Assembly (NCBI GenBank): GCA_964603685.1
Contig: CAZRWF010000005.1
Location: 2,721-66,720 of the forward strand
Direction: 5' to 3'
Length of the DNA stretch: 64,000 bases
From: an uncultured Chitinophagaceae bacterium
Lineage (GTDB): Bacteria; Bacteroidota; Ignavibacteria; UBA10030; UBA8401
Part shown: one piece after another, positions 1 to 64,000 of the stretch
How the letters are laid out: each line of letters opens with the position of its first letter
How positions within the stretch are numbered: the first letter of the stretch is position 1
Notes under the pieces: generated by a model
What the model saw: the letters and a program-made list of their open reading frames with translations, nothing else
Database searches by the model: none
Told to the model about the DNA's origin: nothing
Translations under genes and position numbers: made by a program

Positions 1-333
1 GGTAAAGACCCCGTTTTTTCCGGGAATTGTTTTCACCTGAACCGCGGACATGATCGACGGGGCTGCTGTTTCATAATTGAACATGTGCGCATCCTGCTCC
101 ATGATCACTTCATCACCCATTTCCGTGTGCGCTTTTAAGGCCAATTGATTGCTCATACAACCGCTCGGAACGAACAGCGCTTTTTCCTTCCCCAATAGTT
201 CCGCAACCGTTTCCTGCAGAGCATTCACGGTCGGGTCCTCGCCAAACACATCGTCACCGACCTCGGCATTTGCCATCGCTTCCCTCATGGCTTTAGAGGG
301 ACGCGTCACCGTATCACTTCGAAGATCGATCAT
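1..333 (-). CDS. ltaE: Low-specificity L-threonine aldolase, N-terminal part (3' end lies beyond position 1)
   Basis: Not in the ORF track because it runs off the window edge. My own translation of the reverse strand from the ATG at 333-331 gives [76 protein letters not shown]... This is the conserved N-terminus of PLP-dependent threonine aldolases. Confidence 0.8.
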
Positions 334-344
334 TCGGGCAACTC

Positions 345-1970
345 TCACTTTCGTAAAAAACGATATACTGTTGAAATGAATATAAATACAACGGACATCA
401 TCATGCAAATTCTCGCGAACCAATCTCCGTTTCTTGAATAGAACGTCGAATAGGTCAACGGTTGAATTGTTCGTTGCCGGAAATCTTGCGTGTACATTTC
501 TGTTTGGTCAAACATTCTGCCCATCGGATCGATGAATGATGATATTCCGCCATTGGCGCAGCGAACCACCCACCGGCGGTTTTCGATTGCCCGAAGAACC
601 GCAAACTGGTTATGTTGTCTCGCCCCGGAAGTGTTTCCCCACCAGCTGTCATTGGTGATAAATACTAAAAATTCCGCTCCTTTATTCACAAACGAAGCAA
701 CAAACTCAGGAAAAATCGACTCGTAACAGACCATTGCCAAAAATTTAGATGCCGGAGAAATCGTCCCGAACACAACCGAATCTTTTGCCAAACCCCAATT
801 ACTGATCCCCACCCCCCATCGCAACGGTTCGATCAAAAAGGGGACCTGATCCGCATAGGGTATTCTTTCGGCAAAGGGGACCAATCGCATTTTGCTGTAT
901 GTTTGTATATCAGGTCTGTGTGGTTCTATAAAAAAAATCGAATTAAATGAATCGTACCGTAAGGTGGTCCCTTTCACAACACTGGCAGTGGGAGGAGCAT
1001 TATCCGGTTCATAATACTGGACTTTCACGTAACCGGAAATGAGAGAAATGTTGGCACTGTCAAAAAAAGAACGGAATTGCTGCATCTCAGAATAATACGC
1101 GGGCAAATTTAATAAGATGGCCGATTCCGGAAGTACAACAAGATCGAGAGAATCATTAAGATTGGAGCGAATAAGTTGTTGATATTGTTGAACTTGAGCC
1201 CACCTTCCTGCAAATGTATTTCCCCCTTCCCATTTTTTCCATGGATCAACATTGGGTTGAACAATTCCGACGGATATGGGCTGACGGTCGGACGAAACGA
1301 TCTCTTGTTCATTGGGTTGATAAAAATTCGGTAAAATGTATAAAATGGCAGAACTCGCGGCGAGCGTAATACTTTGTCGTCGTGGAGCACCGGAAAATGT
1401 ATTTTTTACCGTCCAATAGATCAGTACATTCATCATCAACACCCAGAATGAGACGCCGTACACTCCGGTGAGATCGACAAACTGGATCTTTTCCAGGTGA
1501 TATGTTTGCGTGTTTCCCATATGCAGCCACGGGAATGCCAATTCACCCAGCGCATACAACCACTCCATAGAAACCCACAGAAACGGCATTAAAAGAGCTG
1601 CCGCCGGGAAGTTCAACTTCCTTTTGATCCAGAAATAGACCAAACACGGCAGAGTCAATACCAGAGGTTCCCAAAAAAACAATGCGATGCCGGCGATCAT
1701 TAAATACGGGTCCTGCATGTGTGTGAAACCGCCCACCCAGTACAACGCCAACAAGGAAAAAACAAAAAACATACCGTACGTATAGTGGAAGTATCTGCTC
1801 CACGATGTCAGTGCATCTGCAAGCAGAAGAAACGGTACGAATGCAATACACGCGATGACACCGACTGTAAAGGGAGGGAATGAAAGAGCAAGCAGTACTG
1901 CTCCGCTCAAGCAAAGCATCAGAAGAAACTGCCTCCGAGGTTCAAGCGTAATTGATGATTGGACAGTCAC
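345..1970 (-). CDS. lnt: Apolipoprotein N-acyltransferase
   Basis: 541 aa. Multi-pass membrane N-terminus followed by a CN-hydrolase domain with the E/K/C triad contexts [18 protein letters not shown] and CYESIFPEF. Confidence 0.85.
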
Positions 1971-2548
1971 TTGGTCCTCAATTGTTGAAATCGTTTCTCT
2001 AAATGCGGTGAAGCTTTTTTCCAGATCGCAACAATACTCAATCCGATGAGAAGACCAAGGATGGAGCCGGCGGCAATGTCAGAAGGATAGTGAACACCAA
2101 CGTATGGCCGCGATAATGCCACAATACCGGCAAAGCCATACCAATACCATCGTTGGGCACGAAAGAACTGAGCAATAACAGCTGCAGCGGCAAAATTATT
2201 CACCGCGTGTGACGATGGAAACGACAATCCCCCGCCGCAATCGACGAGCATGCGGACGCCATCCAAAGCTCTGCATGGTCGAACTCGGCCGAATATGTCC
2301 TTAAGAAACGAACTGTTCAATTGATCGCTGAAAAACACCGTCACAATGACCAGTCCGAGGGCAATTCGACCGTTTTTTCCCCCCTTCCAAATCACGAAAA
2401 CGACGAAACACAGGACAAAAATCCTTACGGCGGTAAACTTATTCAGGTCCGTTAACACCGGAAGCACCAGATCAAACACCGGATTGGCGAGCGATTGATT
2501 GATGAAAAAGAAAAGTGCTACGTCGATCGAATAGAAAAATTCAATCAT
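1967..2548 (-). CDS. PAP2-family polyprenyl/lipid pyrophosphate phosphatase
   Basis: 193 aa membrane protein with the three PAP2 motifs: KDIFGRVRP, FPSSHA and SRPYVGVHYPSD. Overlaps lnt by 4 nt and DedA by 8 nt. Confidence 0.8.
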   Translation of the reverse strand: MIEFFYSIDVALFFFINQSLANPVFDLVLPVLTDLNKFTAVRIFVLCFVVFVIWKGGKNGRIALGLVIVTVFFSDQLNSSFLKDIFGRVRPCRALDGVRMLVDCGGGLSFPSSHAVNNFAAAAVIAQFFRAQRWYWYGFAGIVALSRPYVGVHYPSDIAAGSILGLLIGLSIVAIWKKASPHLEKRFQQLRTK

Positions 2549-3149
2549 TCTTCTTTTCCCGCTTACGATACCAGAGAAATAATCCGATCAACGCGCCAGT
2601 AATGATAAGAACTGTAACGATTTGACTGTATGCAGATAAATAAAATCCTATTGCTTCCCAATTTTCTCCCAGCAGGGTGCCGGCATAAATCAAGATGCCG
2701 TTCCATAACAATGCACTGAGGAAACAAAGTATTGCCGTCGGAATAAACTTTACTTCCGCCATACCCGCAAAAAATCCAACCACTGCTCTGGTCCCTGAGA
2801 GGAATCGATTGACGATAATCAGCCAATATCCGTAACGTCGGAACCACTCCTCCACCTTATGTACCGAATCCAGCGGTAAAAATTTTAACTTACCTTGTTC
2901 GATAATCCGAAGCCCGAACCAATCTCCGATCTTATACATCGTCATAAACCCCGTTGTACTCCCGAATGTGGCGATGGTCAAGGCGAGAAGAAAGTCGATG
3001 TGTCCGATCCCTACCAGGTATCCCCCGGCAACGATCATAACATCACTCGGGGATGGAGGAAACAAATTTTCAATGTACGCGATTACAAAAATGGCGAGAT
3101 ACACCCAGGCAGGACTTAACTGTTCCAGATATAAAATTGTCGCTTCCAT
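2541..3149 (-). CDS. DedA/SNARE-associated family membrane protein
   Basis: 202 aa polytopic protein with the DedA signature region IIVNRFLSGTRAVVGFFAGMA. Abuts ispF with no gap. Confidence 0.8.
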   Translation of the reverse strand: MEATILYLEQLSPAWVYLAIFVIAYIENLFPPSPSDVMIVAGGYLVGIGHIDFLLALTIATFGSTTGFMTMYKIGDWFGLRIIEQGKLKFLPLDSVHKVEEWFRRYGYWLIIVNRFLSGTRAVVGFFAGMAEVKFIPTAILCFLSALLWNGILIYAGTLLGENWEAIGFYLSAYSQIVTVLIITGALIGLFLWYRKREKKND

Positions 3150-3635
3150 TTACGATATTTTTATTTCATTGATCGTTGCAACCGCATATGCCACAGCTCC
3201 TTCGCCGACGCCGATAAAACCCATTCCTTCATTTGTCGTTGCTTTTACGGAGACGGCATGAATGCTCACACCGAGAATTTCTGCGATGGTCGTTCGCATT
3301 TGATCGACGTACGGAGCGATCTTCGGCCGTTCCATGACGACCGTTGTATCGATATTTCCGACTGCGTATCCCTTTGATCGCAATAATGCGACAACATTTG
3401 CCAGCAGATTGCGGCTGGAAATTCCCTTAAATGCGGGATCGGTGTCGGGAAAATGTTTACCGATATCTCCCATCGCAGCCGCTCCCAATAAGGCATCACA
3501 TATTGCATGCAGGAGAACGTCGGCGTCCGAATGCCCCAGTAGTCCGGACTCAAACGGTATTTCCACGCCACCCAGGATCAATTTCCTTTCCCGGGCAAAT
3601 CGATGAACATCAAATCCCATTCCGATTCGGGTCAT
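3150..3635 (-). CDS. ispF: 2-C-methyl-D-erythritol 2,4-cyclodiphosphate synthase
   Basis: Motifs GMGFDVHRF and [12 protein letters not shown] use the internal start [11 protein letters not shown] (3635) because the longest ORF (to 3689) would overlap the upstream acylphosphatase by 53 nt. Confidence 0.9.
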
Positions 3636-3636
3636 A

Positions 3637-3915
3637 TTACGCTTTGATCTTAAAGTTGAAAAAAAGATGATGCGGTGGTCCCCACTCAACGATTACGTTC
3701 TCTACGTTGGACATTTTGGGTCCGACCCTGAGCTCATGAATCAACAGTTCAATATCCGACCGCTTTCCCTCCACTTCCAGGTACACGGATCCGTCGGGCA
3801 GATTTTCCACGAACCCTTTCATCGCGTACTTTCGGGCGGCACGATCGGCGAACCACCGGTAGCCAACGCCTTGAACGATTCCGGAAACGGTGATCTTCGC
3901 GTTCGCGTCGTTCAT
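3637..3915 (-). CDS. acyP: Acylphosphatase
   Basis: 92 aa with the classical signature [13 protein letters not shown]. Confidence 0.85.
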
Positions 3916-4796
3916 TCTCGCTCCTGTGACCAGCCGGCCCTTACCAGTAGATTGTCCATAAATTCCGAAATTAATATCCCGACGATGATCAATCCAGCCC
4001 CGACAATTCCCATGAACCCCAATTGTTCGCTCAAGACATAATATGCCAAGACGGCGGCGATAACCGGTTCCAAAGTGAAGATGATCACCGCCCTAGTCGG
4101 CGTCGTATCCTGCTGAAATCTCGTTTGCATATATGTGGTGACGATGGTGGCACATGTTCCCATATATAACAACGAGACGATTAATTGGGTCGTCGGCTGG
4201 AATACGATGGTCTCAAAAGGGAGCACCGCGGCCGCCGTAAGTGTCGTAACCGTTACTTGAACGAATGAAAGATGCAGCACGGTCTCACCTTTGGTGTACA
4301 GATCAATGTAGACGATATACACCCCGAAGATCACCGCTGAAAGCAACACCAACAAATCTCCGCGATTGATCTCGGAACCGTCCGGGGAGGTCAATAAGAA
4401 CAGGCCGGCGGTGACGATGATGATCCCGGCAATATTTCCGATTCGCGGAAGCCGTCGCTCGAGTATAAACTGGGCGATCGGAGTAAAAATAACCATCAAT
4501 CCCGTTATAAAAGCGGATTTGGATGCCGTTGTTTGATAGATACCGTGATTTTGGATCACGATCCCGACTCCCAGCATCGCACCGAGGATTAATCCCTTTT
4601 TTATCGTCACACGCGAGATCGATCCCAACTGTCGAATGAGAAAGAGACCGAGCAGCAATGCGCCGATGCCGAAACGGGCGGCGATAAACAGCGACGGTGA
4701 TACTTCCGCCTCGCCTGCTTTGACGACAACAAACGTGCTCCCCCAAATGAACGTGGTGGCAAATAACGCCAACTCCGCCCTTCCGCGTACAGTCAT
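3912..4796 (-). CDS. EamA/DMT-superfamily transporter (about 10 TM segments)
   Basis: 294 aa with two hydrophobic half-repeats typical of EamA domains. Shares 4-nt overlaps with both neighbours. Confidence 0.75.
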   Translation of the reverse strand: MTVRGRAELALFATTFIWGSTFVVVKAGEAEVSPSLFIAARFGIGALLLGLFLIRQLGSISRVTIKKGLILGAMLGVGIVIQNHGIYQTTASKSAFITGLMVIFTPIAQFILERRLPRIGNIAGIIIVTAGLFLLTSPDGSEINRGDLLVLLSAVIFGVYIVYIDLYTKGETVLHLSFVQVTVTTLTAAAVLPFETIVFQPTTQLIVSLLYMGTCATIVTTYMQTRFQQDTTPTRAVIIFTLEPVIAAVLAYYVLSEQLGFMGIVGAGLIIVGILISEFMDNLLVRAGWSQERE

Positions 4797-5527
4797 TTGA
4801 GGTCCAATTTTTTAATGATCGATTCCGGAATGGATTTGAACACCGCCATGATGATCCGCCAGAACCATTTCGAATAGATAAAATCCTTCCCTGCTTGCTG
4901 CGCGCGGAAGATATCGCGTGCCACCTCTTCAGCGCTGGCGGTGATGATTCCCGGCGTGTTGCGTCCTTCGATCATTTTCGTGCGGATAAATCCCGGATGA
5001 ACGGTCAACACCTGCACGCGGGAAGGATACAACCGGTTCCGCAGCCCGGAGAGGAATGTTGTCATTCCCGCTTTCGCACTCGCGTACACATAGTTGCTCT
5101 TACGTCCCTTTTCCCCCGCTACGGAACTGACTCCGACGATAAACCCTTCCCTCCTCGCTTCAAAGTCGGCGGCAATGATATGCAGCATAGAGACCAATCC
5201 GGTAAAATTCGCCGTCAACACGTTGTTGGCGGCCGCAAAATCCTGTTCGGATTTTTTTTGTTCACCCAACGTTCCCGCGAGGCAGATGACACCAAACGGT
5301 TTTTCCGGCAGGGAGTCATAGAATGATTGATGGTCGGACGTTTCCGTCGCGTCGAATCGATATGCCGTTGCCGGAACGGAAAATCGAATGGAAATGTCGT
5401 TGGCATCGTTTTTCAAACGTTGGACACTACGGCTGGCAAGATATATTCCGTATCCGGCTTTCGCATATAAAAAGGCCAACGGCCGAGCGATATCCGATCC
5501 TGCGCCGATGATTAAGACATACTTCAT
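4793..5527 (-). CDS. Short-chain dehydrogenase/reductase, DprE2-like (decaprenylphospho-2-keto-ribose reductase family)
   Basis: 244 aa. Rossmann N-terminus IIGAGSDIA, an SS...Y..SK catalytic context (VSSVAGEKGRKSNYVYASAKAG) and a C-terminal WFWRIIMAVFKSIPESIIKKL tail. From memory, this resembles M. tuberculosis Rv3791. Confidence 0.75.
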   Translation of the reverse strand: MKYVLIIGAGSDIARPLAFLYAKAGYGIYLASRSVQRLKNDANDISIRFSVPATAYRFDATETSDHQSFYDSLPEKPFGVICLAGTLGEQKKSEQDFAAANNVLTANFTGLVSMLHIIAADFEARREGFIVGVSSVAGEKGRKSNYVYASAKAGMTTFLSGLRNRLYPSRVQVLTVHPGFIRTKMIEGRNTPGIITASAEEVARDIFRAQQAGKDFIYSKWFWRIIMAVFKSIPESIIKKLDLK

Positions 5528-6840
5528 GACAATCCTATCCGTTTCGACTGTAACGATTGAAAAATGGATCGTGGATCATATTTTTTTTTGATCTGCTTAA
5601 ATCGATCGGCCTGCACATAACCCTTCGCGAAAGTCTCTTTTTTCATCCGCACATCTTTGGACAAATAAATTTTTCCGCCGAACTCGGTCACCATTTCATC
5701 GAGCACGGGAAATAACGCCAACGTTTTCGGCGTGATCGGAAAATCCAGTGCCAGCGTGTATCCTTCTTCGGGAAAAGAGACGATCCCTTCCTGAACTCCA
5801 AACAGTTTGAGCACGGCCAAAAACGAACCTTCTCCCGATGAAGAAATCGTTGAAAGGATTTTTTTCAAACCGACGCGGGACCGATCTTTCGGAAGAACGA
5901 ATTGATATTGCGTAAATCCTCGTCTGCCGTAAATCCTGTTCCAGTGTGCCGCTATGTCCAAAGGGTAAAAAAACGGTTCGTAATCCACAATCGAGTCGCC
6001 CGAAATATACGTCCGAAAGCGAATTTCATTGAATAATTTGACCGTCAGAGAATTGAGTGCAAAATCCGGGAAAAAGAGCGGAACCGGAATCATCGGCCGT
6101 CGATCGATCGACAGCGGATCACGATATCGGTATCCGACTTCATCTTTGGTGGCATGTTCGCCGAGCACCAACGCTGACCGGCCGAGATGTTCACCTCTTG
6201 CGAGGCAATCGATCCACGCAACGGAATAGGTCCATCGTGCATTTTCTTCGAAGGCATCGAAGGCCGCATCGATATTTTTTGCTTTTACAACTCTTTGACG
6301 GATGTATGCGGTTTCAATTTTTTGCAGCGAAAATGTCGCCTGAAGAATAATCCCGGTGAGCCCCATTCCGCCGCAGGTGGACCAAAACAAATCCGCATGT
6401 TCGGTGCGTGAACACCGGAGGACGGAACCGTCTGCCAGCAGAAGATCGAGAGAAAGGAGATGCCGGGAAAATGAACCGGCCACATGGTGATTTTTTCCAT
6501 GAACATCCGAGGCAATCGCCCCTCCCACCGTGACGAATTTTGTTCCGGGTGTCACCGGAAGAAACCATCCGCGCGGTACGAAAATCTCCAACAATTCCGC
6601 CAACGACACTCCTGCTTCACACGTTATTGTGCCGTTTGTTTCATCGAAAGAGAGGAGATGATTCATCCGCACCATCGAAACAATCGTCGTGTTCAGGGAG
6701 GAATCGCCGTAACATCGTCCGAGCCCTCGGGCAATCAACTCGTCACCGACGGAAACGATCTGTTTCACATCGTCGACGGTCGAAGGAGAGTGCACAGTAG
6801 CATCGATGACGGGATAATTTCCCCAATTCGTCACTTTCAT
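5524..6840 (-). CDS. FAD-dependent oxidase, DprE1-like (polyprenyl-phospho-ribose 2'-oxidase family)
   Basis: 438 aa. Blocks VTVGGAIASDVHGKNHHVAGSF, LFWSTCGGMGLTGIIL, FFYPLDIAAHWNRIYGRRGFTQYQFVLP, SFLAVLKLFG and EFGGKIYLSKD line up with M. tuberculosis DprE1 as I remember it. Confidence 0.8.
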   Translation of the reverse strand: MKVTNWGNYPVIDATVHSPSTVDDVKQIVSVGDELIARGLGRCYGDSSLNTTIVSMVRMNHLLSFDETNGTITCEAGVSLAELLEIFVPRGWFLPVTPGTKFVTVGGAIASDVHGKNHHVAGSFSRHLLSLDLLLADGSVLRCSRTEHADLFWSTCGGMGLTGIILQATFSLQKIETAYIRQRVVKAKNIDAAFDAFEENARWTYSVAWIDCLARGEHLGRSALVLGEHATKDEVGYRYRDPLSIDRRPMIPVPLFFPDFALNSLTVKLFNEIRFRTYISGDSIVDYEPFFYPLDIAAHWNRIYGRRGFTQYQFVLPKDRSRVGLKKILSTISSSGEGSFLAVLKLFGVQEGIVSFPEEGYTLALDFPITPKTLALFPVLDEMVTEFGGKIYLSKDVRMKKETFAKGYVQADRFKQIKKKYDPRSIFQSLQSKRIGLS

Positions 6841-6912
6841 ATCGGAAAATACAAAAAGAATCGCTGTTAATGAAGCAGATTTTTGACACTGCCGCCGTAC
6901 GGATCACGGCGG

Positions 6913-8136
6913 TCAGTGGGTCGGTTTTTCTTTCGGAGGTGCGGAGGTAAAAAAGTCGCGGTAAAATCGTTCCGTGTAGGATTGTAATAACTGTTCGATC
7001 CGTTCCTGCTGCGGAGACCGGACGACGAGACCGGCATGATACTCTTTCCGAATCTTCCAGCAGATTTCCGGATCGTTATAACCCGAAAGGTCGGGCCATT
7101 GTTGTTTCGCGAGCGATACCATCAGTCCCGCGTACTCTTCCCGTTCAATCTTCGGCGAATATCGGGAAATATCATCGCATGTCTCGAGACGCGCCCATTC
7201 CGCCCACAGGTTCATGCCGGTCGCACCTTCGATCAATTCCACGATGTGTGCGCCGCCGACGCGCGCCGACGTCTCGAGGAAAAAATATTTGCCGTCGCCC
7301 GCTGCTTTGATATATTCCGTGTGCGATACTCCTTGCAACAATCCCAACATCGGCAGCACCGACGCATTTAATTGTTTCAATCCTTGTTCATCGCTGCTCC
7401 CCCGTTTCACCGTCCGGGTCATAAAGACGCGTCCTTCATGCGATACTTCCATCGGCGGAAGTCCGTATTTACTGACGATGGAAAAGCGGACATTTTTATT
7501 GACCAAAATGCTGTCCACATGAAATATTTCGCCAGGGATGAACTTTTCCAGAAGATAATAGGATTGTTGATCTCCGAGTTCAGCGATCTTTTGCCACAGT
7601 TCTTCCGCGGAGTGGATCTTTTTGATCCCGATCGCACCGGCAGAAAGACGGGGTTTCAACACATACGGCGGTTGAACCTTTTTCAGAAAATCATTGATGC
7701 GGTCGTAATTCAAAATGCCCACAAAGTCCGGAACGTTGATGCCCGCCTCTTTCGCTTTCATCCGCATGGCGAGTTTGTCCCGGAAATACCGTGCCGTCGT
7801 TTCCCCCATTCCGCCGATCCGCAAATGTTCGCGGAGTGTCGCCGCCTTTTCCACGTCAAAATCATCCAACGCAACGATCCGGTCGATCTGTTCCGTCCTT
7901 GCCAGATAACTGACGCCGCTGATCACATCCGGCATATGCCATTCTTTATTGACATCCGGAATATAATAAATGGCATCGATCACTTCTCTCGGCCAATCCC
8001 CCCCCTCAAGACTTTTGGAGGTCAATAACAACACTTTCCATCCTTCCCGTTTCGCCTGTCGGAGGAATTCCTGACCTTTTTCATAACTGGAGATACACAA
8101 AATTGTGTTGGGCATATAGAGACTCTCTTTGGTCAA
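6913..8136 (-). CDS. ATP-grasp domain carboxylate-amine ligase (substrate unknown)
   Basis: 407 aa with pre-ATP-grasp plus ATP-grasp organisation (YVLKPRLSAGAIGIKKI, LLEKFIPGEIFHVDS, FFLETSARVGGAHI). No signal peptide. Abuts the M14 gene with no gap. Confidence 0.7.
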   Translation of the reverse strand: MTKESLYMPNTILCISSYEKGQEFLRQAKREGWKVLLLTSKSLEGGDWPREVIDAIYYIPDVNKEWHMPDVISGVSYLARTEQIDRIVALDDFDVEKAATLREHLRIGGMGETTARYFRDKLAMRMKAKEAGINVPDFVGILNYDRINDFLKKVQPPYVLKPRLSAGAIGIKKIHSAEELWQKIAELGDQQSYYLLEKFIPGEIFHVDSILVNKNVRFSIVSKYGLPPMEVSHEGRVFMTRTVKRGSSDEQGLKQLNASVLPMLGLLQGVSHTEYIKAAGDGKYFFLETSARVGGAHIVELIEGATGMNLWAEWARLETCDDISRYSPKIEREEYAGLMVSLAKQQWPDLSGYNDPEICWKIRKEYHAGLVVRSPQQERIEQLLQSYTERFYRDFFTSAPPKEKPTH

Positions 8137-9813
8137 TTAGACGATACGGTAAATCGGATATTTCCGTTCGTGGATATCAAAATACGGCGATCTCCGGTAA
8201 AAAAAATCCAACCGCGCATCGGGATCGTTGCGGAAACGTTCCTCATGCAGACGTTCGGCAAATTCCTTTTGAAGGGCCGCATCGCCGGAGAGCATTTGCT
8301 GTGCAATCGGTTCCATCACATACGCTTCGGCATACTCTTTCCGTTCAAAGAATGCATTAAAATATCCCCAGCTGATGAACGAATCCGGTCCCTCCGGTTC
8401 CAGTAGATTGGCAATCACCCGATTTGTCCGTTGATTCATCGAAATGTAAAATGTCCCGGGCGGAAAATCCATCGTTGTCCGTTCAACGGAACATCGCACT
8501 TCGACGCAATAGCGTCCTTCATACGGTTTTGATGCAAATGCTGCGTCGGTAAATCGATACTCTTCCACGGTCACAATTTTCTTTTTGGTCAGTTGTTTTA
8601 CCTCAACGCCGTGCAACCGCAATGTTTCTACCAACGCGCGGAACTGCATTGGAATAACATATCCTTTCGGCAGTGTGACTTGCTTGGTGATCACAGAACG
8701 GTTGAAATACGGAATCGTCACATCCTTCGGCGTCGTTCCATAGCGGATAACAGTTCCGCCGGTAATAGAACTTGCTTCATAATGAGAATCTAAACCTTTG
8801 AAAACAAACGGTTCAGAATGGTCGCTTAATTCAAACTTTAGCGGCAGTGTTGTGAGTTTTTTCGCTCTTTCATCTGCTTGCCGGTTCATTTTTTTAAGGA
8901 GTGTCCGATGTTGAGAAAGATACTCCAACGTCGCTGAATTCATCGCCAGAGTGGAATACACTCTGTTGTGAAAAGGTTTGAGTGAATGTGTTTCCACCAG
9001 CAGGCCAAGCCTGTTTTGAACGGCCATATATCCGGTCGAGAGACGGGGGATCGCCGGTGTATCGACAATACCGCTTTCGATCGTTCCACTCTTAAAAACG
9101 ATATATGGGGCGGTCAAAAACCCTTGTTTTTCCACAGCGTTCACCATGAAAGGAATAAACTGATCGCTTCCCCACCAGCCGAGGGACTGATCGATATTAT
9201 CCCCTTTTTCCAGGGCATAGGAAATATGGTATCGATAATCCGCGCCGTTGGTGGTATGATTATCAATGAAAAAGTCGGGTCTCCAGGATTCAATCAGAGC
9301 AATTACAGAACGGATCTCGGGGGTTTCCGCTTTAAGATAATCGCGGTTGAGATTCAAGTTCCAGCTGTTTGTTCGCCACCCCATCTCCGCCGGTCCGTTT
9401 TGATTCGGACGGTTGAACGGGCTGATCCGTTCATGGCCGTCCACGCTCAGGACCGGAATGACCAGCAGGATGAGATTGTCCAGCAAATGAAACTTTTCTT
9501 TGGTGACCAGGATTTCCCGCAGCAGGAGCATCGACGCGTCTTTTCCTTCGATCTCCCCGGCGTGAATGCCGTTTTGGATCAATACAACGGCTTTGCCGCT
9601 CCGACGCGCCTTTGCCGGAGTAAATTCATTTCGGGAAGCAACAACAAGGCACTCGATCGACCGTCCTTGCGGAGAGGTTCCGATCGAAAACATTTTCGCA
9701 TGCGGAGTTCGTTGTTCGAATTTACGGAAGTAAGCGATCGATTCGTCGTATCGCGGTGAGTGTGTCCCGTCCGACCGTTCGAATGCCGTCGTCCAAAAGG
9801 CGGTTCGTTTCAT
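8137..9813 (-). CDS. M14-family zinc carboxypeptidase, apparently cytosolic
   Basis: Zinc and substrate motifs HAGEIEG, NLNRDY and DNHTTNG. I use the start MKRTAFW (9813) because the longest ORF would overlap the upstream UbiA gene. No obvious signal peptide. Confidence 0.75.
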   Translation of the reverse strand: MKRTAFWTTAFERSDGTHSPRYDESIAYFRKFEQRTPHAKMFSIGTSPQGRSIECLVVASRNEFTPAKARRSGKAVVLIQNGIHAGEIEGKDASMLLLREILVTKEKFHLLDNLILLVIPVLSVDGHERISPFNRPNQNGPAEMGWRTNSWNLNLNRDYLKAETPEIRSVIALIESWRPDFFIDNHTTNGADYRYHISYALEKGDNIDQSLGWWGSDQFIPFMVNAVEKQGFLTAPYIVFKSGTIESGIVDTPAIPRLSTGYMAVQNRLGLLVETHSLKPFHNRVYSTLAMNSATLEYLSQHRTLLKKMNRQADERAKKLTTLPLKFELSDHSEPFVFKGLDSHYEASSITGGTVIRYGTTPKDVTIPYFNRSVITKQVTLPKGYVIPMQFRALVETLRLHGVEVKQLTKKKIVTVEEYRFTDAAFASKPYEGRYCVEVRCSVERTTMDFPPGTFYISMNQRTNRVIANLLEPEGPDSFISWGYFNAFFERKEYAEAYVMEPIAQQMLSGDAALQKEFAERLHEERFRNDPDARLDFFYRRSPYFDIHERKYPIYRIV

Positions 9814-9815
9814 CG

Positions 9816-10688
9816 TCAAGCAAAATAGATGATGGAAATACAGGCCAGCAGCCACAACAACAGGTTTACCGCCGTCGGAATATCCTTCGTCAGAACGGCG
9901 GTCGGATTTTCCCCTTCACCACGGACGAAAACGAGAAACAGGTACCGGAAGATGCCGAACAACACAAATACTGTCGTAAAGATCAAATATTCGGAGCGGA
10001 ACATGGCGATCGTTTTTTCGGACATGGTGTACAACGAATAGGAAATGGCCATGCCTGTCGTAGTGATCAATATGATCCCGTCCAAAAATTGCACGGTGTA
10101 CGCGGTGAGCACTTTGCGTTTTGTTTCGATCTTCTCTTTTTGGATCAACACCAATTCGGCGCGCCGTTTTGATGCGGCAAGGAATAACGAAAGGAACAGC
10201 GTCGTCACGACGATCCAATGAGAAATCGACACCTGAATAGCCAACGCGCCGGCAAACACCCGCATCATAAATCCCATAGCAATGATGAACAGGTCCAAGA
10301 TGACGACATGTTTTAATACGACGGAATAACCGATTTGAAGAAGAACATAGGCCGTCACCATAAGGACAAACGACACCGGCAACATCTGCGAAATTGACAA
10401 TGCGGCGGAGAGAAGCAACAAGGCGACGGCAACGGCAGACGGAAGGGAAATTTCACCTGAAGCAACGGGGCGGTTTTTCTTCACCGGGTGAAGACGGTCC
10501 GCATCCCGGTCGAAGATATCATTGAAAACATAGACCACACTGGAGGCCAGCGAAAATGAGGCAAAGGCGAGTACGGCATTTACGACATAGTCGCGGTCCA
10601 ACAAGTGTTGAGAAAATATCAACGGCGTAAAGACGAATCCGTTCTTCAGCCATTGTTGCGGTCTGATTAGACGGAGGTACGAATTCAT
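9816..10688 (-). CDS. UbiA-family prenyl-phosphate 5-phosphoribosyltransferase (decaprenyl-phosphate phosphoribosyltransferase-like)
   Basis: 290 aa polytopic protein. N-terminal LIRPQQWLKNGFVF and the Asp-rich motif NDIFDRDADRLHPVKKNRPVASGE resemble Rv3806c-type enzymes. Confidence 0.8.
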   Translation of the reverse strand: MNSYLRLIRPQQWLKNGFVFTPLIFSQHLLDRDYVVNAVLAFASFSLASSVVYVFNDIFDRDADRLHPVKKNRPVASGEISLPSAVAVALLLLSAALSISQMLPVSFVLMVTAYVLLQIGYSVVLKHVVILDLFIIAMGFMMRVFAGALAIQVSISHWIVVTTLFLSLFLAASKRRAELVLIQKEKIETKRKVLTAYTVQFLDGIILITTTGMAISYSLYTMSEKTIAMFRSEYLIFTTVFVLFGIFRYLFLVFVRGEGENPTAVLTKDIPTAVNLLLWLLACISIIYFA

Positions 10689-11095
10689 GGCTTCTTCTTT
10701 CGTACCGGCGGGTTTTTCCGTCCAGGTGATGCCGGACGTCGGGAACGCGGTGTTGCCGGAGCCGGAACAGGATCCGCGGGGGGAACGGAACCGATCTCCA
10801 ACACGGCATCGGCGAGAAGTTTGAACCTATCTTCCATGGTATCACGAATGCGATGCCACGCATACATCACCACCATCGGGACGAGCAGCAACAAATACTC
10901 CGGCGATTGTGTGATCGGTTTCTGATAGATGAAAAAAAGCATGATATAGTAGAACATCCACAGGACCATAGTGTAAATTGCGTTCCGCCGATTATTTTCA
11001 CTCGACTTTTGATAGCGGGAAATCTCTTCCAGCAATTGTACCAAACGAATACGCGCGACTGGATCCATGTGTGTCTCCTTTTTATTCTTCGACAA
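10685..11095 (-). CDS. Hypothetical small membrane protein with a Pro/Arg/Lys-rich tail
   Basis: 136 aa with two predicted TM helices and the tail PPADPVPAPATPRSRRPASPGRKNPPVRKKKP. Overlaps UbiA by 4 nt. No recognisable family. Confidence 0.5.
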   Translation of the reverse strand: MSKNKKETHMDPVARIRLVQLLEEISRYQKSSENNRRNAIYTMVLWMFYYIMLFFIYQKPITQSPEYLLLLVPMVVMYAWHRIRDTMEDRFKLLADAVLEIGSVPPADPVPAPATPRSRRPASPGRKNPPVRKKKP

Positions 11096-11098
11096 TGT

Positions 11099-12766
11099 TC
11101 AAAAAACCGCTTGCTCCTCGTAGATTCCGAAATGTTCGACGAGGGCATTACACATCTCCCCCAGAGTGACGTAGTGTCGTGTGGCATTGAGGAAATGCGG
11201 CATCAAGTTGGATCCGTCAGCAGCCGCTTGTTTCAGAGCGCGTACGGCATCGTCACAGGCCGCTTGATTCCTGCTCTGCCGGAGATCCGCTAGGCGTTTC
11301 CGTTGGAGCACTTCCACTTCCGGTGAAATGGCAAGAATCGGAATGTCAATCTTCTCCTCTTCCTCCACATATTGATTCACGCCGACGATGATCTTCTCCT
11401 TCGTATCCAGTTCGCGCTGGTAACGATACGCCGCTTCTGCAATCTCCCGCTGGAAAAATCCTTGTTCGATTGCCGGGATGACACCGCCCAGCATTTCAAT
11501 CTTTTCAAAATATTGTTCCGCTTCCTCCTCCATCCGCGTGGTGAGTGCTTCCACAAAATAACTTCCGCCGAGCGGATCGACCACATTCGCCACACCGGTC
11601 TCATCGGCAATAATCTGCTGCGTGCGGAGAGCGATCTTCACCGCTTTATCCGATGGCAATGCCAATGTCTCATCCATGGAATTCGTATGCAGCGACTGAG
11701 TCCCCCCTAAAACACCCGCCAATGCCTGAATGGCGGTGCGAACGATGTTGTTTTCCGGCTGTTGCGCCGTTAATGTACAACCGGCCGTTTGCGTATGGAA
11801 TCGGAGAGTCCACGATTTCGGATTTTTTGCACCGTATTTATATTTCATCCGTTTCGCGTAGATTCGCCGTGCCGCTCGGAATTTGGCGATCTCTTCAAAG
11901 AAGTCGAGGTGAGAATTAAAAAAATATGAGATACGCGGAGCAAATTCATCCACATCCATTCCCGCGGCGATGCCGGCTTCGATGTAGGCAAATCCGTCGG
12001 CCAAAGTGAATGCAAGTTCCTGGACGGAGGTTGAACCGGCTTCCCGTATATGATAACCGGACACGGAGATAGGGTTAAACTGCGGAAGTTCTTTCGCGCA
12101 ATATTGAAACATATCGGTAATGATCCGCATCGACGGTTTCGGAGGATAGATCCACTCTTTCTGTGCGATGTACTCCTTTAACATGTCGTTTTGGATGGTG
12201 CCGCGCAGAACGTTGGAACGAAGTCCTTGTTTCTCGGCAACAGCAATATAAAACGCCAGGATCATCGCCGCCGGAGCATTGATGGTCATGGACGTTGTCA
12301 CCTGATCGAGCGGTATTCCTTTGAATAAGATTTCCATGTCCGCCAGCGAACTCACGGCGACACCGCAAATTCCGACCTCCCCTTCCGACAACGGATCATC
12401 GGCATCCCTCCCCATCAATGTCGGAAGATCGAATGCGGTCGAGAGTCCGGTTTGGCCGTGTTCGAGCAGATACTTGAAGCGCTGATTCGTGTCTTCCGGC
12501 GTTCCGAAGCCGGCAAATTGTCGCATCGTCCACAGCTTGCCTCGGTATCCGGATTGATGGATGCCGCGCGTATAGGGAAACTCGCCCGGAAAACCGATCT
12601 CCGACAGGTAGTTGATCTCTTTGACATCGTCCGGCGTATAGAGCATCTCCACCGGCGCTCCGCTGACCGTGGTAAATTTTACGGGACGGACTTTGGAAGA
12701 GGCGGCGGAAGATTTGTGTTTTTGTGCCGCGGCACCGATCGCTGCCGGATCGTTCACTGTTGCCAT
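11099..12766 (-). CDS. Methylmalonyl-CoA (acyl-CoA) mutase, large catalytic subunit without a B12-binding domain
   Basis: 555 aa with a strongly conserved mutase core ([39 protein letters not shown]). Ends before the cobalamin-binding domain. Confidence 0.9.
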
Positions 12767-12793
12767 GATGGTTCTCCGATATGTTTGATCGTG

Positions 12794-12827
12794 AAAAGGA
12801 ACAGCCGTGCGAATAACGGCAGGTTCC
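12794..12827 (-). terminator. Putative intrinsic terminator after the ABM gene
   Basis: On the minus strand: GGAACCUGCCGUUAUUCGCACGGCUGUUCC followed by UUUU. The stem is imperfect and the U-tract short. Confidence 0.4.
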
Positions 12828-12831
12828 GCAT

Positions 12832-13116
12832 TTATTGAACGGTGTGCACCGTCACGAGAGGATCACCCTCGATCAGTGCGATAAATTTTGGCCGAAATTC
12901 CGTATAGTGTCGGCTGCGATTATGAGCGTCGATGGAACCTTGGTCCGCCCATTCTTCATAGAAAAAAAATTGTTCCGGCCGGCGGAGATCCCGGTAAAAG
13001 CTGTACCGGATACACCCGGGCTCCTTTCGGGACGGTTCGATCATCCCGGTACAGAGAGCAATCAACTCGTTCTCAGCACCGGGACGGGAGGTGCAAAAAA
13101 CGGTAATAATTTTCAT
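12832..13116 (-). CDS. ABM-domain (antibiotic biosynthesis monooxygenase-like) protein
   Basis: 94 aa ferredoxin-like ABM pattern (CIRYSFYRD...[16 protein letters not shown]). Confidence 0.7.
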
Positions 13117-13119
13117 CGT

Positions 13120-14958
13120 TCACGTCCTGAAAAATCTCCGGTCCAGTTCCGCCAGAGAGAGTTTAATAAGCACCGGACGGCCGTGCGGACAGACGTACGG
13201 CATAGCGGTGGCGAACAATTGATCGATCAGCGAGCGCATTTCTGTTTCGCTCAGTTTCTCCCCCGCTTTGATCGCCGCTTTGCACGAAAATGACTTGGCA
13301 ATGTTGTCACGCGCATCCAATTTTACGCGCAGTTGATTGTTTTTAAATTCATCGAGAATATCCTGAAGAATGTTCGATTCCGTTCCCGCTTTCACTTCCG
13401 GCGGGACACCTTCCAGAACGAACGTATTTTTCCCGAACGGCCGCGTTTCAAATCCGATCGAATGGAGGAACGGCAGCAGTTCGGCGGTCAACGAAAAATC
13501 GCCGGCAGGAAGCTGAATGGTTTGCGGAAACAACAGCTGCTGAGACGAGGGGACGGAATTGTTCATTCTGGTCAATGCCCGTTCGTACAGAATCCGTTCA
13601 TGAGCAACGTGCTGATCGATGATCATCAATCCGGAACGGATCTGTGTCAGGATATATTTGTTGTGCAGCTGCCAGATCGCTTTCCCTTCCTGCGCTTCGC
13701 TTTCCCTTGTGCCGTGTTGCACCCGGACCGGCGTATCATCCGGCGGTGACACCGGGTGCATCGGCGAGCGTGCAAAAATCTGATCGAGCGTTGCATTCAA
13801 ATCGAACGGCACCGATTCTCCGGACAACGGCGGCGGCGAGAAACTTGCATCAATGTTTCCGGATGTCGGCACCGGCCGCGGCGCATCGGAATACAGACGG
13901 GGAAATGCCGTATGCCGCAATGAAGAAAAATCGTCCGACGGGCGTTGGAACTCCACCGTCGGCGTAATGTCGCTGTTCCCCAGCGCTTTGCGGACAACGG
14001 ACATCACGATGCGATAGATATGCTGTTCATCCGCGAATTTCACTTCCATCTTCGACGGGTGCACATTCACATCCACTTTGTGCGGATCGATTTCAATCAT
14101 CAGGAGAAAAAACGGAAAATTTCCCTTCTCGACCAAATGTTCGTAGCCGGAGAAGACCGCGTGATTGATCGAGCGACTCATGATAAATCGTTTGTTCAAA
14201 AAAACGAACTGGTCCACCTTCGATTTCCGGGCAAAGTCCGGCTTCCCGATATATCCGGAAATCGACATCAACTCCGTCGTTTCGTGCAGCGGAATCAGCG
14301 TCGCAAAATGCCGCTCGCCGAAGAGTGTTTTCAGTCGATCTTCCAGCGTTTGTGACGGGAGTGCCAGAATCGTATCGTCATCACTGACGAATTCCACGGC
14401 GATCTCCGGTTTCGACAAGACGAGCCGCTGGATCGTGTCATAGATGTGTTTAAATTCGGTGTTGTTGGATTTTAAAAATTGACGGCGGGCCGGCGTGTTG
14501 TAGAAAAGGTTTTTTACGCTGATGGTTGTCCCCACCGGATGGGCCGTTTTCGTCCGCTCTTTCACTTCGCTTCCTTCAATCCGCACCAGCGTTCCCACCG
14601 CGTCTTCGGAACGACGGGTTTTCAATTCCACCTGGGCCACAGCGGCGATGGAGGCGAGCGCTTCACCGCGGAATCCCAACGTCCGAATATTCTCCAGATC
14701 CTCATACGTTACGATCTTGCTCGTGGCGTGGCGGGCGAACGACTTGACGGCATCCTCCTCCCCCATCCCTTTCCCGTTGTCGACGAATTGGATGAGAGTT
14801 TTGCCCGCATTGGTGACGGTGATGGTGATGGACGTCGCGCCGGCATCGATGGAATTTTCGAGCAATTCTTTCACGACGGAATCGGGGCGCTGTACCACTT
14901 CTCCGGCGGCGATCTTGTTCGCGAGATGATCGGGCAATATGTTGATGACGGATGCCAT
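13120..14958 (-). CDS. mutL: DNA mismatch repair protein MutL
   Basis: GHKL ATPase N-terminus MASVINILPDHLANKIAAGEVVQRP and DNGKGM. C-terminal dimerisation/endonuclease region DQHVAHERILYE. The start is trimmed from the longest ORF (15324) to 14958, which gives a TAATG junction with the epimerase gene. Confidence 0.9.
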   Translation of the reverse strand: MASVINILPDHLANKIAAGEVVQRPDSVVKELLENSIDAGATSITITVTNAGKTLIQFVDNGKGMGEEDAVKSFARHATSKIVTYEDLENIRTLGFRGEALASIAAVAQVELKTRRSEDAVGTLVRIEGSEVKERTKTAHPVGTTISVKNLFYNTPARRQFLKSNNTEFKHIYDTIQRLVLSKPEIAVEFVSDDDTILALPSQTLEDRLKTLFGERHFATLIPLHETTELMSISGYIGKPDFARKSKVDQFVFLNKRFIMSRSINHAVFSGYEHLVEKGNFPFFLLMIEIDPHKVDVNVHPSKMEVKFADEQHIYRIVMSVVRKALGNSDITPTVEFQRPSDDFSSLRHTAFPRLYSDAPRPVPTSGNIDASFSPPPLSGESVPFDLNATLDQIFARSPMHPVSPPDDTPVRVQHGTRESEAQEGKAIWQLHNKYILTQIRSGLMIIDQHVAHERILYERALTRMNNSVPSSQQLLFPQTIQLPAGDFSLTAELLPFLHSIGFETRPFGKNTFVLEGVPPEVKAGTESNILQDILDEFKNNQLRVKLDARDNIAKSFSCKAAIKAGEKLSETEMRSLIDQLFATAMPYVCPHGRPVLIKLSLAELDRRFFRT

Positions 14959-15974
14959 TATTGCTTTAAAGTCACTCCCAGTCCCGGCTGCGTGGTTAAG
15001 GCCAATGTTCCCCGGATATTCCGCACACCGGCGAACGGATCGTTGGAGATCAACACATTGCCGTCCAGATCCGCATAATCCAACAGCGGACTGACATGAG
15101 CGCCGGCGGAGATACCGACGGCGGTTTCGATCATACATCCCATCATCACTTTCATGTTCAACGCACGCGCGGTGTTGATCATCCTCATCGCTTCGCGGAG
15201 GCCGGTACATTTCATCAACTTGATGTTGATGCCGTCGTACGCTTTGGCCAATTTCGGAATTTCGGAAAGCCGCAGTACACTTTCGTCCGCAATCAACGGC
15301 AGATCGGACTTCTCCCGCAGCCATTGGATATCGTCGAACTGTTCGGCCGGCATCGGTTGTTCGACGAATTCAACGTTTTGATCCTTTAACCATTTAATCC
15401 GCTCAAGCGCGAGGTGTTTGTCCTTCCAACCCTCGTTCGCATCAACGTACAGCACTTTGTCCGTGATCTTCCGGATCGTAGTGATCATCTCTTCGTCATT
15501 CTCCGAGCCGACCTTCACTTTCAGGATCGGATATTCTTCCGCTTCATGAACTTTTTGCTCGACCACTTCTTTGGAATCGATGGCAATGGTAAAAGAACAG
15601 GCGGCGGTTTTGGCCGGATTCAATCCCCATAATTGATACAACGGCACATGTAATTTTTTCCCGATCCAATCGTGGAGCGCAAGATCGACGGCACATTTGG
15701 CCGAGGTGTTGCCCGGCGCCGCCGCATCCACGTACGATAGGATTTCTTCCAGCTGGAACGGCGATTCGAACCTTTTCAGATCAAGGCGTTGTAAAAAAGC
15801 GGTGATCGTCTCGAGCGATTCGCCGTACCGTTTGGTGGGAGATGCTTCGCCGTAGGCGATGATGCCGTCATGTTCGAGTTCGAGGATAATCACGGGAGCG
15901 ATATCGCGGGCGCTCCGGGAAATCCGAAACGTGTGTTTGAGACGGAGATCGTATTGCTTCCAGGTCAGAGTCAT
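14958..15974 (-). CDS. Dipeptide (L-Ala-D/L-Glu-type) epimerase, enolase superfamily
   Basis: 338 aa with enolase-superfamily metal-ligand and catalytic blocks (KVKVG, YVDANEGW, FVEQP, IADES). Confidence 0.85.
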   Translation of the reverse strand: MTLTWKQYDLRLKHTFRISRSARDIAPVIILELEHDGIIAYGEASPTKRYGESLETITAFLQRLDLKRFESPFQLEEILSYVDAAAPGNTSAKCAVDLALHDWIGKKLHVPLYQLWGLNPAKTAACSFTIAIDSKEVVEQKVHEAEEYPILKVKVGSENDEEMITTIRKITDKVLYVDANEGWKDKHLALERIKWLKDQNVEFVEQPMPAEQFDDIQWLREKSDLPLIADESVLRLSEIPKLAKAYDGINIKLMKCTGLREAMRMINTARALNMKVMMGCMIETAVGISAGAHVSPLLDYADLDGNVLISNDPFAGVRNIRGTLALTTQPGLGVTLKQ

Positions 15975-16006
15975 AGCGGATTAAGAATGATGTGGCGGTC
16001 GACCGT

Positions 16007-16957
16007 TCAGTGATTCTCTTGTTCAAATAATGCGCGAACGAACTTTTCCGGATCAAACGGCTGCAGATCCCCGATCTGTTCACCGACGCCGATAAACCGC
16101 ACCGGCCGCTGCACGGCGTTGCTGACGGCGAAGATCACTCCCCCTTTCGCCGTCCCATCCAGTTTGGTGAGTACGATGCCGGTTACTCCGACCGCCTCAT
16201 TAAACATCTTCGCCTGCTGAATCGCATTTTGTCCGGTCGTGGCATCCAGCACCAACAGCACTTCGTGCGGTGCTTCGGCGCTCACCTTGGTGATGACCCG
16301 TTTGATCTTTTTGAGTTCTTCCATCAGGTTCGTTTTCGTGTGGAGCCGCCCGGCGGTATCGACGATCACGACCTCCGCTCCGCGCGATTTAGCCGCCTGC
16401 ACGGTGTCGAAGGCGACAGCGGCAGGGTCAGAACCGTGCAGCTGCTGGACGATCTCCACTCCGGCACGTTTCGCCCAAATTTCCAATTGTTCGTTCGCCG
16501 CTGCACGAAACGTATCGGCGGCACCGATAAGAACAGTGCGGCCGGCCGAGCGGTAATTGTGCGCTAATTTTCCGATAGTGGTCGTTTTACCGACACCGTT
16601 CACTCCAACGACCATGATCACATACGGTGCGGTGTGCGGCGGAAAAGCGAAAGGATCGGCGGCAGTGATTCCCGCAATAAGTGCGGCTTCCGCCTCGTCA
16701 CGGACAAGGGCGTTCAGTTCTTCCGTCGTTTCATATTTTTTTTCGCGCGCCCGCCGTTCGATATTGTCAATAATCCTGCGCGTTGCGGAGACTCCCACAT
16801 CGCTGGAGAGAAATATCTCCTCCAGTTGTTTCAAAAAATCCTCGTCGATCTTCCCTTTGGCAAACACCAGACGATTCACTTTTGCGACAAGCGAATCGCG
16901 CGTCTTACTCAATCCCTCTTTTAATCGCGACAGCGTTAATGAATCAAAAAAACCCAA
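16007..16957 (-). CDS. ftsY: Signal recognition particle receptor FtsY (short form, NG domain only)
   Basis: GTPase motifs GVNGVGKTTTIGKLA, DTAGR and TKLDGTAKGG. Confidence 0.9.
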   Translation of the reverse strand: MGFFDSLTLSRLKEGLSKTRDSLVAKVNRLVFAKGKIDEDFLKQLEEIFLSSDVGVSATRRIIDNIERRAREKKYETTEELNALVRDEAEAALIAGITAADPFAFPPHTAPYVIMVVGVNGVGKTTTIGKLAHNYRSAGRTVLIGAADTFRAAANEQLEIWAKRAGVEIVQQLHGSDPAAVAFDTVQAAKSRGAEVVIVDTAGRLHTKTNLMEELKKIKRVITKVSAEAPHEVLLVLDATTGQNAIQQAKMFNEAVGVTGIVLTKLDGTAKGGVIFAVSNAVQRPVRFIGVGEQIGDLQPFDPEKFVRALFEQENH

Positions 16958-16996
16958 AACTTTTTTTCCTTTATTGAGTCACATGAACAAAAATTA

Positions 16997-17566
16997 TCAT
17001 TGAGCGGAGTTCTTGTTGCCGTATTGATGCAACGTTTCAAAAAACCGGCGTCCATAGACAATCAATGAAAACCCGAGCAAACCGATGCTGAGCCATTGAA
17101 AAAACAGATATGCCGCGTGCAATGATGGATACCCCAGAACCGGAAAGACCAGCGTGAGCGCTAATATGGAGACAGCCACTTTTCCCGACATCAAGGAGGG
17201 CAAAATAATCCCTGTTTTCTTTTTGATATATAATCCGGCCAAAAAAATGATCAGATCACGCGTCAACACCGTCACGGCGAACCATAAGGGAATATCGCCA
17301 AAAAACGTCAGCATTACAACAATAGCGCCGATGGCGACCTTGTCGGCGAGCGGATCGATCACTTTCCCGAATTCGGATACTTCATTTCGCCGGCGCGCCA
17401 CATATCCATCCAACGCATCGGTCGCCACCGCGATGAGGATGATGAACAATGCAATTTCCCGGTGGAATGGAACCGGCGTGATCAAATAATACACCGCCGG
17501 CACCATCAAAACGATCCGGCTAATCGATAATGCATTCGAAATGGTCCACCATCCGGTTGTATTCAT
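16997..17566 (-). CDS. pgsA: CDP-alcohol phosphatidyltransferase (PgsA-like)
   Basis: Motif DALDGYVARRRNEVSEFGKVIDPLADK. I use the start MNTTGWW (17566, an ATGA overlap with the protease gene). The longest ORF extends 123 nt into the upstream gene. Confidence 0.75.
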   Translation of the reverse strand: MNTTGWWTISNALSISRIVLMVPAVYYLITPVPFHREIALFIILIAVATDALDGYVARRRNEVSEFGKVIDPLADKVAIGAIVVMLTFFGDIPLWFAVTVLTRDLIIFLAGLYIKKKTGIILPSLMSGKVAVSILALTLVFPVLGYPSLHAAYLFFQWLSIGLLGFSLIVYGRRFFETLHQYGNKNSAQ

Positions 17567-20500
17567 CGGATCACCGCAAATTTTCCCAATGTTGTGTTCT
17601 GCGATTGATGTTGATCGTTCAATTGTTCCACACGATACAAATAGATTCCCGTCGAAACAACTCTGCCCCGATGATCCCGGAGATCCCATGAAATACCCTC
17701 ACGGGTCGTCATGCGGTCGAAAACTTTGATGATTTCGCCGGTCGACGCAAAAATTGTGATGCGGCAGTTTTCCGGGAGATGGACAAACGATATTTTTTCC
17801 GAAGACCGGACGGGATTCGGAAAGACAACGATATCTGATATCGATGAAATCGGTTGATCGATGGAGAGTGTTTGGTCTCTGTCGGTATCAAGTGCCCTGC
17901 CGGATATCGAACGGACTTGTCGGGACACCTTCACCTCCAACCGGAGAGCAATGGAAAAAAGATTTTGCTCCACACACCTCAGCAAGACCGTGGTTGGGGA
18001 CAACGAATCGACGCCGGCGACCGTAAAAGTCCTGATGGAGTTTTTAACAGCATAGTACGCAATGTTCCGGGCGGTCTCTCCGACGGGAATTTCATTAAAT
18101 TCCACAATGATGCTGTTCGGGGAATGTCGGGAAATGCTCCGGACAAAAAACTTCTGTACGGATACCATGCCGGCAGTAAACGTAAACGATGCGGTGGTAT
18201 CCCCTTCCAATCCTTCCGCATCGGTCAACCAGACAATCCGTATCACATGGGAACCGGAATCGATCGTGCGCGGGAGTGTCACAAGAAGAGTCCGCGCCGA
18301 GGTCCAAAGTGCGGACGAAGAGAAGATCGTCGTATCGACCGCGAATCGTGCGCTCAACGCTAGATCCGATCGTATATCGAACGATACCGTCACCATTAAC
18401 TGATCGGTCGAAAGTTGTCGAATCGCAGTGATCGTCGCCGGAAGATGCGGCACTGCTGAGACCACCGGAGTTCGTTCGCTTTCTGCAGTAGAGACCGAAG
18501 CGACGGAATAATAATATTTTATTCCGGTGGTCAGCAATGTATCTGTCCATTCCCGTTGATTCGAAAGAGTTTGTATCGCGAACAGTGAATCGAGAGCAGT
18601 TCCCCGATAGATTTTTGTCGTTGGCACCGATGTATTCCACCGAAGCCGTATGGAGGAAGCAGAGAGTGGAACCGCATAAAGACCGTACGGAGGTGTCGTC
18701 ACCGTCGGATCGGCAACGGACCAAAATTCCGTTCGGTTGTTCGTATGAAATCCGATATCCGCAGCGCCGTCGCCGTCAAAATCGCTGACGATCACGGAAT
18801 TGCTCTGCGATGAATGGGTCCACCGCGATACGAACGTTTTCTGAACGGCATCCCATGCAAAAACATATAAAAATGGATTGAAGGAAAGGAAAAGCATGTC
18901 GCGATCGTCCGTCATCCGTAATTTTCCTGCCGCAATGCCGTTATCGTATCGGCTCCCCCCTTTGACGCCTGCAAAATGATATTCCCAAATTTTTGTCACG
19001 GACCCCGGCCCGGCGGACGGCACATGGGAAAAAACGCGGACGGTCCAGACCGGAACGTTGTATTCGCGATCATCATTGGCATCAATCGAACTGTGTCCCG
19101 CTACGACAATGTCCTGAATACCGTCGCCGGTGAAGTCACCCGCAGCGATAAAATCACTAGTCGAAAAAAGGTCGGACGTGTCGACCGCCGCAAGGGTGAA
19201 ATCCAGCGATTGCGACGACTGTTGGCGGTACATCAAGAGGTCGCCGTCATGATCCGCAAAGATGATCTCTTTTTTGCCAGAATTGGTAAAGTCACCGACA
19301 ATCGTTCGCGGCGGACCGAATTGATTCCTCGCTTCATTGCTCAACGGCGGTGTTGGATTTGGTAAGTGGTCGACTATACCATATGCGGCATTACCTAAAT
19401 CAGCATAGATCAAATATTCAGAAGAACTTCGTGCGATGATCTCATCTTTTCCGTCACCATTCAAATCAACGATTTGACTTGCCCAGACATCGGTCGAATC
19501 GGACCAGATCACCGCAGAGAAAAATCGTTTGCCGGCGGTATCGACGCGAAAAAGATTGGAGACCCCTCTGTCCTGCACAAGTACAGATGGAGTTTGTCCG
19601 TTTAATCGTGCAAAACCTCGGGGGACCCACGATCGCGCGGCAGAATCCTGCGCCACAAACGCCCCGGCAATAAATCCGAACGCTTTTGTTTTCCCGAAAT
19701 CATTGTCCCGCGTATATTCATTCAAAACAACATGCGGCACTCCCCCGATGTGTGTTGTGGAATTCAACAAAAACCCTTTCGGGAGGGAAAAACTTTTTTG
19801 TGTAAATCCTACGGTTGAGAGAGAAGTAATCGGATGTTCGATCTCAAAAAGCTCGAAACCGGCCGATATCGTCGTAGGAAAACGGACTTGCCTCCCAGTA
19901 TCGGAATTTTCACTAAAAACAGTGTAAAATTCGAATTTTTCACCGGGAGTGATAATATTTCTACCCAGAAAGAAATGATGATTTCGTAACGTTCCGAGTG
20001 ATCGAATTGATTGGAAATTGACCGTTCCCTTTTTCCGGTAATACAGATATCCGTCCGTTAGCCGGTCAGTTCGAGCTTCGATCAGTCCGGTAAACTCTGT
20101 TCCGATGATCACGGAATCCCGGAATCGGAACGACGTAACGGTCGGCGGTGAGTGTGCGATCTGTATTCGTTGAAGTGCGACGAGGTCGTTTCCTTTGCTA
20201 TTTTTTACTATTAACTTTAAAACATAAACTCCATCTATAAATGAGTTTAGCGCTAAAAAAATGATGGTGTCTCGAACAAGTATTCTATTGTTCAGAACCT
20301 TCAAGTCTGTCCATTCTGACGGTTGGTCGCCGCGTCCGATCTGCAGCCGGACGGAAGCGAGGTATGGTGATTTAGCCGAAACGATGACCGGCGTACCATT
20401 CGTTGAGAGGATATCGTCCAGTCCGGGAGAATGGATTGTTGCTTCCGAACCGGAACCGGCCGTGGCGGCAAGAGCGTTCACCACTCCCGCTCCGGTGAAT

Positions 20501-21792
20501 TTGTCCCAACCGGCACCTTCAACATCAACGGCGGTGTTCATTAACAAACCGCGAATTTCGTCATTGGTAAACACAATACCTGGCTGATTCTGCAGACGTT
20601 TTCTTTTTTCTAACGATAACAAAAGGGCTGATACTCCGGAAACATGCGGTGCAGCTGCCGATGTTCCGGAGAACTGATCGGTATACTTCCCTCCCGGCAG
20701 CGTGGTGACGATTCCTTCGCCGGGTGCAACAAGGTCAAGCCCCGGACCATAGGCCGAGAAGAAAGAACGTCTGTTAAGTTGATTGCTTGAACCGATTGAC
20801 ATTACTTCATTTAGATCGGACGGATAATGCGGAAACTCGCTTCCATCATTACCGCTGGAGGCAACCAAAACAATATTTTTTGAGTGGGCATACCGGATGG
20901 CATCGTGCAGGATTGAAGAACGTACGATATCTCCAAAACTCATATTGATTACCTCGGCGCCATTATCCGCTGCATAGACCACTGCCGCGGCAATGTCGAT
21001 ATCGTTCCCGTTGCCGTTTTTTCCGAATGCCCGGAGAGGTAGGAGGCGGGCGATGGTAACTCCTGCGGATCCGACCGAATTATTGGATTGCGCCCCGATG
21101 ATGCCGGCGACTGCGGTACCGTGTCCATGTTCGTCGTCCGGATCATTATCCTGCATGTTCCAGTCCCCGATATCTTCCGTTTCGAAATCAACGAAATCAT
21201 ATCCTTTCCAATCATCAACGAAGCCGTTTCCGTCGTCATCGACTCCGTTTGACTCCTTCCCGTCCCCCCGCTCCCCCGCATTAAACGCGATTACATTTCG
21301 GAGATCGGGATGGTCATCATCAATTCCGGTATCGATAACACCGATGACGGAGGGGGGTAGCGTCAGATCGATCGCGCCACTGTTCCAGAGTGATGTGATG
21401 CCGATCTGCTGCAAATTCCATTGAGATCCGAATGCCGAATCGTTCGGGATGGATCGGACAGAATACCGTACGACCGGTTGGAAATATTCCACCGCTGCCT
21501 GGTTCATCACGGAACGAACGACTGCTTCAGGTATCTCTTGCGAAAAACGAACGATGGCATACCGGTGCCATGGAAACGATGTTGTGCCGGTTCGCCCGGA
21601 AGCAGAGAACGGTTGTGAGGAAAAGGATGGTGGGGCGGTGCGCGCAGAACGAACGGCGGAAGTGCTTTGCCGGAGTATGGGATGTATAACCGAAGAGTCG
21701 GCACTCCCTTCTTTCACCTTCAGCACATACGTTTGGGGAAAAATTACCGATACGACGAATGGAATACCATACCAAAGCGATTTCCAACGCAT
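17563..21792 (-). CDS. Secreted S8 subtilisin-family peptidase with FG-GAP/VCBS repeats, an Fn3-like region and a T9SS (Por) C-terminal sorting domain
   Basis: 1409 aa. Catalytic D/H/S contexts VIGVIDTGID, HGHGTAVAGIIG and SGTSAAAPHVSG. FG-GAP-like repeats (DLNGDGKDEII, GDFTGDGIQDIVV, SDFDGDGAADIGF). C-terminal roughly 85 aa VVFPNPV...GIYLYRVE...GKFAVIR is typical of Por_Secre_tail. Confidence 0.85.
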   Translation of the reverse strand: MRWKSLWYGIPFVVSVIFPQTYVLKVKEGSADSSVIHPILRQSTSAVRSARTAPPSFSSQPFSASGRTGTTSFPWHRYAIVRFSQEIPEAVVRSVMNQAAVEYFQPVVRYSVRSIPNDSAFGSQWNLQQIGITSLWNSGAIDLTLPPSVIGVIDTGIDDDHPDLRNVIAFNAGERGDGKESNGVDDDGNGFVDDWKGYDFVDFETEDIGDWNMQDNDPDDEHGHGTAVAGIIGAQSNNSVGSAGVTIARLLPLRAFGKNGNGNDIDIAAAVVYAADNGAEVINMSFGDIVRSSILHDAIRYAHSKNIVLVASSGNDGSEFPHYPSDLNEVMSIGSSNQLNRRSFFSAYGPGLDLVAPGEGIVTTLPGGKYTDQFSGTSAAAPHVSGVSALLLSLEKRKRLQNQPGIVFTNDEIRGLLMNTAVDVEGAGWDKFTGAGVVNALAATAGSGSEATIHSPGLDDILSTNGTPVIVSAKSPYLASVRLQIGRGDQPSEWTDLKVLNNRILVRDTIIFLALNSFIDGVYVLKLIVKNSKGNDLVALQRIQIAHSPPTVTSFRFRDSVIIGTEFTGLIEARTDRLTDGYLYYRKKGTVNFQSIRSLGTLRNHHFFLGRNIITPGEKFEFYTVFSENSDTGRQVRFPTTISAGFELFEIEHPITSLSTVGFTQKSFSLPKGFLLNSTTHIGGVPHVVLNEYTRDNDFGKTKAFGFIAGAFVAQDSAARSWVPRGFARLNGQTPSVLVQDRGVSNLFRVDTAGKRFFSAVIWSDSTDVWASQIVDLNGDGKDEIIARSSSEYLIYADLGNAAYGIVDHLPNPTPPLSNEARNQFGPPRTIVGDFTNSGKKEIIFADHDGDLLMYRQQSSQSLDFTLAAVDTSDLFSTSDFIAAGDFTGDGIQDIVVAGHSSIDANDDREYNVPVWTVRVFSHVPSAGPGSVTKIWEYHFAGVKGGSRYDNGIAAGKLRMTDDRDMLFLSFNPFLYVFAWDAVQKTFVSRWTHSSQSNSVIVSDFDGDGAADIGFHTNNRTEFWSVADPTVTTPPYGLYAVPLSASSIRLRWNTSVPTTKIYRGTALDSLFAIQTLSNQREWTDTLLTTGIKYYYSVASVSTAESERTPVVSAVPHLPATITAIRQLSTDQLMVTVSFDIRSDLALSARFAVDTTIFSSSALWTSARTLLVTLPRTIDSGSHVIRIVWLTDAEGLEGDTTASFTFTAGMVSVQKFFVRSISRHSPNSIIVEFNEIPVGETARNIAYYAVKNSIRTFTVAGVDSLSPTTVLLRCVEQNLFSIALRLEVKVSRQVRSISGRALDTDRDQTLSIDQPISSISDIVVFPNPVRSSEKISFVHLPENCRITIFASTGEIIKVFDRMTTREGISWDLRDHRGRVVSTGIYLYRVEQLNDQHQSQNTTLGKFAVIR

Positions 21793-23295
21793 TCAGGTTT
21801 CGAGATCGTTCTTATCGGTGACATTCTCGATCGGAGCCGGATATTTTCCGCCAAAACATGCAGTGCAATACCCTTTTTTCTCTCCCGACGGAACGGAAGC
21901 AAGCATTTTTTTGGGCGAAAGGTACTGAATGCTGTCGACACCGAGTTCTTTCCTGATCTTTTCGATATCTTCGCCGCATTGTACGGCGATCAGATCTTCC
22001 CTGTTCGGAAAATCCATCCCATAATAACACGAGTTGACGATCGGCGGTGAGGTGATGCGGAAATGAATCTCCTTCGGACCTGCTTCTTTGATCAGTTTCA
22101 CCAGCTGCTTGGACGTCGTACCGCGAACGATAGAATCGTCCACCACCACAACTTTTTTTCCTTTTAACACCCCTTTGACGGTGTTAAATTTCGTCTTCAC
22201 TTTCATCTCGCGCATTCCCTGTTCGGGCTGAATGAAGGTGCGGCCGACGTAGTGATTTCTGATCAATCCCAGTTCCAGTTTCGTTTTGATCCCTTGTTTG
22301 ATTGATTCGGTCACAAAACCGAGCGCTGCCGTATTGCTGGAGTCCGGAACGCTTATGACAATGGTTTTTTCGTCGTGGTCCGGCGCCACCGGAGATTCTT
22401 GTGCGAGAGATTTTCCCAATTTCCGCCGGACTTTGTCGACACTTTCGCCGAACACGTGGCTGTCCGGCCGGGAAAAATAGATATATTCAAAAATACAATG
22501 ATGCGATTTTGAAACGGTCCGGTTGATCGAATACGACGTCAACGGTTGTTTGGAATCGGCCCGCTTATCAATTACCAATATCTCTCCCGGTTCGACATCA
22601 CGAATGTATTTCGCATCAATGATATCGAACGCGCACGTTTCGCTGGCGACGACGTAACTGCCATCCTTCTCCCCGAGCGCCAGCGGACGAAATCCGTGAA
22701 CATCGCGCGCTGCCACCAGGAATGAATCGGTCATGATCAGAAGCGAAAATGCCCCTTCCACCACATCGATCGCCTCTCGGATCTGATCAATCTGTTTTTT
22801 TTGCCGGCTCCGTGCGATCAAATGCAGAAACAGCTCCGTGTCCGACGTTGTTTGAAAGATCGTCCCGTCGTCCTGCAGGCGCTTCCGGATGGTCCGGTAG
22901 TTCGTCAAATTGCCGTTGTGTGCCACGCCGAGATTGCCGTCGCGGTAATTTACGATGAGCGGCTGAATGTTTTTATCGTTGTTCGCCGATCCGGTGGTGG
23001 AATACCGATTATGCCCGATGGCGGAACGTCCTATCAATTGCGTGGTGAGCATCTGCTGGTCTTTAAAAACATCCGTCACCAAACCCATCCCTTTGACGAG
23101 ATGAAAATGGGATCGACGGGTCTCCCCGCGAAATTCGCACGACACGATACCGCTCGCTTCCTGTCCGCGGTGTTGAAGCGAATGGAGCCCGTAATAGGTC
23201 AACACGGATGCATTTGCATGATCGAGCACGCCGAAAATTCCGCAGGCAGCCCGCGGTTTGTCATTAACGAACCGTTTGAGGTTTTTTGATTTCAT
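21793..23295 (-). CDS. purF: Amidophosphoribosyltransferase
   Basis: Ntn Cys context ACGIFGV followed by a PRTase domain (VVVVDDSIVRGTT). Abuts both neighbours with no gap. Confidence 0.9.
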   Translation of the reverse strand: MKSKNLKRFVNDKPRAACGIFGVLDHANASVLTYYGLHSLQHRGQEASGIVSCEFRGETRRSHFHLVKGMGLVTDVFKDQQMLTTQLIGRSAIGHNRYSTTGSANNDKNIQPLIVNYRDGNLGVAHNGNLTNYRTIRKRLQDDGTIFQTTSDTELFLHLIARSRQKKQIDQIREAIDVVEGAFSLLIMTDSFLVAARDVHGFRPLALGEKDGSYVVASETCAFDIIDAKYIRDVEPGEILVIDKRADSKQPLTSYSINRTVSKSHHCIFEYIYFSRPDSHVFGESVDKVRRKLGKSLAQESPVAPDHDEKTIVISVPDSSNTAALGFVTESIKQGIKTKLELGLIRNHYVGRTFIQPEQGMREMKVKTKFNTVKGVLKGKKVVVVDDSIVRGTTSKQLVKLIKEAGPKEIHFRITSPPIVNSCYYGMDFPNREDLIAVQCGEDIEKIRKELGVDSIQYLSPKKMLASVPSGEKKGYCTACFGGKYPAPIENVTDKNDLET

Positions 23296-24891
23296 TTACC
23301 GTATCACCGTATCCTTTAACCAATGAAGATCGTCCGTGGCGGGGTAGTCGGTTGTAAAATGCAGTCCCCTGCTCTCTTTCCGTTCCAACGCGGAGCGGAT
23401 GATCAATTCCGACACACAGGCAAGATTGCGGAGTTCGATCAATCCTTCCGAGACTTTCGTTCTGTTGTAAAAATCGCGCACTTCATCCCGGATAAGATTG
23501 ATCCGTCGTTGCGCCCGTTCCAGCCGGTGCGTGGAACGGACGATGCCGACATAATCCCACATTAACTGCTGGATCTCCCGGCGGTTATGCGATACCAGTA
23601 CCCATTCTTCGCCGTTGATCGTTCCGGAATCGTCCCAATCCGGAATTCCCGGCGGCGGTTGTGATGTCCGGGAAAATTGGTTCGTGATCGCATCAACCGC
23701 TCGATGAGAGAACACCACAGCTTCCAATAAGGAGTTGCTGGCGAGCCGATTCGCGCCATGAAGTCCGGTCATGCTCACTTCCCCCACGGAATACAATCCG
23801 GTGACGGAGGTGGCCCCCATTGCATCGGTGACCACGCCGCCGCAGGAATAATGGGCCGCCGGCACTACCGGGACACGATCGGCCGTAATATCGATACCGA
23901 ATTTCAGGCAGCGTTCATATATGTTCGGGAAATGTTGCTTGACTGCGGACGGATCCAAATGTGTGAGATCCAGATAGACATATTCATCGCCGCTCCGCTT
24001 CAATTCCGTATCAATGGCGCGGGCAACTATATCGCGCGGTGCCAGCGAGGCCTGCGCGTCGTACCGCTTCATAAAATCCTCTCCGCGCCGGTTCCGCAAT
24101 ACCGCGCCGAAACCTCGCACCGCTTCAGAGATCAAAAATGAGGGGGATCCGGAATTGAACAACGTGGTCGGATGAAATTGGATAAATTCCATGTTCGCAA
24201 TCGTTGCGCCGGCGCGATACGCCATCGCAATGCCGTCGCCGGTGGCGATCAGCGGATTGGTCGTATGGAGATACACTTGACCGGCGCCGCCGGTCGCCAG
24301 CATGGTGGTTTTTGCCAGAAATGTCCGAACGATGTTTTTTTCCACATCAAGCACATATGCCCCCCAGCAATGGGTGGAATCGAGCGATTTTTTTTCCGCA
24401 CCGAACAGATGGTGTTCCGTGATGAGGTCGATGGAGATGTGATTTTCAAATACGGTGATGTTGGGGTGATTGGCAATCTTGTGCAGCAAGGCGCGTTCGA
24501 TCTCTTTACCCGTCAGGTCCGCTGCATGGACGATCCGGTGCTTCGAATGTCCCCCCTCTTTTCCCAGATCCAATCCTTTGCCGTTCTGGGTGAATTGCAC
24601 TCCCAGCCGGATCAATTCGTCGATCCGTGCAGGCCCTTCTTTCACGACGATCTCCACGATCTCCCGGTGACAAAGGTACGAACCGGCTTTCATGGTATCG
24701 TCGATGTGATGGTCAAATGAATCCGATTGTGAAATGACCGCCGCAATTCCTCCCTGGGCATAATTCGTATTGGATTCCGCCTTCTCTTTTTTGGTCACGA
24801 TCGCAACCGTTCCAAGCTCGGCCGCTTTTAATGCGAACGACAGGCCGGCGATACCGCTTCCAATGACCAAAAAATCGGACTGGATCTTCAT
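23296..24891 (-). CDS. nadB: L-aspartate oxidase
   Basis: FAD fold DFLVIGSGIAGLSFA, plus YAQGGIAA and HYSCGGV. Start trimmed to MKIQSD (24891). Confidence 0.9.
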   Translation of the reverse strand: MKIQSDFLVIGSGIAGLSFALKAAELGTVAIVTKKEKAESNTNYAQGGIAAVISQSDSFDHHIDDTMKAGSYLCHREIVEIVVKEGPARIDELIRLGVQFTQNGKGLDLGKEGGHSKHRIVHAADLTGKEIERALLHKIANHPNITVFENHISIDLITEHHLFGAEKKSLDSTHCWGAYVLDVEKNIVRTFLAKTTMLATGGAGQVYLHTTNPLIATGDGIAMAYRAGATIANMEFIQFHPTTLFNSGSPSFLISEAVRGFGAVLRNRRGEDFMKRYDAQASLAPRDIVARAIDTELKRSGDEYVYLDLTHLDPSAVKQHFPNIYERCLKFGIDITADRVPVVPAAHYSCGGVVTDAMGATSVTGLYSVGEVSMTGLHGANRLASNSLLEAVVFSHRAVDAITNQFSRTSQPPPGIPDWDDSGTINGEEWVLVSHNRREIQQLMWDYVGIVRSTHRLERAQRRINLIRDEVRDFYNRTKVSEGLIELRNLACVSELIIRSALERKESRGLHFTTDYPATDDLHWLKDTVIR

Positions 24892-24903
24892 ATTTGGAAT
24901 ATA

Positions 24904-24947
24904 CAAAAAAGAGAAATAAAAAAGGCGTCCCGTAACCGAGACGCCTT
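24904..24947 (-). terminator. Rho-independent terminator after the small OMP gene
   Basis: On the minus strand: AAGGCGUC-UCGGUUACGG-GACGCCUU (perfect 8-bp stem) followed by UUUUUUAUUUCUCUUUUUU. Confidence 0.7.
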
Positions 24948-24970
24948 GGATACTTCCGATCTTATTCAGA

Positions 24971-25648
24971 TTAGAAGTAAATATGCAATGTTGCACCACC
25001 GGCGCTGAAGTTCAACAGGTTCATGCTGCTGGAACCCGGAGCTTTCACTGTTGCCGCACCTTGAATGGTGGTTTCGCTGTCAGCGCCGGAAACCATCTGG
25101 AGCAAGCCCAAACGATATTCAGCGGAGAGGCTGATCTCGTTGTACAGATAGAATTCTGCACCAGCGATACCTGCCAACGACAGAGAGAATCCATCAGTCG
25201 GACGGAAGTTTGTCACTTCAACTGTGGCACCGTTCGGAACGGGGCTCGGGTTGGAGGGTTTGTTGCTGGAGGAACCGAGAGCAACGCCAACGCCAGCGCC
25301 CATGTACGGTTTCACACGTGCACCGCCCATGTACATCAAATAATCGGCACCCAATGCGAGATCGAACGTGGATTGTTCAGCATCGGAGTTTCCGGTCGTT
25401 GCGGAGGGGGTGGTGGTGCTGGTCGTTCCGACCTGTAATCCCAAGCGAACTGCAGCATCGCTGCTCAAGAAATAGGTTAAACCAAGTCCGCCCATCGGAC
25501 CTGTTCCGGCAAGACCGAATGCTCCGAGTCCGCCGAAAGTAAAGTTCAATGATTTAGCGCCTGCTTGATTACCTGCCGGGGCATCCTGTGCGAGCACAAC
25601 GCCGCACATCATCACAACTGCAAGAACTACTGCCAAAAATTTTTTCAT
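24971..25648 (-). CDS. Small outer-membrane beta-barrel protein (OmpW/OmpA-barrel-like)
   Basis: 225 aa from MKKFLAVVLAVVMMCGVVLAQDA (signal peptide). Alternating amphipathic strands and a terminal ...GGATLHIYF aromatic. AAGGAG Shine-Dalgarno 8 nt upstream. The longer ORF start was rejected. Confidence 0.6.
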   Translation of the reverse strand: MKKFLAVVLAVVMMCGVVLAQDAPAGNQAGAKSLNFTFGGLGAFGLAGTGPMGGLGLTYFLSSDAAVRLGLQVGTTSTTTPSATTGNSDAEQSTFDLALGADYLMYMGGARVKPYMGAGVGVALGSSSNKPSNPSPVPNGATVEVTNFRPTDGFSLSLAGIAGAEFYLYNEISLSAEYRLGLLQMVSGADSETTIQGAATVKAPGSSSMNLLNFSAGGATLHIYF

Positions 25649-25708
25649 TTTGGTGACTCCTTTATAGTGAATATGGATAAGTGAATTAGGTATCGTAAAG
25701 GCACTGCA

Positions 25709-25737
25709 AATATATAAGGGGTTTGCCGAATTGTCAA
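25709..25737 (-). promoter_or_regulatory. Sigma70-type promoter for the small OMP gene
   Basis: On the minus strand: TTGACA, 17 nt spacer, TATATT. It lies about 60 nt upstream of the ATG at 25648. Confidence 0.5.
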
Positions 25738-25759
25738 GAGTAAATAATTGAGGCAAACC

Positions 25760-27049
25760 TCAAAAGTAGATGATTATTGAAGAACCTATCGTCGTTGAAC
25801 CGTGCGTGATCTCACCAAAAGGGGCATATTGTTGCGTATACTCAGTCATAGAGACCGAAAGGTCCAAAGCGAAGATATCCGATATATAACCGGATCCGAA
25901 CGCCAGACCCGTCCCGGTTACTTGATTTTTGGTTGCGACATATTCTTCCGTTACGGGATTGAAGAGATAGTCTGCCAGTACGGTCGGAAACGTCTTAAAT
26001 CCTGCCCGCAGCGGAATCACCCCCTGATCGAGCACAATCAGATATTCCGCACCGACACGAAATTGATTTAAGTTTTCATCACTTTCGCTCAGCCGGTCGC
26101 TGAAGGAGACCGCTCCTCCTCCGGCGGAGGTTTTGATGTTATTACCGCTGAAGGATCGGATTTCATAATCCGCGGCGACCGTCAAATTGTCCCCCAACCG
26201 GTACGACGTTCCGAATCCGATCATGAGCGGCATCGATACATCTTGTTCGATGGCAAGTCGTTGTTTGCCGACGGAGGGATCAGATTCAAAGTCCACATCA
26301 TAATCCCCTTCGGATGAAAGGGTGAACGGAGTGCGAAACGTGACGCCGAATTTTAACGGCACAGGTCCGCTTTTTAATCCTTCCAGGTCGATCATCCCGC
26401 CGATCACGACGTTAAATCCGGAGAAATCGGAAGAAAATTTCGTTTGGTCGCGCAGCGTCGTCGATCCGTTCGTCCCCACAACAATCTCTTCCCGCTCCTG
26501 ACCGCCGATCCAAATATTTGCGGACATTCCCAAAGACAAAAACGGAAGTAGTTTCACACCGATTGCCGGAGTGATCGTATTCACACCGCCGGTTGCTTCG
26601 ATCCGCTGCCGGATTTTGATTTCATTGTTGAAATTATCCTCAAATTCGAAATCGCGGCGCCGCACCTCCGAAAAATCCAACTGCCGCTGGAAAGCGACGG
26701 CGACCACAATGTTGTTCTCCCCACCGCTCTTGAGCGGAATGGCCACACTTCCGAAATTCATGTTGAAGACTGTCTGTTGCTCTTCGGAATTAAACGTAGC
26801 ATCCGCCTTATCCGTATAAGCGGAATTTTCTCCGATCACACGCGTCACCACGGAGGCCTCCGCCCGTTCGAGTTGCGACAATCCGGCCGGATTCCATACG
26901 ACCGCCGTCGCATCGTCCGCCAATCCGATAAATGCGCCGCCGAATCCCTCCGCACGCGCACCGGCCCCGGTCAAATTAAAATCCGGAGTTTTGTCCTGTG
27001 CAACCGCAGCGGAGCAGATCAGAAACAATACTATCGATCGTATTCGCAT
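25760..27049 (-). CDS. Outer-membrane beta-barrel protein, FadL/PorV(LptO)-like
   Basis: 429 aa with a signal peptide. N-terminal signature GAGARAEGFGGAFIGLADDATAVVWNPAGLSQL is shared by the FadL, PorV and UPF0164 families. Ends in ...SSIIIYF. Confidence 0.6.
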   Translation of the reverse strand: MRIRSIVLFLICSAAVAQDKTPDFNLTGAGARAEGFGGAFIGLADDATAVVWNPAGLSQLERAEASVVTRVIGENSAYTDKADATFNSEEQQTVFNMNFGSVAIPLKSGGENNIVVAVAFQRQLDFSEVRRRDFEFEDNFNNEIKIRQRIEATGGVNTITPAIGVKLLPFLSLGMSANIWIGGQEREEIVVGTNGSTTLRDQTKFSSDFSGFNVVIGGMIDLEGLKSGPVPLKFGVTFRTPFTLSSEGDYDVDFESDPSVGKQRLAIEQDVSMPLMIGFGTSYRLGDNLTVAADYEIRSFSGNNIKTSAGGGAVSFSDRLSESDENLNQFRVGAEYLIVLDQGVIPLRAGFKTFPTVLADYLFNPVTEEYVATKNQVTGTGLAFGSGYISDIFALDLSVSMTEYTQQYAPFGEITHGSTTIGSSIIIYF

Positions 27050-27064
27050 GATGATCCTTCTTGA

Positions 27065-28303
27065 TTATTTGATGATAACTTTGTCGCCAACCTGAATTTC
27101 CTGTTCGGTTTCGATCGGTTTCACCGTGGCAAATTTATCCTGCACTTGGATGACGATGATCTCTCCCAGCCGTGTCACTTTTTTTCCGAGGATTTCGCCG
27201 GAGATGGGATGTTTGATACTCTCTCCCTGACGAAACACCACACACTTGGTCCCTTTTCGAACGCCATTCACTCCGCCGATGTCGATATATAACTCGTCCG
27301 GATCGACTTTGATGATATCCCCTTCGATGATCGGAAGTTCATTATAGAGCATCGTTGCGACATTGGAGACGGCCATATCGATCGCTTCGGTGGAGGTGGA
27401 CTCCGAAACGATATCCTGAGCGATCAACGTTTCCGCCGTCTCTACATCCACCAAACGTGCAGAGACCTTCACTCCCGTTCCGGCAGCGGAGATTGTTCCG
27501 ATGACGAGAGCATCCGCACCGGCAATCTTGCCGAGTTTGACAGCCGATTTATCATCGACAAATCCCGATGCCTGCATCTTTTGTTCCGCAACAATTTTGT
27601 CGATAGCCGAACGTTCGATCACTTTAAACCGACGCAAGTTCACCAATTCGTTGATCATTTCGTTCGTCACGGTCTCTTTCCATGCGGCAGCAGGACCCGC
27701 CGCGTCGAACGGCAATACGGCCACCGCGAGCCGGGAACCGACCTGTGTCGCTTTATTCGGATCATATTTTTTTGTCACGATCAGCAGGCTGTTTTTCTGC
27801 GGTTGTGCGGTCAGCGGTACGGAAGTGCTGACGGCCGGCTCCGTTACTTTCGGTTTCGATTTATCCTCCACTCGCGTTACGTCGGCGACCGGAACTGTCT
27901 CTTTTTTCGGCGGAGGAACCGGTTCGGTTTTTTTGACGATCTTCGGCGGTGCTACCCCACCCGTGATCTTCCGATAAAATTCCTCCGCCCGTTCGGTCGA
28001 GCGGTAGGCCATCGATAGTTCCAATTCGGCTTTTGCCGCGTCGATCTCCCCCAGCATATAGTGCGCAATGCCGATCTCGCGGTGCGGATAATATTCGATG
28101 AATCGGGTGCCGTACGTCCGTTTCCGTTGCACATCTTCGAACTCTAAAGAGACGGCCGATTTGAATTCAATAATCGCCCGCTGCCAATCCTGTTTGGCAA
28201 CATATTCGAGTCCGGCATTATAGTAGTTATAAAATTTGTTTTGCGACGGAAGGAGAGCCGGGAGGAGGAAAAAAACAAGAATACATGCCAGTCGTTTTTT
28301 CAT
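27065..28303 (-). CDS. Secreted TPR-like plus CsgG/LpoB-like domain protein with a C-terminal beta-barrel (SH3/FlgT_C-like) domain
   Basis: 412 aa with a signal peptide and a TPR-like helix pair. The middle block LAVAVLPFDAAG...LVNLRRFKVIERSAIDKIVAEQKMQASGFVDD...GADALVIGTIS is typical of CsgG/HfaB/LpoB-type periplasmic domains. Confidence 0.55.
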   Translation of the reverse strand: MKKRLACILVFFLLPALLPSQNKFYNYYNAGLEYVAKQDWQRAIIEFKSAVSLEFEDVQRKRTYGTRFIEYYPHREIGIAHYMLGEIDAAKAELELSMAYRSTERAEEFYRKITGGVAPPKIVKKTEPVPPPKKETVPVADVTRVEDKSKPKVTEPAVSTSVPLTAQPQKNSLLIVTKKYDPNKATQVGSRLAVAVLPFDAAGPAAAWKETVTNEMINELVNLRRFKVIERSAIDKIVAEQKMQASGFVDDKSAVKLGKIAGADALVIGTISAAGTGVKVSARLVDVETAETLIAQDIVSESTSTEAIDMAVSNVATMLYNELPIIEGDIIKVDPDELYIDIGGVNGVRKGTKCVVFRQGESIKHPISGEILGKKVTRLGEIIVIQVQDKFATVKPIETEQEIQVGDKVIIK

Positions 28304-28324
28304 ACGGATTCGAAAGATTGAACG

Positions 28325-28353
28325 ATTATAGACAAATCAACCGAGAGAATCAA
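28325..28353 (-). promoter_or_regulatory. Sigma70-type promoter for the outer-membrane trio
   Basis: On the minus strand: TTGATT, 17 nt spacer, TATAAT. It lies in the 60-nt gap between argD and the CsgG-like gene. Confidence 0.5.
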
Positions 28354-28363
28354 CGTCCACCAA

Positions 28364-29542
28364 TCACCGGCCAAAAAAGCGGAGCGCTTCATCGAGCACG
28401 TCCACCAATCGGTCGAATTCCTCTTTCCCGGCAATCAACGGCGGCAGAATGCGAATAACGGTGTTGGCGGTGGAATTGACCAGGACGCCGTTCGCTAGGA
28501 TCCGTTCCACGACGGGTGCACTGTCGATCGTCAGCTCCACTCCGATCATGTATCCGAACACCCGTACATCGGCAATAATGCGATGGGCAGACTTCAACGC
28601 CTCCATACGGCCGGAAAAATATTCGGCCGTTTGTTGGACATGATGCAAAAACGATTCGGTCATCACGGTGTCGATCACCGCAATTCCGGCCGCGCAGGAA
28701 ACGGGATTCCCGCCGAACGTCGTTCCGTGTACGCCGTACGACCAAACGTCGGCAACCTTTTTCGAACCGATGATGGCGCCGACCGGCAATCCCCCGCCGA
28801 TCGGCTTGGCAACCGTAATGATATCCGGAACAAATCCGAAATGTTGATAACCAAAAAGGGTCCCGGTTCGTCCGATACCGGATTGGATCTCATCCGCAAC
28901 AATCAGAAATCCGAATTTTTCCCGTAATGCGGTGAGCGCCTCCACGAATGGCCGTGATACTCCGACAATCCCCCCTTCGCCCTGAATACACTCGAGAAGA
29001 ACCGCAGCGGTGGAACCATCCACTTTTGATTCGAGATCGGCGACATTGTTAAATTCAATGGAGCCGCAATTCGGAAGGAACGGCTCATACCCGTCCCGAT
29101 ATTTTTCCTTATCCATCAGCGACAGCGCACCCATCGTTCTGCCGCTGAAACCGTTGCTCATTCCATAGATCATTTTTTTTCCGAGCGGTTTCCCCCATTT
29201 GCGGACCAGTTTGATGGTTCCTTCGACCGCTTCGGTTCCGCTGTTTGAGAAAAAGATTTTGTCGAATCCAGACAACCGCAGCAGCCGTTCAGCCAGCTGC
29301 AACTGAGGTTCCTGTATGAAAAAATTGGACAGGTGCGTGTATTTCCGCACCTGTGTTTCCACCGCCGCAATAACCGCCGGATGTGCATAGCCGAGAGCGT
29401 TGACGGCAAGACCGGAAAACATGTCGAGATATTTTTTCCCGTCCGTCGTGTACAAATAACACCCTTCGCCTCGTTCGACCGTCAACGGCAAACGTTTGTA
29501 GGTATGGAAGAAGAGGTGTGCTTCTTTTTCTTTTGCGTTCAT
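28364..29542 (-). CDS. argD: Class-III aminotransferase (acetylornithine aminotransferase-like)
   Basis: 392 aa with SNSGTEAVEGTIKL, ADEIQSGIGRTG and the PLP-lysine context TVAKPIGGG. Confidence 0.85.
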   Translation of the reverse strand: MNAKEKEAHLFFHTYKRLPLTVERGEGCYLYTTDGKKYLDMFSGLAVNALGYAHPAVIAAVETQVRKYTHLSNFFIQEPQLQLAERLLRLSGFDKIFFSNSGTEAVEGTIKLVRKWGKPLGKKMIYGMSNGFSGRTMGALSLMDKEKYRDGYEPFLPNCGSIEFNNVADLESKVDGSTAAVLLECIQGEGGIVGVSRPFVEALTALREKFGFLIVADEIQSGIGRTGTLFGYQHFGFVPDIITVAKPIGGGLPVGAIIGSKKVADVWSYGVHGTTFGGNPVSCAAGIAVIDTVMTESFLHHVQQTAEYFSGRMEALKSAHRIIADVRVFGYMIGVELTIDSAPVVERILANGVLVNSTANTVIRILPPLIAGKEEFDRLVDVLDEALRFFGR

Positions 29543-30144
29543 GATTCTTTGGGGGGAGGTTTCAGTGTGGAAAATAACAGATGGAAAAAACCGATCCGAT
29601 CCGACAGCGCGTCGATCGGTCCATTGTTGGTGATCTGAAAATCGGACAATTCCAGCATTTCATCCGCGGAGATTTGGTTTTTCATTCTTGCCAGGACTGA
29701 TTCGGCGGTGACGTTATCCCGTTTGCTCACCCGGCTGATACGCAATTCTTCCTCCGCCAACACCGCAAGGACATAATCGACCTGTTGAAACATCCCGGAC
29801 TCGAACAACAACGCCGCTTCTACCATTGCATACTTACCGGCGTGCTGCCGTTTTTTCCATTCCGTGAACCGCTCGAAAACTTTGGGATGGATAATGGAAT
29901 TCAGGAGTGCCAGTTGATCCGGATCTGAAAAGACAACGGCGGCCAGTTTTTTTCTGTCGATCGTCCGTTCATCCGACAAAATCGTTTCACCGAAAGCCGC
30001 AACAATCTCCCCGAATGCTTCACCGTCGGATATCTCTTTCGCAACGGCATCCGCATTGAAGATACTGGTCCCCTTTTTTTCGAAGAGAGCACAGACCGTC
30101 GATTTTCCGCTGCCGATTCCGCCAGTAACGCCGATAACGACCAT
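29539..30144 (-). CDS. coaE: Dephospho-CoA kinase
   Basis: P-loop VIGVTGGIGSGKSTV; 201 aa. Confidence 0.9.
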   Translation of the reverse strand: MVVIGVTGGIGSGKSTVCALFEKKGTSIFNADAVAKEISDGEAFGEIVAAFGETILSDERTIDRKKLAAVVFSDPDQLALLNSIIHPKVFERFTEWKKRQHAGKYAMVEAALLFESGMFQQVDYVLAVLAEEELRISRVSKRDNVTAESVLARMKNQISADEMLELSDFQITNNGPIDALSDRIGFFHLLFSTLKPPPKES

Positions 30145-30153
30145 GCCGTTCCT

Positions 30154-31713
30154 TTATTTAGCGAAGGAGACTGAACGGACTTCCCGGATCACGACCACTT
30201 TGATCTGTCCGGGATATTCCATTTCTTGCTGGATCTTACGGGCGATGTCGTGTGCCAATTGATCGGCTTGTGCATCATCCACTTTATCGTGTTCCACAAT
30301 CACGCGGATCTCGCGTCCTGCCTGGATGGCGTACGTGGCAGAAACTCCTTTAAATGATTTGGCGATCTCTTCGAGTTTTTCCAGTCTTTTTGCATAGCCT
30401 TCTACCGATTCCCTCCGTGCTCCGGGGCGTGCACCGCTGATGGAATCGGCCGCCTGCACCAGTGCTGCAATCGGATGTTCCATCGGAATGTCATCATGGT
30501 GCGCACCAACGGCGTTTACCACAATCGCATGTTCGTTGTATTTGCGAGTCATTTCCAATCCGATGATGGCATGCGGACCTTCGATACTGCGGTCGGCCGT
30601 TTTTCCGATATCGTGCAGCAACCCTGCCCGTTTAGCCAAATTGACATCAATGCCCAGTTCCGCCGCCATCACGCCGCACAAATAGGCCACTTCGATGCTG
30701 TGCTGCAGCAAATTTTGACCGTAACTCGTCCGGTACTTCATTTTGCCGATATGTTTGATAATCTCGGCATGGGCTCCGGGAAGTCCTACTTCAAGTAAAG
30801 TATTCTCACCGACACGCAGCACCTCCTCCTCAAGTTCCGCTTTCACCTTCTCCACCACTTCTTCAATCCTTGCAGGGTGGATCCGACCGTCCGCGATAAG
30901 GCGCTCCAAAGATACTCGTGCAACTTCTCGCCGAAACGCGTCAAATCCCGACAGGATAACAGCTTCCGGCGTGTCATCGACGATAACATCTACCCCGGTG
31001 GCCGCTTCGAATGCACGGATATTTCTCCCTTCCCGGCCGATGATGCGCCCTTTCATCTCGTCCCCCTGGATCTGCAGAACGCTGACGGTGGTTTCGACCG
31101 CATGATCCGCTGCCGAGCGCTGAATTGCTTGAACGATCACTTTTTGCGCCTCCCGTTTGGCCTCTTCCTTCACTTTGTCGCGGATATCCTTGAGGGTCTG
31201 CGATGCTTCCGTTTTGACGGAATCGATCAGGTTATCGAGGAGCAATTTCCGCGCTTCTTCGCGGGACATTCCCGACGCCCGTTCCAGGCGGACATTTTCT
31301 TCGCTGATCATTTTTTCCAGGTCCGCCGATTTTTGATGGAGATCTGCCGCCTTGGCTTCGTTCTGTTTTTGCTGCGCCTGGACCTCTTTTTCTTTTTTAT
31401 TCAGCAATTCCACTTTCCGGTCGATGTTTTCTTCCCGGGAATCGAGCTGCTTTTCGTATGCCTGCAGTTTATTTCGTTTTTGATTCGCTTCGTTCTCGAA
31501 TTCATGCTTTTTTTTGTACCATTCATCCTTTACTTCGAGCAGTTTTTCTTTGTGCACCGCAGCGGCATCCCGTTCCGCATCCGCGACGATCTTTTTCGCA
31601 CGTTCTTCGGCGGACACAATTTTTCCCTTCCCGATCGACGATGTTACAAACCACCCGGCGGCAAACCCCGCACCGGCGGCGGCCACGACAATGATAATCA
31701 CTTGCAATTCCAT
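30154..31713 (-). CDS. rny: Ribonuclease Y
   Basis: N-terminal TM helix, coiled coil, KH domain (GRIIGREGRNIRAFE) and HD domain (LLHDIGK). Confidence 0.92.
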   Translation of the reverse strand: MELQVIIIVVAAAGAGFAAGWFVTSSIGKGKIVSAEERAKKIVADAERDAAAVHKEKLLEVKDEWYKKKHEFENEANQKRNKLQAYEKQLDSREENIDRKVELLNKKEKEVQAQQKQNEAKAADLHQKSADLEKMISEENVRLERASGMSREEARKLLLDNLIDSVKTEASQTLKDIRDKVKEEAKREAQKVIVQAIQRSAADHAVETTVSVLQIQGDEMKGRIIGREGRNIRAFEAATGVDVIVDDTPEAVILSGFDAFRREVARVSLERLIADGRIHPARIEEVVEKVKAELEEEVLRVGENTLLEVGLPGAHAEIIKHIGKMKYRTSYGQNLLQHSIEVAYLCGVMAAELGIDVNLAKRAGLLHDIGKTADRSIEGPHAIIGLEMTRKYNEHAIVVNAVGAHHDDIPMEHPIAALVQAADSISGARPGARRESVEGYAKRLEKLEEIAKSFKGVSATYAIQAGREIRVIVEHDKVDDAQADQLAHDIARKIQQEMEYPGQIKVVVIREVRSVSFAK

Positions 31714-31727
31714 ACGGACTCCGATTT

Positions 31728-31926
31728 AAAATAAAAAACCCGCGTATCAACCGCAGACAAGTGTTGAAAGAACCCTCTTTCATAACACGGTGGGGGCCGC
31801 CAAATCGTTTCTTACTTCCACTGTTTGCTATTCCGCCGAAGCGGACAACCCGAAGGCTTTTGCAATGTCCGGACCGAAATCCGGATGAGGCCTGTAATAT
31901 TACGCTTGTGAGCTGAGCTCCCTATA
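31728..31926 (-). ncRNA. Candidate structured small RNA of about 200 nt (possibly 6S/SsrS-like) between zapA and rny
   Basis: The 289-nt gap has no credible ORF. Minus-strand elements: a promoter-like TAGACA, 16 nt, TATAGT (31933-31960); hairpins UCCGGA-UUUCGG-UCCGGA, two UUCG tetraloop stems (AGCC-UUCG-GGUU and UCCGC-UUCG-GCGGA) and GAAAG-AGGGUU-CUUUC; and a terminator CUGCG-GUUGAUA-CGCGG plus UUUUUUAUUUU (31728-31757). Placing a 6S RNA downstream of zapA matches E. coli synteny. No covariance model was run. Confidence 0.35.
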
Positions 31927-32002
31927 AATAAAACTATAGGTTCTTTATTTATATTGTCTATGGCTGACAGTGCGGGTATACTGTGTTGGACTCTCCTTCT
32001 CT

Positions 32003-32296
32003 TTACGATTCTGTGCTGTTGATGCTCGTATCAAGATAATTCGTGATTTTCGACAATTCATATCCCAATGTTGATACGAGCTGTGATCCCTTTTCTTTTT
32101 CCTTATAAAGGTCTTCAGTGATGTTCAGCGCAGCGAGGACGGAAATAGTGAGCGGCGGCTGCTCCGGGATCTTGTCGTGCACGCTGTTGATCATCGCGTC
32201 GACATGATTGGCAACCTTTTTAGTGAACTCTTCGCTTTCTCCGCGAAGAGGATATTCGGAACCGAATATTTTAACACGAACGCTTTTTCTGTCCAT
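32003..32296 (-). CDS. zapA: Cell division protein ZapA
   Basis: 97 aa; the VRVKIFGSEYPLRGE... pattern plus a C-terminal coiled coil. Confidence 0.8.
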   Translation of the reverse strand: MDRKSVRVKIFGSEYPLRGESEEFTKKVANHVDAMINSVHDKIPEQPPLTISVLAALNITEDLYKEKEKGSQLVSTLGYELSKITNYLDTSINSTES

Positions 32297-32344
32297 AGGT
32301 CGTAAAAAGAGGGTGAGTTTCTGTCAGCCGATAAAAACTTTCCC

Positions 32345-32692
32345 TTAAGGTGCTAAATATTGATCCAATTTCGAGAGGACGTTCCTCAATCGTTGCTGGA
32401 GTTGCCGTTTTTCTTCCGCATCCAAGTTCACCGCCTGTTTTGCCGTCGCCGCACCGGAATGTAATTCCTGCGTTAACGCATCGATCCGGGTTTGGCGCAG
32501 CAGCACCTCCTGTTTGGCGAGATGAAGTTCCTCTTCCAACTCTTCGATCTTCATCGAAAGACGTTTTCGTTCTTCCCGCAAGGTGGAGATCAAGAGCGAT
32601 GCTTCACGCGCTTTGTCCCATAAGGACGCCAGCGCATTCTCCACACTGTTCACGGCATCCGATGTTTCTTGTTCGATATTCTGATCCACCAT
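32345..32692 (-). CDS. Coiled-coil protein (ZapB-like cell-division-associated protein, tentative)
   Basis: 115 aa with heptad-rich sequence (KIEELEEELHLAKQEVLLRQTRIDALTQEL). Sits directly upstream of zapA. Confidence 0.5.
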   Translation of the reverse strand: MVDQNIEQETSDAVNSVENALASLWDKAREASLLISTLREERKRLSMKIEELEEELHLAKQEVLLRQTRIDALTQELHSGAATAKQAVNLDAEEKRQLQQRLRNVLSKLDQYLAP

Positions 32693-35127
32693 TATATGCT
32701 TCTCAGCGCTGCGTCAAAAGTTTTGTTCACGGTGTGCGACACGTTCATTATCAATGTATCGATCTCGGAATCTTTAAGAGTTTTTTCCGCGGAGTTGATG
32801 CTCACGGAAAACGCGATACTTTTTTTCCCCTCCCCGATCGATGCACCTTCAAACAGATCGAAGACTCGAACGCCGGTGATCAATACCGGATCAACCGACT
32901 GAATTTTTTTCACCATATCTCCCGCACGGACGGTCGACGGAACGACAAATGCCAAATCACGAACAACCGTCGGGAATTTTGAGACCGGCGTATACCGCTT
33001 AACCCGCTCCAAACCCGTCACTACACCAAGATCGATCTCGGCATAAAACACTTCCTTCTCGATCTTGAACTTCTTTAAGACTTTCGGCACACACCGTCCG
33101 ATAAAACCGACATAAGTGTTATTGATTTCAATGCCTATCGTCAATTCAGTTAAAGAAGTTGGTGCATTGTAATAAATTAAATCGCTATTGTCAAGACCAA
33201 TACAGGCGAGTAATTGTTGAACAGCCCCTTTCAAATCGAAGATATCCACTGCTCTTTCTTTTTCACACCAATTCTGCTGAACGGAATTGCCGGAAAACAG
33301 CAGTCCTAGAACTTGTTTTTCATCGACGCCCGGAACGACCGTTCGGGAGGAGGGGTCACCGGAATTTGCAAATGTTGTTCCGATCTCGAAGATTTGCACT
33401 CGCTCCGCACCGTGATTGTAGTTATAGGCGACAGCCGAAAGCATGGTGGACAGCAACGACGGCCGGAGCACCTCCAATTCCACGCTGAGAGGATTTTTCA
33501 CTTTGAGCGGGGCGGAAGTGAATAATTCACCGGTCGGAACATCGATGAGGCTGTTCGATAAAATTTCGTTCCAACCGTTCGATTCACACCAATAACGAAG
33601 CGCAGTGATTTTTTGCTCTGTCGCGGATGGGGGCGTAAAGACGACATTGCCCGATGATTTGTTTTCGATGTTGTCGTAGCCGTATAACCGCGCCACTTCT
33701 TCGATCAAATCGATCTCTTGTTCGATATCCGGTCGAAAGGTCGGAACAGAACAGACAAAGGCATCTCCGGTCCGATCACCGTCGATCTTCATGCCGACGG
33801 CGGCGAGAAGCCGGATGATCTGTTGTGACGATAAAGATGTTCCCAAAATATCGTTTACACGGGACGTGCGAACGGAAATTTTCCGTTCGGCAATAGGATG
33901 AGGATAGACATCCACGATCCCGTCGGCGATCGTACCTCCTGTCAATTCTGCGATCAGTTCCGCCGCACGCAGCGAAGCCGCGGCGGTCATGTTCGGATCG
34001 ACACCTCGTTCAAACCGGTACGAGGCATCGGTGCTGATCCCCAATCGTTTGGACGTTTTGCGGATACTCGTCGGAGAAAAATATGCCGCTTCCAAGACAA
34101 CGGTAACCGTGGCGGGAGAAATTTCCGAATTCTCTCCTCCCATCACTCCGCCGATGGCGATCGATCGTTTTCCGTCGCAGATCATCAACTCCGTTCCGGC
34201 AAGCTGATGTTTTTTTCCATCCAACGTTACGAACGATTCTCCGGCCGCGGCACTTTTGACAATGATCTTTTTATCGGCGATCCTGTCATAATCGAATGCG
34301 TGAAGCGGCTGGCCGTACTCGAGCATCACAAAATTTGTCACATCGACCACCGCATTGATCGGTCGAAGACCCGCTGCCGTTATGGCCTGTTTCAACCATT
34401 CGGGAGATTCCTGCACTTTTACATTGTCGATGATCCGGGCGGTATACCGAGGACAATCCTCCGCATTTTCCAACCGGACGGAGATTCGATCCGCCGTTGC
34501 CGGAGTGGTCCCCTTTTTTCCATTGCCGGAGGGAATCTGAAGTTGTTTGTCATAAGCTGCCGCAAGATCGCGGGCAACTCCGATATGTCCGAGACAATCG
34601 GGGCGATTCGGCGTGATACCAATCTCAAAAACTGCATCATTCTCTCCTAAAAATTCCGACAGCGATATTCCGACCGTTGCCGACGGATTGAGCACCATAA
34701 TCCCGCTCCCATCCTCCCCCAATCCCATCTCTTTTGCGGAACAGATCATACCGGAGGATTCCACCCCGCGGATGGTCGCTTTGGAGAGGACAAACGGATT
34801 TCCGGAGGGATCATGTTGATTGTGAGGAACGACTGCACCGACAAGACCGACGATCACCTTTTGACCGGCAGCGACATTCGGTGCACCGCACACGATCGAC
34901 AGCGGGCCGCCGGATTGACCGGTTGACACCGTGCAGACCCGGAGACGGTCCGCATTCGGATGTTTTTCCACGGAAAGGACTTCACCGACCACAAACCGGT
35001 CGAATTTTTTTCCGCGATCCTCCATCGCTTCCACTTCCAGCCCGAGACTCGTTAATTTCTCAGCCACTGCATCGGGGCTTTCCGTTAGATCAATGTAACG
35101 CCGTAACCAATTGTAACTGATACGCAT
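32692..35127 (-). CDS. pheT: Phenylalanine--tRNA ligase beta subunit
   Basis: 811 aa. tRNA-binding N-terminus MRISYNWLRRYIDL, then B3/4, B5 and FDX-ACB regions. Confidence 0.92.
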   Translation of the reverse strand: MRISYNWLRRYIDLTESPDAVAEKLTSLGLEVEAMEDRGKKFDRFVVGEVLSVEKHPNADRLRVCTVSTGQSGGPLSIVCGAPNVAAGQKVIVGLVGAVVPHNQHDPSGNPFVLSKATIRGVESSGMICSAKEMGLGEDGSGIMVLNPSATVGISLSEFLGENDAVFEIGITPNRPDCLGHIGVARDLAAAYDKQLQIPSGNGKKGTTPATADRISVRLENAEDCPRYTARIIDNVKVQESPEWLKQAITAAGLRPINAVVDVTNFVMLEYGQPLHAFDYDRIADKKIIVKSAAAGESFVTLDGKKHQLAGTELMICDGKRSIAIGGVMGGENSEISPATVTVVLEAAYFSPTSIRKTSKRLGISTDASYRFERGVDPNMTAAASLRAAELIAELTGGTIADGIVDVYPHPIAERKISVRTSRVNDILGTSLSSQQIIRLLAAVGMKIDGDRTGDAFVCSVPTFRPDIEQEIDLIEEVARLYGYDNIENKSSGNVVFTPPSATEQKITALRYWCESNGWNEILSNSLIDVPTGELFTSAPLKVKNPLSVELEVLRPSLLSTMLSAVAYNYNHGAERVQIFEIGTTFANSGDPSSRTVVPGVDEKQVLGLLFSGNSVQQNWCEKERAVDIFDLKGAVQQLLACIGLDNSDLIYYNAPTSLTELTIGIEINNTYVGFIGRCVPKVLKKFKIEKEVFYAEIDLGVVTGLERVKRYTPVSKFPTVVRDLAFVVPSTVRAGDMVKKIQSVDPVLITGVRVFDLFEGASIGEGKKSIAFSVSINSAEKTLKDSEIDTLIMNVSHTVNKTFDAALRSI

Positions 35128-35137
35128 ACAGGTTTTA

Positions 35138-36163
35138 TTAAAACTGATTTAGAAATCGCACATCGTTTTCGAAAAAGAGTCGGATATCATCCACTCCATA
35201 CCGTAACAGAGAGATTCTGTCCACACCCATTCCGAACGCAAATCCAGAATATTGCTCCGGATCCAGCGAACAGTTTTTCAAGACATTCGGATGGATCATT
35301 CCGGCCCCTAATACTTCGAGCCAGCCGGTCTGTTTACAGATCCGGCACCCTTTGCCGCTGCAGAGGAAACAGGTGATATCCATTTCCAGACTCGGTTCGG
35401 TAAAAGGGAAATAACTCGGCCGGAAACGGTATTTGATTCCGCTGCCGTAAAAATTTTTTGCGAAAGTGATCAATGTCCCTTTTAAATCGGCAAACGTAAC
35501 ATGCCGGTCGACATATACGCCGTCCACCTGATGAAAGAAGTAATTGCTCCGGGCGCTGACTGCTTCATTTCTGAAGACCCTTCCCGGCATGATCACCCGG
35601 ATCGGCGGCGGGCCTTGCTGCATCACCCGGATTTGGACCGGCGTGGTGTGCGTGCGGAGGACGAGGTCGTCCTTGACAAAAAAGGTATCCTGCATGTCCC
35701 GGGCAGGATGGTGGGGCGCAAAATTCAGTGCTTCAAAATTGTGATAATCATCTTCCACTTCCGGACCATAGGCGATGCCGAAACCCATTGCGACAAAAAT
35801 CGCTTTGATCTCTTCGATGGTGCGGGTGATCGGATGGCGCGTCCCTTTCGGCCGTTCCCGTCCGGGAAGAGTGACATCGACGTCCGGACCGGTGGCAACT
35901 GCCGAGGCGTTCAGTTCATTTTTTTTCGTTTGGTACGATTCTTCGGCAGAGCGTTTCAGGAGATTGATCTGTTGACCGACAAGCGGCTTTTCGCCGGCGG
36001 GGACGGATTTCAGGTCTTCATACAGGGAAGCGATCTTTCCGCTGCGGGAAAGATATTGGATGCGGAAGGTTTCGAGGGATTCGGCGGACGCGATGGCGGG
36101 AAGCGCCGACTCGATTTCCGCACGGATTCCGGAAATTTTTTGATCGAGAGTCATGGATTCCAT
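35138..36163 (-). CDS. pheS: Phenylalanine--tRNA ligase alpha subunit
   Basis: Class II motifs FRPSYFPFTEPS and GFAFGMGVDRI. Confidence 0.92.
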   Translation of the reverse strand: MESMTLDQKISGIRAEIESALPAIASAESLETFRIQYLSRSGKIASLYEDLKSVPAGEKPLVGQQINLLKRSAEESYQTKKNELNASAVATGPDVDVTLPGRERPKGTRHPITRTIEEIKAIFVAMGFGIAYGPEVEDDYHNFEALNFAPHHPARDMQDTFFVKDDLVLRTHTTPVQIRVMQQGPPPIRVIMPGRVFRNEAVSARSNYFFHQVDGVYVDRHVTFADLKGTLITFAKNFYGSGIKYRFRPSYFPFTEPSLEMDITCFLCSGKGCRICKQTGWLEVLGAGMIHPNVLKNCSLDPEQYSGFAFGMGVDRISLLRYGVDDIRLFFENDVRFLNQF

Positions 36164-36171
36164 CTTCTTCT

Positions 36172-36220
36172 AAAAGAAAAAACTCCCCACCGCCGTTGAA
36201 CAACCACGTACGATGGGAAG
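36172..36220 (-). terminator. Terminator/attenuator-like hairpin between rplT and pheS
   Basis: On the minus strand: CUUCCCAUCG...CGGUGGGGAG (10-bp stem with 2 G-U pairs) followed by UUUUUUCUUUU. It ends only 8 nt before the pheS ATG. Confidence 0.55.
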
Positions 36221-36227
36221 TTTTGGA

Positions 36228-36575
36228 TTACGCTTTGACAAAGTTGACGATCTCGGCGAACGCTTCCGGATTATGAACGGCCAATTCCGCCAACACCTTT
36301 CGGTTGATGTTGACCTCTTTTTTGTTCAAACCGGAGATCAGTTTCGAATAGGTGATACCGTGCAACCGGGCGGCGGCGTTGATCCGCGCGATCCATAATT
36401 GCCGGTAGGTCCGTTTTTTTGCTTTACGATCGCGATACGCATATTGCATCCCTTTGTCCAAGTGATGCTTTGCGATGGTGATCAGCTTGCTTCTCGCACC
36501 CCAGTAACCTTTCGCTTGCGCCAAAATGCGCTTGCGACGGCGATGGGAGGCAACTTTATTCTGCGAACGAGGCAT
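36228..36575 (-). CDS. rplT: 50S ribosomal protein L20
   Basis: [29 protein letters not shown]... Confidence 0.95.
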
Positions 36576-36625
36576 CGTTGCTCTTCTCCTTTAGTGATGA
36601 TAGTGAATGGAACGGTGAATGAAAC

Positions 36626-36817
36626 TTACAACAACAACATTTTGATCTTCTTCGCATCGGCTTTGGAGACGAGTCCCGGTTTCCGGAGACGGCGTTTCCG
36701 TTTCGTGGTTTTGCTCGTCAGAATGTGGCGGCGGTTCATTTTCCGCCGTTTGATCTTGCCGGTCGCGGTGACGCCGAATGTTTTCCGGGCGCTGCGATGC
36801 GATTTCATTTTTGGCAT
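36626..36817 (-). CDS. rpmI: 50S ribosomal protein L35
   Basis: [31 protein letters not shown]... Confidence 0.9.
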
Positions 36818-36832
36818 ATACGGTACCTTCGT

Positions 36833-37405
36833 TTATGATTGTGCTTTTGCTTTTTCTTTCTCTTTTTCCAGTTTTTCTATCCGTGCTTTCGCCGTTTTGT
36901 CCGGCGTAAAGATCATGATCATATAACGTCCTTCCATCTTCGCCGGCTGGTCCACTTTCGAATACATCGCCAGCCGTTCCGTCAACCGGTTCAACAGATC
37001 TTCCCCCAGCTCTTTATAGGCCACTTCGCGTCCTTTGAAGATCACGGTCGCCTTCACTTTGTCCCCCTCTTCCAGGAATTTGATGGCGTGTTTCGTCTTG
37101 AACTCAAAATCATGCGTGTCCGTATTCGGATGGAAGCGCAATTCTTTCAGCTGGGACACATGCTGATGTTTTTTCTGCAGCTTCTCTTTTTTCTGCAGTT
37201 CGTACTTGAACTTGCCGAAATCCATGATCTTGCAGACGGGAGGAACGGCCGTCGGGACGACTTCGATCAGGTCCTTCCCTTTTTGCACCGCAATGGCCAA
37301 TGCTTCTTTCGGGGACATGACGCCTAATTGCCCGCCGCCATCTTCGATCACGCGGATGGAATCTCCGCGAATCTCTTCGTTAATCCGAGGTCGCTTTTCT
37401 TTAAT
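36833..37405 (-). CDS. infC: Translation initiation factor IF-3, with a predicted ATT start codon
   Basis: The conserved N-terminus (I)KEKRPRINEEIRGDSIRVIEDGGGQLGVM extends upstream of the tracked GTG. An in-frame ATT at 37405-37403 lies 7 nt after AGGAGA. Non-AUG starts are the rule for infC. Confidence 0.88.
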   Translation of the reverse strand: MKEKRPRINEEIRGDSIRVIEDGGGQLGVMSPKEALAIAVQKGKDLIEVVPTAVPPVCKIMDFGKFKYELQKKEKLQKKHQHVSQLKELRFHPNTDTHDFEFKTKHAIKFLEEGDKVKATVIFKGREVAYKELGEDLLNRLTERLAMYSKVDQPAKMEGRYMIMIFTPDKTAKARIEKLEKEKEKAKAQS

Positions 37406-37446
37406 AAGAATTTCTCCTGTTGTTATAAAAAGAGTGAGTCAATATA

Positions 37447-39363
37447 CTACTTTTCTTGCAATATTTTTTCGATAATTTGCGCCACACCCATCGCCCCGAG
37501 ATCACCCTGTTTGTGACGCCGGACGGAGACTGCGTCGGCCCCCTTTTCCTTTTCGCCGACAACGAGCATGTACGGGATCTTTTTCACTTCATGTTCGCGG
37601 ATTTTATAACCGATCTTTTCGTTCCGGGTATCCGCTTCCACGCGAATACCGGCGGCGGTAAGCCGCGACACCACCGACCGGGCAAATTCATTCTGCGCAT
37701 CGGTAATCGGCAAAACGACCGCTTGAACGGGCGCAAGCCAGAGCGGGAAATCCCCCGCATAATGTTCGATCAAAATGGACATAAAACGCTCCATAGAACC
37801 GAACGGAGCGCGGTGAATAATCACCGGACGGTGTTTATTGCCGTCGCTGCCGATATATTCCAAGCCAAACCGTTCCGGCATCACATAATCCACCTGCACG
37901 GTGCCGAGCTGCCATTGTCGTCCCAATGCGTCTTTGACGATAAAATCAAACTTCGGTCCGTAGAATGCCGCCTCTCCCGTTCCGATAAAATAGTCGAGTT
38001 TCATTTCATCGGCCACTTCTCGGATCTCCCGTTCGGCCTGGTCCCACATCTCCGGCGCCCCCGCATATTTCGCGGGATTGTTCGGATCACGGAACGACAG
38101 GCGGGTCTTCACCGGCATGCCGAACGTCGTGAATACGAGCTGCGTCAACTCAATGGCATTAATCAACTCGCTCTTCAGTTGATCGTGCGTACAATAGATG
38201 TGCGCATCATCCTGCGTAAAGCCGCGCACCCGGGTTAATCCGGTCAATTCGCCGGACTGTTCGTACCGGTATACAGTGCCGAATTCCGCAAGGCGGACCG
38301 GCAGGTCGCGGTAGGAGCGCGGTTTACTCGAATAGATCTGATGATGATGAGGACAGTTCATCGGTTTCAGAACATATTCCTCTTCTTCCACTTTCATCGG
38401 CGCATATTGCGACTCGGCATAATAGGGATAATGTCCGCTCGTCCGATAAAGATTCAAATTGCCGATATGCGGAGTGATTACTTCGGTATATCCCCGCTTT
38501 ACCAATTCCGATTTGATGAACTCTTCCAGTTTCCGTCGAACGATGGTTCCTTTGGGGAGCCAGATCGGCAGTCCGCTCCCGACATTCGGCGAGATCATGA
38601 ACAATTCGAGTTCCACACCGAGTTTTCGGTGATCGCGGCGTTTCGCCTCTTCGATGCGGAAGAGATAATCGTCCAATTCCTGTTTGGTGGGAAACGTGAT
38701 GCCGTAGATCCGCTGAAGCATCTTGTTCTTTTCGCTCCCGCGCCAATACGCACCTGCGATGCTCAACAATTTGACGAACTTCAGCTTTCCGGTGGAGGGA
38801 ATGTGGGGACCGTAACAGAGATCCGTAAAATTTCCCTGATGATACATACTGATCTGCTGTCCTTTAAAATCTTCCAGCAGTTCCAACTTGTACGGATCAC
38901 CTTTTTTGGTGAAGTACGCGTATGCTTCATCCCACGAAACTTCTTTACGTTCGAACGGCACATCCCGTTTGAACAATTCAGCCATCTTCTCTTCCAGGGA
39001 TTTCAGATCGTCCGCCGTCAGCGAATGATCCCCCATGTCGATGTCATAATAAAATCCGTTTTCGATCGGCGGGCCGATGCCGAATTTCGTTCCGGGAAAC
39101 ACCGCTTCGATTGCCTCTGCCATCACATGGGCGGAACTGTGCCAATACGTCGACTTCCCTTCATCGTTTTCCCAGGTGAGAATCTTGATCGATGCGTCGC
39201 TCGTAATCGGACGGCTGAGATCCCACACGGCGTTGTTCACCGAAATCGCAAGCGCTTTTTTTGCGAGAGAATTGCTGATTCCTTCGGTAATCTGCGCTCC
39301 GGTAATTCCCTGCGGGAATTCTTTGGATGCTCCGTCCGGAAATGTAATTTTTATTGAGGACAT
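37447..39363 (-). CDS. thrS: Threonine--tRNA ligase
   Basis: TGS N-terminus MSSIKITFPDG, an editing domain, the class II core (HRDHRKLG, MNCPHH) and an anticodon-binding domain. Start trimmed to 39363. Confidence 0.92.
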   Translation of the reverse strand: MSSIKITFPDGASKEFPQGITGAQITEGISNSLAKKALAISVNNAVWDLSRPITSDASIKILTWENDEGKSTYWHSSAHVMAEAIEAVFPGTKFGIGPPIENGFYYDIDMGDHSLTADDLKSLEEKMAELFKRDVPFERKEVSWDEAYAYFTKKGDPYKLELLEDFKGQQISMYHQGNFTDLCYGPHIPSTGKLKFVKLLSIAGAYWRGSEKNKMLQRIYGITFPTKQELDDYLFRIEEAKRRDHRKLGVELELFMISPNVGSGLPIWLPKGTIVRRKLEEFIKSELVKRGYTEVITPHIGNLNLYRTSGHYPYYAESQYAPMKVEEEEYVLKPMNCPHHHQIYSSKPRSYRDLPVRLAEFGTVYRYEQSGELTGLTRVRGFTQDDAHIYCTHDQLKSELINAIELTQLVFTTFGMPVKTRLSFRDPNNPAKYAGAPEMWDQAEREIREVADEMKLDYFIGTGEAAFYGPKFDFIVKDALGRQWQLGTVQVDYVMPERFGLEYIGSDGNKHRPVIIHRAPFGSMERFMSILIEHYAGDFPLWLAPVQAVVLPITDAQNEFARSVVSRLTAAGIRVEADTRNEKIGYKIREHEVKKIPYMLVVGEKEKGADAVSVRRHKQGDLGAMGVAQIIEKILQEK

Positions 39364-39375
39364 CGATTCTATACC

Positions 39376-39409
39376 AAAAAAAAATCGGAGGAACGTGCAA
39401 TCTCCGATT
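39376..39409 (-). terminator. Intrinsic terminator/operator-like hairpin 12 nt upstream of the thrS start
   Basis: On the minus strand: AAUCGGAG-AUUGCACGUUC-CUCCGAUU followed by nine U. Confidence 0.6.
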
Positions 39410-39435
39410 TTTGCCATCGTAAATTTTGCTATGAC

Positions 39436-39464
39436 AATTTAAGGAAAATCGATGAAAAATGCAA
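39436..39464 (-). promoter_or_regulatory. Possible sigma70-type promoter between tRNA-Val and thrS
   Basis: On the minus strand: TTGCAT, 17 nt spacer, TAAATT. Confidence 0.3.
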
Positions 39465-39514
39465 TGAATCGGCGATTTATTTGACGGCGGAATCGGGGAA
39501 AAACGGAAGGTGAG

Positions 39515-39592
39515 TGGTGGACTCTAGAGGATTCGAACCTCTGACCTCTACCGTGTCAAGGTAGCGCTCTAAACCAACTGAGCTAAGAGTCC
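39515..39592 (-). tRNA. tRNA-Val (anticodon GAC), CCA encoded
   Basis: Hand-folded cloverleaf: acceptor GGACUCU/AGAGUCC, D arm GCUC/GAGC, anticodon stem CUACC/GGUAG with loop UUGACAC, variable loop AGGUC, T arm AGAGG-UUCGAAU-CCUCU, then discriminator A plus CCA. All stems are perfect. Confidence 0.9.
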
Positions 39593-39606
39593 ATTGTGCC
39601 GGTACG

Positions 39607-39639
39607 CAACAAAAATGGCACATCCACCATCGATGTACC
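39607..39639 (-). terminator. Rho-independent terminator closing the surface locus
   Basis: On the minus strand: GGUACAUC-GAUGGUG-GAUGUGCC (8 bp, one G-U) followed by AUUUUUGUUG. It begins about 45 nt after the stop of the OmpA-domain gene. Confidence 0.6.
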
Positions 39640-39684
39640 ATTTTGACGTGATAAAATACGACAAAGAGGGTGAAATTCCAACTA

Positions 39685-42600
39685 CTATTTCACCCGCTCG
39701 AATTCCACGCGCCGGTTTTTTGCTCTCCCCTCTTCCGTTTTGTTGGAGGCGATCGGATTGGCCGGTCCAAATCCTTGCGGCATCAACCGCCGCGATTCCA
39801 CCCCTTTGCTGACGAGATACGCCGCAACCTCTTTGGCGCGGTTCAAAGACATCCGACGATTCGCATTCGCGTTTCCGGTATTGTCGGTGTACCCGTTAAT
39901 CTGAATGGCGATGTCGGGATTGGCTTTCAGCATCTCGGCAATATTATCCAACACCACTTTCGATTCCGCCGTCAACGTTGCTTTCGACAGTTCGAAGATG
40001 ATCCCCTCCATCACGATCGGACCGGAGGAGGTTTCCCGGAGGGACTCAAGCAACTTCACCGCTTCGACCACCTTCTCCACCACATTGATGCTCGGCCGTT
40101 CGATATCCACAAATGTCGTTTCAAGCGGAACGGCTGCGGAATTGATGTTCGCTTTGACGATAATCGTCGCATCGGCGGAACGCACGATCGCGGTCTCGTC
40201 GAATTCATTGGTGATAGTCGCGTATGTTCTCTTTTTGAAGACCGTGTCCCGCGCCGCCGATTGCAACCGGGCGGAATAGGTGATGACGTTGGCACCCGAA
40301 CGAAGTAGGCCTCCGAGATCCATCGACGCGATGCGGAAAAATTCCAGTTGCATTGCATTCTGTTTTTCGGAGGAGGAGATCGCCATAGACCGGATGCGGA
40401 ACGAAAGATTGCGCGAAGGGACCGGAATTCCGTTCACAAAGAACGAACGATCGTTGACGATAAAATTGGAGGGCAACGTGTCGATGATCTTTGCTTCGGT
40501 GATTTTTTTGTTCGGATCGATATACAGCGCCGTTTTAAAGAAAAGATCGTCTCCCACGGTGACCGTGACGGAATCAGAGAGGTGATTGGAAACGCGCGGG
40601 TCGGAGGCCGACGTGTTGAGTTCCGATGTTTCGATCCGGTTCTTCATCGTATCCAATACGATGTTGTCGGTATAGACATGCCCTCCTTCCACGATAATGC
40701 TGTCCGTCGACATCACCGCAACGGAAGAAGCGGAAGTGAGTACGGTCCGCACTTTCGGGAACGATGTTACAATAGCGGAATAGGAGAGTTTTCCGAAATA
40801 GACAGCATTCCCTTTTCCGATGTTCCAACGAATATTGTTCCCCGACATGACCGGATTAATCCGCTTGCCGTTGAACAACGCGCTGTTTGGAATAAGCGTC
40901 AACCGTTCATGAAGATGATCTTCGATGGTCACTTTCTCCACAGGGCGGTTTCCCGAATACGCAAAGGCAATGAACATTTTGACGGTATCCACTCTGATCT
41001 TCCGGAGCGTATCGTCATAGAGATATTTCGGAATGGCCTGCCGCACCGCGGTTACTTTGTTTACTTTGGCGACCGAATGTTTAATTGAATCGGAGACAGA
41101 CCGGCGGACATAAAAATTGGCCCGAGCAATGCCGCTTTCGGTTACCCGAACGAATCGCGACGTGGGGTCTTTGGCAAACGCATTGTTTCCGGCAATCAGC
41201 CGGTCGTTGTTCGGCAGCGTCCGCTCGTTCACGCGCAACACATGTTGGCCCGGTTTCACTTCCGGCAGAGAAAACTTACCGTCATCGCCGGTGATGATCT
41301 TCGTTCCGTCTTCCATCCACAATTCCACATCTTTAATCCCGGTCTCCCCCTTGTCCTGATACGCATTCCGGTTGTCGTCGTAAAACACTTTGCCGATGAT
41401 CAATCCTTTTTCCGTAAACACACCCGGGCGGACGGTCACCTGCCATTGGGACGGTGAGGATACGAGCGTCGTTCCGAGACCGGCCACAGCACTGGCATAC
41501 GCCGTGTTGACACCTTCACTTTCCATGGCATCGGCACCGATGGCGAGTTGATATACCAGAAGTGACTGTTTCGACGAAGGGATCGTGTCGGTCATGTTCC
41601 ACCGGAGCTGGTTGTTGACCGGATCGATTACCGGTTCCACGGGCTTACCATTATACCGGGCGGAATTTTTCACATACTGAAATGCGTACGGAAGCAGATC
41701 ATAGATTCCTGTGTTGCGCAGGAATTGCGGACTGGAATTCGAAACGACGATTTGATACGTGACGATATCGCCGATCTCCGTTACTTTTTTATTGCCGGTT
41801 TTGACAATCTTCAGGAATGAGGCAATGTTCGGATTTTCATTGATACGCAACGTCGTATCCTTTCGGGCAAGGATCGAATCTCCCTTCATGACATACGCGT
41901 GCGACGTAATGGCGACATCGTTTCTCAGGGCGAAGTCCGTCACCAGTTTTAACGAAACGGAGTCCGTTACCCCCGGAGCAAGCGAACCAAGATAGATTGT
42001 GGAGACGCTGTCGACGATTTTTGTGGAATCCAGCGAGGATTTCGCCAGTGAGATTCCGCTCAGTCCGGCAGAAAAGAGCGTATCGACGATCCTGATACCG
42101 CGAATGCTGTCGGTCCCGGTATTGGAAAAACGGAATACATGGCGGATGCTATCCCCGGCGATGATCGTGTCGCGCGGTACCGTGAAGGAATTGGAGAATA
42201 CCAGATTCCCTTTGGAACGGATCGTGGTTGTGAGCGTGCTGTTCGCGGATAACAGATGCGACGAATACCAGAACCGGTTCATGATCCGCGTGCTGTCGGG
42301 TATGTTGGATGACACAATAAATCGTATCGTGACGGAATCCGACGTTAACGTTTTCAGAGTATCTTTCGTCCACCGAACGACACGGGTTACGGAATCGTAC
42401 AACGCCGGTGTGAAATTTCCGGACGACGCCGACACGAACCGTACGAACGGGGACAACGTATCCGTAACGGCGACGGTACGATGTTCCACGTTGCCGGTAT
42501 TGACAATCCGCGCCGACACCGTCACCGTATCCCCCGCCGAGGCGGTCGATGGACCGGCCGCCGTAAAACTCACCGTCGAATCGAGCGTGATCTGCAGATT

Positions 42601-44424
42601 CAGATTAACGGTCACCGTTCCGGAAGAGGTGTCGCTGACAAACGTAAATCCGGTAAAATTCGGGAACGCAGCACTATCCACCGAAATAACGTACCGCGCC
42701 GGACGCAGCCCTTCAAACTTAAACCGGCCGTTGGCATCCGTTTTTTGCTGTTGCACGCGGGTCAGGAGATTTTGCCGCTGCAATGTCCGAATGTTCGGAC
42801 TCCGGACGTTCGATGGGGCCAACGAATCCAGAAACACCGTAACACTTTCTGCCGGCACCGGAGTGCCGGATATTTTGTATTCGATCCTTCCGGAAATCAC
42901 GTTCGGAATAACAATGGGCGGCAGCGGAAATTTCGTCGGGTCCACTTCGGTCTGGGTTTTGACCGAATCTCCGAATTTATCCAGTACGACAATCTCCAAA
43001 AGATATTTCGTGATATCCTTATTGAGCGCGATGAAAAATTTACCGTCGCTCTTCGTTGTGTCGACGCCGACAATGCTGTTGCGCGCATCGGTCACGCGGG
43101 CGATGGCGCCTTGCAACGGGACTTTGTTAATACCGCTGACGACGGCACCGGTAACGGCACCGGGATAAATATAAATGTTTGCGGTATCGCTTTTGGTTCC
43201 GAGAGAGGGAGTTCCGGCTACCGCCGTAATTCGGGAGCGGAGAATTTCATTCTGCACGTTCACCGTTCGAAATCGAACGGAAGCCGATCCGTTCTGTACG
43301 GTTGTTGGGAATGTCGTTGCACCGTTATGAAAAGTACCGATCGTCGCCGTCAATGTTATCGGTGTTCCGTCGGGCAATATTGTTCCCAGAGAGTCTTTCA
43401 CCGTTACCGAAACGAGAGAGCTGTCCTTGTTCACTTGTCCAAATACAAATTCCGGCTGCGGAACAATGGCCACTGATTTCGGAAGGATGGGGACGATTCG
43501 GGTTATCGTCGTCGATCGATCCCCTTCCGGATCATTGGTTGAAAAAGTGCGTACGGAATGGAGAAGGTCCACATGTCCGATGTTGACCGCCGTGCGAATA
43601 TCAACGGTGAAGGAACGTGAGGAGAAAGCAGGAACAGATCCGATCGACCATTTTACGGTGCGTTGATTGTTCGACACACTGTCCGGTGTGATGGACGATG
43701 CAAAATAACTGCCGTGTGTTGAGATAGAATCATACACCACCGTTCCCGTTGCGGGAACATTCCCCTGATTCACCACCGTGACGGTGTACCGCAACACTCT
43801 CCCCGAACCGACAACCGGTTGTTCGGGGACCAAAGAAATCGCGATCCGCGGAAACATGCTGATGACAAACGTTTTTGCCGTTGACCGGATTGAATTCTCC
43901 CACGAAATATCCGCGTTCATGGTCAGTTGTGTGTTCACCGCAAGGTTGCTGTCGACAATAACTTTTACCCGGACGGTATCGCTTCTTCCGGGGGGAACGT
44001 TGAAAACGCGCCACGTGACCGTCGATCCGGAGATCACACCGCCGGTCGATCCGGGTAGGAACTTCATTCCCGCCGGCGGAAGAACACCTTCGATCAACGC
44101 CGTATCCGCCGTTTGATTTCCGACATTTCTATAGACCAAAGCAACGGCGAGCGTTTCTTTGCTGAAGACGAGCGAATCGGGATTGCCAAAGGAGATCTCA
44201 AAATTCGGCGCCTCCACAACAGTGAAGGTGACGATATTTGTCAGGACCGTATCACTCGGGAAGGACCGGTATTGAAAAACCGAACGGGCTTGGTTGGAGA
44301 TCGGAGTATTGGGGGCGGTTTGAGCCCGCAGGACGCCATCCGCGAACAATCCGATCAGCGCGATGGCGATCATCATCGTCGATCGGAATGTTGTTCTGAT
44401 GATATGTCGTACGGTGGCCGTCAT
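39685..44424 (-). CDS. 1579-aa secreted multi-domain protein: DUF11-type repeats, CarboxypepD_reg-like and SdrD B-like domains, C-terminal OmpA peptidoglycan-binding domain
   Basis: Signal peptide-like N-terminus. DUF11-type blocks (e.g. GDIVTYQIVVSNSSPQFLRNTGIYDLLPYAFQYVKNS). SdrD-B-like GKVFYDDNRNAYQDKGETGIKDVELWMEDGTKIITGDDGKFSL (about 41215-41400). OmpA_C block INGYTDNTGNANANRRMSLNRAKEVAAYL...NRRVEFERV (about 39688-40020). Confidence 0.75.
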   Translation of the reverse strand: MTATVRHIIRTTFRSTMMIAIALIGLFADGVLRAQTAPNTPISNQARSVFQYRSFPSDTVLTNIVTFTVVEAPNFEISFGNPDSLVFSKETLAVALVYRNVGNQTADTALIEGVLPPAGMKFLPGSTGGVISGSTVTWRVFNVPPGRSDTVRVKVIVDSNLAVNTQLTMNADISWENSIRSTAKTFVISMFPRIAISLVPEQPVVGSGRVLRYTVTVVNQGNVPATGTVVYDSISTHGSYFASSITPDSVSNNQRTVKWSIGSVPAFSSRSFTVDIRTAVNIGHVDLLHSVRTFSTNDPEGDRSTTITRIVPILPKSVAIVPQPEFVFGQVNKDSSLVSVTVKDSLGTILPDGTPITLTATIGTFHNGATTFPTTVQNGSASVRFRTVNVQNEILRSRITAVAGTPSLGTKSDTANIYIYPGAVTGAVVSGINKVPLQGAIARVTDARNSIVGVDTTKSDGKFFIALNKDITKYLLEIVVLDKFGDSVKTQTEVDPTKFPLPPIVIPNVISGRIEYKISGTPVPAESVTVFLDSLAPSNVRSPNIRTLQRQNLLTRVQQQKTDANGRFKFEGLRPARYVISVDSAAFPNFTGFTFVSDTSSGTVTVNLNLQITLDSTVSFTAAGPSTASAGDTVTVSARIVNTGNVEHRTVAVTDTLSPFVRFVSASSGNFTPALYDSVTRVVRWTKDTLKTLTSDSVTIRFIVSSNIPDSTRIMNRFWYSSHLLSANSTLTTTIRSKGNLVFSNSFTVPRDTIIAGDSIRHVFRFSNTGTDSIRGIRIVDTLFSAGLSGISLAKSSLDSTKIVDSVSTIYLGSLAPGVTDSVSLKLVTDFALRNDVAITSHAYVMKGDSILARKDTTLRINENPNIASFLKIVKTGNKKVTEIGDIVTYQIVVSNSSPQFLRNTGIYDLLPYAFQYVKNSARYNGKPVEPVIDPVNNQLRWNMTDTIPSSKQSLLVYQLAIGADAMESEGVNTAYASAVAGLGTTLVSSPSQWQVTVRPGVFTEKGLIIGKVFYDDNRNAYQDKGETGIKDVELWMEDGTKIITGDDGKFSLPEVKPGQHVLRVNERTLPNNDRLIAGNNAFAKDPTSRFVRVTESGIARANFYVRRSVSDSIKHSVAKVNKVTAVRQAIPKYLYDDTLRKIRVDTVKMFIAFAYSGNRPVEKVTIEDHLHERLTLIPNSALFNGKRINPVMSGNNIRWNIGKGNAVYFGKLSYSAIVTSFPKVRTVLTSASSVAVMSTDSIIVEGGHVYTDNIVLDTMKNRIETSELNTSASDPRVSNHLSDSVTVTVGDDLFFKTALYIDPNKKITEAKIIDTLPSNFIVNDRSFFVNGIPVPSRNLSFRIRSMAISSSEKQNAMQLEFFRIASMDLGGLLRSGANVITYSARLQSAARDTVFKKRTYATITNEFDETAIVRSADATIIVKANINSAAVPLETTFVDIERPSINVVEKVVEAVKLLESLRETSSGPIVMEGIIFELSKATLTAESKVVLDNIAEMLKANPDIAIQINGYTDNTGNANANRRMSLNRAKEVAAYLVSKGVESRRLMPQGFGPANPIASNKTEEGRAKNRRVEFERVK

Positions 44425-46094
44425 TGTATTTTTACCGAAAATTCAACCGTTCCGGAAGAATTTGCTGCCAGTGTGCCGATACTGACTGTAAGCATGGTGC
44501 GGTTTCCGGAAATGTTTTGGATAGATACGGACGGATGATTGTCCGCAACGGCGATCCCGTTTACTTTAATGCTGTTCACCACATAGGATGTCGACAACGG
44601 AGCGGTATCAATGACGGAAAAGTTTGTCACTGGAACGGATCCGATATTGACGAACCCGATCGTATAGGTCACCACACCGCCGGCCGGCTGGCTTCCGACC
44701 GGAAAAACGCTTTTGGTCATCTCCACCAGCGGTTCATTTACGGTGGTCACGACGGTTGCCGTATCTTTTTTCTGTCCATTTCCCGACGATGATGCGATGA
44801 CCGCAAGTGTGTCTCGAATTCCGACGGCGAACGAACGCGGAACGATGACCCGAGCGAAAATTCGCACACTGTCCCCGATCGCGACCGAATCTACATCCGC
44901 ACCAAAGGCACCGTTGGTATTGGTCAATTCCGGATCCCCGGCGTCGGGAAGCGCGTTGTTATTTCCATCCCGGAAAAATTTCCAGGCAAATCCCCGCGTT
45001 GACGTGTGCGACAATTCGATCACATCTTTGAACGAACCGACATTCCGGACCGAATACCGGTACCACGCCGTGTCTGCCGGTTCTTTGACAAGAGCGGATG
45101 AGGTGCAGACGATGTCGACGCCGTATTCCGGGGTACCGGAAACGGTCAATAGAACGGTGTTGCTGACGGTGTAATACGCATTATTGCCGACCGAATAATT
45201 GATGCCGAACGATGCCGGAATGACGGTGCCCGCGGAAATTCCGTTGTTGATCTGCACGGTCAAGGTGATCGTCACCGATTGACCGGCGGCAAGAGTGCCG
45301 ATATTCCAGGAGAACGGCGTCGACGATCCCGAGAACGTTCCGATCGTCGTCGTCCCCCCCACCAATGTGACCGCTCCATTCGGGGTGTGTTGAATCACCA
45401 GATTGGCCGCCGCTACCGATCCGGAATTGGTGAGGACATAGGTGTACGTTACATTTTGTCCGGCACCGGGGGTCGGGTTGTTGATTGTGACACCGGGATT
45501 CAGAGGATCGATCCCCGCCGTTTGTACGGTGGTCACGTATACGCCGGATACTGTACGGAGGGAATCGAACAAAGATTTTACGACAACAGTCGCACTGTCC
45601 TTTGCACCGTTTAACGTGACATCTTTCGGCACAGAGATCCGCACTACCGCCGCAAATTGAGCATCGGCAATCAGCGAAGGTGATTGTGTGATCGCGCCGG
45701 CCGCCGCTTCGGACGATTGCAGAATTCCGTCACTGTTAAGATCACGGAAAATTCTTGCCGTCCAACCGCGCGATGAGGCAACGGACAAACGGGCGGCATC
45801 CGTACCGTTTCCCGAATTGGTAATCACGACCGGATAATCTGCAGACGTGCTGTCGCTGGCTGTCGTCACGGAATTCGAGGGGGGTGAAATATTAAAGGAG
45901 CCCTTTTGAGCCACTGTGATCGTCAACGCGGCAGAATATACCGTATCGATAACCGCACCGCTGCGGGTGGAGAATGTGACGCGCGATCGGGATTGAATTA
46001 TTGTTCCTGCCGGAGTTCCTGCGGCAAATACTTCCCCGGCGAGCAGCACGAACATCAATGCGAATGCGGCGGTATGTTGTTTCGACGTTGTCAT
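44421..46094 (-). CDS. 557-aa secreted DUF11/CARDB-like repeat protein (paralog A)
   Basis: Signal peptide ...LLAGEVFA/AGTPAGT. Repeated beta-sandwich modules with the signature ITNSGNGTD...W...F.D.N.DG. C-terminal DUF11 module ends ...GTVEFSVKIQ. ATGA overlap with the downstream gene. Confidence 0.7.
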   Translation of the reverse strand: MTTSKQHTAAFALMFVLLAGEVFAAGTPAGTIIQSRSRVTFSTRSGAVIDTVYSAALTITVAQKGSFNISPPSNSVTTASDSTSADYPVVITNSGNGTDAARLSVASSRGWTARIFRDLNSDGILQSSEAAAGAITQSPSLIADAQFAAVVRISVPKDVTLNGAKDSATVVVKSLFDSLRTVSGVYVTTVQTAGIDPLNPGVTINNPTPGAGQNVTYTYVLTNSGSVAAANLVIQHTPNGAVTLVGGTTTIGTFSGSSTPFSWNIGTLAAGQSVTITLTVQINNGISAGTVIPASFGINYSVGNNAYYTVSNTVLLTVSGTPEYGVDIVCTSSALVKEPADTAWYRYSVRNVGSFKDVIELSHTSTRGFAWKFFRDGNNNALPDAGDPELTNTNGAFGADVDSVAIGDSVRIFARVIVPRSFAVGIRDTLAVIASSSGNGQKKDTATVVTTVNEPLVEMTKSVFPVGSQPAGGVVTYTIGFVNIGSVPVTNFSVIDTAPLSTSYVVNSIKVNGIAVADNHPSVSIQNISGNRTMLTVSIGTLAANSSGTVEFSVKIQ

Positions 46095-46116
46095 CGGAAT
46101 ACGATTGAGCGCTCCG

Positions 46117-47799
46117 TTAATTGATCGTTGCTTTATACGTTATCGTTCCGGCGGCCGATTGACCGGCGATTGATCCGATCGTCACCGTGATCCGTTTTTT
46201 CCCTTCGACCGTCGTCACCGATACTTCGTCGCCGTCCGCCGCATCGGTCTTCGCGACCCCACCCAGCGTGACGGAATTCGACACATAGGTCATATTCTCC
46301 GCCTCCGTTTCGGCAATCAGAACGTTGTATGCTTTACCGTGACCGGTATTTTGATATGTAACGGTAAATGTCATTTCCGATCCCGGAGGTTGATTCCCGG
46401 AAGGAAGGACGCTTCGGACCAGTACGATCGACGGTATATTGATCGTCGTGGTCGCATTGGCGCTTTGAAATTTGGACTGGTCGAACGACGACTTGACGGT
46501 GAATGTCGTCACATCCTGCGTTTGATCCCCAGAAACGAGCGGGACGATTAACCGGGCCAGCACTTTAACACTGTCGTATGCCGCAACGGAATCGACATCC
46601 ACACCGCCGGCCGCATTCGTGTTCGTCAGCGCCACATCGCCGGTATTCCACACGCCGTTACCGTTGACATCCTTAAAATACGTCCACGTATAACTTTTGG
46701 AGGAACTGTATTCCATTTCCAACACGTCTTTCGCATTGCCGATGTTCTTCACCGTGAAGGGATAATACAACGTGTCTTCCTGTTCCTTCGCTGCGGTAAC
46801 AACCAGCGGAGAAATTTCGACCCCTCGAATGACACCGACCGCAGCAGAGGGATTATTGGAATGGACGGTAAACGTCACACCGCCGACCGTATAGGTGACG
46901 GCAATCGTGTTGTTCAACACCGAACCGTTGGAAAGTCCGCTCAAAACCTGCAGTGTAATCGAGACCGTCACCGAACTTCCGGGATTGATCGTGCCGATGT
47001 TCCAGAGGATCGGATTGGAGGATGTATTCACCGTTCCCGAGGTTGAAGTCGCGGAGACAAAAGAGAATAATGATGTGTTGAACAAATCGCTGAACGACAC
47101 TCCCGTGGCCGCCACGCTGCCATTGTTGGTCACGGTCATCGTATACACAACATTATCACCCGGCGAAGGATTGGTGGGGGTGACGGACAATCCCGAACTG
47201 ACATTCGAAAAATTGGCCGTATTCACCGTCGTACGCGCCTGGGACGTATTGGTCTTGTTTCCGTCGAACTGCGATGTCGCGGTGATCACGGTGGTGTCGA
47301 CCTGTCCGTTCAACGACGCATCGCGCGGCGTGAAGATGCGGAGAAAGACTTTATAGGTCCCGTCCGCAGCGATTGCCGCTGTCTGCGTGACCGCTCCGGC
47401 ATTGATCTCCGATGTTTGTAGAATGCCGTCACCGTTGCTGTCCACATAGAAGGAACGTGACCAGGACTTGGACGAAACGGACGAAAGCGTAAACTGATCG
47501 CTGCCGTTTCCGGAGTTCGTGATTGTCACCGGGTATTCCGTAAACACGCTGTCCCGCGACGTTGTTTTCGCATTGGTGGCGGGGGAAATATTTACGGAAG
47601 CGATTTGGGCCACAACAAAGTTGATGTAATTCGAGTACACCGTATCGACGCGTGCGCCGCTGGCGGTCGAATACGTCACCTTCGATCGGGTTTGAATTTG
47701 CGTCCCCGCCGGCGTTCCGGCGGCCTGCAGAAAATGTATGCCGGCGAACACCAGCAAGCATCCCCAGATCCGCCAATGAGCGGTAGTCATGATTTTCAT
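46117..47799 (-). CDS. 560-aa secreted DUF11/CARDB-like repeat protein (paralog B)
   Basis: Colinear with paralog A and, by eye, roughly 40-45% identical over the first 150 mature residues (AAGTPAGTQIQTRSKVTYSTASGA...). C-terminal DUF11 module ends ...GTITYKATIN. Confidence 0.7.
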   Translation of the reverse strand: MKIMTTAHWRIWGCLLVFAGIHFLQAAGTPAGTQIQTRSKVTYSTASGARVDTVYSNYINFVVAQIASVNISPATNAKTTSRDSVFTEYPVTITNSGNGSDQFTLSSVSSKSWSRSFYVDSNGDGILQTSEINAGAVTQTAAIAADGTYKVFLRIFTPRDASLNGQVDTTVITATSQFDGNKTNTSQARTTVNTANFSNVSSGLSVTPTNPSPGDNVVYTMTVTNNGSVAATGVSFSDLFNTSLFSFVSATSTSGTVNTSSNPILWNIGTINPGSSVTVSITLQVLSGLSNGSVLNNTIAVTYTVGGVTFTVHSNNPSAAVGVIRGVEISPLVVTAAKEQEDTLYYPFTVKNIGNAKDVLEMEYSSSKSYTWTYFKDVNGNGVWNTGDVALTNTNAAGGVDVDSVAAYDSVKVLARLIVPLVSGDQTQDVTTFTVKSSFDQSKFQSANATTTINIPSIVLVRSVLPSGNQPPGSEMTFTVTYQNTGHGKAYNVLIAETEAENMTYVSNSVTLGGVAKTDAADGDEVSVTTVEGKKRITVTIGSIAGQSAAGTITYKATIN

Positions 47800-47823
47800 T
47801 GTTGACCCCCTTCAATAATTTCT

Positions 47824-48909
47824 TTATCGAACCACTGCTTTGAATGAAACAATCCCCTCTTCACCCGGGAGAATTTTTTTCGTGATTTTCCATTGAATCG
47901 AGATGACCGCCGATTGTTGCGGAGGTGTCACCGTCGACCGGACCACGGTAATCTCGCAATCCTCCCCTGCCGCGGAATTTTCCACGTACGTCATGTTTGC
48001 GGGGACATCATTGGTGATTGTCGCATCCTGTGCGAACGCCGTGCCGATGTTGTGGTAGAGAACGGAATAGGTAACCGTATCCCCCGGAAAGGGATTCATA
48101 CGATCGGCCGAATTGATCAACGCCAGCTCCGTTGTTTCTTTTTTGGAACTGTTCATCACCTCCAGATGCGAAGCTTGGATGGCCGATTTTTCAAAATTTT
48201 TCACCGTTGTCGCATTCACGCGGAAGGACAACACCTCGGTTTCCGCTCCGGCGGAAGAGACATTTTCGGACGACACCACAACGGTTTTTCCCGGTCCTTT
48301 TTGTTCTCCCGCTGCGGTCGTGACTGCCGTTCCGGCAATGCCGGAGATCAGCACAAACGGATAATCCGCCTTCCCCTTTTCCACCCGTGTCGTCAGCACT
48401 CCGTTTGCACCGACCGGGCGGAGATATCCGTCCCCGAACAGTGTGAGCATGGCGGAATACGTTTTGTTGGGAACAGATTTTACTTTCAGCGCAACGGTCA
48501 CCGTTTTCCCGAGCGGCATCGTTTCATCGGCAACGATATTGGATTCCCACGTAACGGTCACGGCATTTGCCCCTGTGCCGGAAGAGTACACTGCGGTTGT
48601 TTTCAGGCCGGTCGATTGGACTTTAGCTTTTGCCGCAAAATCTTTCGCCGTAACGGAAAGAATCGTCTTCTGCCCCTCGTTGAGCCGTAAAAAAACGAAC
48701 GATTGATCGGTGTTATTCGAAAGCCAGAATCCGAATGTCGATTCCTCTTTCGGATTTTTGACGGGCCGGACAACCGCAAAGGCGATCTTCCCGCTTTTCG
48801 TTTTACCCGGAGTATTCACTTGCAGCTGATAGTCATGCAGCTTCAATTGCGTACCTTGCGAAAACGCCAATGAGCTGACAATCAAACTCACGATGAGGAA
48901 TGTTTTCAT
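47824..48909 (-). CDS. 361-aa secreted protein: unique N-terminal about 255 aa plus a C-terminal DUF11 module
   Basis: Signal peptide MKTFLIVSLIVSSLAFSQG. C-terminal PFPGDTVTYSVLYHNIGTAFAQDATITNDVPANMTYVENS...GIVSFKAVVR. AGGAG 7 nt upstream. Confidence 0.65.
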   Translation of the reverse strand: MKTFLIVSLIVSSLAFSQGTQLKLHDYQLQVNTPGKTKSGKIAFAVVRPVKNPKEESTFGFWLSNNTDQSFVFLRLNEGQKTILSVTAKDFAAKAKVQSTGLKTTAVYSSGTGANAVTVTWESNIVADETMPLGKTVTVALKVKSVPNKTYSAMLTLFGDGYLRPVGANGVLTTRVEKGKADYPFVLISGIAGTAVTTAAGEQKGPGKTVVVSSENVSSAGAETEVLSFRVNATTVKNFEKSAIQASHLEVMNSSKKETTELALINSADRMNPFPGDTVTYSVLYHNIGTAFAQDATITNDVPANMTYVENSAAGEDCEITVVRSTVTPPQQSAVISIQWKITKKILPGEEGIVSFKAVVR

Positions 48910-48925
48910 TTCGATGCTCCTGCGA

Positions 48926-51900
48926 TTAGTTGACGATCGTTTTAAACTTTATTTGTTTGTATGATCCCGGTGACACCGTGGCAAACGTGACCGTGATGGT
49001 CGTTCCGGCAACGGTCACTTCGTCCCCATCCGAAGCATTCGTTTTTGCCGTACCGTTCACTTCGATCCCTTTGCCGACGTCGAATCCGTTCGCCAGAAAT
49101 GTGGTATTGGCGGGGATCGTATAGACCGCCGAGACCGATGTTGCGTTGGATGTACCGTTGTTACTGTACTTCAGCGTATAGACCAATGTGTCCCCGGGAA
49201 CAGGATTTTGATGACTGACCACATTGGTGTCGATGGAAATATTGGCAATGTTGGTGATCGCGATCGATGTCGAAACATCTTCCACGTTGGAACCGCCGAA
49301 ATCGATCTGCGCCGTATTGGCGATCGATTCCAACACATCCATCAGCGAATCGGTATTGGCGGTGAATGTCCGGGACGTGGATGCACCGCTCGCCAACGAG
49401 AAGGATGGCCATGTCACCGTACCTCCTACCAGACTGCCGTTTCCGTTGTTGACCCGCCCAGAAATATTGCCCCCGTTGCTGATGCTTCCGGACTTCAAAA
49501 TAAGGTTGTCATCGAGGGGATCGGTCACCACAATCGTCCCCTTGGTGACATTATACGGATTTGTGATCGATATAGTATAGAGCAAAGAATCCCCCGCGTG
49601 TGCGGTACCGCCGTTAATGTCGGACACGGTTTTGGACGAGACATTGGAACCGATGCCCCAATCCCCGACAATCGAAGAAGTAAGGCCTGATGATTCCACA
49701 TAGTTCGCCACGCTGTCAAAGGAGGTCGCGTTCCGATTTTGCCACGAAGTGCCGTATTGCCACAATTTCATTAATGTTTCATTCAAACTGTTCGCTTCAC
49801 TGTTTTCGTAATGCAGCCGCAGCGTGCTGGTCAATCCGCTGCCGCCGGTGATGGCGATGTTTACCGTCCTATCGACGGCGACAAATGTCGGCGAAGCAGG
49901 CGTTGCGGACGCGACCGTCATCGTCACCGAACTGGGAGGCGTACCGGCCGTGAACACTATGGTGGTATTCGGGCCTTCAAACGCGTACGGCGTAGATAAA
50001 GCGAATACATGCGTACGCGTGACCGTACCGAAAATTATTCCATTGCCGGTCCGGGTTCCGGTGATCGTCAACGTGTTGGCTCCGGTCGAAATCGTGCCGG
50101 AATTCATATCGACATTCACCGTTTGGATGTTTCCGGCAGCCGTTACGGTCGTGGCACTTTGCGTTTTATTCACCACAAGTTCATAAAATGTGGTAGCTCC
50201 GGTGATGGTCGATGCCGAACCGCCGGCAAACACAATTTTCGATGTAGCGGCGGCGAATGATCCGGTGGTGGTCCAATGGCCGTATACCGTATCGGTGGTC
50301 GCTCCTGCATTTAATGTGGTACCGGCTCCCACCGTTACATTTCCCATAATCCTCAACGCTCCGGCGATGGTTTTCGTCCCTCCCGTTGCCGTATGAAGAT
50401 TATTATAGAGAAAGGCAGGAATCGATTGTGCGCCGCTGCCGGAAAATTCGATCGTACTTCCGGAAACGACATATTCCCCTCCCGAAAATGTTGCTGCCGG
50501 AATAAATTGTTCGGCAATGCCGATCGTTCCGGAGGCGAGAGTCACCGCATTGGCGCCACGGCTGCCGCTCAGTTTTAGTGTATGGTACGCAAACGCCGGA
50601 ATGGTTTGCGCCCCTGTTCCGTTAAAATCGACGGCGCTGTTGGTGAAGGACAACGTTCCGCCGCTCATGGAAACTGCCAGCGTCCCGGCGATTCTCACCG
50701 TATCGCTCGGAGCAACGACAACAGTATTCCCCCCGCGTGCTCCGCTGATTGAAAGATGGTGATACGCAAACGGAACAATCGTCTGTGCTCCCGTTCCATT
50801 GTAAGCAATCTTGCTGCCGGAAACGATGTACCCGCCGGATGTGAAACTCGCCGCGATGTTCAAAGAATCGGCCACGCTGATCGTATCACCGGAAACCAAT
50901 GTCACGGAATTTGTCGTCCGTGCACCGCTGATGCGCAGCGAGTGGTAGGAAAACGCAGGAATCGTCTGTGCACCGGATCCGTTAAAGTCCACAATGCTCC
51001 CGTTCACGGCATACGATACCGATGAGGCGCTGATTGTCAGCGATCCCGCCACACCGATCGTATCGCTGTTCGCCATGGTGACCGTGTTGCCGCCGCGCGC
51101 ACCGCTGATTGTCATGTTGTGATAATCGAACGCCGGAACCGTTTGGGCACCCGCTCCGTTAAATTCGATCGTATTCCCCGTTCTCACATACGAACCGCCG
51201 GTAAACGTTGCGGTCGGAGTGAACGTACCGGAGACAGAAATTGTACCGTTCGGCAGCGTAACGGAATTATTTCCGCGGGCACCGCTGATTCCGAGATGGA
51301 CGTAGGAATTTGCTTTGACGGATTGTGCTCCGGTGCCGAAATAATTTACCGTATTGTTTGACGCAGAAGCCGTCAGCGTACCGGTCGCCAGCAACGTATC
51401 GCTCACGGCGAGCACGGCGCCGGAACCGTTTATCCAGGTCGATCCGGCGGCATCACCGATTAACCGTGCCATCGCAATGCTGCCGCTGTTCGTCACCGTA
51501 TTTCCGGATCCGATACGAACACGGTACAGCGTGTCGTTTGTCGCCGTCATCACTTTATTGGTTCCCGAGACGAACAATGTCGATGTGCCGGTCGTTTTTC
51601 CGCCGGTGCCGGAGAGCGTATCCTGGTCCGAATCGTTCCATCGAATCTGACCCGAACCGCTCCATTGTCCGCTGAACGCAAAATTGCCGTACAGATCAAG
51701 CCGGTATCCGCCGTCCGACAATTCCGCTCCTGAAGCGATCGACACGTTGGTGATTTCGCGGTCATCCACCAATGAAACGATGTGGGGACTTACGATAAAT
51801 ACTTTATCCCGCTTTTTGGGGACTTTGTTCAAATCCCATGTGGCGGCCGTCGACCAATTTCCGGTGACTACGGAAGTGTATGTTTCCGAACTCCCTTTTC

Positions 51901-54900
51901 CCACGGCAAATTCACTGAAGGAGGAGACGTTCATCGCCCGGACACTGGTGGATGTAATCACCCCGACTGTCGCGTCGCTCCACACGCCGTTATCTTTTTT
52001 AACGACCAGCATGTCCGAAAAATCACTGATACCGGCATCGACATCGCCGGCGATCCAATTGACCGTCATATTGTAGGAATCGAACACCGTGCCGTTATTG
52101 ATCACGATCCAATAACGGTTGACGGTGGAATCGGCAAACACACCGGCATTCGCAACATCCGGATGATCCCCGTTGACGGTTTTTGCCGTCACATATCCGG
52201 CGTTCGATACTGTTCCGAATGATATAGTCACGGGGAGATAATTCGAGGAGGAGCCGATCGCATACGTGATCGAGTCTGATCCCGGGGTGAAATACCGTTT
52301 TAAAAATCCGTTCACGTATCCGGACGTACGCGTCAACGATCCGGTGGAGGTGATCGTGACCGAATCCGACGTCGCCGTGACGATGCCGTTCGTCAACGTC
52401 AACACGCCGTTCACGATCATATCGTCCGACAACGTGATACCGTTCGACGTATTATTCAATTCCATATTTGTGAACGATCCCGTCCCCGCAATCCTGTGCT
52501 CACTCGTGCCGTTGAACAAAATTTTTCCCGCTCCGGTGTGCGCACCGTCGTTCTGGATGCTATCCTTCACGGTGATCGTAAAGCCGCCGTCGGCAAATGT
52601 CGCGCCGGCGCCGATGGTCAAATTCTGATCGACGATCATTCCGGCAGCGGCTGTTTTTGTTCCGCCGCCGCTGATGCGGAGACTATGATAGGTGTGTGCC
52701 GTGACCGTTTGTGTTCCACCTGAAGAATCATACCCGAATGTTCCGCCGACCAACGAAACCGTTCCGGCGACGGTAGGAAAGGCACCGCGTGTGCTGACGA
52801 TACCGCTGTATTGCGTAAAATTACCGCTCACCGACAACGTCTTTCCGGCAAGAATGGTCACACGCGCCGTATCGTTATGGACGATCAGATCGTTGCAGTA
52901 GGCGTCCACATTCACCGTGATCGTATCCTTACCGTCGAACACGATATGGTTCCCCGACGTCGGGACACTATGCGAACTCCAATTGTAATCATCTCCCCAG
53001 TTGTACGTTCCAGCCCCTTTCGTCCAATAAAACGTCAACGAAGCTTCACCGACCGCAAAATCGCCGAATCCCGTAATCCCGGTTGTTTTTGTACTGGTGG
53101 AATTTCGCACGTTGATCGTGGAAGGACTCCATGTGGTGTTGTACCGTTTTACGAAGAAGTACGCCGTATTGGCACCCGCATCGATATCGCCGGCAACAAA
53201 ATTGAACGTCGCATCATACGTACTGAAAGTCAATCCCGCACCGGATAATGTGTAGAACCGGTTCACATCTTTATATTCATCGAGTCCGGAATATTTCACC
53301 TGCGGATGATCCACCGCTGTTTGGCTCGCCATAACCGTTCCACCGACGCTCACCGATTGGAAAGTCAATTCGACGGGAGTGTAATTCGTCGCATCTCCGA
53401 CTTGGAACGTATAGGTTTGCGGGGACCCGCTCACTCCGATGGTCTTTTGGAGAAATCCGTGCACATGTCCCGCCGTTCGCGATGTCCCCGGGAAGACGGA
53501 ACAGGAAATAACGTTGCTGCCGGTGGTCATCACGCCGGACGTGAGGACCAAAATGCTGTCGACGGTGAAGTTCGCATTGACAGTTGCCCCGTTGATATCG
53601 TTCAGTTCGAGAATTCGGAACGAGCCGCCGCCGGAAATCTGATGCGCCGAGGAACCACCGGCGAGGAGAGTTTTCCCGGTACCGGAGCCGGTATTGACGG
53701 TGTTGTTGGAAATATTCCCTTTCACTGTGAGCGTATAGATACTGTCGCTCAGCGTCGCCCCGCTGATCGACAGATTGCCGTTCACCGTGGCATTTCCCGA
53801 CAACTTTTTCCAATTGCTTCCGCTGACGGTAAGATGTTGATAATAGGCCCAACCGTTGACGGTCTGCGGCGAAGTTCCGTTAAAATCGATCGTATTTCCG
53901 GTGAGGGTATGACCGGTCGCCGTTCCCGGCGTGAACACCGATGCGATCCCGACCGATGACGGAAATGTTTTGTTGAAATTACTCAGAATCAGATTTCCGT
54001 AATTTCCCGGCAATATATTCTGTCCGTTCGACCCTTTGCTATAATTCACCGTTCCGATCGCATCGCTGGAGATCGTTCCGGACGTCACTGCGGTCGCATT
54101 GGCGATATATAAGGTCATTGTACCGACACCCAAATTACCGGCAACGAGTTTCAACGAGTCGGTCACCGTCAACGAATCGGACATGTTAACACCGGCACTA
54201 TTGTTGATTTCCAACTTGTTCACCGTTCGTGCCGTGGGAGTGGTGGTGAACACCCCCGTGGATTGGAGCGCGCTTCCGGCAAAAATATAATTTGCCAGAC
54301 TGCTGTACGTCCGCGTTCCGGTCACCTGAACATTTCCGGTTGCACCGGCGGAGGTGATGCCGTCAACGGACGACGATTCGAGCGTGCCGTTCACCAAAAG
54401 GGTGAACGATCCGCCGCCGCTCAATACACTGGAACCGGCGAATGCGAGCCAGGAACCGCTGTGCACACGGTAATTGACCGTATTGGAGACGGTCCCTCCG
54501 GACGTGTATACTTGACGGGAAGTTCCGTTAAAGACGATGGTGCCGGACCCGGTACTCGTTTCGGTGATCACTCCGGATGTATGCGTAAAATTCCCTCCGA
54601 CTTTCAAACTATCCACCGAAGCGGAACCGCTCAGATTCAACGAGTCGCCGGACATCAGAACGCTCCCGGAAACCGTCAAATGGACGGCAGCCGTGGACGT
54701 GGTGACAAACCGCAATGTGCTGCCGGTTCCGCGCACGACGAGACTGTCGCCAATCGTCACCGTGTACGCCGTCGCTCCGGTCTGTTTCATTAGCACTTTG
54801 CTTGTTCCCTCCACTTTAAAACTTCCGCCGATGGTCTTGGATGCGGCCGTATTATTGTTGATCAGCAATTGCTGTCCGTTGGTGTTCAACACCTCAAAAT

Positions 54901-57900
54901 TTCCGTTCACCGTTACCGGATTTCCCGCCAGCGCAATCACGGCGCTTTGCGCGGCATTGTTCCAGACGAAATTTCCGAACGTCTGCGCAAGACTCGTCGG
55001 TACGGTATTGGTCGTACCGGTGATCTCCACCGTTGAATTCGCATTCCACGTGGTGGTCATTCCGACATTGATCGCACTGCCATTCACGTCATGGATATAC
55101 TTCCCGCCGCTCATATACACCGCCGAGGGTCCGCCGTTGACGCTGAATGTTCCGGCATCCCATTTCACCGTTCCATACACGGTCAGATCCGTACCGGCAC
55201 CATTCCGAATTTGCAGTGTGCCGCCCGTTCCGATCACCAACGTCCCCCCTTCTTCCACCACAATCTGGTCCTGTCCGTTCGTCACACCGGAAAGATTGGT
55301 GGTGACCGTCACCGTATGCCCGTTTCGAATCGTAATTTGCCCGCTGGCCAGCACCGGCGAAGAGACGGCGTTCACCCAATTCGTTCCGTCGAAGCGTTCC
55401 CAGACATTGGTGAAATCATTCCATGTCCCGGATCCTTTGGAGCGAAAAGCGTTGTTCGCATCGCGCAATCCGATGATATAGATACCCAAGGAGTCGATCC
55501 CGAGCGCTTGATTGGTCGTCGTAGTTCGTGTTCCGGCCGTTGTACTATCCCAGAACGAACCATTATACCAGTTCATCCGGAATGTGGCTGATCCTGCTAT
55601 ATCACAATCACCTGCCACATAGGTAAGAGTTAGGTTGTATCCGCTCGCCGTGTTATAGACAAGATCGGAATATCGGGTCTGCCAATAGCGATTGACATTA
55701 TCCGCTGGATTGACGAACGACGTTGCGGATTCCGGATGCTCTTCGGCGACTGTGGAGACGGTCAACGTTCCGGCAACAGAAACGGAGGCAAAAACGAATT
55801 GTGCCGGCGTATAATTATTGCCTGTTCCAATCTCGTACGTAACGGTGACATTCGATCCGGTTCCGACAGATTTTTTCAACCATCCGGTAACATGTCCTGA
55901 GTTCCGCGAAACTGTTCCTGATGACGAAATAATGACGGTATCGGACGCATTGGTGATGTTACCGTTGAGCAATCGTAACGTTCCGTTGATCGTCATATTA
56001 CCTGTCAGTGTGATCCCGTTGGCGTTGTTCACTTTCAGATTGGTAAAGGATCCTCCGCCGCTGATGCTTTGAGCAGTTGATCCGGACAGATCGAGATAAT
56101 TCGTTCCGTTCTGCGTTCCATTATTGATCACATTACCCAAAACGCGCATCGTGTCGGCACTCGAGACGGTCAGGGTTACGGAACCACCGATCGTCAATGT
56201 TCCGGTGACGGTATCGGCACCGGATTGTTGGGTTTTTGTTCCGGAAGTACTGAGGGTAAGATTATTATAGAGGAACGAAGGAATATTTTGCGCTCCCGAA
56301 CCGTTAAAATCCATTGTATTGCCGGTGATAGTATGTCCGGCGGCTGAACCGGAAGTAAAGACGTTCGCAACCCCGACAACTCCTGCGGGAAGAATTTTCG
56401 TAAAATTACTGAATGTTAAATTGCCGTAGTTCATCGCCAGCACGGTTTGACCATTGCTGCTTTGATTATAATTGATCGTTCCGGTGGCAGCACTGGTGAC
56501 CGTTCCGCCGGATGAAACGTTACCATTAAGCGTGAGCGTATTGGTTTGGATATCCATCGTTCCGGAAAGCACGGCGAACGAATCCGAAACGGTGACGCTG
56601 TTCTGAAGTGTGAGCGTACCGGAAGATTTGCTCACGGTCAATTTATTGAATGTTTCACCCGATGGGTCGATCACCGATTGAGCACCCGTTCCGTTGAACG
56701 TTACTTTTCCCGCACCGGGGGTGAACGTTTGACTGTTGTTTTCCCAATGCCGCGCGACGCCAATGTCCAATCCGTTCGCGTTCAGTGTTCCGGCAGTGAT
56801 GGTGAGATCGTTCAAGACCGTCAATCCGTTCGTGATCAGTTGCGCCGTCGCATTCGAGCTGTTGACGACAAAATTATAGACAGGAATGGAAACGTTCACT
56901 CTCATCGTTTGCGCCGCCGGAGTCAAACCGGTGTATCCTATTTGAACCGTTCCCCCGGTTACCGAATAGCTCGTAAAGCCCGACAACACAAATCCCAGAT
57001 CTTCGGCACCGGTTCCTCCTTCTTTTTTCACGATTATCGTACCGCCGCTCATAACAAAATTGGATCCGGCGAGACTGATGTTAAACGGAGCGTAGGTGGC
57101 GGACGTACTTCCCGAATCGGCCACGATCATCGTGCCGCCGGTCATCGTCAAATCGGTGATGACGTACGCATTGTTCGGAATAAATCCGCCGCGCACCAGA
57201 ACTGTGCCGCCGTTGATCGTGAAGGCGCCGCCGGACGAGATCAAATTGTGTCCGGTGTTGTTTCCGATCGTGACCGTACCGGCCTGAACGCGAAATTCAC
57301 CGGCAACCGTCAGACTCCCTCCCGTTGTGGATAAAGATGCCGAGGCATGATTGACGCGGATCCCTCCGCTCGAAGGAATCGAAGCGGCGGCGGTGAACGG
57401 TGTTACCGACGCACCCGTCGCCAGATTGAACGTTCCGTTCGTCAAGGTCAAAAAATTCGTCGTCGAAACCGAAAAATTCGTCGCAAAAATATCCAAAATA
57501 TTCGAGCGGGACGTACCCATATTCAATGTCATCAAATAGAATCGGGTGGAATCGCCGTTGCCGTTGACGGTCTGTGTCCCATTTTTATTGAAGGTCACGG
57601 CACACCGGCTGTCCGCATCGGTCGCCATGACGAACCGTCCGCTGTTGGCAATGTTGCCGGAAACCGTCAGCGTATGTGACGAGGTGTTCGAAACGCCGTT
57701 CACGCGAAAGACGGCGCCGGCATTCACCGTCACGTTGCCGATCACCGTGATGCTGCGCGCGGTGTTGTCGTCCCCGATTAACAGCGTTCCGCTGGCCCCC
57801 TGACCGACGGTGAGACTATTCACCGTCACAGTCGAATCGATCACAATCACGGTTCCGTCCGCAATGGTCGCGTTGTCCGAAATTCCCGGAACCACACTGG

Positions 57901-59032
57901 TGGACCACACGGCAGGATTTTTCCATGAACCGGACGTGATGGTGTACGGCGCTCCGGCGGAAAGGGTGGCCTGATTTCCCGCCAATGCTGTGCTTAACCG
58001 GCCTTCGTTCACCGCGTAGACTTTAAAATAGTACGTCGTTCCGGCGAGTAATCCGGTTGCAGCGTAGGATGTTGCATTGGCCGCCGTTTGGCCGAGAAAA
58101 TTGTACGTCGCTCCTCCGTCATCCGAGCCATAAACGGCAAATCCGACTTCATTCCATAACGTATCGACCCAGTTCAACGTCATGCCGGTCTGTGACACAC
58201 CGGTGAACGTTAATGTATGCGGTGCATTCATATCCGGCGGCGTAAACGTCAACCGGGATCCGGAGGCCGGCATCGTTACCAGATTGTGCGTTTCGGTCGC
58301 CGAAAACGTGGCGGTGTTTGCGGTCTGTTGCACCTGCAACTGGTCCGGCTGTGCCGTTCCACTCATGGTCGGACCGTTAATACCGATCGTATACGTGAAG
58401 CCGAAGGTCCCCTGATTCATCGTGGAATAATTGTATTCGATCACCCCGGAACTTTCGTACAATTTCGCCTGGAAGTTCAAATCGGGTGTCGTATTCCCGT
58501 ACACCGCCATGCTGATCCATTCCACGGTCAGGACTCTGTTCGGAGCGACGCCGGTGACGGAATATTTGATACCGTCACCCAAAGGATCGGTGCCGCCGTC
58601 CGTCGTCAAGTCGTCGTAAAAAGGTGCCAGAGCGGTCAGAGTTCCGGTGGTTCCGGAAAATTGTGCGTTCACATAACTGTAGGCCCCGCCGTCCGGACCG
58701 CCGAGCGCCGTCGAAGAAGAAAAGTCGATAAAACCGTTGGTCGAAACAGAAAAATGCGTGTACCGAACACCGCGGTACCAAAAATCAAATCCGATCTCGA
58801 TCTGAAAACTGCGGTTGTCGTCCAAATTAAAATTTCCGTTGGAGCTGTTTCGCCAATTCGGGACCGATGATCCGGTGAGATCAATACTGTTATACGTGTT
58901 GCCGGTGGTGCGGGCGACCGTATATCGCGCGAGGGTTTGTCCCATTACGATCGTTGATGCCGCAAGAGACAACAAGGCGGCAACGGTGATCCACCGTGTT
59001 TGCCCTGTCCTATAAATGCTCTTTTCGTTCAT
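48926..59032 (-). CDS. Giant 3368-aa secreted protein: NIDO-like N-terminal domain, Fn3, repetitive beta-helix-like modules, C-terminal DUF11 modules
   Basis: Uninterrupted 10.1 kb ORF with a signal peptide. NIDO-like IGFDFWYRGVRYTHFSVSTNGFIDF (about 58418-58825). Fn3 (about 57992-58231). Many G/T/S/N-rich repeats of the form ..FNG.GAQ.IP.F.Y..L.ISG. Ends ...GSYKQIKFKTIVN. Confidence 0.8.
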   Translation of the reverse strand: MNEKSIYRTGQTRWITVAALLSLAASTIVMGQTLARYTVARTTGNTYNSIDLTGSSVPNWRNSSNGNFNLDDNRSFQIEIGFDFWYRGVRYTHFSVSTNGFIDFSSSTALGGPDGGAYSYVNAQFSGTTGTLTALAPFYDDLTTDGGTDPLGDGIKYSVTGVAPNRVLTVEWISMAVYGNTTPDLNFQAKLYESSGVIEYNYSTMNQGTFGFTYTIGINGPTMSGTAQPDQLQVQQTANTATFSATETHNLVTMPASGSRLTFTPPDMNAPHTLTFTGVSQTGMTLNWVDTLWNEVGFAVYGSDDGGATYNFLGQTAANATSYAATGLLAGTTYYFKVYAVNEGRLSTALAGNQATLSAGAPYTITSGSWKNPAVWSTSVVPGISDNATIADGTVIVIDSTVTVNSLTVGQGASGTLLIGDDNTARSITVIGNVTVNAGAVFRVNGVSNTSSHTLTVSGNIANSGRFVMATDADSRCAVTFNKNGTQTVNGNGDSTRFYLMTLNMGTSRSNILDIFATNFSVSTTNFLTLTNGTFNLATGASVTPFTAAASIPSSGGIRVNHASASLSTTGGSLTVAGEFRVQAGTVTIGNNTGHNLISSGGAFTINGGTVLVRGGFIPNNAYVITDLTMTGGTMIVADSGSTSATYAPFNISLAGSNFVMSGGTIIVKKEGGTGAEDLGFVLSGFTSYSVTGGTVQIGYTGLTPAAQTMRVNVSIPVYNFVVNSSNATAQLITNGLTVLNDLTITAGTLNANGLDIGVARHWENNSQTFTPGAGKVTFNGTGAQSVIDPSGETFNKLTVSKSSGTLTLQNSVTVSDSFAVLSGTMDIQTNTLTLNGNVSSGGTVTSAATGTINYNQSSNGQTVLAMNYGNLTFSNFTKILPAGVVGVANVFTSGSAAGHTITGNTMDFNGSGAQNIPSFLYNNLTLSTSGTKTQQSGADTVTGTLTIGGSVTLTVSSADTMRVLGNVINNGTQNGTNYLDLSGSTAQSISGGGSFTNLKVNNANGITLTGNMTINGTLRLLNGNITNASDTVIISSSGTVSRNSGHVTGWLKKSVGTGSNVTVTYEIGTGNNYTPAQFVFASVSVAGTLTVSTVAEEHPESATSFVNPADNVNRYWQTRYSDLVYNTASGYNLTLTYVAGDCDIAGSATFRMNWYNGSFWDSTTAGTRTTTTNQALGIDSLGIYIIGLRDANNAFRSKGSGTWNDFTNVWERFDGTNWVNAVSSPVLASGQITIRNGHTVTVTTNLSGVTNGQDQIVVEEGGTLVIGTGGTLQIRNGAGTDLTVYGTVKWDAGTFSVNGGPSAVYMSGGKYIHDVNGSAINVGMTTTWNANSTVEITGTTNTVPTSLAQTFGNFVWNNAAQSAVIALAGNPVTVNGNFEVLNTNGQQLLINNNTAASKTIGGSFKVEGTSKVLMKQTGATAYTVTIGDSLVVRGTGSTLRFVTTSTAAVHLTVSGSVLMSGDSLNLSGSASVDSLKVGGNFTHTSGVITETSTGSGTIVFNGTSRQVYTSGGTVSNTVNYRVHSGSWLAFAGSSVLSGGGSFTLLVNGTLESSSVDGITSAGATGNVQVTGTRTYSSLANYIFAGSALQSTGVFTTTPTARTVNKLEINNSAGVNMSDSLTVTDSLKLVAGNLGVGTMTLYIANATAVTSGTISSDAIGTVNYSKGSNGQNILPGNYGNLILSNFNKTFPSSVGIASVFTPGTATGHTLTGNTIDFNGTSPQTVNGWAYYQHLTVSGSNWKKLSGNATVNGNLSISGATLSDSIYTLTVKGNISNNTVNTGSGTGKTLLAGGSSAHQISGGGSFRILELNDINGATVNANFTVDSILVLTSGVMTTGSNVISCSVFPGTSRTAGHVHGFLQKTIGVSGSPQTYTFQVGDATNYTPVELTFQSVSVGGTVMASQTAVDHPQVKYSGLDEYKDVNRFYTLSGAGLTFSTYDATFNFVAGDIDAGANTAYFFVKRYNTTWSPSTINVRNSTSTKTTGITGFGDFAVGEASLTFYWTKGAGTYNWGDDYNWSSHSVPTSGNHIVFDGKDTITVNVDAYCNDLIVHNDTARVTILAGKTLSVSGNFTQYSGIVSTRGAFPTVAGTVSLVGGTFGYDSSGGTQTVTAHTYHSLRISGGGTKTAAAGMIVDQNLTIGAGATFADGGFTITVKDSIQNDGAHTGAGKILFNGTSEHRIAGTGSFTNMELNNTSNGITLSDDMIVNGVLTLTNGIVTATSDSVTITSTGSLTRTSGYVNGFLKRYFTPGSDSITYAIGSSSNYLPVTISFGTVSNAGYVTAKTVNGDHPDVANAGVFADSTVNRYWIVINNGTVFDSYNMTVNWIAGDVDAGISDFSDMLVVKKDNGVWSDATVGVITSTSVRAMNVSSFSEFAVGKGSSETYTSVVTGNWSTAATWDLNKVPKKRDKVFIVSPHIVSLVDDREITNVSIASGAELSDGGYRLDLYGNFAFSGQWSGSGQIRWNDSDQDTLSGTGGKTTGTSTLFVSGTNKVMTATNDTLYRVRIGSGNTVTNSGSIAMARLIGDAAGSTWINGSGAVLAVSDTLLATGTLTASASNNTVNYFGTGAQSVKANSYVHLGISGARGNNSVTLPNGTISVSGTFTPTATFTGGSYVRTGNTIEFNGAGAQTVPAFDYHNMTISGARGGNTVTMANSDTIGVAGSLTISASSVSYAVNGSIVDFNGSGAQTIPAFSYHSLRISGARTTNSVTLVSGDTISVADSLNIAASFTSGGYIVSGSKIAYNGTGAQTIVPFAYHHLSISGARGGNTVVVAPSDTVRIAGTLAVSMSGGTLSFTNSAVDFNGTGAQTIPAFAYHTLKLSGSRGANAVTLASGTIGIAEQFIPAATFSGGEYVVSGSTIEFSGSGAQSIPAFLYNNLHTATGGTKTIAGALRIMGNVTVGAGTTLNAGATTDTVYGHWTTTGSFAAATSKIVFAGGSASTITGATTFYELVVNKTQSATTVTAAGNIQTVNVDMNSGTISTGANTLTITGTRTGNGIIFGTVTRTHVFALSTPYAFEGPNTTIVFTAGTPPSSVTMTVASATPASPTFVAVDRTVNIAITGGSGLTSTLRLHYENSEANSLNETLMKLWQYGTSWQNRNATSFDSVANYVESSGLTSSIVGDWGIGSNVSSKTVSDINGGTAHAGDSLLYTISITNPYNVTKGTIVVTDPLDDNLILKSGSISNGGNISGRVNNGNGSLVGGTVTWPSFSLASGASTSRTFTANTDSLMDVLESIANTAQIDFGGSNVEDVSTSIAITNIANISIDTNVVSHQNPVPGDTLVYTLKYSNNGTSNATSVSAVYTIPANTTFLANGFDVGKGIEVNGTAKTNASDGDEVTVAGTTITVTFATVSPGSYKQIKFKTIVN
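50390..51360 (-). repeat. In-frame tandem array of about 5.3 degenerate copies of a 177-183 nt (59-61 aa) unit inside the giant gene
   Basis: The landmark ccgctgat recurs at 50742, 50925, 51102 and 51282, with the variant ccgctcag at 50565. Protein unit: F(N/S)G.GAQ(T/S)(I/V)PAF.Y(H/N).(L/M).ISGARG.N.VT............(G/S).Y...G..I. Confidence 0.75.
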
Positions 59033-59056
59033 GGGTACTCTGAAAATACTTAAAAG

Positions 59057-62000
59057 TTATTTGTGAAAATAATTCAAAATCTTTTCGGTGAATTTCGCAC
59101 GAACCGACAGGAACGGTCCGGCCGATTGATAGTCGCGTCCGACGAGGTCTTTGTCCTCGGTGCCGACAAAATTGTATCCAACGGCAAAGCGGAGATTTTC
59201 GAACACCACATTGCCGATCTCCGCACTGTATCCGTGTTTCGCCGATTGAGAATTGGCCTGTCCGGCAATACGGGAACTCAGGATCCGGTATTCCGCCGCA
59301 ACATCGAAGCTGTTCCAGCGCAAGTCGTATTCCGCCCGGAGCAGGTAGAAATCGGTCACGGCTGATGCCGACAGGCCGTAGGCCTCATCCGTCGCATATT
59401 TGAGCGCATACTTGGTGCCGATTTCCAAACCGAAAACCGGTTCGATGAAAGTATGGAGCGAAACGATATCCGCGGAGGAGGAGGTGTTCGGCATAACGAC
59501 GCCGTTCCGTTCGATTCTCTTTTCATACTTGCCGATCGCATTCAGCCAATCCATTTCCGTCGGACGGTAGGCGATGCCGATCGCATTATCGAACTTGGAG
59601 AGCGTGCCGCTTCCGGCCGGCGTTCCGATCTGTTGCGCCGAAAGGACGCCATCGGAGAAAGTGGACGACGGCGTTTGCGGAGCGATTCTCTGTTCCACAT
59701 AATACGTGAATTTGTCGATCACGGTAAAGTCGTTCGCCAATCGGATGTCACCGGCGAAGGAAAGGTTCTTTCTCACCGCTTGGGTATTTTTTGCATACTC
59801 CCCTTTAATCGTCGCTTTGTACGATTCTTTCGGCAGATATTCCAAACCTAACGAAAGTGCATCATTGTCGTTCGTCTTCGCTTCCGCCAGTTGGCGATCC
59901 AACGCACGAGTCCGTTCGAATGCCGCATTGGCCGTCACTTCTTCCGACAATTTCGTTGTGTTCTTTAAGCCGATGCTCGCCTGGTTCCGTTTGCCGTTGA
60001 TTCCGTTACCGATTTCGTACCGGCCGGTCATCGTCGTTCCGTATCCGAGTTCCGATCCGACGCCGAAGATGGTGGAACTTCCGCTGCCGATATAGAAACG
60101 CTGCTGTGCGGACAGCGTTATGTCGTCCGTCACCCGGTATTCCGCGCCGATGGCTGCGCTGGAGGGTGTGATCTGTTCTTTCGCCGAACTGCTGATACTT
60201 TGTTCGTATTCACCGGTCAGGTTAATCCGATCGTTCGCGCGTACGGTCGTTTTCGCGTTGATCAACGTCGATTGTTTCGTGTCAACCAACGCTGTATCCA
60301 TGCGGGCGCTTTCGTATCGCAGATTTTCCGCACGGAGTGCGATGGTGGCAAAACTGCTGATCTTCCGTTCCGCACCGCCGGTGATGGAATGAACGTTCAC
60401 AGAGGCGTTACCGCTCGTTTGTTGTTGGGAATAAAAATCCGCCATGAGTTTTGTCTCAAACAGTCCGTCATACACACCGCCCACGCCGTATTTCGTCGAA
60501 CCGAGTTCTGCAGCACCGCCGGCTCCGGCCGTTTGGTTGACGAAACCGGATTCCACTTTGCGGAAATACGATTTCACTTGCATCCGGTCGATCGGTGCAC
60601 CGCCGAGTTCGATTTTCCACGCCGCACCGCTGTTCGACACGTCAGAGCCGTGTGCCACTTCCACATTCGTTTGCAGGCGGTCGGCATACGAATACCGCGT
60701 ATACACGCCAAGCACGGTGTAATTGGTCGGCATCCGTTCTTCCGTCACCGCCGTCGCGCCGATCGTCCACCCTTTCAGAATCCGTTGTTCTGCCTGCACG
60801 CCGGTGACGTAGTTCGTCGGGAAACCCGATTGAGATTCGTACGAAACGACGATGTACACCGGATTTCCCGCTTGATCGATGCTGTTCACCGGTTGTTTGA
60901 AGAACAATGTTCCTTGAACGTAGTCGATCTCATAATCACCGAAGCGGGATTTTTCGGCACGGTTGACGATCACTTCATTGTGCCGTTTGTCGCGCGTTTC
61001 GATTCTGATTTTTTCCGAACCCGGAACAACGTTGCTCACACCGAGGAAATAATATCCCGAAATACCTTGTCCGCGGATCTCATCCTGCACCACTTTCCGG
61101 TCAGTGACCGTCGCAAATACATCCGCTTTGCCGGTGCGCGATTCATAATGACCGCTGATGCCGGTGAATGTCCGGTCGTACCGGGCCAGTTCGTTCTGAC
61201 CAAACGCCGTATTAAAATCGCCGAACATCAGATACGAACGGTTCAATTCCAATTTGAGGAAGAACGGATTGCTTGTCTGTGCCGTATAGTCCACGCGACT
61301 GTTGTCGCCATAGATGGAATAGAGCACATCCGGATCAAGATCGCGGAAGAGCCGGTCCTTCTGGCGGCGTTGATTGTCGAACGAAGCCGTCAGAAGATAT
61401 TTTTCCATCACGGTTCCCCGTCCGTAGAAGGCGAGGCGTCCTTCGGAATGGAATCCGTCGTCGATGGCCGACCGGTTTTTGATTCCGGTAAGATTGCCGG
61501 AAGCGGACAACAGCGATCCTTCGGCATCCGCGGAACCGACGATCATCAACGGCACGATCGGTGTCGTAAATTCGATCTCTTGTGCAGCGGAGACATTACC
61601 CCACGATGCGGCGATGGTGGAAACAAGCGATGCGGAGGGAGACTGAATGCCGAACCGTACTTTCCCGCTGTCAATTCTCACTTGAATGCCGTCCTGATTC
61701 GGATCCACATCCGTCGCGACAATTCCGGCGGTGTCGCTGGTAAGGGTCACATGGTACATTCCGGGAATGATGACGCCGAATTTGTCTTTCACAATCGCTT
61801 CGAACGAAGACGTGGTGCGTCCGTCCGCAACAAATGCATTCGCCGCGGAGACGATGTCGATCGCGTGCGGTTCACCGGCGACATGCATCCGCACGGTATC
61901 CGTTTCCGGGAACAATCCGTGCGCAACGACCGCAAACGTTACCGGGCCTTGTTCGACGGCGATATTCAGGAAATCATGGACTCCGTCCGGACGAACCGTA

Positions 62001-62194
62001 CCGGAATCGACGGCCGTACCGTTCATCCACAACACGACCTTCGTCCCCGGGGCGGCAGAGATGATCACCGCTTGGCGCGTCATCATGCTGACCTCGTTCT
62101 GCGCGGGCGTTACGATCTGCAGCCGTTGAGCGAACGAAACGCTCGCAGCGGCGATCAGAATCAAAAGGTGATATGTAAGATGTCGGAGTTTCAC
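59057..62194 (-). CDS. 1045-aa putative outer-membrane beta-barrel protein with N-terminal Ig-like (Big_1-type) domains; GTG start
   Basis: Signal peptide MKLRHLTYHLLILIAAASVSFAQ. Big_1-like ADGRTTSSFEAIVKDKFGVIIPGMYHVTLTS. About 800 aa of alternating amphipathic, aromatic-capped strands (e.g. FYLLRAEYDLRWNSFDVAAEYRIL, NLRFAVGYNFVG, GPFLSVRAKF). Confidence 0.55.
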   Translation of the reverse strand: MKLRHLTYHLLILIAAASVSFAQRLQIVTPAQNEVSMMTRQAVIISAAPGTKVVLWMNGTAVDSGTVRPDGVHDFLNIAVEQGPVTFAVVAHGLFPETDTVRMHVAGEPHAIDIVSAANAFVADGRTTSSFEAIVKDKFGVIIPGMYHVTLTSDTAGIVATDVDPNQDGIQVRIDSGKVRFGIQSPSASLVSTIAASWGNVSAAQEIEFTTPIVPLMIVGSADAEGSLLSASGNLTGIKNRSAIDDGFHSEGRLAFYGRGTVMEKYLLTASFDNQRRQKDRLFRDLDPDVLYSIYGDNSRVDYTAQTSNPFFLKLELNRSYLMFGDFNTAFGQNELARYDRTFTGISGHYESRTGKADVFATVTDRKVVQDEIRGQGISGYYFLGVSNVVPGSEKIRIETRDKRHNEVIVNRAEKSRFGDYEIDYVQGTLFFKQPVNSIDQAGNPVYIVVSYESQSGFPTNYVTGVQAEQRILKGWTIGATAVTEERMPTNYTVLGVYTRYSYADRLQTNVEVAHGSDVSNSGAAWKIELGGAPIDRMQVKSYFRKVESGFVNQTAGAGGAAELGSTKYGVGGVYDGLFETKLMADFYSQQQTSGNASVNVHSITGGAERKISSFATIALRAENLRYESARMDTALVDTKQSTLINAKTTVRANDRINLTGEYEQSISSSAKEQITPSSAAIGAEYRVTDDITLSAQQRFYIGSGSSTIFGVGSELGYGTTMTGRYEIGNGINGKRNQASIGLKNTTKLSEEVTANAAFERTRALDRQLAEAKTNDNDALSLGLEYLPKESYKATIKGEYAKNTQAVRKNLSFAGDIRLANDFTVIDKFTYYVEQRIAPQTPSSTFSDGVLSAQQIGTPAGSGTLSKFDNAIGIAYRPTEMDWLNAIGKYEKRIERNGVVMPNTSSSADIVSLHTFIEPVFGLEIGTKYALKYATDEAYGLSASAVTDFYLLRAEYDLRWNSFDVAAEYRILSSRIAGQANSQSAKHGYSAEIGNVVFENLRFAVGYNFVGTEDKDLVGRDYQSAGPFLSVRAKFTEKILNYFHK

Positions 62195-62203
62195 GTTATT
62201 GGC

Positions 62204-62233
62204 GGAACTACCCGGATCACTCCGGATAGTTCC
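62204..62233 (-). promoter_or_regulatory. Strong intercistronic stem-loop (12 bp) between the upstream DUF11 gene and the barrel gene
   Basis: On the minus strand: GGAACUAUCCGG-AGUGAU-CCGGGUAGUUCC (one G-U). No U-tract follows. It sits in a 48-nt gap. Confidence 0.55.
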
Positions 62234-62242
62234 AAAAGAGCA

Positions 62243-64000
62243 TTAGTTCACTTTCATCGTATATTTGACCTGCCGTTTTCCGCCGGCCGCAAGTGTTGTC
62301 ACCGTGGTGACATACCCGCCCGTATGTTTTTTGATCGTTCCATACAAAGTTCCGGCCGTCGACGGATGATTCGGAATCGTCACATGATCGGAGTTGGCTG
62401 CTTCCGTTCCGGTCACGAGATCCCACAGGTACGCCGAGTTGGAGACGTTCGTCATGTTCGCATTGTTCGCGATATTGTCCTCGATGATGACGTCTTTCGC
62501 TTCACCATCCCCCGTGTTTTCGATAAGCACATAGATTGTCACGGAATCGCCCGGCATAATCGACGCTAAGCTGTTCGTGCTGACCGTATCGCCGGCCGTC
62601 GCTTGGTGAATCTTTTTCGAGCGGGTCACGACGATATTCGGCAACAGCGGATCGACTTGGCCATGGAGATTGTAATCGGTCGGGATGTTGACTGAATCGC
62701 GACGCGAGTTGACATGGTGACGGATGTGGGTGATCGCCGTGGTCAATCCGCTCGGAACCGCCATGCGGATGTACACCGTGATGCTGGCACCTTTGGCGAT
62801 CAATTTGGTGGTATTGAGATCGGCACCGCCGCCGCCGGATGCGAACAAGGAATCCTGCGAACCGCTGAACCCGGCACCGGTCACTTCATACCAGAACCGT
62901 CCGGTGCTCCACGTCCCTTGCGACGCAGTGTTATACCGTACATTAAATCCGTCCTGACCGTTGCTGTTGTTGGTAATGGTGTAAGCAAACGTCACTGTAT
63001 CGCCCGGATCGGCCGATTCGGTCGTATCGACAATGGCGATGTCGGATTGCTGCAAGAAGGATTTGAACAAGACGCTGAACGATTGCGGCGAATTCGCGAT
63101 CACGCGGGTGCGTCCGATTTTTCCGTTCGTGGAATCGTTGTAGGTAACGGATAACGTCGGTGTGCGCGTCGTTCCTTCCAGGACGCTGTGTAAATCCGCC
63201 ATCAACAGGAATAAACTGTCGGCGGAATCGGTCGTCGAGGAACCGCCGTTCGACGCCACGGTGCCGAGGTTATAGGAGCGGGACGATCCCGAACCGGACC
63301 AGTTCGTTCCGGAAGAGAACGTTTGATTCGCATCGAACGTCACGGTGATGGTGACATTCTCCGCACGGCCGGAGCCGGCGTTCGACACCGTTGCGTTGTA
63401 TCCGGTGGTCGCACCGGGACGATATCCGGCCTGACCGCGGGTGACCGACAACGTCAACTTGGATTGTTTCACGCGGGTGGTCCGTTCCACGGTGGACGAA
63501 AGAGCATTTTGGAACGAAGCGGCCACGGCGCGCGGACCGGTCGCATCGGTGTTCAGATACGTCGTATCGGTCATGTTCGCGGTGGAACGGGTAAAGAAGC
63601 TGATGACGATGTTGTTCTTGTCATACAAATATCCCGAACCGGTGCTGTCCGCTTCCGATTTGAGATACAGCTTCGCATACACGGTCGCGTTGCCGTCGTT
63701 CGTCACGGTGTCCTGAAGGACGTTTTTATTCGTGCCGAGCAGCGCTTCCGTGAGGCCGGCATTTTTGTACCAGCCGATGCTGTCCAAATACGATGCACCG
63801 CCGGTGACATTAGCCAGGAATTGAAATTTATCCTGACCGTTACCGTTGTTGGTGACCGTCATGGTGTATACGATATATCCGCCGTCGTATGCTTCGCCGC
63901 TGGACGTTCCGACGTTGAGCGTGGAAGCCGGCCGATGGGCCACGTAGACGCTGACGGAACCGTTCACGGCGGACATCGCCGAACCGTTTTTATCGTTGTA
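62243..64000 (-). CDS. Secreted multi-DUF11/CARDB-like repeat protein, C-terminal 585+ aa (5' end beyond the window)
   Basis: The reading frame stays open to the window edge (YNDKNGSAMSAVNG...). Modules such as YTMTVTNNGNGQDKFQF, YNATVSNAGSGRAENVTITV and FAYTITNNSNGQDGFNVRY. The C-terminal DUF11 module ends ...GKRQVKYTMKVN. Confidence 0.7.
   Translation of the reverse strand, partial: YNDKNGSAMSAVNGSVSVYVAHRPASTLNVGTSSGEAYDGGYIVYTMTVTNNGNGQDKFQFLANVTGGASYLDSIGWYKNAGLTEALLGTNKNVLQDTVTNDGNATVYAKLYLKSEADSTGSGYLYDKNNIVISFFTRSTANMTDTTYLNTDATGPRAVAASFQNALSSTVERTTRVKQSKLTLSVTRGQAGYRPGATTGYNATVSNAGSGRAENVTITVTFDANQTFSSGTNWSGSGSSRSYNLGTVASNGGSSTTDSADSLFLLMADLHSVLEGTTRTPTLSVTYNDSTNGKIGRTRVIANSPQSFSVLFKSFLQQSDIAIVDTTESADPGDTVTFAYTITNNSNGQDGFNVRYNTASQGTWSTGRFWYEVTGAGFSGSQDSLFASGGGGADLNTTKLIAKGASITVYIRMAVPSGLTTAITHIRHHVNSRRDSVNIPTDYNLHGQVDPLLPNIVVTRSKKIHQATAGDTVSTNSLASIMPGDSVTIYVLIENTGDGEAKDVIIEDNIANNANMTNVSNSAYLWDLVTGTEAANSDHVTIPNHPSTAGTLYGTIKKHTGGYVTTVTTLAAGGKRQVKYTMKVN

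Follow-up and report, generated by a model that had tools for sequence, protein, structure and literature searches.

Does a bacterium outside the actinobacteria encode a mycobacterial-type pathway to a polyprenyl-phospho-D-arabinofuranose donor, and which of the genes packed into the same locus belong to it? We addressed this question in a stretch of 64,000 nucleotides (hereafter, the window), in which a preliminary description had recognized homologs of all four enzymes of the decaprenyl-phospho-D-arabinofuranose (DPA) pathway, interleaved with genes for an EamA transporter, a DedA protein and IspF. An ORF check and Pfam agreed on the coordinates, strand and domains of the ORFs named there; the ATP-grasp, M14 carboxypeptidase and orphan ORFs were absent from that description. 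The genes are as follows.

1967-2548, minus strand: PAP2 phosphatase (Pfam)
2541-3149, minus strand: DedA/VTT protein (Pfam)
3150-3689, minus strand: IspF/YgbB (Pfam), with the likely true start at Met19, near 3635
3637-3915, minus strand: acylphosphatase, AcyP (Pfam)
3912-4796, minus strand: EamA/DMT transporter (two Pfam EamA domains, 10 predicted TM segments)
4793-5527, minus strand: SDR, DprE2-like (Pfam)
5524-6840, minus strand: FAD_binding_4 oxidase, DprE1-like (Pfam)
6913-8136, minus strand: ATP-grasp ORF, between the oxidase and UbiA
8137-9855, minus strand: M14 carboxypeptidase ORF (Pfam), between the oxidase and UbiA
9816-10688, minus strand: UbiA protein, Rv3806c-like (Pfam), with the motif NDIFDRDAD
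10685-11095: orphan ORF of 136 aa, upstream of UbiA

From the oxidase onward, the genes follow in the order DprE1, SDR, EamA, AcyP, IspF, DedA, PAP2 and Lnt, and neighbors either overlap by 4-8 nt or are separated by 0-1 nt. The oxidase, SDR and EamA genes are joined by 4-nt overlaps, the first of which had been described correctly, and DedA overlaps PAP2 by 8 nt. Since all large genes of the 64 kb lie on the same strand, shared orientation is uninformative on operon membership. Synteny of the entire block extends to MAGs labelled Ignavibacteriales or Bacteroidota, and the window also encodes Lnt, OmpA, and FadL-like and β-barrel outer-membrane proteins. The host is a Gram-negative, Ignavibacteria-like diderm, in agreement with the non-actinobacterial context that had been proposed.

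The UbiA protein scored 275 bits against the NCBIfam equivalog for decaprenyl-phosphate phosphoribosyltransferase (NF008977, cut-off 234), and its best solved structure is M. tuberculosis Rv3806c (8j8j, E 1e-34), followed by the next prenyltransferase at E 2e-6. Seven TM segments are predicted, and NDIFDRDAD aligns with NDVRDVEAD of Rv3806c, the first Asp-rich motif (NDxxDxxxD). The models of heme-O synthase, UbiA and chlorophyll synthase gave at most 44 bits, ruling out a menaquinone or heme-O prenyltransferase. The Rv3806c-like assignment is thus upheld, and the protein is solidly placed by its sequence in the PPPRS/DPPRS family, with a predicted role in the committed step of the pathway.

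As had been claimed, the oxidase aligns colinearly with M. tuberculosis DprE1 over residues 2-436 (40% identity, E 8e-91, 308 bits). The next PDB family reached 61 bits; xylitol oxidase reached 35 bits, which rules out an alditol oxidase. Residues Y60, H132, K134, W230, Q334, Q336 and K418 (M. tuberculosis DprE1 numbering) are kept, and the counterparts of K418, H132, K134, Y60 and Q334/Q336, which we take to be catalytic and FAD-site residues, do not vary in an alignment of 14 sequences from multiple phyla. For the SDR, the resemblance to DprE2 was borne out: the best PDB match is M. tuberculosis DprE2 (85 bits, next SDR 55), and the motif YASAK aligns with YGSTK of DprE2. The two proteins are solid members of the DprE1 and DprE2 families, respectively, the former a predicted polyprenyl-phospho-ribofuranose 2'-oxidase and the latter a predicted reductase of the 2'-keto intermediate to arabinofuranose. 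Among the NCBIfam models, the SDR passes that of the generic SDR PRK07102 (310 bits, cut-off 267) and stays below the DprE2 equivalog NF053786 (157 bits, cut-off 250), while the oxidase stays below the DprE1 equivalog NF053785 (455.6 bits, cut-off 500); both equivalog cut-offs are actinobacteria-trained. By its cut-off the oxidase would be named only 'FAD-binding oxidoreductase', as is the case for the homologs named by NCBI.

The three genes also keep company elsewhere. More than 596 species representatives from many different phyla carry homologs of the oxidase at 48-67% identity. An SDR lies within 10 kb of the DprE1 homolog in 78 of 86 related loci and a UbiA gene in 67 of the 86, and DprE1-SDR fusion proteins exist; this association is far beyond chance. 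In other lineages, relatives of the trio adjoin GT-C proteins (PMT_2, DUF2298, YfhO), a HAD phosphatase (45 loci) and GtrA (7 loci), an arrangement that has been published for periplasmic pentofuranosylation (PMC11127046). A Pseudomonas locus carries UbiA-GtrA-DprE1-SDR together with multi-pass membrane proteins, its DprE1 being 52% identical to that of the window. The precedents named in the preliminary description, noeCHOP (PMC5080398) and the Pa5196 system with TfpW, are real, but the rarity that it implied is not: besides the breadth of species, the Gram-negative pathway has been published as 'common' (PMC11127046). The trio is common outside the actinobacteria and already described, and the window is an ordinary new example.

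We therefore consider it probable, as judged from the sequence, that the window carries genes for the three core enzymes of polyprenyl-phospho-D-arabinofuranose donor synthesis, with EamA as a possible flippase and a GT-C transferase elsewhere. As in the M. tuberculosis DPA pathway, whose Rv3806c, DprE1 and DprE2 have homologs here with motifs and catalytic residues kept, the predicted chemistry would lead from PRPP to lipid-P-ribose-5-P, lipid-P-ribose, a 2'-keto intermediate and lipid-P-Araf. The 5'-phosphate would be removed by a phosphatase not assignable from the window; the DprE1-like flavoenzyme would then oxidize the 2'-OH of the lipid-linked ribose, and the DprE2-like SDR would reduce the keto intermediate with inverted stereochemistry to lipid-linked D-Araf. 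Flipping to the periplasmic side would follow, for which the EamA protein, with its translationally coupled gene, is a possible candidate, and a GT-C-type transferase whose gene lies elsewhere in the genome would use the donor on an envelope acceptor. The individual steps, carrier, phosphatase, flippase and acceptor are what we infer from these homologies, the carrier being presumably C55, as opposed to C50 in M. tuberculosis. The earlier statement that no GT-C arabinosyltransferase is visible holds: GT-C Pfam families were found in none of the large ORFs of the 64-kb window, and HMM and phmmer searches of the window with multi-pass neighbors from other loci matched only Lnt. Genes for a HAD phosphatase and GtrA are likewise missing from the entire 64 kb, and no MATE flippase gene is present in the window, so that use of the donor is a prediction. 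Counting against the proposed pathway are the DprE1 and DprE2 scores (456 against 500 and 157 against 250 bits), the clade-restricted synteny behind the EamA link, and a relative (L087) without DprE1/DprE2 at the site.

Comparison with known systems shows where the window departs from them. The window has the UbiA, oxidase and reductase genes in a single run, whereas in M. tuberculosis dprE1/dprE2 are, we assume, well apart from Rv3806c; the M. tuberculosis locus examined comprised glf-glfT2-Rv3807c-Rv3806c-aftB only. There, AftB abuts Rv3806c, while no Emb/Aft-type GT-C is found near the trio here, and the host is a diderm. In the Gram-negative three-component periplasmic pentofuranosylation systems (Kelly et al., 2024), a UbiA-type PPPRS leads to the polyprenyl-P-pentofuranose donor, and DprE1/E2 homologs form the epimerase module for Araf-containing glycans (PMC11127046). 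Most relatives of the trio are arranged in this way, accompanied by a HAD phosphatase and by a GT-C or multi-pass membrane protein; the window differs in having no HAD-type phosphoribose phosphatase, MATE/GtrA flippase or GT-C, and its genes lie in a housekeeping block rather than an O-antigen locus. In P. paraeruginosa Pa5196, a DPPRS ortholog and DprE1/E2 homologs supply D-Araf that the GT-C-like TfpW transfers to pilin in the periplasm, and neither a pilin, a TfpW-like nor a GtrA gene is near the trio of the window. In Azorhizobium/Rhizobium, noeC, noeH and noeO provide three of the four steps of DPA synthesis (PMC5080398), and the noeCHOP (noeCNHOP) operon is symbiosis-specific with its own transferase, noeP; the genes of the window are chromosomal, clade-conserved and without a transferase. 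Deletion of noeN only reduces arabinosylation, making the phosphatase step dispensable or partly redundant (PMC5080398), which fits with a phosphatase that is not assignable from the window.

The strongest alternative is that the trio forms one dedicated operon with its neighbors, in which PAP2 would serve as the 5'-phosphatase, EamA as the flippase, DedA as the carrier recycler and ispF as a boost to lipid supply. The tight packing from DprE1 to Lnt and the vacant HAD phosphatase and GtrA roles speak for it, and so does the use of a PAP2 protein by mycobacteria, in which a fusion of UbiA and PAP2 is known (P0309) and, in M. tuberculosis, the two genes are immediate neighbors. The PAP2 protein of the window has all of its motifs intact (KDIFGRVRP, PSSH and SRPYVGVHYPSD). 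In a BLASTP comparison with Rv3807c from the M. tuberculosis contig (L090), however, only 27 residues aligned, around catalytic motif C3; the gene is separated from UbiA by 7.3 kb and seven genes; and the trio has a PAP2 gene nearby in only 4 of the 86 loci, which all belong to a single clade. We therefore rejected PAP2 as an Rv3807c ortholog, and of the 'four enzymes' the UbiA, DprE1 and DprE2 family members stand while the Rv3807c-like role does not. Both PAP2 and Rv3807c weakly match the same Und-PP phosphatase models. Among curated families, PAP2 matches the Und-PP phosphatases SepP and YbjG best, and its best structures are PgpB/YodM and LpxE. Its basic residues cluster in loops and the tail across the membrane from the motifs, and the predicted orientation of the catalytic motifs is toward the periplasm, which speaks against a role on the 5'-phosphorylated intermediate, made from cytosolic PRPP. 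By sequence it is more likely a periplasm-facing phosphatase of C55-PP (or of lipid A/PGP); action on polyprenyl-P-ribose-5-P is possible but unsupported.

The other neighbors lend themselves to a similar reading. The best NCBIfam matches of DedA are the undecaprenyl-phosphate transporter UptA models (81-82 bits, below the cut-offs), and DedA proteins are often fused to a C55-PP phosphatase PAP2 domain (PMC9876793). Together with the overlap of the two genes, this points to carrier-lipid (C55-PP/C55-P) recycling. DedA is probably a UptA-like polyprenyl-phosphate translocase that would recycle carrier released by any periplasmic transfer rather than a pathway-specific one, and the DedA/PAP2 pair most likely recycles carrier lipid in general. 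The ispF gene, encoding MEcPP synthase (3150..3635; YgbB family, E 3e-69), is retained in the block whether or not DprE1/DprE2 are present; like acyP and lnt, it is a housekeeping neighbor within a conserved synteny block of the Ignavibacteria-like lineage. EamA adjoins the SDR gene throughout the clade, and two Chitinophagaceae loci have Pfam-confirmed EamA genes near a multi-pass membrane gene that adjoins UbiA. The Ignavibacteria locus L025 carries GtrA and HAD, while in the clade of the window GtrA is absent and EamA occupies the place of HAD. A homolog of EamA (52% identical) sits in an unrelated context. EamA is a weakly supported candidate for the flippase of the lipid-linked pentose. 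Overall, PAP2, DedA, EamA, IspF and Lnt belong to the conserved housekeeping block and accompany DprE1 in one clade only (4-6 of 86 loci), and in L087 the block persists with UbiA, EamA, PAP2 and ispF, without DedA and without DprE1/DprE2 at the site. The interleaving of EamA, DedA and ispF with the trio is real, but their membership in the pathway is not borne out, and we consider a single dedicated operon unlikely.

A bolder extension, which we regard as doubtful, is that lipid-linked D-Araf would be a constitutive, core-genome envelope pathway of this clade, with PAP2 and the 10-TM EamA/DMT protein replacing the HAD phosphatase and GtrA and with an acceptor such as lipid A/LPS or large surface proteins, for instance the DUF11 giants of the window. 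If true, the Bacteroidota/Ignavibacteria group would gain its first described D-arabinofuranose glycoconjugate and also its first full-length lipid-sugar flippase of the EamA type.

It is very unlikely that the product of the trio is a lipid-linked pentose different from D-Araf or that the enzymes act on a non-polyprenyl substrate. The oxidase is only 38-40% identical to M. tuberculosis DprE1, which stands apart on a long branch of the tree, and three residues near the active site differ (N385 to Thr, C387 to Ala, Y314 to Phe); Cys387 is the target of benzothiazinones in M. tuberculosis. The scores below the curated equivalog cut-offs point the same way, and pentofuranose systems diversify via different epimerases (PMC11127046). 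Against this, the catalytic K418, H132, K134 and Y60 are kept, and in many phyla a DprE2-like reductase and a DPPRS-type UbiA are tightly linked to the oxidase. Moreover, Araf-containing Gram-negative glycans correlate with DprE1/E2 homologs (PMC11127046), and Nod factors receive their D-Araf through noeC, noeH and noeO (PMC5080398).

That the three genes are a relic of an inactive or decaying pathway, as the missing transferase nearby, L087 and the two-gene insertion between UbiA and DprE1 might suggest, is highly improbable given three intact, full-length ORFs with catalytic residues kept and 65-81% identity of the core proteins to many homologs in the clade, which indicates purifying selection. 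The inserted pair (6913..9855) consists of an L-amino-acid-ligase-like ATP-grasp protein (best structure 4wd3, 75 bits) and the M14 carboxypeptidase and lies outside the pathway: it occurs only in the window and L001, and UbiA directly abuts DprE1 in L002, L008 and L088.

The UbiA-type protein encoded upstream of the DprE1-like FAD oxidase and the DprE2-like SDR scored 275 bits on the NCBI equivalog model for decaprenyl-phosphate phosphoribosyltransferase (cut-off 234) and at most 44 bits on the heme-O synthase, UbiA and chlorophyll synthase models. Its best solved structure was M. tuberculosis Rv3806c (E 1e-34), and a placement with menaquinone or heme-O prenyltransferases is thus contradicted. 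The oxidase aligned end-to-end with M. tuberculosis DprE1 (E 8e-91, 308 bits, 40% identity), the next flavoenzyme family reaching 61 bits and xylitol oxidase 35 bits; the assignment to a decaprenyl-phospho-arabinose (DPA)-type pathway therefore survives the alternative that the protein is an alditol oxidase. The oxidase retains Y60, H132, K134, W230, Q334, Q336 and the catalytic K418 (M. tuberculosis DprE1 numbering), with Ala in place of Cys387, Thr in place of N385 and Phe in place of Y314. Cys387 is the covalent benzothiazinone site of the mycobacterial enzyme, and an oxidase with a natural Ala there is predicted to be insensitive to covalent DprE1 inhibitors of the benzothiazinone type. 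The best structural relative of the SDR was DprE2 (85 bits; next SDR, 55 bits). The strict NCBI equivalog cut-offs lie above the scores of both the oxidase (456 vs 500 bits) and the reductase (157 vs 250 bits).

Taken together, the trio quite probably provides a route from PRPP to polyprenyl-P-D-arabinofuranose (D-Araf). UbiA would convert PRPP and polyprenyl-P to polyprenyl-P-ribose-5-P, dephosphorylation of this intermediate would follow, and the DprE1-like enzyme would then oxidise the 2' position, with reduction by the DprE2-like enzyme yielding polyprenyl-P-D-Araf. The genes are arranged as follows, in transcription order:

upstream of the 136-aa ORF, minus strand: MutL, ABM and methylmalonyl-CoA mutase, first in transcription order
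10685-11095, minus strand: orphan 136-aa ORF
9816-10688, minus strand: UbiA
8137-9855, minus strand: M14 carboxypeptidase
6913-8136, minus strand: ATP-grasp
5524-6840, minus strand: FAD oxidase (DprE1-like)
4793-5527, minus strand: SDR (DprE2-like)
3912-4796, minus strand: EamA
3637-3915, minus strand: acylphosphatase (AcyP)
3150-3689, minus strand: IspF, start likely Met19
2541-3149, minus strand: DedA
1967-2548, minus strand: PAP2
345-1970, minus strand: Lnt

ORF and domain analysis reproduced the coordinates and domain calls of the preliminary description, the NDIFDRDAD motif and the 4-nt overlap of the SDR and oxidase genes. From the oxidase to Lnt, neighbouring genes overlap by 4-8 nt or lie 0-1 nt apart. 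The minus strand holds every large ORF of the 64-kb window (1-64000), and because of this extreme strand bias a shared orientation is no evidence of operon membership here. Scans of 1-16000 for sigma-70 promoters and intrinsic terminators gave the same counts as shuffled controls and were uninformative on operon boundaries.

The trio is conserved as a module and common. At least 8000 oxidase homologues were found at E <=1e-20 in a protein search; the best, 55-81% identical, came from MAGs labelled Ignavibacteriales, Bacteroidota, Cyanobacteriota, Anaerolineae, Vampirovibrionia and Ectothiorhodospiraceae, and several homologues carry the JGI annotation 'decaprenylphospho-beta-D-ribofuranose 2-oxidase'. 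When one genome per species was scanned, relatives were present in at least 596 of the 600 stretches examined. The best 80 of these (48-67% identical) include Chitinophaga, Chryseobacterium, Empedobacter, Vibrio atlanticus, Pseudomonas and Azospirillum, as well as Campylobacterales, Verrucomicrobiota, Kiritimatiellia, Nitrospirae, Cloacimonetes and Kryptoniota. Among the carriers of the trio, Chryseobacterium, Chitinophaga, Empedobacter brevis and Vibrio atlanticus are cultured. On a neighbour-joining tree, the non-actinobacterial DprE1-like proteins cluster tightly together irrespective of phylum, and M. tuberculosis DprE1 (38% identity) sits on a long branch. ORFs were called in 86 related loci and searched with the proteins of the window; within 10 kb of DprE1, the SDR was found in 78 loci and UbiA in 67. 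DprE1 and the SDR are fused in the homologous protein P0112 (688 aa) and in an 832-aa ORF of locus L012, and the Mycobacterium protein P0309 (477 aa) is a PAP2-UbiA fusion. Since such natural fusions exist, the functional links Rv3807c-Rv3806c and DprE1-DprE2 are supported independently. Another large ORF (875 aa, locus L060) scored for DprE1 only.

The usual partners of the trio in these 86 loci were identified by de novo clustering of neighbour genes. A HAD-family phosphatase (Pfam HAD, E 3.5e-32) lies near the trio in 45 loci, and GtrA in 7, mostly proteobacterial. Pfam assigned some of the 64 distinct multi-TM neighbours to PMT_2 (GT-C; 9), Acyl_transf_3 (7), EamA (4), Polysacc_synt (2) and YfhO (1), and in two lineages a PMT_2/DUF2298 GT-C of 1340-1370 aa directly follows the SDR. 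A multi-pass membrane family of ~550 aa (7-10 TM) is encoded in 34 of the 86 loci, all Bacteroidota (L014:6438-8003, L016:7405-9099, L086:4443-6086 and 31 others), where its gene is divergent from, or adjoins, the UbiA-DprE1-SDR-HAD cluster. The motifs FTKQDGG and W-E-G-A-Y-R are invariant in this family; it has no Pfam match, and its profile gave no meaningful match to PDB sequences, so its sequence does not identify it as a GT-C. We regard it as a candidate new arabinofuranosyltransferase family. A 575-aa multi-TM protein in the place of UbiA in Roseivirgaceae was considered as a HAD-UbiA fusion; the idea was dropped, as Pfam finds nothing in it. The partners found in other loci fit the system described by Kelly et al. 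(2024, PMC11127046), in which a PPPRS is combined with a phosphoribose phosphatase, a flippase and a GT-C, and DprE1/E2 homologues are present when Araf is the sugar. Earlier precedents are known from the noeCHOP operon (PMC5080398) and from TfpW of Pa5196.

No HAD phosphatase, GtrA or member of the 550-aa family accompanies the trio here. HMMs of the HAD, GtrA and 550-aa families, as well as phmmer searches with 91 multi-TM neighbours, returned nothing except Lnt from all six-frame ORFs of the window, and the 64 kb hold no HAD phosphatase, GtrA or GT-C-like protein. The statement in the preliminary description that no GT-C is visible thus holds by domain calls, HMM and phmmer alike.

The preliminary description had counted all four DPA enzymes. 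The families of UbiA, oxidase and SDR stand, and the fourth, PAP2, has only a 27-residue match to Rv3807c. The genuine Rv3807c was taken from the gene run glf-glfT2-PAP2-UbiA-aftB of an M. tuberculosis contig; by BLASTP, its match to the PAP2 of the window (E 1e-7 in this pairwise comparison) lies around motif C3. Both proteins weakly match the same undecaprenyl-diphosphatase models (SepP, YbjG), and no dedicated DPPR-phosphatase model in NCBIfam matches either (E up to 10), so that curated models cannot separate them. The PAP2 motifs KX6RP, PSxH and SRX5HX3D are intact. Basic residues are concentrated in the C-terminal tail and in short loops (KGGKNGR, RAQRW), which lie on the opposite side from the motifs; the positive-inside rule thus predicts the canonical periplasm-facing topology of PgpB and LpxE, which are among the best structural matches. 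The PAP2 gene overlaps by 8 nt that of DedA, whose best curated matches are UptA undecaprenyl-phosphate transporter models. Natural DedA-PAP2 fusions are many and have been read as a C55-PP phosphatase joined to a C55-P translocase (Sit et al., PMC9876793). The sequence features better support PAP2 and DedA as a putative general carrier-lipid recycling pair. By returning C55-P, such a pair would nevertheless be of use to any arabinosyl transfer in the periplasm. In Rhizobium, removal of the 5'-phosphate is partly dispensable, as judged from a noeN deletion (PMC5080398). We consider it rather unlikely that PAP2 is the 5'-phosphatase and EamA the flippase.

Synteny with the window extends from MutL to Lnt in L001 (GCA_016182545.1), L002, L007, L008 and L088, which come from MAGs with the label Ignavibacteriales or Bacteroidota; the syntenic relatives include the 429-kb JGI contig Ga0573185_10682. 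PAP2, DedA, IspF, AcyP, EamA and Lnt lie near DprE1 only in loci of this clade (3-6 of 86, by gene). A more distant relative, L087 (ENA ERZ25039540 contig_8090, 4.2 Mb), keeps the pairing of methylmalonyl-CoA mutase (MCM) with UbiA and the order EamA-AcyP-IspF-PAP2-Lnt, without DedA; its UbiA is orthologous (54% identity), and its PAP2 is 50% identical. Between UbiA and EamA, Oxidored_molyb/Ferric_reduct (MsrP/MsrQ-like) genes and DUF362 replace DprE1/DprE2 (L087:4162-8894). In this organism the lipid-linked sugar might be ribofuranose and not arabinofuranose; alternatively, the epimerase genes may now lie at another site of its genome. An EamA 52% identical to that of the window lies in an unrelated context on a Nitrospiria contig. 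Because the interleaved genes are clade-restricted, the L087 block persists and EamA occurs elsewhere, we interpret them as a housekeeping synteny block that holds the trio, not as a dedicated operon. EamA was also considered as a recurrent partner, since EamA genes lie close to the cluster in two loci of Chitinophagaceae; the case is weak, given only 29% identity over 139 residues to the EamA of the window and a very common family.

The ATP-grasp/M14 pair (6913-9855), between UbiA and DprE1, occurs among syntenic relatives only in the window and L001; UbiA abuts DprE1 directly in L002, L008 and L088. The ATP-grasp protein is closest to L-amino-acid (dipeptide) ligases (4wd3, 75 bits). The M14 carboxypeptidase (558-572 aa) has HxxE, H and E as candidate zinc/catalytic residues and no evident signal peptide. 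We treat the pair as an insertion unrelated to the pathway. The 136-aa ORF occupies the 411-nt gap between the mutase gene and UbiA, which adjoin directly, without this ORF, in relatives. Its product combines one or two hydrophobic segments with a C-terminal tail rich in Pro/Arg/Lys, and has no match in Pfam or NCBIfam and no homologue among the 86 loci; the ORF may encode a small membrane protein specific to the lineage, or be no gene at all.

A run of large surface-type proteins (1579, 557, 560, 361, 3368, 1045 and at least 577 aa) is encoded at 39685-63976 on the minus strand, with DUF11 repeats, SdrD_B, fn3, Big_1 and one C-terminal OmpA domain; there is no glycosyltransferase within this region. 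A link to the trio, offered earlier as pure speculation, found no evidence: the two are separated by 29 kb, with ThrRS, PheRS, RNase Y, CoaE and further housekeeping genes in between.

The initial observation is therefore confirmed and its interpretation in part supported. D-Araf is usually viewed as a mycobacterial hallmark and drug target. The trio predicts that this uncultured Ignavibacteria-like bacterium puts D-Araf on its envelope; by the distribution found here, the same is predicted for hundreds of species of Bacteroidota, Proteobacteria, Verrucomicrobiota, Chloroflexota and other phyla. Our literature search found no paper pairing 'decaprenylphosphoryl' with Ignavibacteria. The concept, Gram-negative precedents and wide distribution are established, and the window adds a further example in a lineage where the trio is not discussed, not a new concept. 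For the flippase and phosphatase steps, which are still poorly defined, the EamA and PAP2 genes found beside the trio in this clade are candidates.

Two further observations concern the surrounding genes. The mechanically called MutL ORF (13120-15324, minus strand; 734 aa) shares ~370 nt with the MR_MLE gene upstream of it (14958-15974); since relatives have a MutL of 604-612 aa, its start in the window is probably near 14950. At 24971-28303 (minus strand), adjacent genes for outer-membrane/periplasmic proteins, an OMP beta-barrel, a FadL/TodX-like protein and a CsgG/FlgT/LpoB-like lipoprotein, lie among housekeeping genes.

Follow-up and report, generated by a model that had tools for sequence, protein, structure and literature searches.

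Seven co-directional genes on the minus strand form a 24 kb operon within the window, the term used here for the whole stretch of 64,000 nucleotides that was analysed (Table 1). The ORF listing places all seven where the preliminary description of this DNA had put them, and the intergenic gaps that it gave (48, 24, 16, 24 and 22 nt, then a 4-nt overlap of the F stop codon with the G start) were recomputed exactly from the ORF coordinates. Read by eye, the complete products begin with a hydrophobic, signal-peptide-like segment in 6/6 cases, as had been claimed for them. Gene A leads the operon and runs past the edge of the window; a 631-aa ortholog in another locus (L005) gives a DUF11/CLIPPER product of ~631 aa and leaves only ~47 codons at the 5' end of the gene beyond the window edge, and in the orthologs of L001 and L005 AAGTRAGTKLTSTATINY directly follows the signal peptide.

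Table 1. Coordinates of genes, domains and RNA hairpins of the locus in the window
Feature	Residues	Window position	Strand	Basis or remark
Gene A ORF		62243-63976+, feature to 64000	-	extends past window edge
1045-aa barrel protein gene		59057-62194	-	ORF listing
Giant protein C, 3368 aa		48926-59032	-	ORF listing
Protein D, 361 aa		47824-48909	-	ORF listing
Protein E, 560 aa		46117-47799	-	ORF listing
Protein F, 557 aa		44421-46094	-	ORF listing
Protein G, 1579 aa		39685-44424	-	ORF listing
Gene A, truncated C-terminal CLIPPER module		about 62246-62560	-	HMM positions 14-87 of 126
1045-aa protein, signal peptide	1-22
1045-aa protein, two Ig-like domains	25-210	61565-62122	-	AlphaFold2
1045-aa protein, predicted barrel, ~36-40 strands	216-1032	59099-61549	-	AlphaFold2
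1045-aa protein, small beta-sandwich insert, plug-like	~365-443	60866-61102	-	AlphaFold2
Protein C, fn3	270-347
Protein C, complete CLIPPER domain	3142-3248
Protein C, truncated acceptor CLIPPER module	3271-3368	48929-49222	-
Protein D, truncated CLIPPER module	264-361	47827-48120	-	acceptor-only
Protein E, N-terminal donor extension	27-65	47605-47721	-
Protein E, D2, complete CLIPPER domain	196-324
Protein E, D4, truncated acceptor	456-560	46120-46434	-
Protein F, donor extension	25-63	45906-46022	-
Protein F, acceptor	459-557	44424-44720	-	Lys in EMTKSV and Asp in SVIDTAP kept
Protein G, donor-like N-terminal extension	35-78	44191-44322	-	TPISNQA, including triad Asn
Protein G, C-terminal OmpA peptidoglycan-binding domain	1477-1571	39712-39996	-	PF00691
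12-bp RNA stem-loop between gene A and barrel gene		62204-62233	-	dG -24.9
Intrinsic-terminator-like hairpin, 13-bp stem		39604-39644, hairpin 39612-39644	-	dG -19.7, then U-run

A domain search found DUF11/CLIPPER in six of the seven proteins. The tandem genes E and F are indeed paralogs (40% identity, E 4e-121), the DUF11-type C-terminal module said to be common to several products is present at the end of A, C, D, E and F, and the OmpA domain reported at the end of the 1579-aa protein G matches PF00691 with 82 bits. Protein G additionally contains five CLIPPER-type domains, SdrD_B and CarboxypepD_reg. The AlphaFold2 model of protein E (pLDDT 90) has four beta-sandwich domains after the N-terminal extension, which is the best conserved segment of the protein and the one modelled with the lowest confidence (just 56-79).

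The 12-bp stem-loop previously noted between gene A and the barrel gene was found again, with the sequence GGAACUAUCCGG-AGUGAU-CCGGGUAGUUCC and no U-tract after it. It is kept in 13/16 orthologous loci, where 99.4% of the alignment cells are paired, 9/12 pairs have compensatory changes and the covariation is 0.738, compared with 0.29 in shuffles (0/500 as high) and <=0.13 in slid controls. Its probable role is to stabilise the mRNA or to terminate part of the transcripts. The terminator proposed 3' of gene G is likewise present, as a terminator-like hairpin followed by UUUUUGUU; it was not among the matches of a separate pattern scan, and the operon ends with it.

As the preliminary description had it, no known export machinery is encoded here: POTRA, usher, chaperone, sortase, ABC/MFP and ATPase families were unmatched in all seven proteins. 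The T9SS type-A C-terminal domain that it assigned to the C-terminus of an S8 protease is recognised (TIGR04183, 23.9 bits against a cutoff of 23); none was found in the five locus C-termini (A, C, D, E and F), even at E<=1. Judged from syntenic relatives, in which the barrel protein is 57-73% identical, canonical secretion genes are also absent upstream, and gene A is preceded there by a MerR/HTH_17-type regulator, an aminotransferase, a DNA-alkylation repair gene and permeases.

For the 1045-aa protein an outer-membrane barrel with Ig-like N-terminal domains had been proposed, and its AlphaFold2 model (pLDDT 76) agrees: a pair of Ig domains precedes a giant barrel, which is interrupted by an insert roughly after strand 7. 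At this model confidence the strand number, ~36-40, and the position of the plug are approximate; in an alignment of homologs, the insert falls where conservation across the family is highest. The protein matched no Pfam or NCBIfam model, Big_1 alone appearing below threshold, and a profile search of PDB sequences gave no match. Foldseek gave weak matches (TM <= 0.3) to SlpA, SprA, MtrB, PapC and BtuB; the nearest solved barrels, both weak matches, are SlpA (30 strands) and SprA (36 strands), and neither LptD nor TpsB is among the 50 matches listed. These searches place the protein outside the usher, TpsB, T9SS and LptD-type families, and no description of the barrel family was found in the literature searched. 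We regard the modelled barrel as a candidate translocon or assembly platform.

A homolog search with the 1045-aa protein returned 208 relatives, and a profile search then gave 5275 representatives (clusters at 50% identity). The bulk of these are fused proteins of ~2000 aa: in most members of the family the barrel forms one chain with a G-like DUF11 stalk, and an OmpA domain sometimes separates the two. The family spans >12 phyla. A genome scan identified 517 barrel-encoding stretches, and the best 80 loci, which were taken for examination, come from Ignavibacteria/Bacteroidota, Marinisomatota, Fidelibacterota, Latescibacterota, Krumholzibacteriota, Lentisphaeria, Planctomycetota, Desulfuromonadales, Nitrospirota, Campylobacterota, Gammaproteobacteria, Acidobacteriota and Omnitrophica. 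The expected co-occurrence holds, since in these best 80 of 517 loci the barrel is flanked by DUF11/CLIPPER proteins; besides these only a MerR-like regulator recurs (13 loci), and no other recurrent neighbour was found beyond local synteny. Three observations set beforehand as counting against the earlier reading (a known family for the barrel, secretion genes upstream, non-co-occurrence) were each tested for, and none was made.

In type-ii loci the G-like gene adjoins the barrel gene, and in >20 loci from distant phyla the two are a single ORF, roughly half of these fused proteins containing an OmpA match. Fused relatives also give weak Chlam_OMP6 matches. The cultured bacterium Novilysobacter antarcticus has an equivalent four-part logic, in which the tip protein carries a CshA_NR2 adhesive domain; the relatives of protein D in other phyla are ~160 aa long with one module each.

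To describe the common C-terminal module we used a CLIPPER HMM of 126 positions, built from the complete internal D2 domain of E-type proteins. In all five proteins (A, C, D, E, F) the module covers about positions 3-87 of this HMM and breaks off at the protein end. Profile alignment shows the module to be a CLIPPER domain truncated at ~87 of 126, without its last two strands (the acceptor), and the mature N-termini of A-, E/F- and G-like proteins to correspond to those two missing strands (the donor). When the N-terminus of E or F is appended to a window acceptor the alignment reaches position 125 with a gain of 19-20 bits, while 100 shuffles of the appended segment give -1 to -3 bits. The N-terminus of G adds 6 bits, inside the shuffle maximum, and such a weak donor counts against a fibre. 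Across loci 100/132 terminal modules stop at HMM positions 84-88, and position >=110 is reached by 0/132, compared with 40% of 359 internal domains. For acceptors and donors from the same locus (n=211) the mean gain is +23.5 bits, compared with -0.9 +/- 2.9 for shuffled donors, and 196/211 pairs reach position >=115. The donor motif HMM found 88 N-termini against 10 internal sites. Concatenating acceptor and donor did not raise the score of the Pfam DUF11 profile; the related DUF7619 profile alone was extended, by about 5 bits. AlphaFold2 also models the truncated D4 of E on its own with high confidence, so a donor might not be needed for the stability of the module.

The two halves are distributed by protein class. 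Barrel-only proteins have neither (0/50), G-like and fused proteins have donors (16/29 and 9/16) and no acceptor, small proteins have acceptors (33/43), large ones have acceptors (7/11) and no donor, and mid-size proteins have donors (48/61), with donor and acceptor together in 26. In the window, the product of gene A has both, the donor motif HMM found no donor in giant protein C, and no acceptor module was found in protein G. Two aspects of this distribution count against a fibre: 13/29 G-like and 7/16 fused proteins fall below the donor threshold, and many loci open with the gene of a small acceptor-only protein, an unexpected position if that protein is only a cap.

The K5/D40/N98 spacing of the HMM agrees with K715/D748/N806 of a solved CLIPPER domain (PMC12617251). 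This isopeptide triad is itself split, with Asn on the donor and Lys and Asp on the acceptor. Asn occupies donor position 98 in 66/88 cases, and D/E is found at position 40 in 50/56 acceptors with Lys compared with 29/59 without it. In the window the donors of E and F have Thr/Ser in place of Asn and the acceptors of E, D and C lack the triad Lys; going by these residues, at most one joint of the locus, F acceptor with G donor, could be covalent.

The earlier reading of the locus as an undescribed surface-fibre/adhesin assembly system is supported, and its sketch of a barrel, a peptidoglycan-anchored scaffold, subunits with a common terminal module and a giant distal protein fits the evidence. 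On computational evidence we propose, with a probability of roughly 0.6, a self-contained system that builds a heteropolymeric, peptidoglycan-anchored, strand-complemented surface fibre that exits via the barrel. Every secreted subunit but the anchor ends in a CLIPPER (DUF11) Ig-like acceptor lacking the last two beta-strands, and the two-strand donor hairpin of one subunit would complete the last domain of its neighbour. As the donor N-terminus corresponds to the very strands that the acceptor lacks, we infer from the sequences that complementation occurs in trans and joins subunits head to tail. Being acceptor-only, D (a candidate distal or cap subunit) and giant protein C (a candidate distal adhesin) would be the distal ends and form the tip; A, E and F carry donor and acceptor and so would form the shaft, with E a candidate shaft subunit and A a candidate for the abundant one; and donor-only G, the candidate basal anchor, would close the base, its C-terminal OmpA domain fixing the fibre to peptidoglycan. 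Across the family, G-like and barrel-fused proteins would likewise be donor-only bases, mid-size proteins would donate and accept, and small and giant proteins would only accept, at the tip. The 1045-aa barrel would be the outer-membrane pore on which the folded fibre is assembled and through which it emerges, with its Ig-like domains in the periplasm, and a spontaneous intermolecular isopeptide bond may seal the joint where acceptor Lys and Asp and donor Asn are kept. Passage through the barrel, assembly order and covalent bond are what we infer from this arrangement. An objection is the OmpA domain between stalk and barrel in some fused proteins, where the stalk would need threading back through the pore, although such threading is plausible.

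The DUF11 proteins could instead form a surface fibre or adhesin layer for which the barrel is only an outer-membrane anchor or porin, export going by a general pathway whose genes lie elsewhere, for instance the T2SS or, in this organism, the T9SS. The locus encodes neither an energy source nor a chaperone, which counts against our fibre and suits this explanation; T9SS cargo is encoded nearby in the organism, the conduit role of the barrel is purely deduced, and a simple anchor could also have N-terminal Ig domains and be linked to an OmpA protein. We nevertheless think it unlikely, as the five subunits lack a T9SS C-terminal domain even at that permissive cutoff, no further gene is conserved with the module, and a barrel of ~36-40 strands with a conserved plug-like insert far exceeds the needs of an anchor. 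The module also occurs in Desulfuromonadales, Nitrospirota, Planctomycetota, Campylobacterota and Gammaproteobacteria, groups in which, to our knowledge, the T9SS is not found. An envelope scaffold between outer membrane and peptidoglycan, with the DUF11 proteins periplasmic like Chlamydia OmcB and the barrel and OmpA domain acting as a tie as in Deinococcus SlpA, would account for the OmpA domains beside or between stalk and barrel, for SlpA being the best barrel fold match and for the weak Chlam_OMP6 matches. It seems to us improbable, because the 3368-aa protein with fn3 and the CshA_NR2 tip protein of Novilysobacter suggest an extracellular role, a chain of tens of Ig domains would far outspan the width of the periplasm, and by polarity the donor end of G is remote from its OmpA end.

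It is about equally improbable that the genes encode independent, clustered fibrillar adhesins that form no polymer, the motifs reflecting intramolecular circular permutation or domain-boundary similarity. CLIPPER stalks with OmpA-like anchors are known as single-chain fibrillar adhesins (PMC12617251), E folds as a monomer with confident domains in AlphaFold2, and intramolecular complementation is possible in principle for A, E and F. It would however leave donor-only (G-like, fused) and acceptor-only (D-like, giant) proteins unpaired, and the truncation point shared across phyla as well as gene order, overlap and fusion, which indicate one functional unit, also speak against independence.

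The strand-complemented fibre would combine features of several known systems. The Acinetobacter CLIPPER/DUF11 adhesin B9T28_05395 has the domain family and K/D/N isopeptide chemistry of the locus and, like G, a stalk of CLIPPER repeats and an OmpA-like domain at the C-terminus (PMC12617251). The isopeptide bonds described for it lie within a complete domain of one polypeptide; as far as the paper was searched, it has intermolecular ones for other systems only and no split domain, partner barrel or accessory subunits. The T9SS likewise has a very large barrel that passes folded proteins (SprA, 36 strands), marks its cargo with a conserved C-terminal beta-sandwich domain and occurs in the FCB group. 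SprA is however unrelated in sequence to the locus barrel (TM-score <= 0.19), the locus C-termini have no T9SS domain, Por/Gld motor and ring genes are unlinked to the module, and the module extends well beyond Bacteroidota. Sortase-assembled Gram-positive pili share isopeptide-type Ig-like domains (CnaA/CnaB class), tip, shaft and base subunits with the base attached to the cell wall, and possibly covalent, Lys-based links between subunits. The locus differs in its diderm hosts and outer-membrane barrel, in having no sortase or LPXTG (the C-termini are ...[FY][KR]V.[VI][NKQ]), and in that any bond would form spontaneously in the reconstituted domain and not by transpeptidation.

Archaeal threads (Saci_0406; PMC9715654) also use donor-strand complementation without a chaperone and have cap-like proteins in their cluster, and an inter-subunit isopeptide bond from Asn57 to the N-terminal amine of subunit n+2 has been proposed for them (PMC9715654). 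Their subunit fold is unrelated and that bond is not a Lys-Asn triad; since archaea have no outer membrane, the threads have neither barrel nor peptidoglycan anchor. In SpyTag/SpyCatcher too an isopeptide Ig-like domain is split between a part with Lys and catalytic acid and a terminal strand with the partner residue, and a covalent bond forms spontaneously on reconstitution, one that is only predicted for the locus. That pair is an engineered tool derived from CnaB2 with CnaB-type Lys-Asp chemistry, while the split of the locus appears natural, CnaA-type and Lys-Asn, with a two-strand donor; the split CLIPPER domain is new in this work.

In chaperone-usher pili (Fim/Pap; usher PF00577, PapD-like chaperone) the tip adhesin has an acceptor and no donor, and a basal subunit terminates the fibre. 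Their outer-membrane barrel is a dedicated one, in which an internal insert follows the first few strands and Ig-like domains reach into the periplasm; no ATPase takes part, and the likely major-subunit gene comes first, with an RNA hairpin after it. All of this resembles the locus. The locus however has no chaperone gene, and its barrel has no sequence similarity to ushers, a fold match to PapC that is only weak (TM about 0.2), and ~36-40 predicted strands compared with 24. Its donor consists of two strands, a hairpin from a CnaA-type CLIPPER domain, whereas that of the usher system is one strand of the pilin fold, its subunits are multi-domain, and its base is on peptidoglycan via OmpA or fused to the barrel. 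The barrel of this family would be functionally usher-like, working without a chaperone.

The seven minus-strand open reading frames of the locus were recovered by ORF calling with the coordinates and lengths assigned to them in the preliminary description, and the ORF coordinates reproduce its intergenic gaps of 48, 24, 16, 24 and 22 nt, followed by an overlap of 4 nt. Pfam and NCBIfam scans identified the expected DUF11 domain in six of the seven products, with scores for PF01345 above the cutoff of 24.6 bits. The proposed OmpA end of G is also real (PF00691, aa 1477-1571, 82.4 bits vs a cutoff of 27.2), and a PDB sequence search found this region to resemble solved OmpA-like domains (E 8e-23). 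SdrD_B and CarboxypepD_reg domains are also present in G and fn3 in the giant protein, and E and F, which had been called paralogs, are 40% identical. PDB sequence searches with the barrel protein, the giant protein and G gave matches limited to fn3 and OmpA. Both the stem-loop after gene A and the terminator are genuine hairpins. The locus had been said to lack components of known pathways, and none of its seven products matches a Pfam or NCBIfam family of a named secretion pathway.

The remaining genes of the window are housekeeping genes, including those for ThrRS, PheT, MutL and RNase Y, and the nearest relatives are Ignavibacteria-like 'Bacteroidota' metagenome-assembled genomes. Directly 3' of the operon terminator is a tRNA-Val(GAC) gene, with the threonyl-tRNA synthetase gene after it; the locus is therefore set among housekeeping genes and not on a mobile island. 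On the opposite strand a long ORF overlaps the barrel gene and the 3' part of A in antisense orientation, and is taken to be a chance frame of the kind that long antisense frames yield.

Coordinates of the operon, of neighbouring features and of features in related loci, with PF01345 scores
Feature	Location	Position	Strand	Length	PF01345 (bits)
A, DUF11 protein	window	62243-64000+	-	~631 aa	27
Hairpin after A	window	62204-62233	-	12 bp	
Barrel protein	window	59057-62194	-	1045 aa	
C, giant protein	window	48926-59032	-	3368 aa	25.6
D	window	47824-48909	-	361 aa	29
E	window	46117-47799	-	560 aa	76
F	window	44421-46094	-	557 aa	50
G, OmpA-terminated stalk	window	39685-44424	-	1579 aa	112
Operon terminator	window	39612-39644			
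tRNA-Val(GAC)	window	39515-39592	-		
Threonyl-tRNA synthetase	window	37447-39417			
Antisense ORF	window	60200-62569	+	789 aa	
S8 protease	window	17563-21792	-	1409 aa	
MerR/HTH_17-type gene	locus L001	7031-7945			
MerR/HTH_17-type gene	locus L002	3781-4695			
MerR/HTH_17-type gene	locus L003	6918-7823			
Four-gene operon, Novilysobacter antarcticus	locus L084 (GCA_019802285.1)	10001-18998			

CLIPPER is Pfam's later name for DUF11, a CnaA-like isopeptide domain (PMC12617251). The proteins of this locus and its relatives appear to carry one such domain in two pieces. Of the co-located proteins, the 148 that neither form the barrel nor end in OmpA all share the C-terminus ...G.sG.[VI].[FY][KR]V.[VI][NKQRDE]-COOH, and A-like, E-like and G-like or fused proteins start with (A)GTPAGT.I.N.A.V.Y...SN.V...V directly after the signal peptide, a type of start that is absent from D-like and giant proteins. 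A model of E (pLDDT 90) predicts four beta-sandwich domains, of which D1 resembles D3, D2 is a complete CLIPPER domain and D4 a shorter one; a Foldseek search with this model returned generic tandem-Ig proteins only. The N-terminal extension of E has the highest conservation in the protein and the lowest confidence in the model. D2 ends in ...LQVLSGLSNGSVLNNTIAVTYTVGGVTFTVHSNNPSAAVGV and D4 in ...KATIN, and the N-terminus of E begins AGTPAGTQIQTRSKVTYSTASGARVDTVYSNYINFVVAQ, so that D4 followed by the N-terminus gives the sequence pattern of a full D2.

The split was quantified with an HMM of 126 positions built from D2 only. Five of the seven products had been said to share a DUF11-type end, and the terminal modules of five (A, C, D, E and F) align over approximately positions 3-87 of 126, the alignment running out where the protein ends. 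With the N-terminus of E or F added, it extended to position 125 with a gain of 19-20 bits; shuffled N-termini (n=100) changed the score by -1 to -3 bits, the highest value being +8, and the N-terminus of the window's G, a weak donor, added +6 bits, below that maximum. Taking all loci together, the end falls at positions 84-88 in 100 of 132 terminal modules and none reaches position 110, compared with 40% of 359 internal domains. Where an acceptor (a C-terminal module without its last two strands) was joined to a donor (a mature N-terminus resembling those strands) from the same locus, the mean gain was 23.5 bits (n=211) and 196 of the 211 pairs extended at least to position 115. With shuffled donors the change was -0.9 +/- 2.9 bits, and 99% of real pairs lay above the 95th percentile of the shuffles. 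A donor HMM detected 88 N-termini vs 10 internal sites. The decisive test required an HMM made from this family's own complete internal domain: the Pfam DUF11 profile showed no score gain on concatenation, and DUF7619 alone was extended, by about +5 bits.

The distribution of donors and acceptors, tallied over complete ORFs, has a clear polarity. Barrel-only proteins carry neither (0/50 for both). Donors were found in 16 of 29 G-like and 9 of 16 fused proteins, although detection misses about 45% of these two classes, and neither class has an acceptor. Small proteins (<=400 aa) have an acceptor in 33 of 43 cases and a donor in 5, large ones (>1000 aa) an acceptor in 7 of 11 and no donor, while the 61 mid-size proteins include 48 with a donor, 34 with an acceptor and 26 with both. 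In many loci the first gene encodes a small acceptor-only protein. Donor-only and acceptor-only proteins cannot be satisfied within one molecule, therefore intermolecular complementation is the economical reading, and judging from sequence we give split-domain complementation between molecules a probability of roughly 75-80%. G or the barrel-fused stalk would form the base of a fibre, E, F and A its shaft, and D and the giant protein its distal ends. Such an order would mirror chaperone-usher pili, in which the tip adhesin has no donor strand and a special subunit closes the base.

An AlphaFold2 model of the 1045-aa protein (42 homologs, pLDDT 76, pTM 0.58) predicts a signal peptide, two Ig-like domains (aa 25-210) and an unbroken series of approximately 36-40 long beta-strands (aa 216-1032), into which a small beta-sandwich (about aa 365-443) is inserted following approximately the seventh strand, the strand count and insert position being taken from the secondary-structure string of the model. 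The insert and adjoining strands are the best-conserved part of the family alignment. The sole Pfam or NCBIfam signal is a weak sub-threshold Big_1, and a profile of the barrel family found no match among PDB sequences. Foldseek returned weak global matches to SlpA, SprA, MtrB, PapC and BtuB (TM <= 0.3), with PapC at rank 44 (TM 0.16-0.20), and matched the Ig domains to GH2 C-terminal domains and, as a Big_1-like fold only, to intimin D0-D1 and invasin. With no PDB sequence match and weak Foldseek matches, the protein therefore stands outside the characterised usher, TpsB, T9SS and LptD-type families, as had been supposed. Assignment as an usher, TpsB or LptD member, an autotransporter or a TonB-dependent transporter was rejected.

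A homolog search gave 208 close relatives of the barrel, all unnamed, and a profile search 5275 representatives in a 50%-identity library, 2425 of them at E<1e-30. Scanning one genome per species placed the barrel at 517 sites in more than 12 phyla. Relatives of the locus are named in databases as 'hypothetical', 'DUF11 domain-containing', 'Ig-like domain-containing' or 'carboxypeptidase regulatory-like domain-containing'. Comparing the window proteins with the ORFs of 83 loci, the scan having kept the best 80 of the 517, defined three layouts. Type i, that of the window, has A, barrel, giant protein, D, E and so on; type ii, a paralogous order, has a large protein, then D-like, E-like and G-like proteins and last the barrel, whose start codon directly adjoins the stop codon of G; type iii, from distant phyla, has a 1500-2300-aa fusion of G-like stalk and barrel, sometimes with one or two OmpA domains between. 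Judged from this gene fusion, G is functionally tied to the barrel, and a conserved multi-phylum module with a G-barrel fusion is almost certain.

Types i and ii can coexist in one genome. Paired paralogous systems with different gene orders occur in the metagenome-assembled genome CAZQSI01 (L005 with L020) and in CAYXEE01 (L006 with L019); the paired barrels are about 40% identical, which suggests two distinct fibres per cell. One fused stalk-barrel gene (L060) lies on a contig binned as Candidatus Micrarchaeota. Misbinning is the likeliest cause, since such a barrel would have no place in an archaeon that lacks an outer membrane.

In the 83 loci barrel homologs co-occur with DUF11 proteins, and clustering of neighbouring genes found no conserved non-DUF11 partner besides a MerR-like regulator. 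This MerR/HTH_17-type protein, about 300 aa long, has its gene immediately 5' of A in 13 window-type loci, forms one cluster and is a candidate dedicated regulator; the window's own copy probably lies just past position 64000 of the source contig. Upstream of A, syntenic relatives have this gene and metabolic or transport genes in place of secretion genes. The preliminary description could have fallen on the family of the barrel, the genes upstream or a lack of co-occurrence elsewhere; all three were examined and it stands on each. The hairpin between the A and barrel genes is kept in 13/16 orthologous loci, with compensatory changes at 9 of its 12 pairs and a conserved GAGU-containing loop (AGUGAU or AGUAAUA). 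As a U-tract is absent and Rfam gave no match, it may represent an mRNA element not described before, and by likeness to operons that open with a pilin gene it may favour A over the downstream products.

Chaperone-usher, type IV, type V, curli and T9SS are among the fibre and secretion pathways known in diderms. The likeness to chaperone-usher pili is at the sequence level only, in that an Ig fold incomplete beyond about position 87 of 126 would receive positions 88-125 from the N-terminus of a neighbour. Ushers (PF00577) have a 24-strand barrel with a plug, an N-terminal domain and C-terminal domains, whereas the barrel here has about 36-40 strands in the model and neither a Pfam match to PF00577 nor a PDB sequence match. 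The CLIPPER modules also differ from pilins in fold type, and no PapD-like chaperone was found among the seven products or as a conserved partner across the 83 loci. Type V systems use 12- or 16-strand barrels (TpsB with POTRA), about a third the size of the modelled barrel, and no Autotransporter, POTRA, ShlB or IAT_beta match was found in the seven products. Sortase-dependent pili carry an LPXTG signal, whereas the C-termini here stop right after the last strand (...[FY][KR]V.[VI][NKQRDE]), and no sortase family was matched in the seven products or the 83-locus neighbourhoods.

The organism does have T9SS cargo, as the S8 protease, a subtilase with FG-GAP repeats, carries the type-A C-terminal domain previously ascribed to it (TIGR04183, just above cutoff) and so provides a positive control. 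With models for type A and type B (TIGR04131) the sorting domain was absent from A, C, D, E and F, as had been claimed, the last 149 aa matching only TIGR01451 at E<=1, and the subunits were rejected as T9SS cargo. T9SS is a Bacteroidota/FCB system with Por/Gld/Spr, whereas this module also occurs in Desulfuromonadales, Nitrospirota, Planctomycetota, Campylobacterota and Gammaproteobacteria, in which T9SS is not known to occur. Membership of the chaperone-usher, T9SS, sortase and type V systems thus fails on defining features. The described type of adhesin with a CLIPPER stalk and OmpA-like anchor is matched by G alone. The literature searched gave no account of the barrel family, gene module or split CLIPPER domain; a paper on tafi (PMC11821415), seemingly about DUF11 and donor-strand pili, concerns DUF1102 and was set aside. 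The working principle is shared with other donor-strand-complemented fibres, namely chaperone-usher pili, type V pili, TasA and archaeal threads (PMC9715654), and the chemistry with CLIPPER, other CnaA domains and sortase pili. We rate the machinery as new and the physical principle as already known.

Intermolecular complementation could at some joints be accompanied by a covalent bond. Positions K5, D40 and N98 of the D2 HMM are spaced like K715, D748 and N806 of the solved CLIPPER domain (PMC12617251), and D40 and N98 are kept in 170/224 internal domains. A search of PDB sequences with the D2 consensus did not retrieve the CLIPPER crystal structure 9IFR, therefore the triad positions rest on residue spacing and internal-domain conservation. 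In terminal modules the putative triad would be divided between two polypeptides, with N98 on the donor and K5 and D40 on the acceptor. Donor position 98 is Asn in 66/88, Ser in 15 and Thr in 4, and position 40 is D or E in 50/56 acceptors bearing the Lys vs 29/59 without it. Type ii and iii loci typically have Asn donors with K+D acceptors. Complete K/D/N pairs are found, for instance, in the small protein of locus L043 with its E-like partner and in the 165-aa and 362-aa proteins of Novilysobacter. Within the window the triad is kept only by the F acceptor (EMTKSV ... SVIDTAP) and G donor (TPISNQA), also the overlapping gene pair; in the donors of E and F, Thr or Ser takes the place of the Asn. 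The triad is kept at some joints only, thus a spontaneous intermolecular isopeptide bond is possible there and not required. Covalent joints are the least certain part of our reading, and on these residue patterns we consider them rather doubtful.

An OmpA domain is necessarily periplasmic. That of G, at its C-terminus, adjoins or is fused with the N-terminus of the barrel, G carries its donor at the other, N-terminal extreme, and the distal proteins have extracellular-looking features (fn3 here, a CshA_NR2 adhesive domain in Novilysobacter). The simplest arrangement would have the stalk threaded through the wide barrel, where the insert would plug or gate the pore; the two Ig domains would receive incoming subunits in the periplasm, and OmpA would fasten the fibre base to the wall. 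As neither a chaperone nor an ATPase nor another conserved partner accompanies the module, assembly would have to be powered by folding and complementation and perhaps by bond formation. On balance we favour the barrel as a conduit. The complete scheme is a natural 'split-Catcher' pilus, in which an N-terminal hairpin bearing the triad Asn would complete the truncated Lys/Asp CLIPPER domain of the next subunit, an isopeptide bond would form spontaneously to lock it, and a covalent chain of folded subunits, tied to peptidoglycan by OmpA, would pass through and be held by the ~36-40-strand barrel of an undescribed family, in many diderm phyla and without sortase, chaperone or ATP; we would sooner doubt than accept it in full.

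A minimal operon of four genes was found in Novilysobacter antarcticus, a cultured gammaproteobacterium, on JAIEUJ010000002.1 at about 567.7-588.2 kb. Its products are an acceptor-only protein of 165 aa, one of 362 aa that has both donor and acceptor, one of 1608 aa in which a donor is combined with the barrel (barrel E 5e-121) and an 808-aa CshA_NR2 adhesin with an acceptor-like C-terminus, which makes this a practical model organism in which the idea is directly testable. The barrel family is very large and lacks a Pfam or NCBIfam model, with thousands of members, many in phyla represented mostly by environmental genomes. If the proposal is true, outer-membrane bacteria would have a further pathway of fibre assembly and secretion, with the 'split-Catcher' pilus as a pilus assembly pathway of a new class. 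It would account for the arrival and retention at the surface of Gram-negative CLIPPER/DUF11 'fibrillar adhesins', be a sortase-free diderm counterpart of the isopeptide-stabilised, wall-anchored pili of Gram-positive bacteria, and be a possible source of natural orthogonal protein-ligation pairs of the SpyTag/SpyCatcher type.

Follow-up and report, generated by a model that had tools for sequence, protein, structure and literature searches.

DUF11 (PF01345; PDB 9IFR), no longer a domain of unknown function, has been renamed CLIPPER and described as a stalk domain that is CnaA-like and carries an intramolecular Lys-Asn isopeptide (PMC12617251); the domains described are contiguous and mostly internal stalk repeats. 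The tafi paper, whose subject is DUF1102 and not DUF11, is irrelevant to this family. In chaperone-usher pili (Fim/Pap), an Ig-like subunit is incomplete until the next one fills it with its N-terminal extension. In the BsaA/TasA family (10.1101/2024.11.04.621531) and in archaeal threads (PMC9715654), an N-terminal donor strand enters the neighbouring subunit, after which a spontaneous intermolecular Asn-Lys isopeptide is formed, catalysed by an acid of the recipient. Sortase-assembled Gram-positive pili (RrgB-type) are covalent fibres of isopeptide-domain subunits. SpyTag/SpyCatcher is an engineered split CnaB2 domain of FbaB, whose large part with the Lys and the acid and whose short strand with the partner residue reconstitute and ligate spontaneously.

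In this study, we analysed a window of 64,000 nucleotides from an uncultured Chitinophagaceae bacterium (GTDB class Ignavibacteria; assembly GCA_964603685.1, contig CAZRWF010000005.1), whose minus strand holds an operon with intergenic gaps of 16-48 nt, in which the g557 stop and the g1579 start share 4 nt and after which housekeeping genes come next (Table 1). Given a truncated C-terminal module and its last two strands at the N-terminus of neighbouring products, the operon most likely builds a head-to-tail fibre. We consider it probable that this would be a donor-strand-complemented, possibly self-crosslinking surface fibre made from a split CLIPPER domain, and we found no description of such a kind of fibre in the literature.

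Table 1. Features of the operon (positions within the window)
Feature	Position	Strand	Description
g577	62243-63976	-	Paralogue of g560 and g557; N-terminal part missing beyond the window end; first of the operon's structural genes
g577 truncated CLIPPER/DUF11 module (acceptor half)	62246-62575	-	C-terminal
g1045	59057-62194	-	Outer-membrane protein: signal peptide, two Ig-like domains, predicted giant beta-barrel of ~36-40 strands
g3368	48926-59032	-	Giant secreted protein: fn3 domain, internal complete CLIPPER domain, terminal acceptor
g3368 internal contiguous complete CLIPPER domain	49241-49660	-	Lys, Asp and Asn on one chain
g3368 truncated CLIPPER module (acceptor)	48929-49243	-	Thr at the Lys position
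g361	47824-48909	-	Small acceptor-only protein
g361 truncated CLIPPER module (acceptor)	47827-48141	-	Asn at the Lys position
g560	46117-47799	-	Donor+acceptor subunit
g560 donor segment	47605-47721	-	Mature N-terminus AGTPAGTQIQTRSKVTYSTASGARVDTVYSNYINFVVAQ; homologous to DUF11 strands 8-9; Thr at the Asn position
g560 truncated CLIPPER module (acceptor)	46120-46434	-	7 strands in the AF2 model; Arg at the Lys position, acid Glu
g557	44421-46094	-	Donor+acceptor subunit, g560 paralogue
g557 donor segment	45906-46022	-	Mature N-terminus; Ser at the Asn position
g557 truncated CLIPPER module (acceptor)	44424-44738	-	Keeps strand-1 Lys (EMTKSV) and Asp (SVIDTAP)
g1579	39685-44424	-	Donor-only, putative base subunit: signal peptide, donor segment, DUF11/SdrD_B stalk, C-terminal OmpA-like peptidoglycan-binding domain
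g1579 donor segment	44215-44325	-	Mature N-terminus AQTAPNTPISNQARSVFQY...; canonical I-x-N-x-A Asn
g1579 OmpA-family domain	39712-39996	-	PF00691, 82.4 bits, E = 3.2e-23, residues 1477-1571

Homologous DUF11 modules of ~105 aa close five minus-strand gene products of the window, and the five stretches that a sequence-only reading of this DNA had placed at extreme C-termini do all end such ORFs. The motifs that it quoted were recovered as well, namely PGDxVTYT..N.G, N(M/T)(T/S)Y(V/L)xNS and a final strand running directly into the stop codon, together with AKT(D/N)A(A/S)DGDEV(S/T)V, common to g560 and g3368. Pairwise identity of the modules is low (19-34%), and their homology is far beyond chance: profiles of any four recovered the fifth among the window's 284 ORFs at E = 7e-10 to 3.5e-26. 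Each isolated module matched Pfam PF01345 (E = 6.7e-8 to 5.9e-4); taking the gathering score of 24.6 bits as the cut-off for family membership, g560 (34.9 bits), g361 (33.3) and g3368 (29.3) lay above it and g557 (23.0) and g577 (20.6) slightly under it, and all five passed or came near TIGR01451. The chains end in ...TYKATIN, ...FSVKIQ, ...FKAVVR, ...FKTIVN and ...YTMKVN, each a beta-strand that closes on a polar residue (N, Q or R), and a hydrophobic/charged tail is absent. A reading of this strand as an OMP beta-signal was rejected because that residue is N, Q or R and not aromatic.

The picture of a distinct, constant tag on otherwise unrelated passengers did not survive. First, the N-terminal parts are related in three of the five proteins, g557, g560 and g577 being whole-length paralogues (g557 and g560, 40% identity over the full length, E = 2e-117; g577 and g560, 26% over ~525 residues, E = 3e-17). 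Second, internal DUF11 copies are present within the same proteins, and the terminal module is itself a truncated domain. A terminal subfamily could not be separated by the five-module profile, which matched 25,034 cluster representatives in a search of 1.84 billion; the top 150 were giant proteins with 11-44 internal repeats, and the module ranked as generic DUF11. A PDB sequence search gave a weak SpaC match as its best (E = 0.014), with 9IFR not among the matches and not alignable by sequence.

Each C-terminal module comprises strands 1-7 of the CLIPPER (DUF11) CnaA-like domain, and the chain stops in the strand 7-8 loop. The AF2 model of g560 (pLDDT 93.3) gives the internal DUF11 (residues 204-313) nine strands and the terminal module (458-559) seven, followed by the stop; a Foldseek search of this model against the PDB returned generic multi-Ig matches only and was uninformative. 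Alone, the modules reached only profile position 45-100 of 133 in Pfam DUF7619 and 46-72 of 105 in DUF7507. By the g560 model and by profile coverage, the terminal modules fall short of the roughly nine strands on one chain that make up a full CnaA-like sandwich. They also lack the intramolecular Lys-Asn triad, the Asn-bearing strand being absent in five of five and the Lys kept only in g557. The CLIPPER positions of Lys (in strand 1), Asp/Glu and Asn (in strand 8) align with the complete internal copy of g3368, which served as an in-window positive control for the split domain.

The truncated form was also found in a comparison set of 77 related loci from several phyla, cultured Deinococcus included. 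There, 167 cores end at most 3 aa from the stop and 54 at least 140 aa before it, with none between, and no protein ends with a complete domain; in giant proteins, none of 199 full core matches ends at the C-terminus. The positional bias foreseen for the module therefore holds for the truncated form, which is strictly terminal, and fails for generic DUF11, which is overwhelmingly internal.

Judged by homology, strands 8-9, which the modules lack, follow the signal peptide immediately in g560, g557, g1579 and the g577 orthologue of locus L003. In g560, the donor strands behind the signal peptide lead into domain A, a complete internal DUF11, domain A' and finally the truncated DUF11. For g577, orthologues of L003 and L011 served to infer the missing N-terminus; its orthologues (634-647 aa) have a signal peptide, and a donor-like N-terminus was detected only in the 647-aa protein of L003. 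The N-termini of g3368 and of g361, the latter conserved in orthologues, are not donor-like, and the window holds five acceptors against only four donors. The sequence-only reading had overlooked the matching N-terminal segment.

An iterated donor profile matched 166 mature N-termini and 49 tails directly behind internal DUF11 cores, one of the latter being g560 residues 290-315, SNGSVLNNTIAVTY... A tail profile from 40-aa segments behind giant-protein cores had too noisy an alignment, with only g1579 residues 38-73 scoring weakly (5.5 bits), and was superseded by this profile and by a full-domain profile built independently from unrelated giant proteins (223 contiguous domains). When donors were appended to acceptors, MAFFT placed the chimeras collinear with contiguous internal domains of the window, with the stop/start junction in the strand 7-8 loop. 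The DUF7619 score of the g557 acceptor rose from 17.6 to 31.8 bits with the g1579 donor, extending to position 131 of 133, and coverage of DUF7507 extended to 103 of 105 only when a donor was added. On the full-domain profile, acceptors alone averaged 61.9 bits, compared with 70.8 with the true donor, 61.0 with a shuffled and 61.4 with a reversed one (true-donor gain, Wilcoxon p = 6e-19, over pairs that are not phylogenetically independent); g557 plus g1579 went from 71.6 to 85.4 bits, and the Ser/Thr-type donors of the window added little (about +2 bits). Furthermore, TIGR04226, the curated NCBIfam model of a Lys-to-Asn isopeptide-forming fimbrial domain, was passed over its whole length (positions 4-122 of 123) by chimeras from L035 (32.1 bits), L044 (37.2) and L004 (30.6), and not by the acceptors alone (27.9, 29.9 and no match) or the reversed-donor controls (26.5, 28.7 and no match).

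These results bear on a plainer possibility, that the terminal module is an ordinary stalk element, a complete and compact seven-strand CLIPPER_2-like domain that comes last by chance in several paralogous adhesins, with the N-terminal motif forming the first strands of the first domain and with no docking or polymerisation. DUF11 is a generic stalk repeat both in the literature (PMC12617251) and in our five-module search, DUF7507 domains are typically seven-stranded (PMC12617251), three of the five proteins are paralogous, and PF01345 scores showed no gain on donor addition. Yet the compact DUF7507 profile is itself left incomplete without a donor, and TIGR04226 and the independent profile were completed by true donors only; in addition, the acceptor Lys and Asp are conserved across phyla though they have no Asn partner in the chain, and both the small proteins with nothing but a truncated core and the lack of complete terminal domains in the 77 loci would go unexplained. 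We regard an ordinary stalk as unlikely.

The 77 loci contain 106 acceptor-only ORFs, giant or minimal, 83 donor+acceptor ORFs and a third class of donor-only ORFs with OmpA and/or barrel. The minimal acceptor-only proteins (163-240 aa) consist of a signal peptide, a short lead-in and the truncated core, and fusion proteins were found in the order donor-stalk-OmpA-barrel. The g1579 C-terminus exceeds the PF00691 gathering score. At the level of loci, the truncated form does occur together with the partners expected for it: of the 38 loci that span 20 kb or more, 34 hold the barrel (~36-40 strands) and/or the OmpA anchor. The class architecture points to complementation in trans and not in cis.

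Residues at the proposed junctions also tend to match between adjacent genes. Acceptor Lys met donor Asn at 26 adjacent-gene junctions and donor Ser at 9, and donor Ser/Thr accompanied acceptor Arg in 23 of 23 and acceptor Asn in 25 of 25. Orthology among Ignavibacteria loci makes the Lys/Asn association look stronger than it is, and its exceptions are these 9 Lys-to-Ser and a further 8 non-Lys-to-Asn junctions, 11 more Asn junctions being unscored with the Lys position in an alignment gap. In the window, the junctions in gene order give one of each matched type, g361 (Asn) to g560 (Thr), g560 (Arg) to g557 (Ser) and g557 (Lys, Asp) to g1579 (Asn), and the isopeptide-position Lys is lost in g361 and g3368. 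As residue presence, the pattern of Asn on the donor and Lys plus acid on the recipient holds for g557 with g1579 and, beyond the Ignavibacteria-type clusters, for the majority of junctions. This co-occurrence suggests that an intermolecular isopeptide may lock the Lys/Asp/Asn junctions. In L020-L025, the gene order appears different from the assembly order.

The incomplete domain might instead be a handle for export, recognised by the periplasmic Ig-like domains of g1045 and later removed or left unpaired, like a T9SS CTD. Module and barrel family occur together in most loci, the barrel is SprA-sized with periplasmic Ig-like domains, and docking could plausibly take place at an open beta-sandwich edge. 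The sorting signal that the sequence-only reading had envisaged nevertheless found no counterpart: NCBIfam contained no matching T9SS CTD (such as TIGR04183), LPXTG or PEP-CTERM model for the modules (E up to 0.1) or the whole proteins (up to 0.01), the operon carries no protease and no sortase-, exosortase- or PorU-like gene, and neither sortase nor exosortase appeared in the neighbours' Pfam results. Moreover, g1579 and its orthologues have no module despite belonging to the same system, and the homologous donor segments and the Lys/Asn pairing would be unexplained. Barrel recognition in place of a fibre is in our view quite improbable, and it is compatible with the split-domain fibre as an added step, which would not replace that fibre. 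Still less probable is complementation in cis, giving closed, possibly self-crosslinked loop monomers and no fibre: 83 ORFs do hold donor and acceptor on one polypeptide, and the N-terminal strands of the g560 monomer have an AF2 pLDDT of 83-90, which suggests that they pack against something, but self-complementation is impossible for the 106 acceptor-only ORFs (g3368 and g361 included) and for donor-only proteins (g1579, barrel fusions), the donor adjoins the first strand of the next domain with four domains between donor and acceptor in g560, and the g557 donor offers Ser to its own acceptor Lys while the Asn sits on the next gene's product.

The split-domain fibre would assemble as follows. 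Once exported by Sec, a subunit would insert its N-terminal donor segment into the incomplete C-terminal domain of another, a completion favoured by sequence, profile and architecture data. The acceptor-only g3368, presumed to be a tip or adhesin subunit, and g361 could be placed solely at the distal end, the donor+acceptor proteins g560, g557 and g577 would make the shaft, and the donor-only g1579 would terminate the fibre and tie it to peptidoglycan via its OmpA domain, with g1045 the likely outer-membrane passage or collar. Where an acceptor strand-1 Lys and Asp/Glu meet a donor Asn, a spontaneous intermolecular Lys-Asn isopeptide may lock the junction covalently; in the window this would be g557 to g1579, a natural counterpart of SpyTag/SpyCatcher. 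The suspected docking or polymerisation role is thus supported, on grounds other than those of a tag, the module being the acceptor half of a split domain. More tentatively, and with rather less confidence than in the fibre itself, we propose an undescribed class of diderm fibre, extending from Ignavibacteria to Deinococcus, that would combine polymerisation through a split CnaA-type isopeptide (CLIPPER) domain, self-ligation without sortase or chaperone, passage through a new ~36-40-strand barrel and a peptidoglycan base with an OmpA domain.

If correct, this would add a route of filament building beside chaperone-usher, type IV, type V, sortase-assembled, curli and TasA-like fibres, and the first fibre type based on a split isopeptide domain. 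It would give a role to many hypothetical "DUF11 domain-containing" proteins in Ignavibacteria, Marinisomatota, Latescibacterota, Acidobacteriota and Deinococcus, as well as to the unannotated giant-barrel family. Natural, mutually orthogonal SpyTag/SpyCatcher-like pairs could also be obtained, the window offering Lys/Asn, Arg/Ser and Asn/Thr junction types.

Compared with CLIPPER as described, the domain shares the sequence family and the CnaA-like beta-sandwich and is here cut in the strand 7-8 loop, with its parts on different polypeptides. Chaperone-usher pili likewise have a tip subunit with a groove and no donor, a terminator with a donor and no usable groove, and an outer-membrane barrel within the operon. 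They differ in fold, and here two strands, not one, would be donated, the base would be a peptidoglycan-binding OmpA protein and a covalent lock is possible. No PapD-like chaperone gene was found by Pfam in the operon or its orthologues, and the g1045 barrel had no Pfam Usher (PF00577) match, with ~36-40 strands against 24 in the usher and TM-scores to PapC/FimD of at most 0.21; its family, which gave only Ig-like and weak porin matches against PDB sequences and Pfam, is uncharacterised.

BsaA/TasA fibres and archaeal threads resemble the proposed fibre in their N-terminal donor strand and lock. The fold there is TasA/camelysin-like and here CnaA-like, and the interface here would be a pre-existing isopeptide domain that has been split; BsaA/TasA and the archaeal threads belong to monoderm or archaeal hosts, and the host here is a diderm whose system has a dedicated barrel and an OmpA anchor. 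The module scan gave just a chance-level Peptidase_M73 match (E = 0.013) for the TasA/camelysin fold, and a scan of the cluster genes and of flanking genes revealed no SipW signal peptidase. Type V (Bacteroidota) pili use a C-terminal donor strand, lipoprotein precursors and proteolytic loss of an N-terminal strand; here the donor is N-terminal, and the inferred cleavage sites (A-x-A then AGTPAGT, read by eye) have no lipobox Cys. T9SS CTD, LPXTG and PEP-CTERM signals are likewise constant elements, of ~100 aa, at the extreme C-terminus of several secreted proteins, whereas the element here is a structural domain cut short, for which a matching partner piece exists. Sortase-assembled pili are linked to this system by the chimeras that pass the TIGR04226 cutoff; they differ in that no LPXTG motif, sortase or pilin-motif Lys is present here, and the proposed bond would lie inside the reconstituted domain and not run from a C-terminal Thr to a Lys. 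Against the man-made, CnaB-based SpyTag/SpyCatcher, the present case would be what we take to be a natural CnaA-type split serving polymerisation.

The five proteins that the sequence-only reading had described as ending in one module are encoded by a single operon of seven close-packed minus-strand genes, with intergenic gaps of 16-48 nt and one 4-nt overlap. Since thrS, infC, rplT and pheST lie downstream of g1579, the cluster ends at this gene. The nearest relatives are hypothetical proteins of "Bacteroidota/Ignavibacteriales" metagenome-assembled genomes. The minus strand of the window also encodes, at 17563-21792, a secreted subtilase (Peptidase_S8) of 1409 aa that contains FG-GAP repeats and is by position unrelated to the operon.

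Genes of the operon, with their coordinates in the window
Gene	Position	Strand	Remarks
g577	62243-63976	minus	N-terminus cut off by window end
g1045	59057-62194	minus	barrel protein
g3368	48926-59032	minus	giant protein
g361	47824-48909	minus	small protein, ~360 aa
g560	46117-47799	minus	
g557	44421-46094	minus	
g1579	39685-44424	minus	OmpA domain at end

The shared terminal module was confirmed with two corrections, which concern paralogy and the generic nature of DUF11. The last ~105 residues of g557, g560, g361, g3368 and g577 align and carry the motifs that had been listed by eye; each of the five modules matches Pfam DUF11 and TIGR01451, and leave-one-out profiles found each left-out module (E = 7e-10 to 3.5e-26) at pairwise identities of 19-34%. 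The description of the module as riding on variable passengers holds for g361 and g3368 only and fails for g557, g560 and g577, which are whole-length paralogues. As a family the module is generic DUF11; a profile of the five modules matched 25,034 cluster representatives, headed by giants with 11-44 internal repeats. The proposal that it is a sorting tag was rejected, as direct tests ruled out the sorting-tag families. CLIPPER is the new name of DUF11, a stalk domain of CnaA-like type in which an Asp catalyses an intramolecular Lys-Asn isopeptide (PDB 9IFR; PMC12617251).

Very likely, the module is a domain cut short (the acceptor, strands 1-7), and N-terminal segments homologous to strands 8-9 (the donors) are its missing strands. 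In the AF2 model of g560 (70-sequence alignment, pLDDT 93.3), the internal DUF11 has nine strands (residues 204-313), and the terminal one has seven (residues 458-559), after which the chain ends. Sequence comparison placed this end at the counterpart of VSITLQV in the internal copy, and because the chain stops there, the terminal module lacks the following ~38 residues, LSGLSNGSVLNNTIAVTYTVGGVTFTVHSNNPSAAVGV. The modules alone cover the related profiles DUF7619 and DUF7507 only in part. Among 150 giant DUF11 proteins, 0 of 199 full core matches reach a C-terminus; in the related loci, no protein has a complete domain at its end, and the cores reaching the profile end form two sets only, 167 that finish no more than 3 aa from the stop and 54 that finish 140 aa or more ahead of it. 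Directly before its truncated terminal module, g3368 contains a complete internal CLIPPER domain (residues ~3125-3264; window 49241-49660) with an intact Lys/Asp/Asn triad, which scored 29 bits against TIGR04226, the curated NCBIfam model of a Lys-to-Asn isopeptide-forming fimbrial domain, with a cutoff of 30 bits.

Conservation in the g560/g557 family is highest at the mature N-terminus, which reads A|(A/V)GTPAGTVIQSRSKVVYTT.SG...DTVYSN.VSFTVAQ, and more distant members show GTVI(T/S)N(T/Q/Y)A..Y, the canonical Asn strand of DUF11; g1579 starts with AQTAPNTPISNQARSVFQY. An iterated N-terminus profile also matched tails located right after internal DUF11 cores (49 matches, including g560 residues 290-315). 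Chimeras, in which the donor of the next gene was appended in silico to the acceptor, were collinear in a MAFFT alignment with internal domains that are contiguous in g1579, g3368, g560 and g557; the stop/start junction fell in the strand 7-8 loop, and the chimera Lys, Asp and Asn aligned under those of the complete internal CLIPPER copy in g3368.

Against DUF7619, the g557 acceptor scored 17.6 bits alone (positions 17-100) and 31.8 bits with the g1579 donor (positions 17-131 of 133), and the score also rose in the other three chimeras. An independent full-domain profile, based on 223 contiguous domains taken from giant proteins unrelated to these, was applied to 106 adjacent pairs from the loci. 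The mean score was 61.9 bits for acceptors alone (match end at ~position 95) and 70.8 bits for acceptors with the true donor (~position 130), compared with 61.0 and 61.4 bits for shuffled and reversed donors, respectively; gains of more than 3 bits were obtained in 75/106 pairs with the true donor and in 8/106 with the shuffled one. TIGR04226 was passed end to end by chimeras from loci L035 (32.1 bits), L044 (37.2) and L004 (30.6), for which the acceptors alone gave 27.9 bits, 29.9 bits and no match, and the reversed-donor controls 26.5 bits, 28.7 bits and no match. PF01345 itself showed no score gain from appended donors, and the Ser/Thr-type donors of the window gained only ~2 bits.

A genome-collection scan with the GTPAGT N-terminal motif as query yielded 76 loci, to which four context loci were added. 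The 76 loci were distributed among Ignavibacteria-like genomes, Marinisomatota, Latescibacterota, Fidelibacterota, Krumholzibacteria, Acidobacteriota, a Chlorobiaceae genome and cultured Deinococcus. The ORFs of the loci fell into three classes, namely acceptor-only (106, giants or minimal), donor plus acceptor (83), and donor-only with OmpA and/or barrel; the orphan halves, acceptor-only and donor-only, are hard to explain other than by complementation in trans. One typical order is giant (acceptor), ~360 aa (acceptor), 560 and 557 (both donor plus acceptor) and OmpA anchor (donor), with the barrel upstream, and the other is acceptor, donor plus acceptor, anchor (donor) and barrel. Among the 38 loci that span 20 kb or more, 34 have a barrel and/or OmpA anchor, and in Latescibacterota and other lineages the two are fused in one chain, arranged as N-terminal donor-stalk-OmpA-barrel (L035, 2451 aa; L040, L044, L042, L068). 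Some acceptor-only proteins are of minimal size (163-240 aa) and are composed of a signal peptide, a short lead-in and the truncated core. Minimal secreted proteins with little beyond a signal peptide and a single truncated DUF11 core, which may act as caps or donor-strand holders, were noted in L046, L061 and L062 (163-164 aa) and in L053, L057, L063 and L078 (178-238 aa).

Several loci displayed further features. In a close relative, an HTH_17/MerR-like regulator gene lies ahead of the operon, and another gene of this type, with a 3124-aa ORF behind it, comes after the anchor gene, which suggests tandem clusters (L003 7081-7980; L001 18316-19200). A 564-aa subunit gene is broken into 209- and 356-aa ORFs in a metagenome assembly (L002 11684-13391), through a frameshift, pseudogene formation or an assembly error. 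A mobile-element-like stretch encoding Prim-Pol/VapE, Mu Gam, DNA ligase and DUF932 adjoins a paralogous cluster (L004 13395-23051). Related clusters of cultured Deinococcus (L059, L064-L067, L069, L071, L074-L076, L078, L080), among them L065 of D. yunweiensis, encode a 665-790-aa donor-bearing protein, whose C-terminus is by eye a truncated DUF11 core missed by the acceptor profile, together with an acceptor-only protein, a barrel protein of 1610-1720 aa and a donor-only protein of ~1000 aa whose last residues are ...SWRY; these species would be tractable experimental hosts.

Homologues of g1045 are about 1000-1055 aa long and are all annotated as "hypothetical". The family gave only weak Pfam matches (Big_1, Invasin_D3, porin) and no match in a PDB sequence search. 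In its AF2 model (pLDDT 78), a pair of Ig-like domains at the N-terminus precedes some 36-40 long strands, and Foldseek returned only low-TM matches (<=0.21) to SprA, SlpA, MtrB, LptD and PapC/FimD. We predict that g1045 is a new giant outer-membrane barrel with no Pfam family, in principle wide enough to pass folded Ig-like domains; a role as conduit, by passage or as a collar, is speculative.

Whether junctions might be covalently locked was considered from the residues at the triad positions. At the isopeptide-Lys position, 66 acceptors have K, 23 have R and 30 have N, and others carry a different residue; the acid position is D or E in 110 of 189 acceptors. At the Asn position, 87 donors have N, 48 have S and 15 have T. 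At adjacent-gene junctions, K was followed by N in 26 cases and by S in 9, R by S/T in 23/23 and N by S/T in 25/25, counts that are inflated by orthology; outside Ignavibacteria-type clusters, nearly every junction combines K/D with N. The window has each matched type, in gene order g361 (Asn) to g560 (Thr), g560 (Arg, Glu) to g557 (Ser), and g557 (Lys, Asp) to g1579 (Asn); at this last junction the Lys lies in EMTKSV, the Asp in SVIDTAP and the Asn in ISNQA. In L020-L025, a Lys/Asp acceptor on the first donor-plus-acceptor gene is followed by a Ser donor, so gene order is not always the inferred assembly order. Given the inflated counts and such exceptions, we give about even chances to a putative covalent lock where Lys, Asp and Asn meet at a junction, as they do at the base junction g557 to g1579. 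The g361 acceptor has Asn at both the Lys and acid positions, the N-terminus of g361 and its ~360-aa acceptor-only orthologues is conserved and not donor-like, and the operon has five acceptors versus four donors; g361 may be a second tip, an adaptor or a chaperone-like protein.

Taken together, the operon probably encodes a head-to-tail fibre assembled through trans complementation, in which acceptor-only proteins would form the tip, donor-plus-acceptor proteins the shaft and the donor-only protein the terminator, with the barrel encoded in the same operon. On this model the system is a new form of donor-strand-complemented fibre, and it may represent a pilus class of its own. The literature searched, which covered subscription papers only partly, did not describe any fibre built from a split DUF11/CLIPPER domain, and an earlier description is possible. 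SpyTag/SpyCatcher, a split isopeptide domain, is the engineered analogue. Precedents for "exchange and lock" chemistry are provided by BsaA/TasA-family fibres and archaeal threads (10.1101/2024.11.04.621531; PMC9715654), although their fold differs and they are not diderm systems. Chaperone-usher pili follow the logic proposed here, with an acceptor-only tip, a two-function shaft, a donor-only terminator and an operon-encoded barrel, whereas the present operon uses another fold, has no chaperone and encodes a non-usher barrel.
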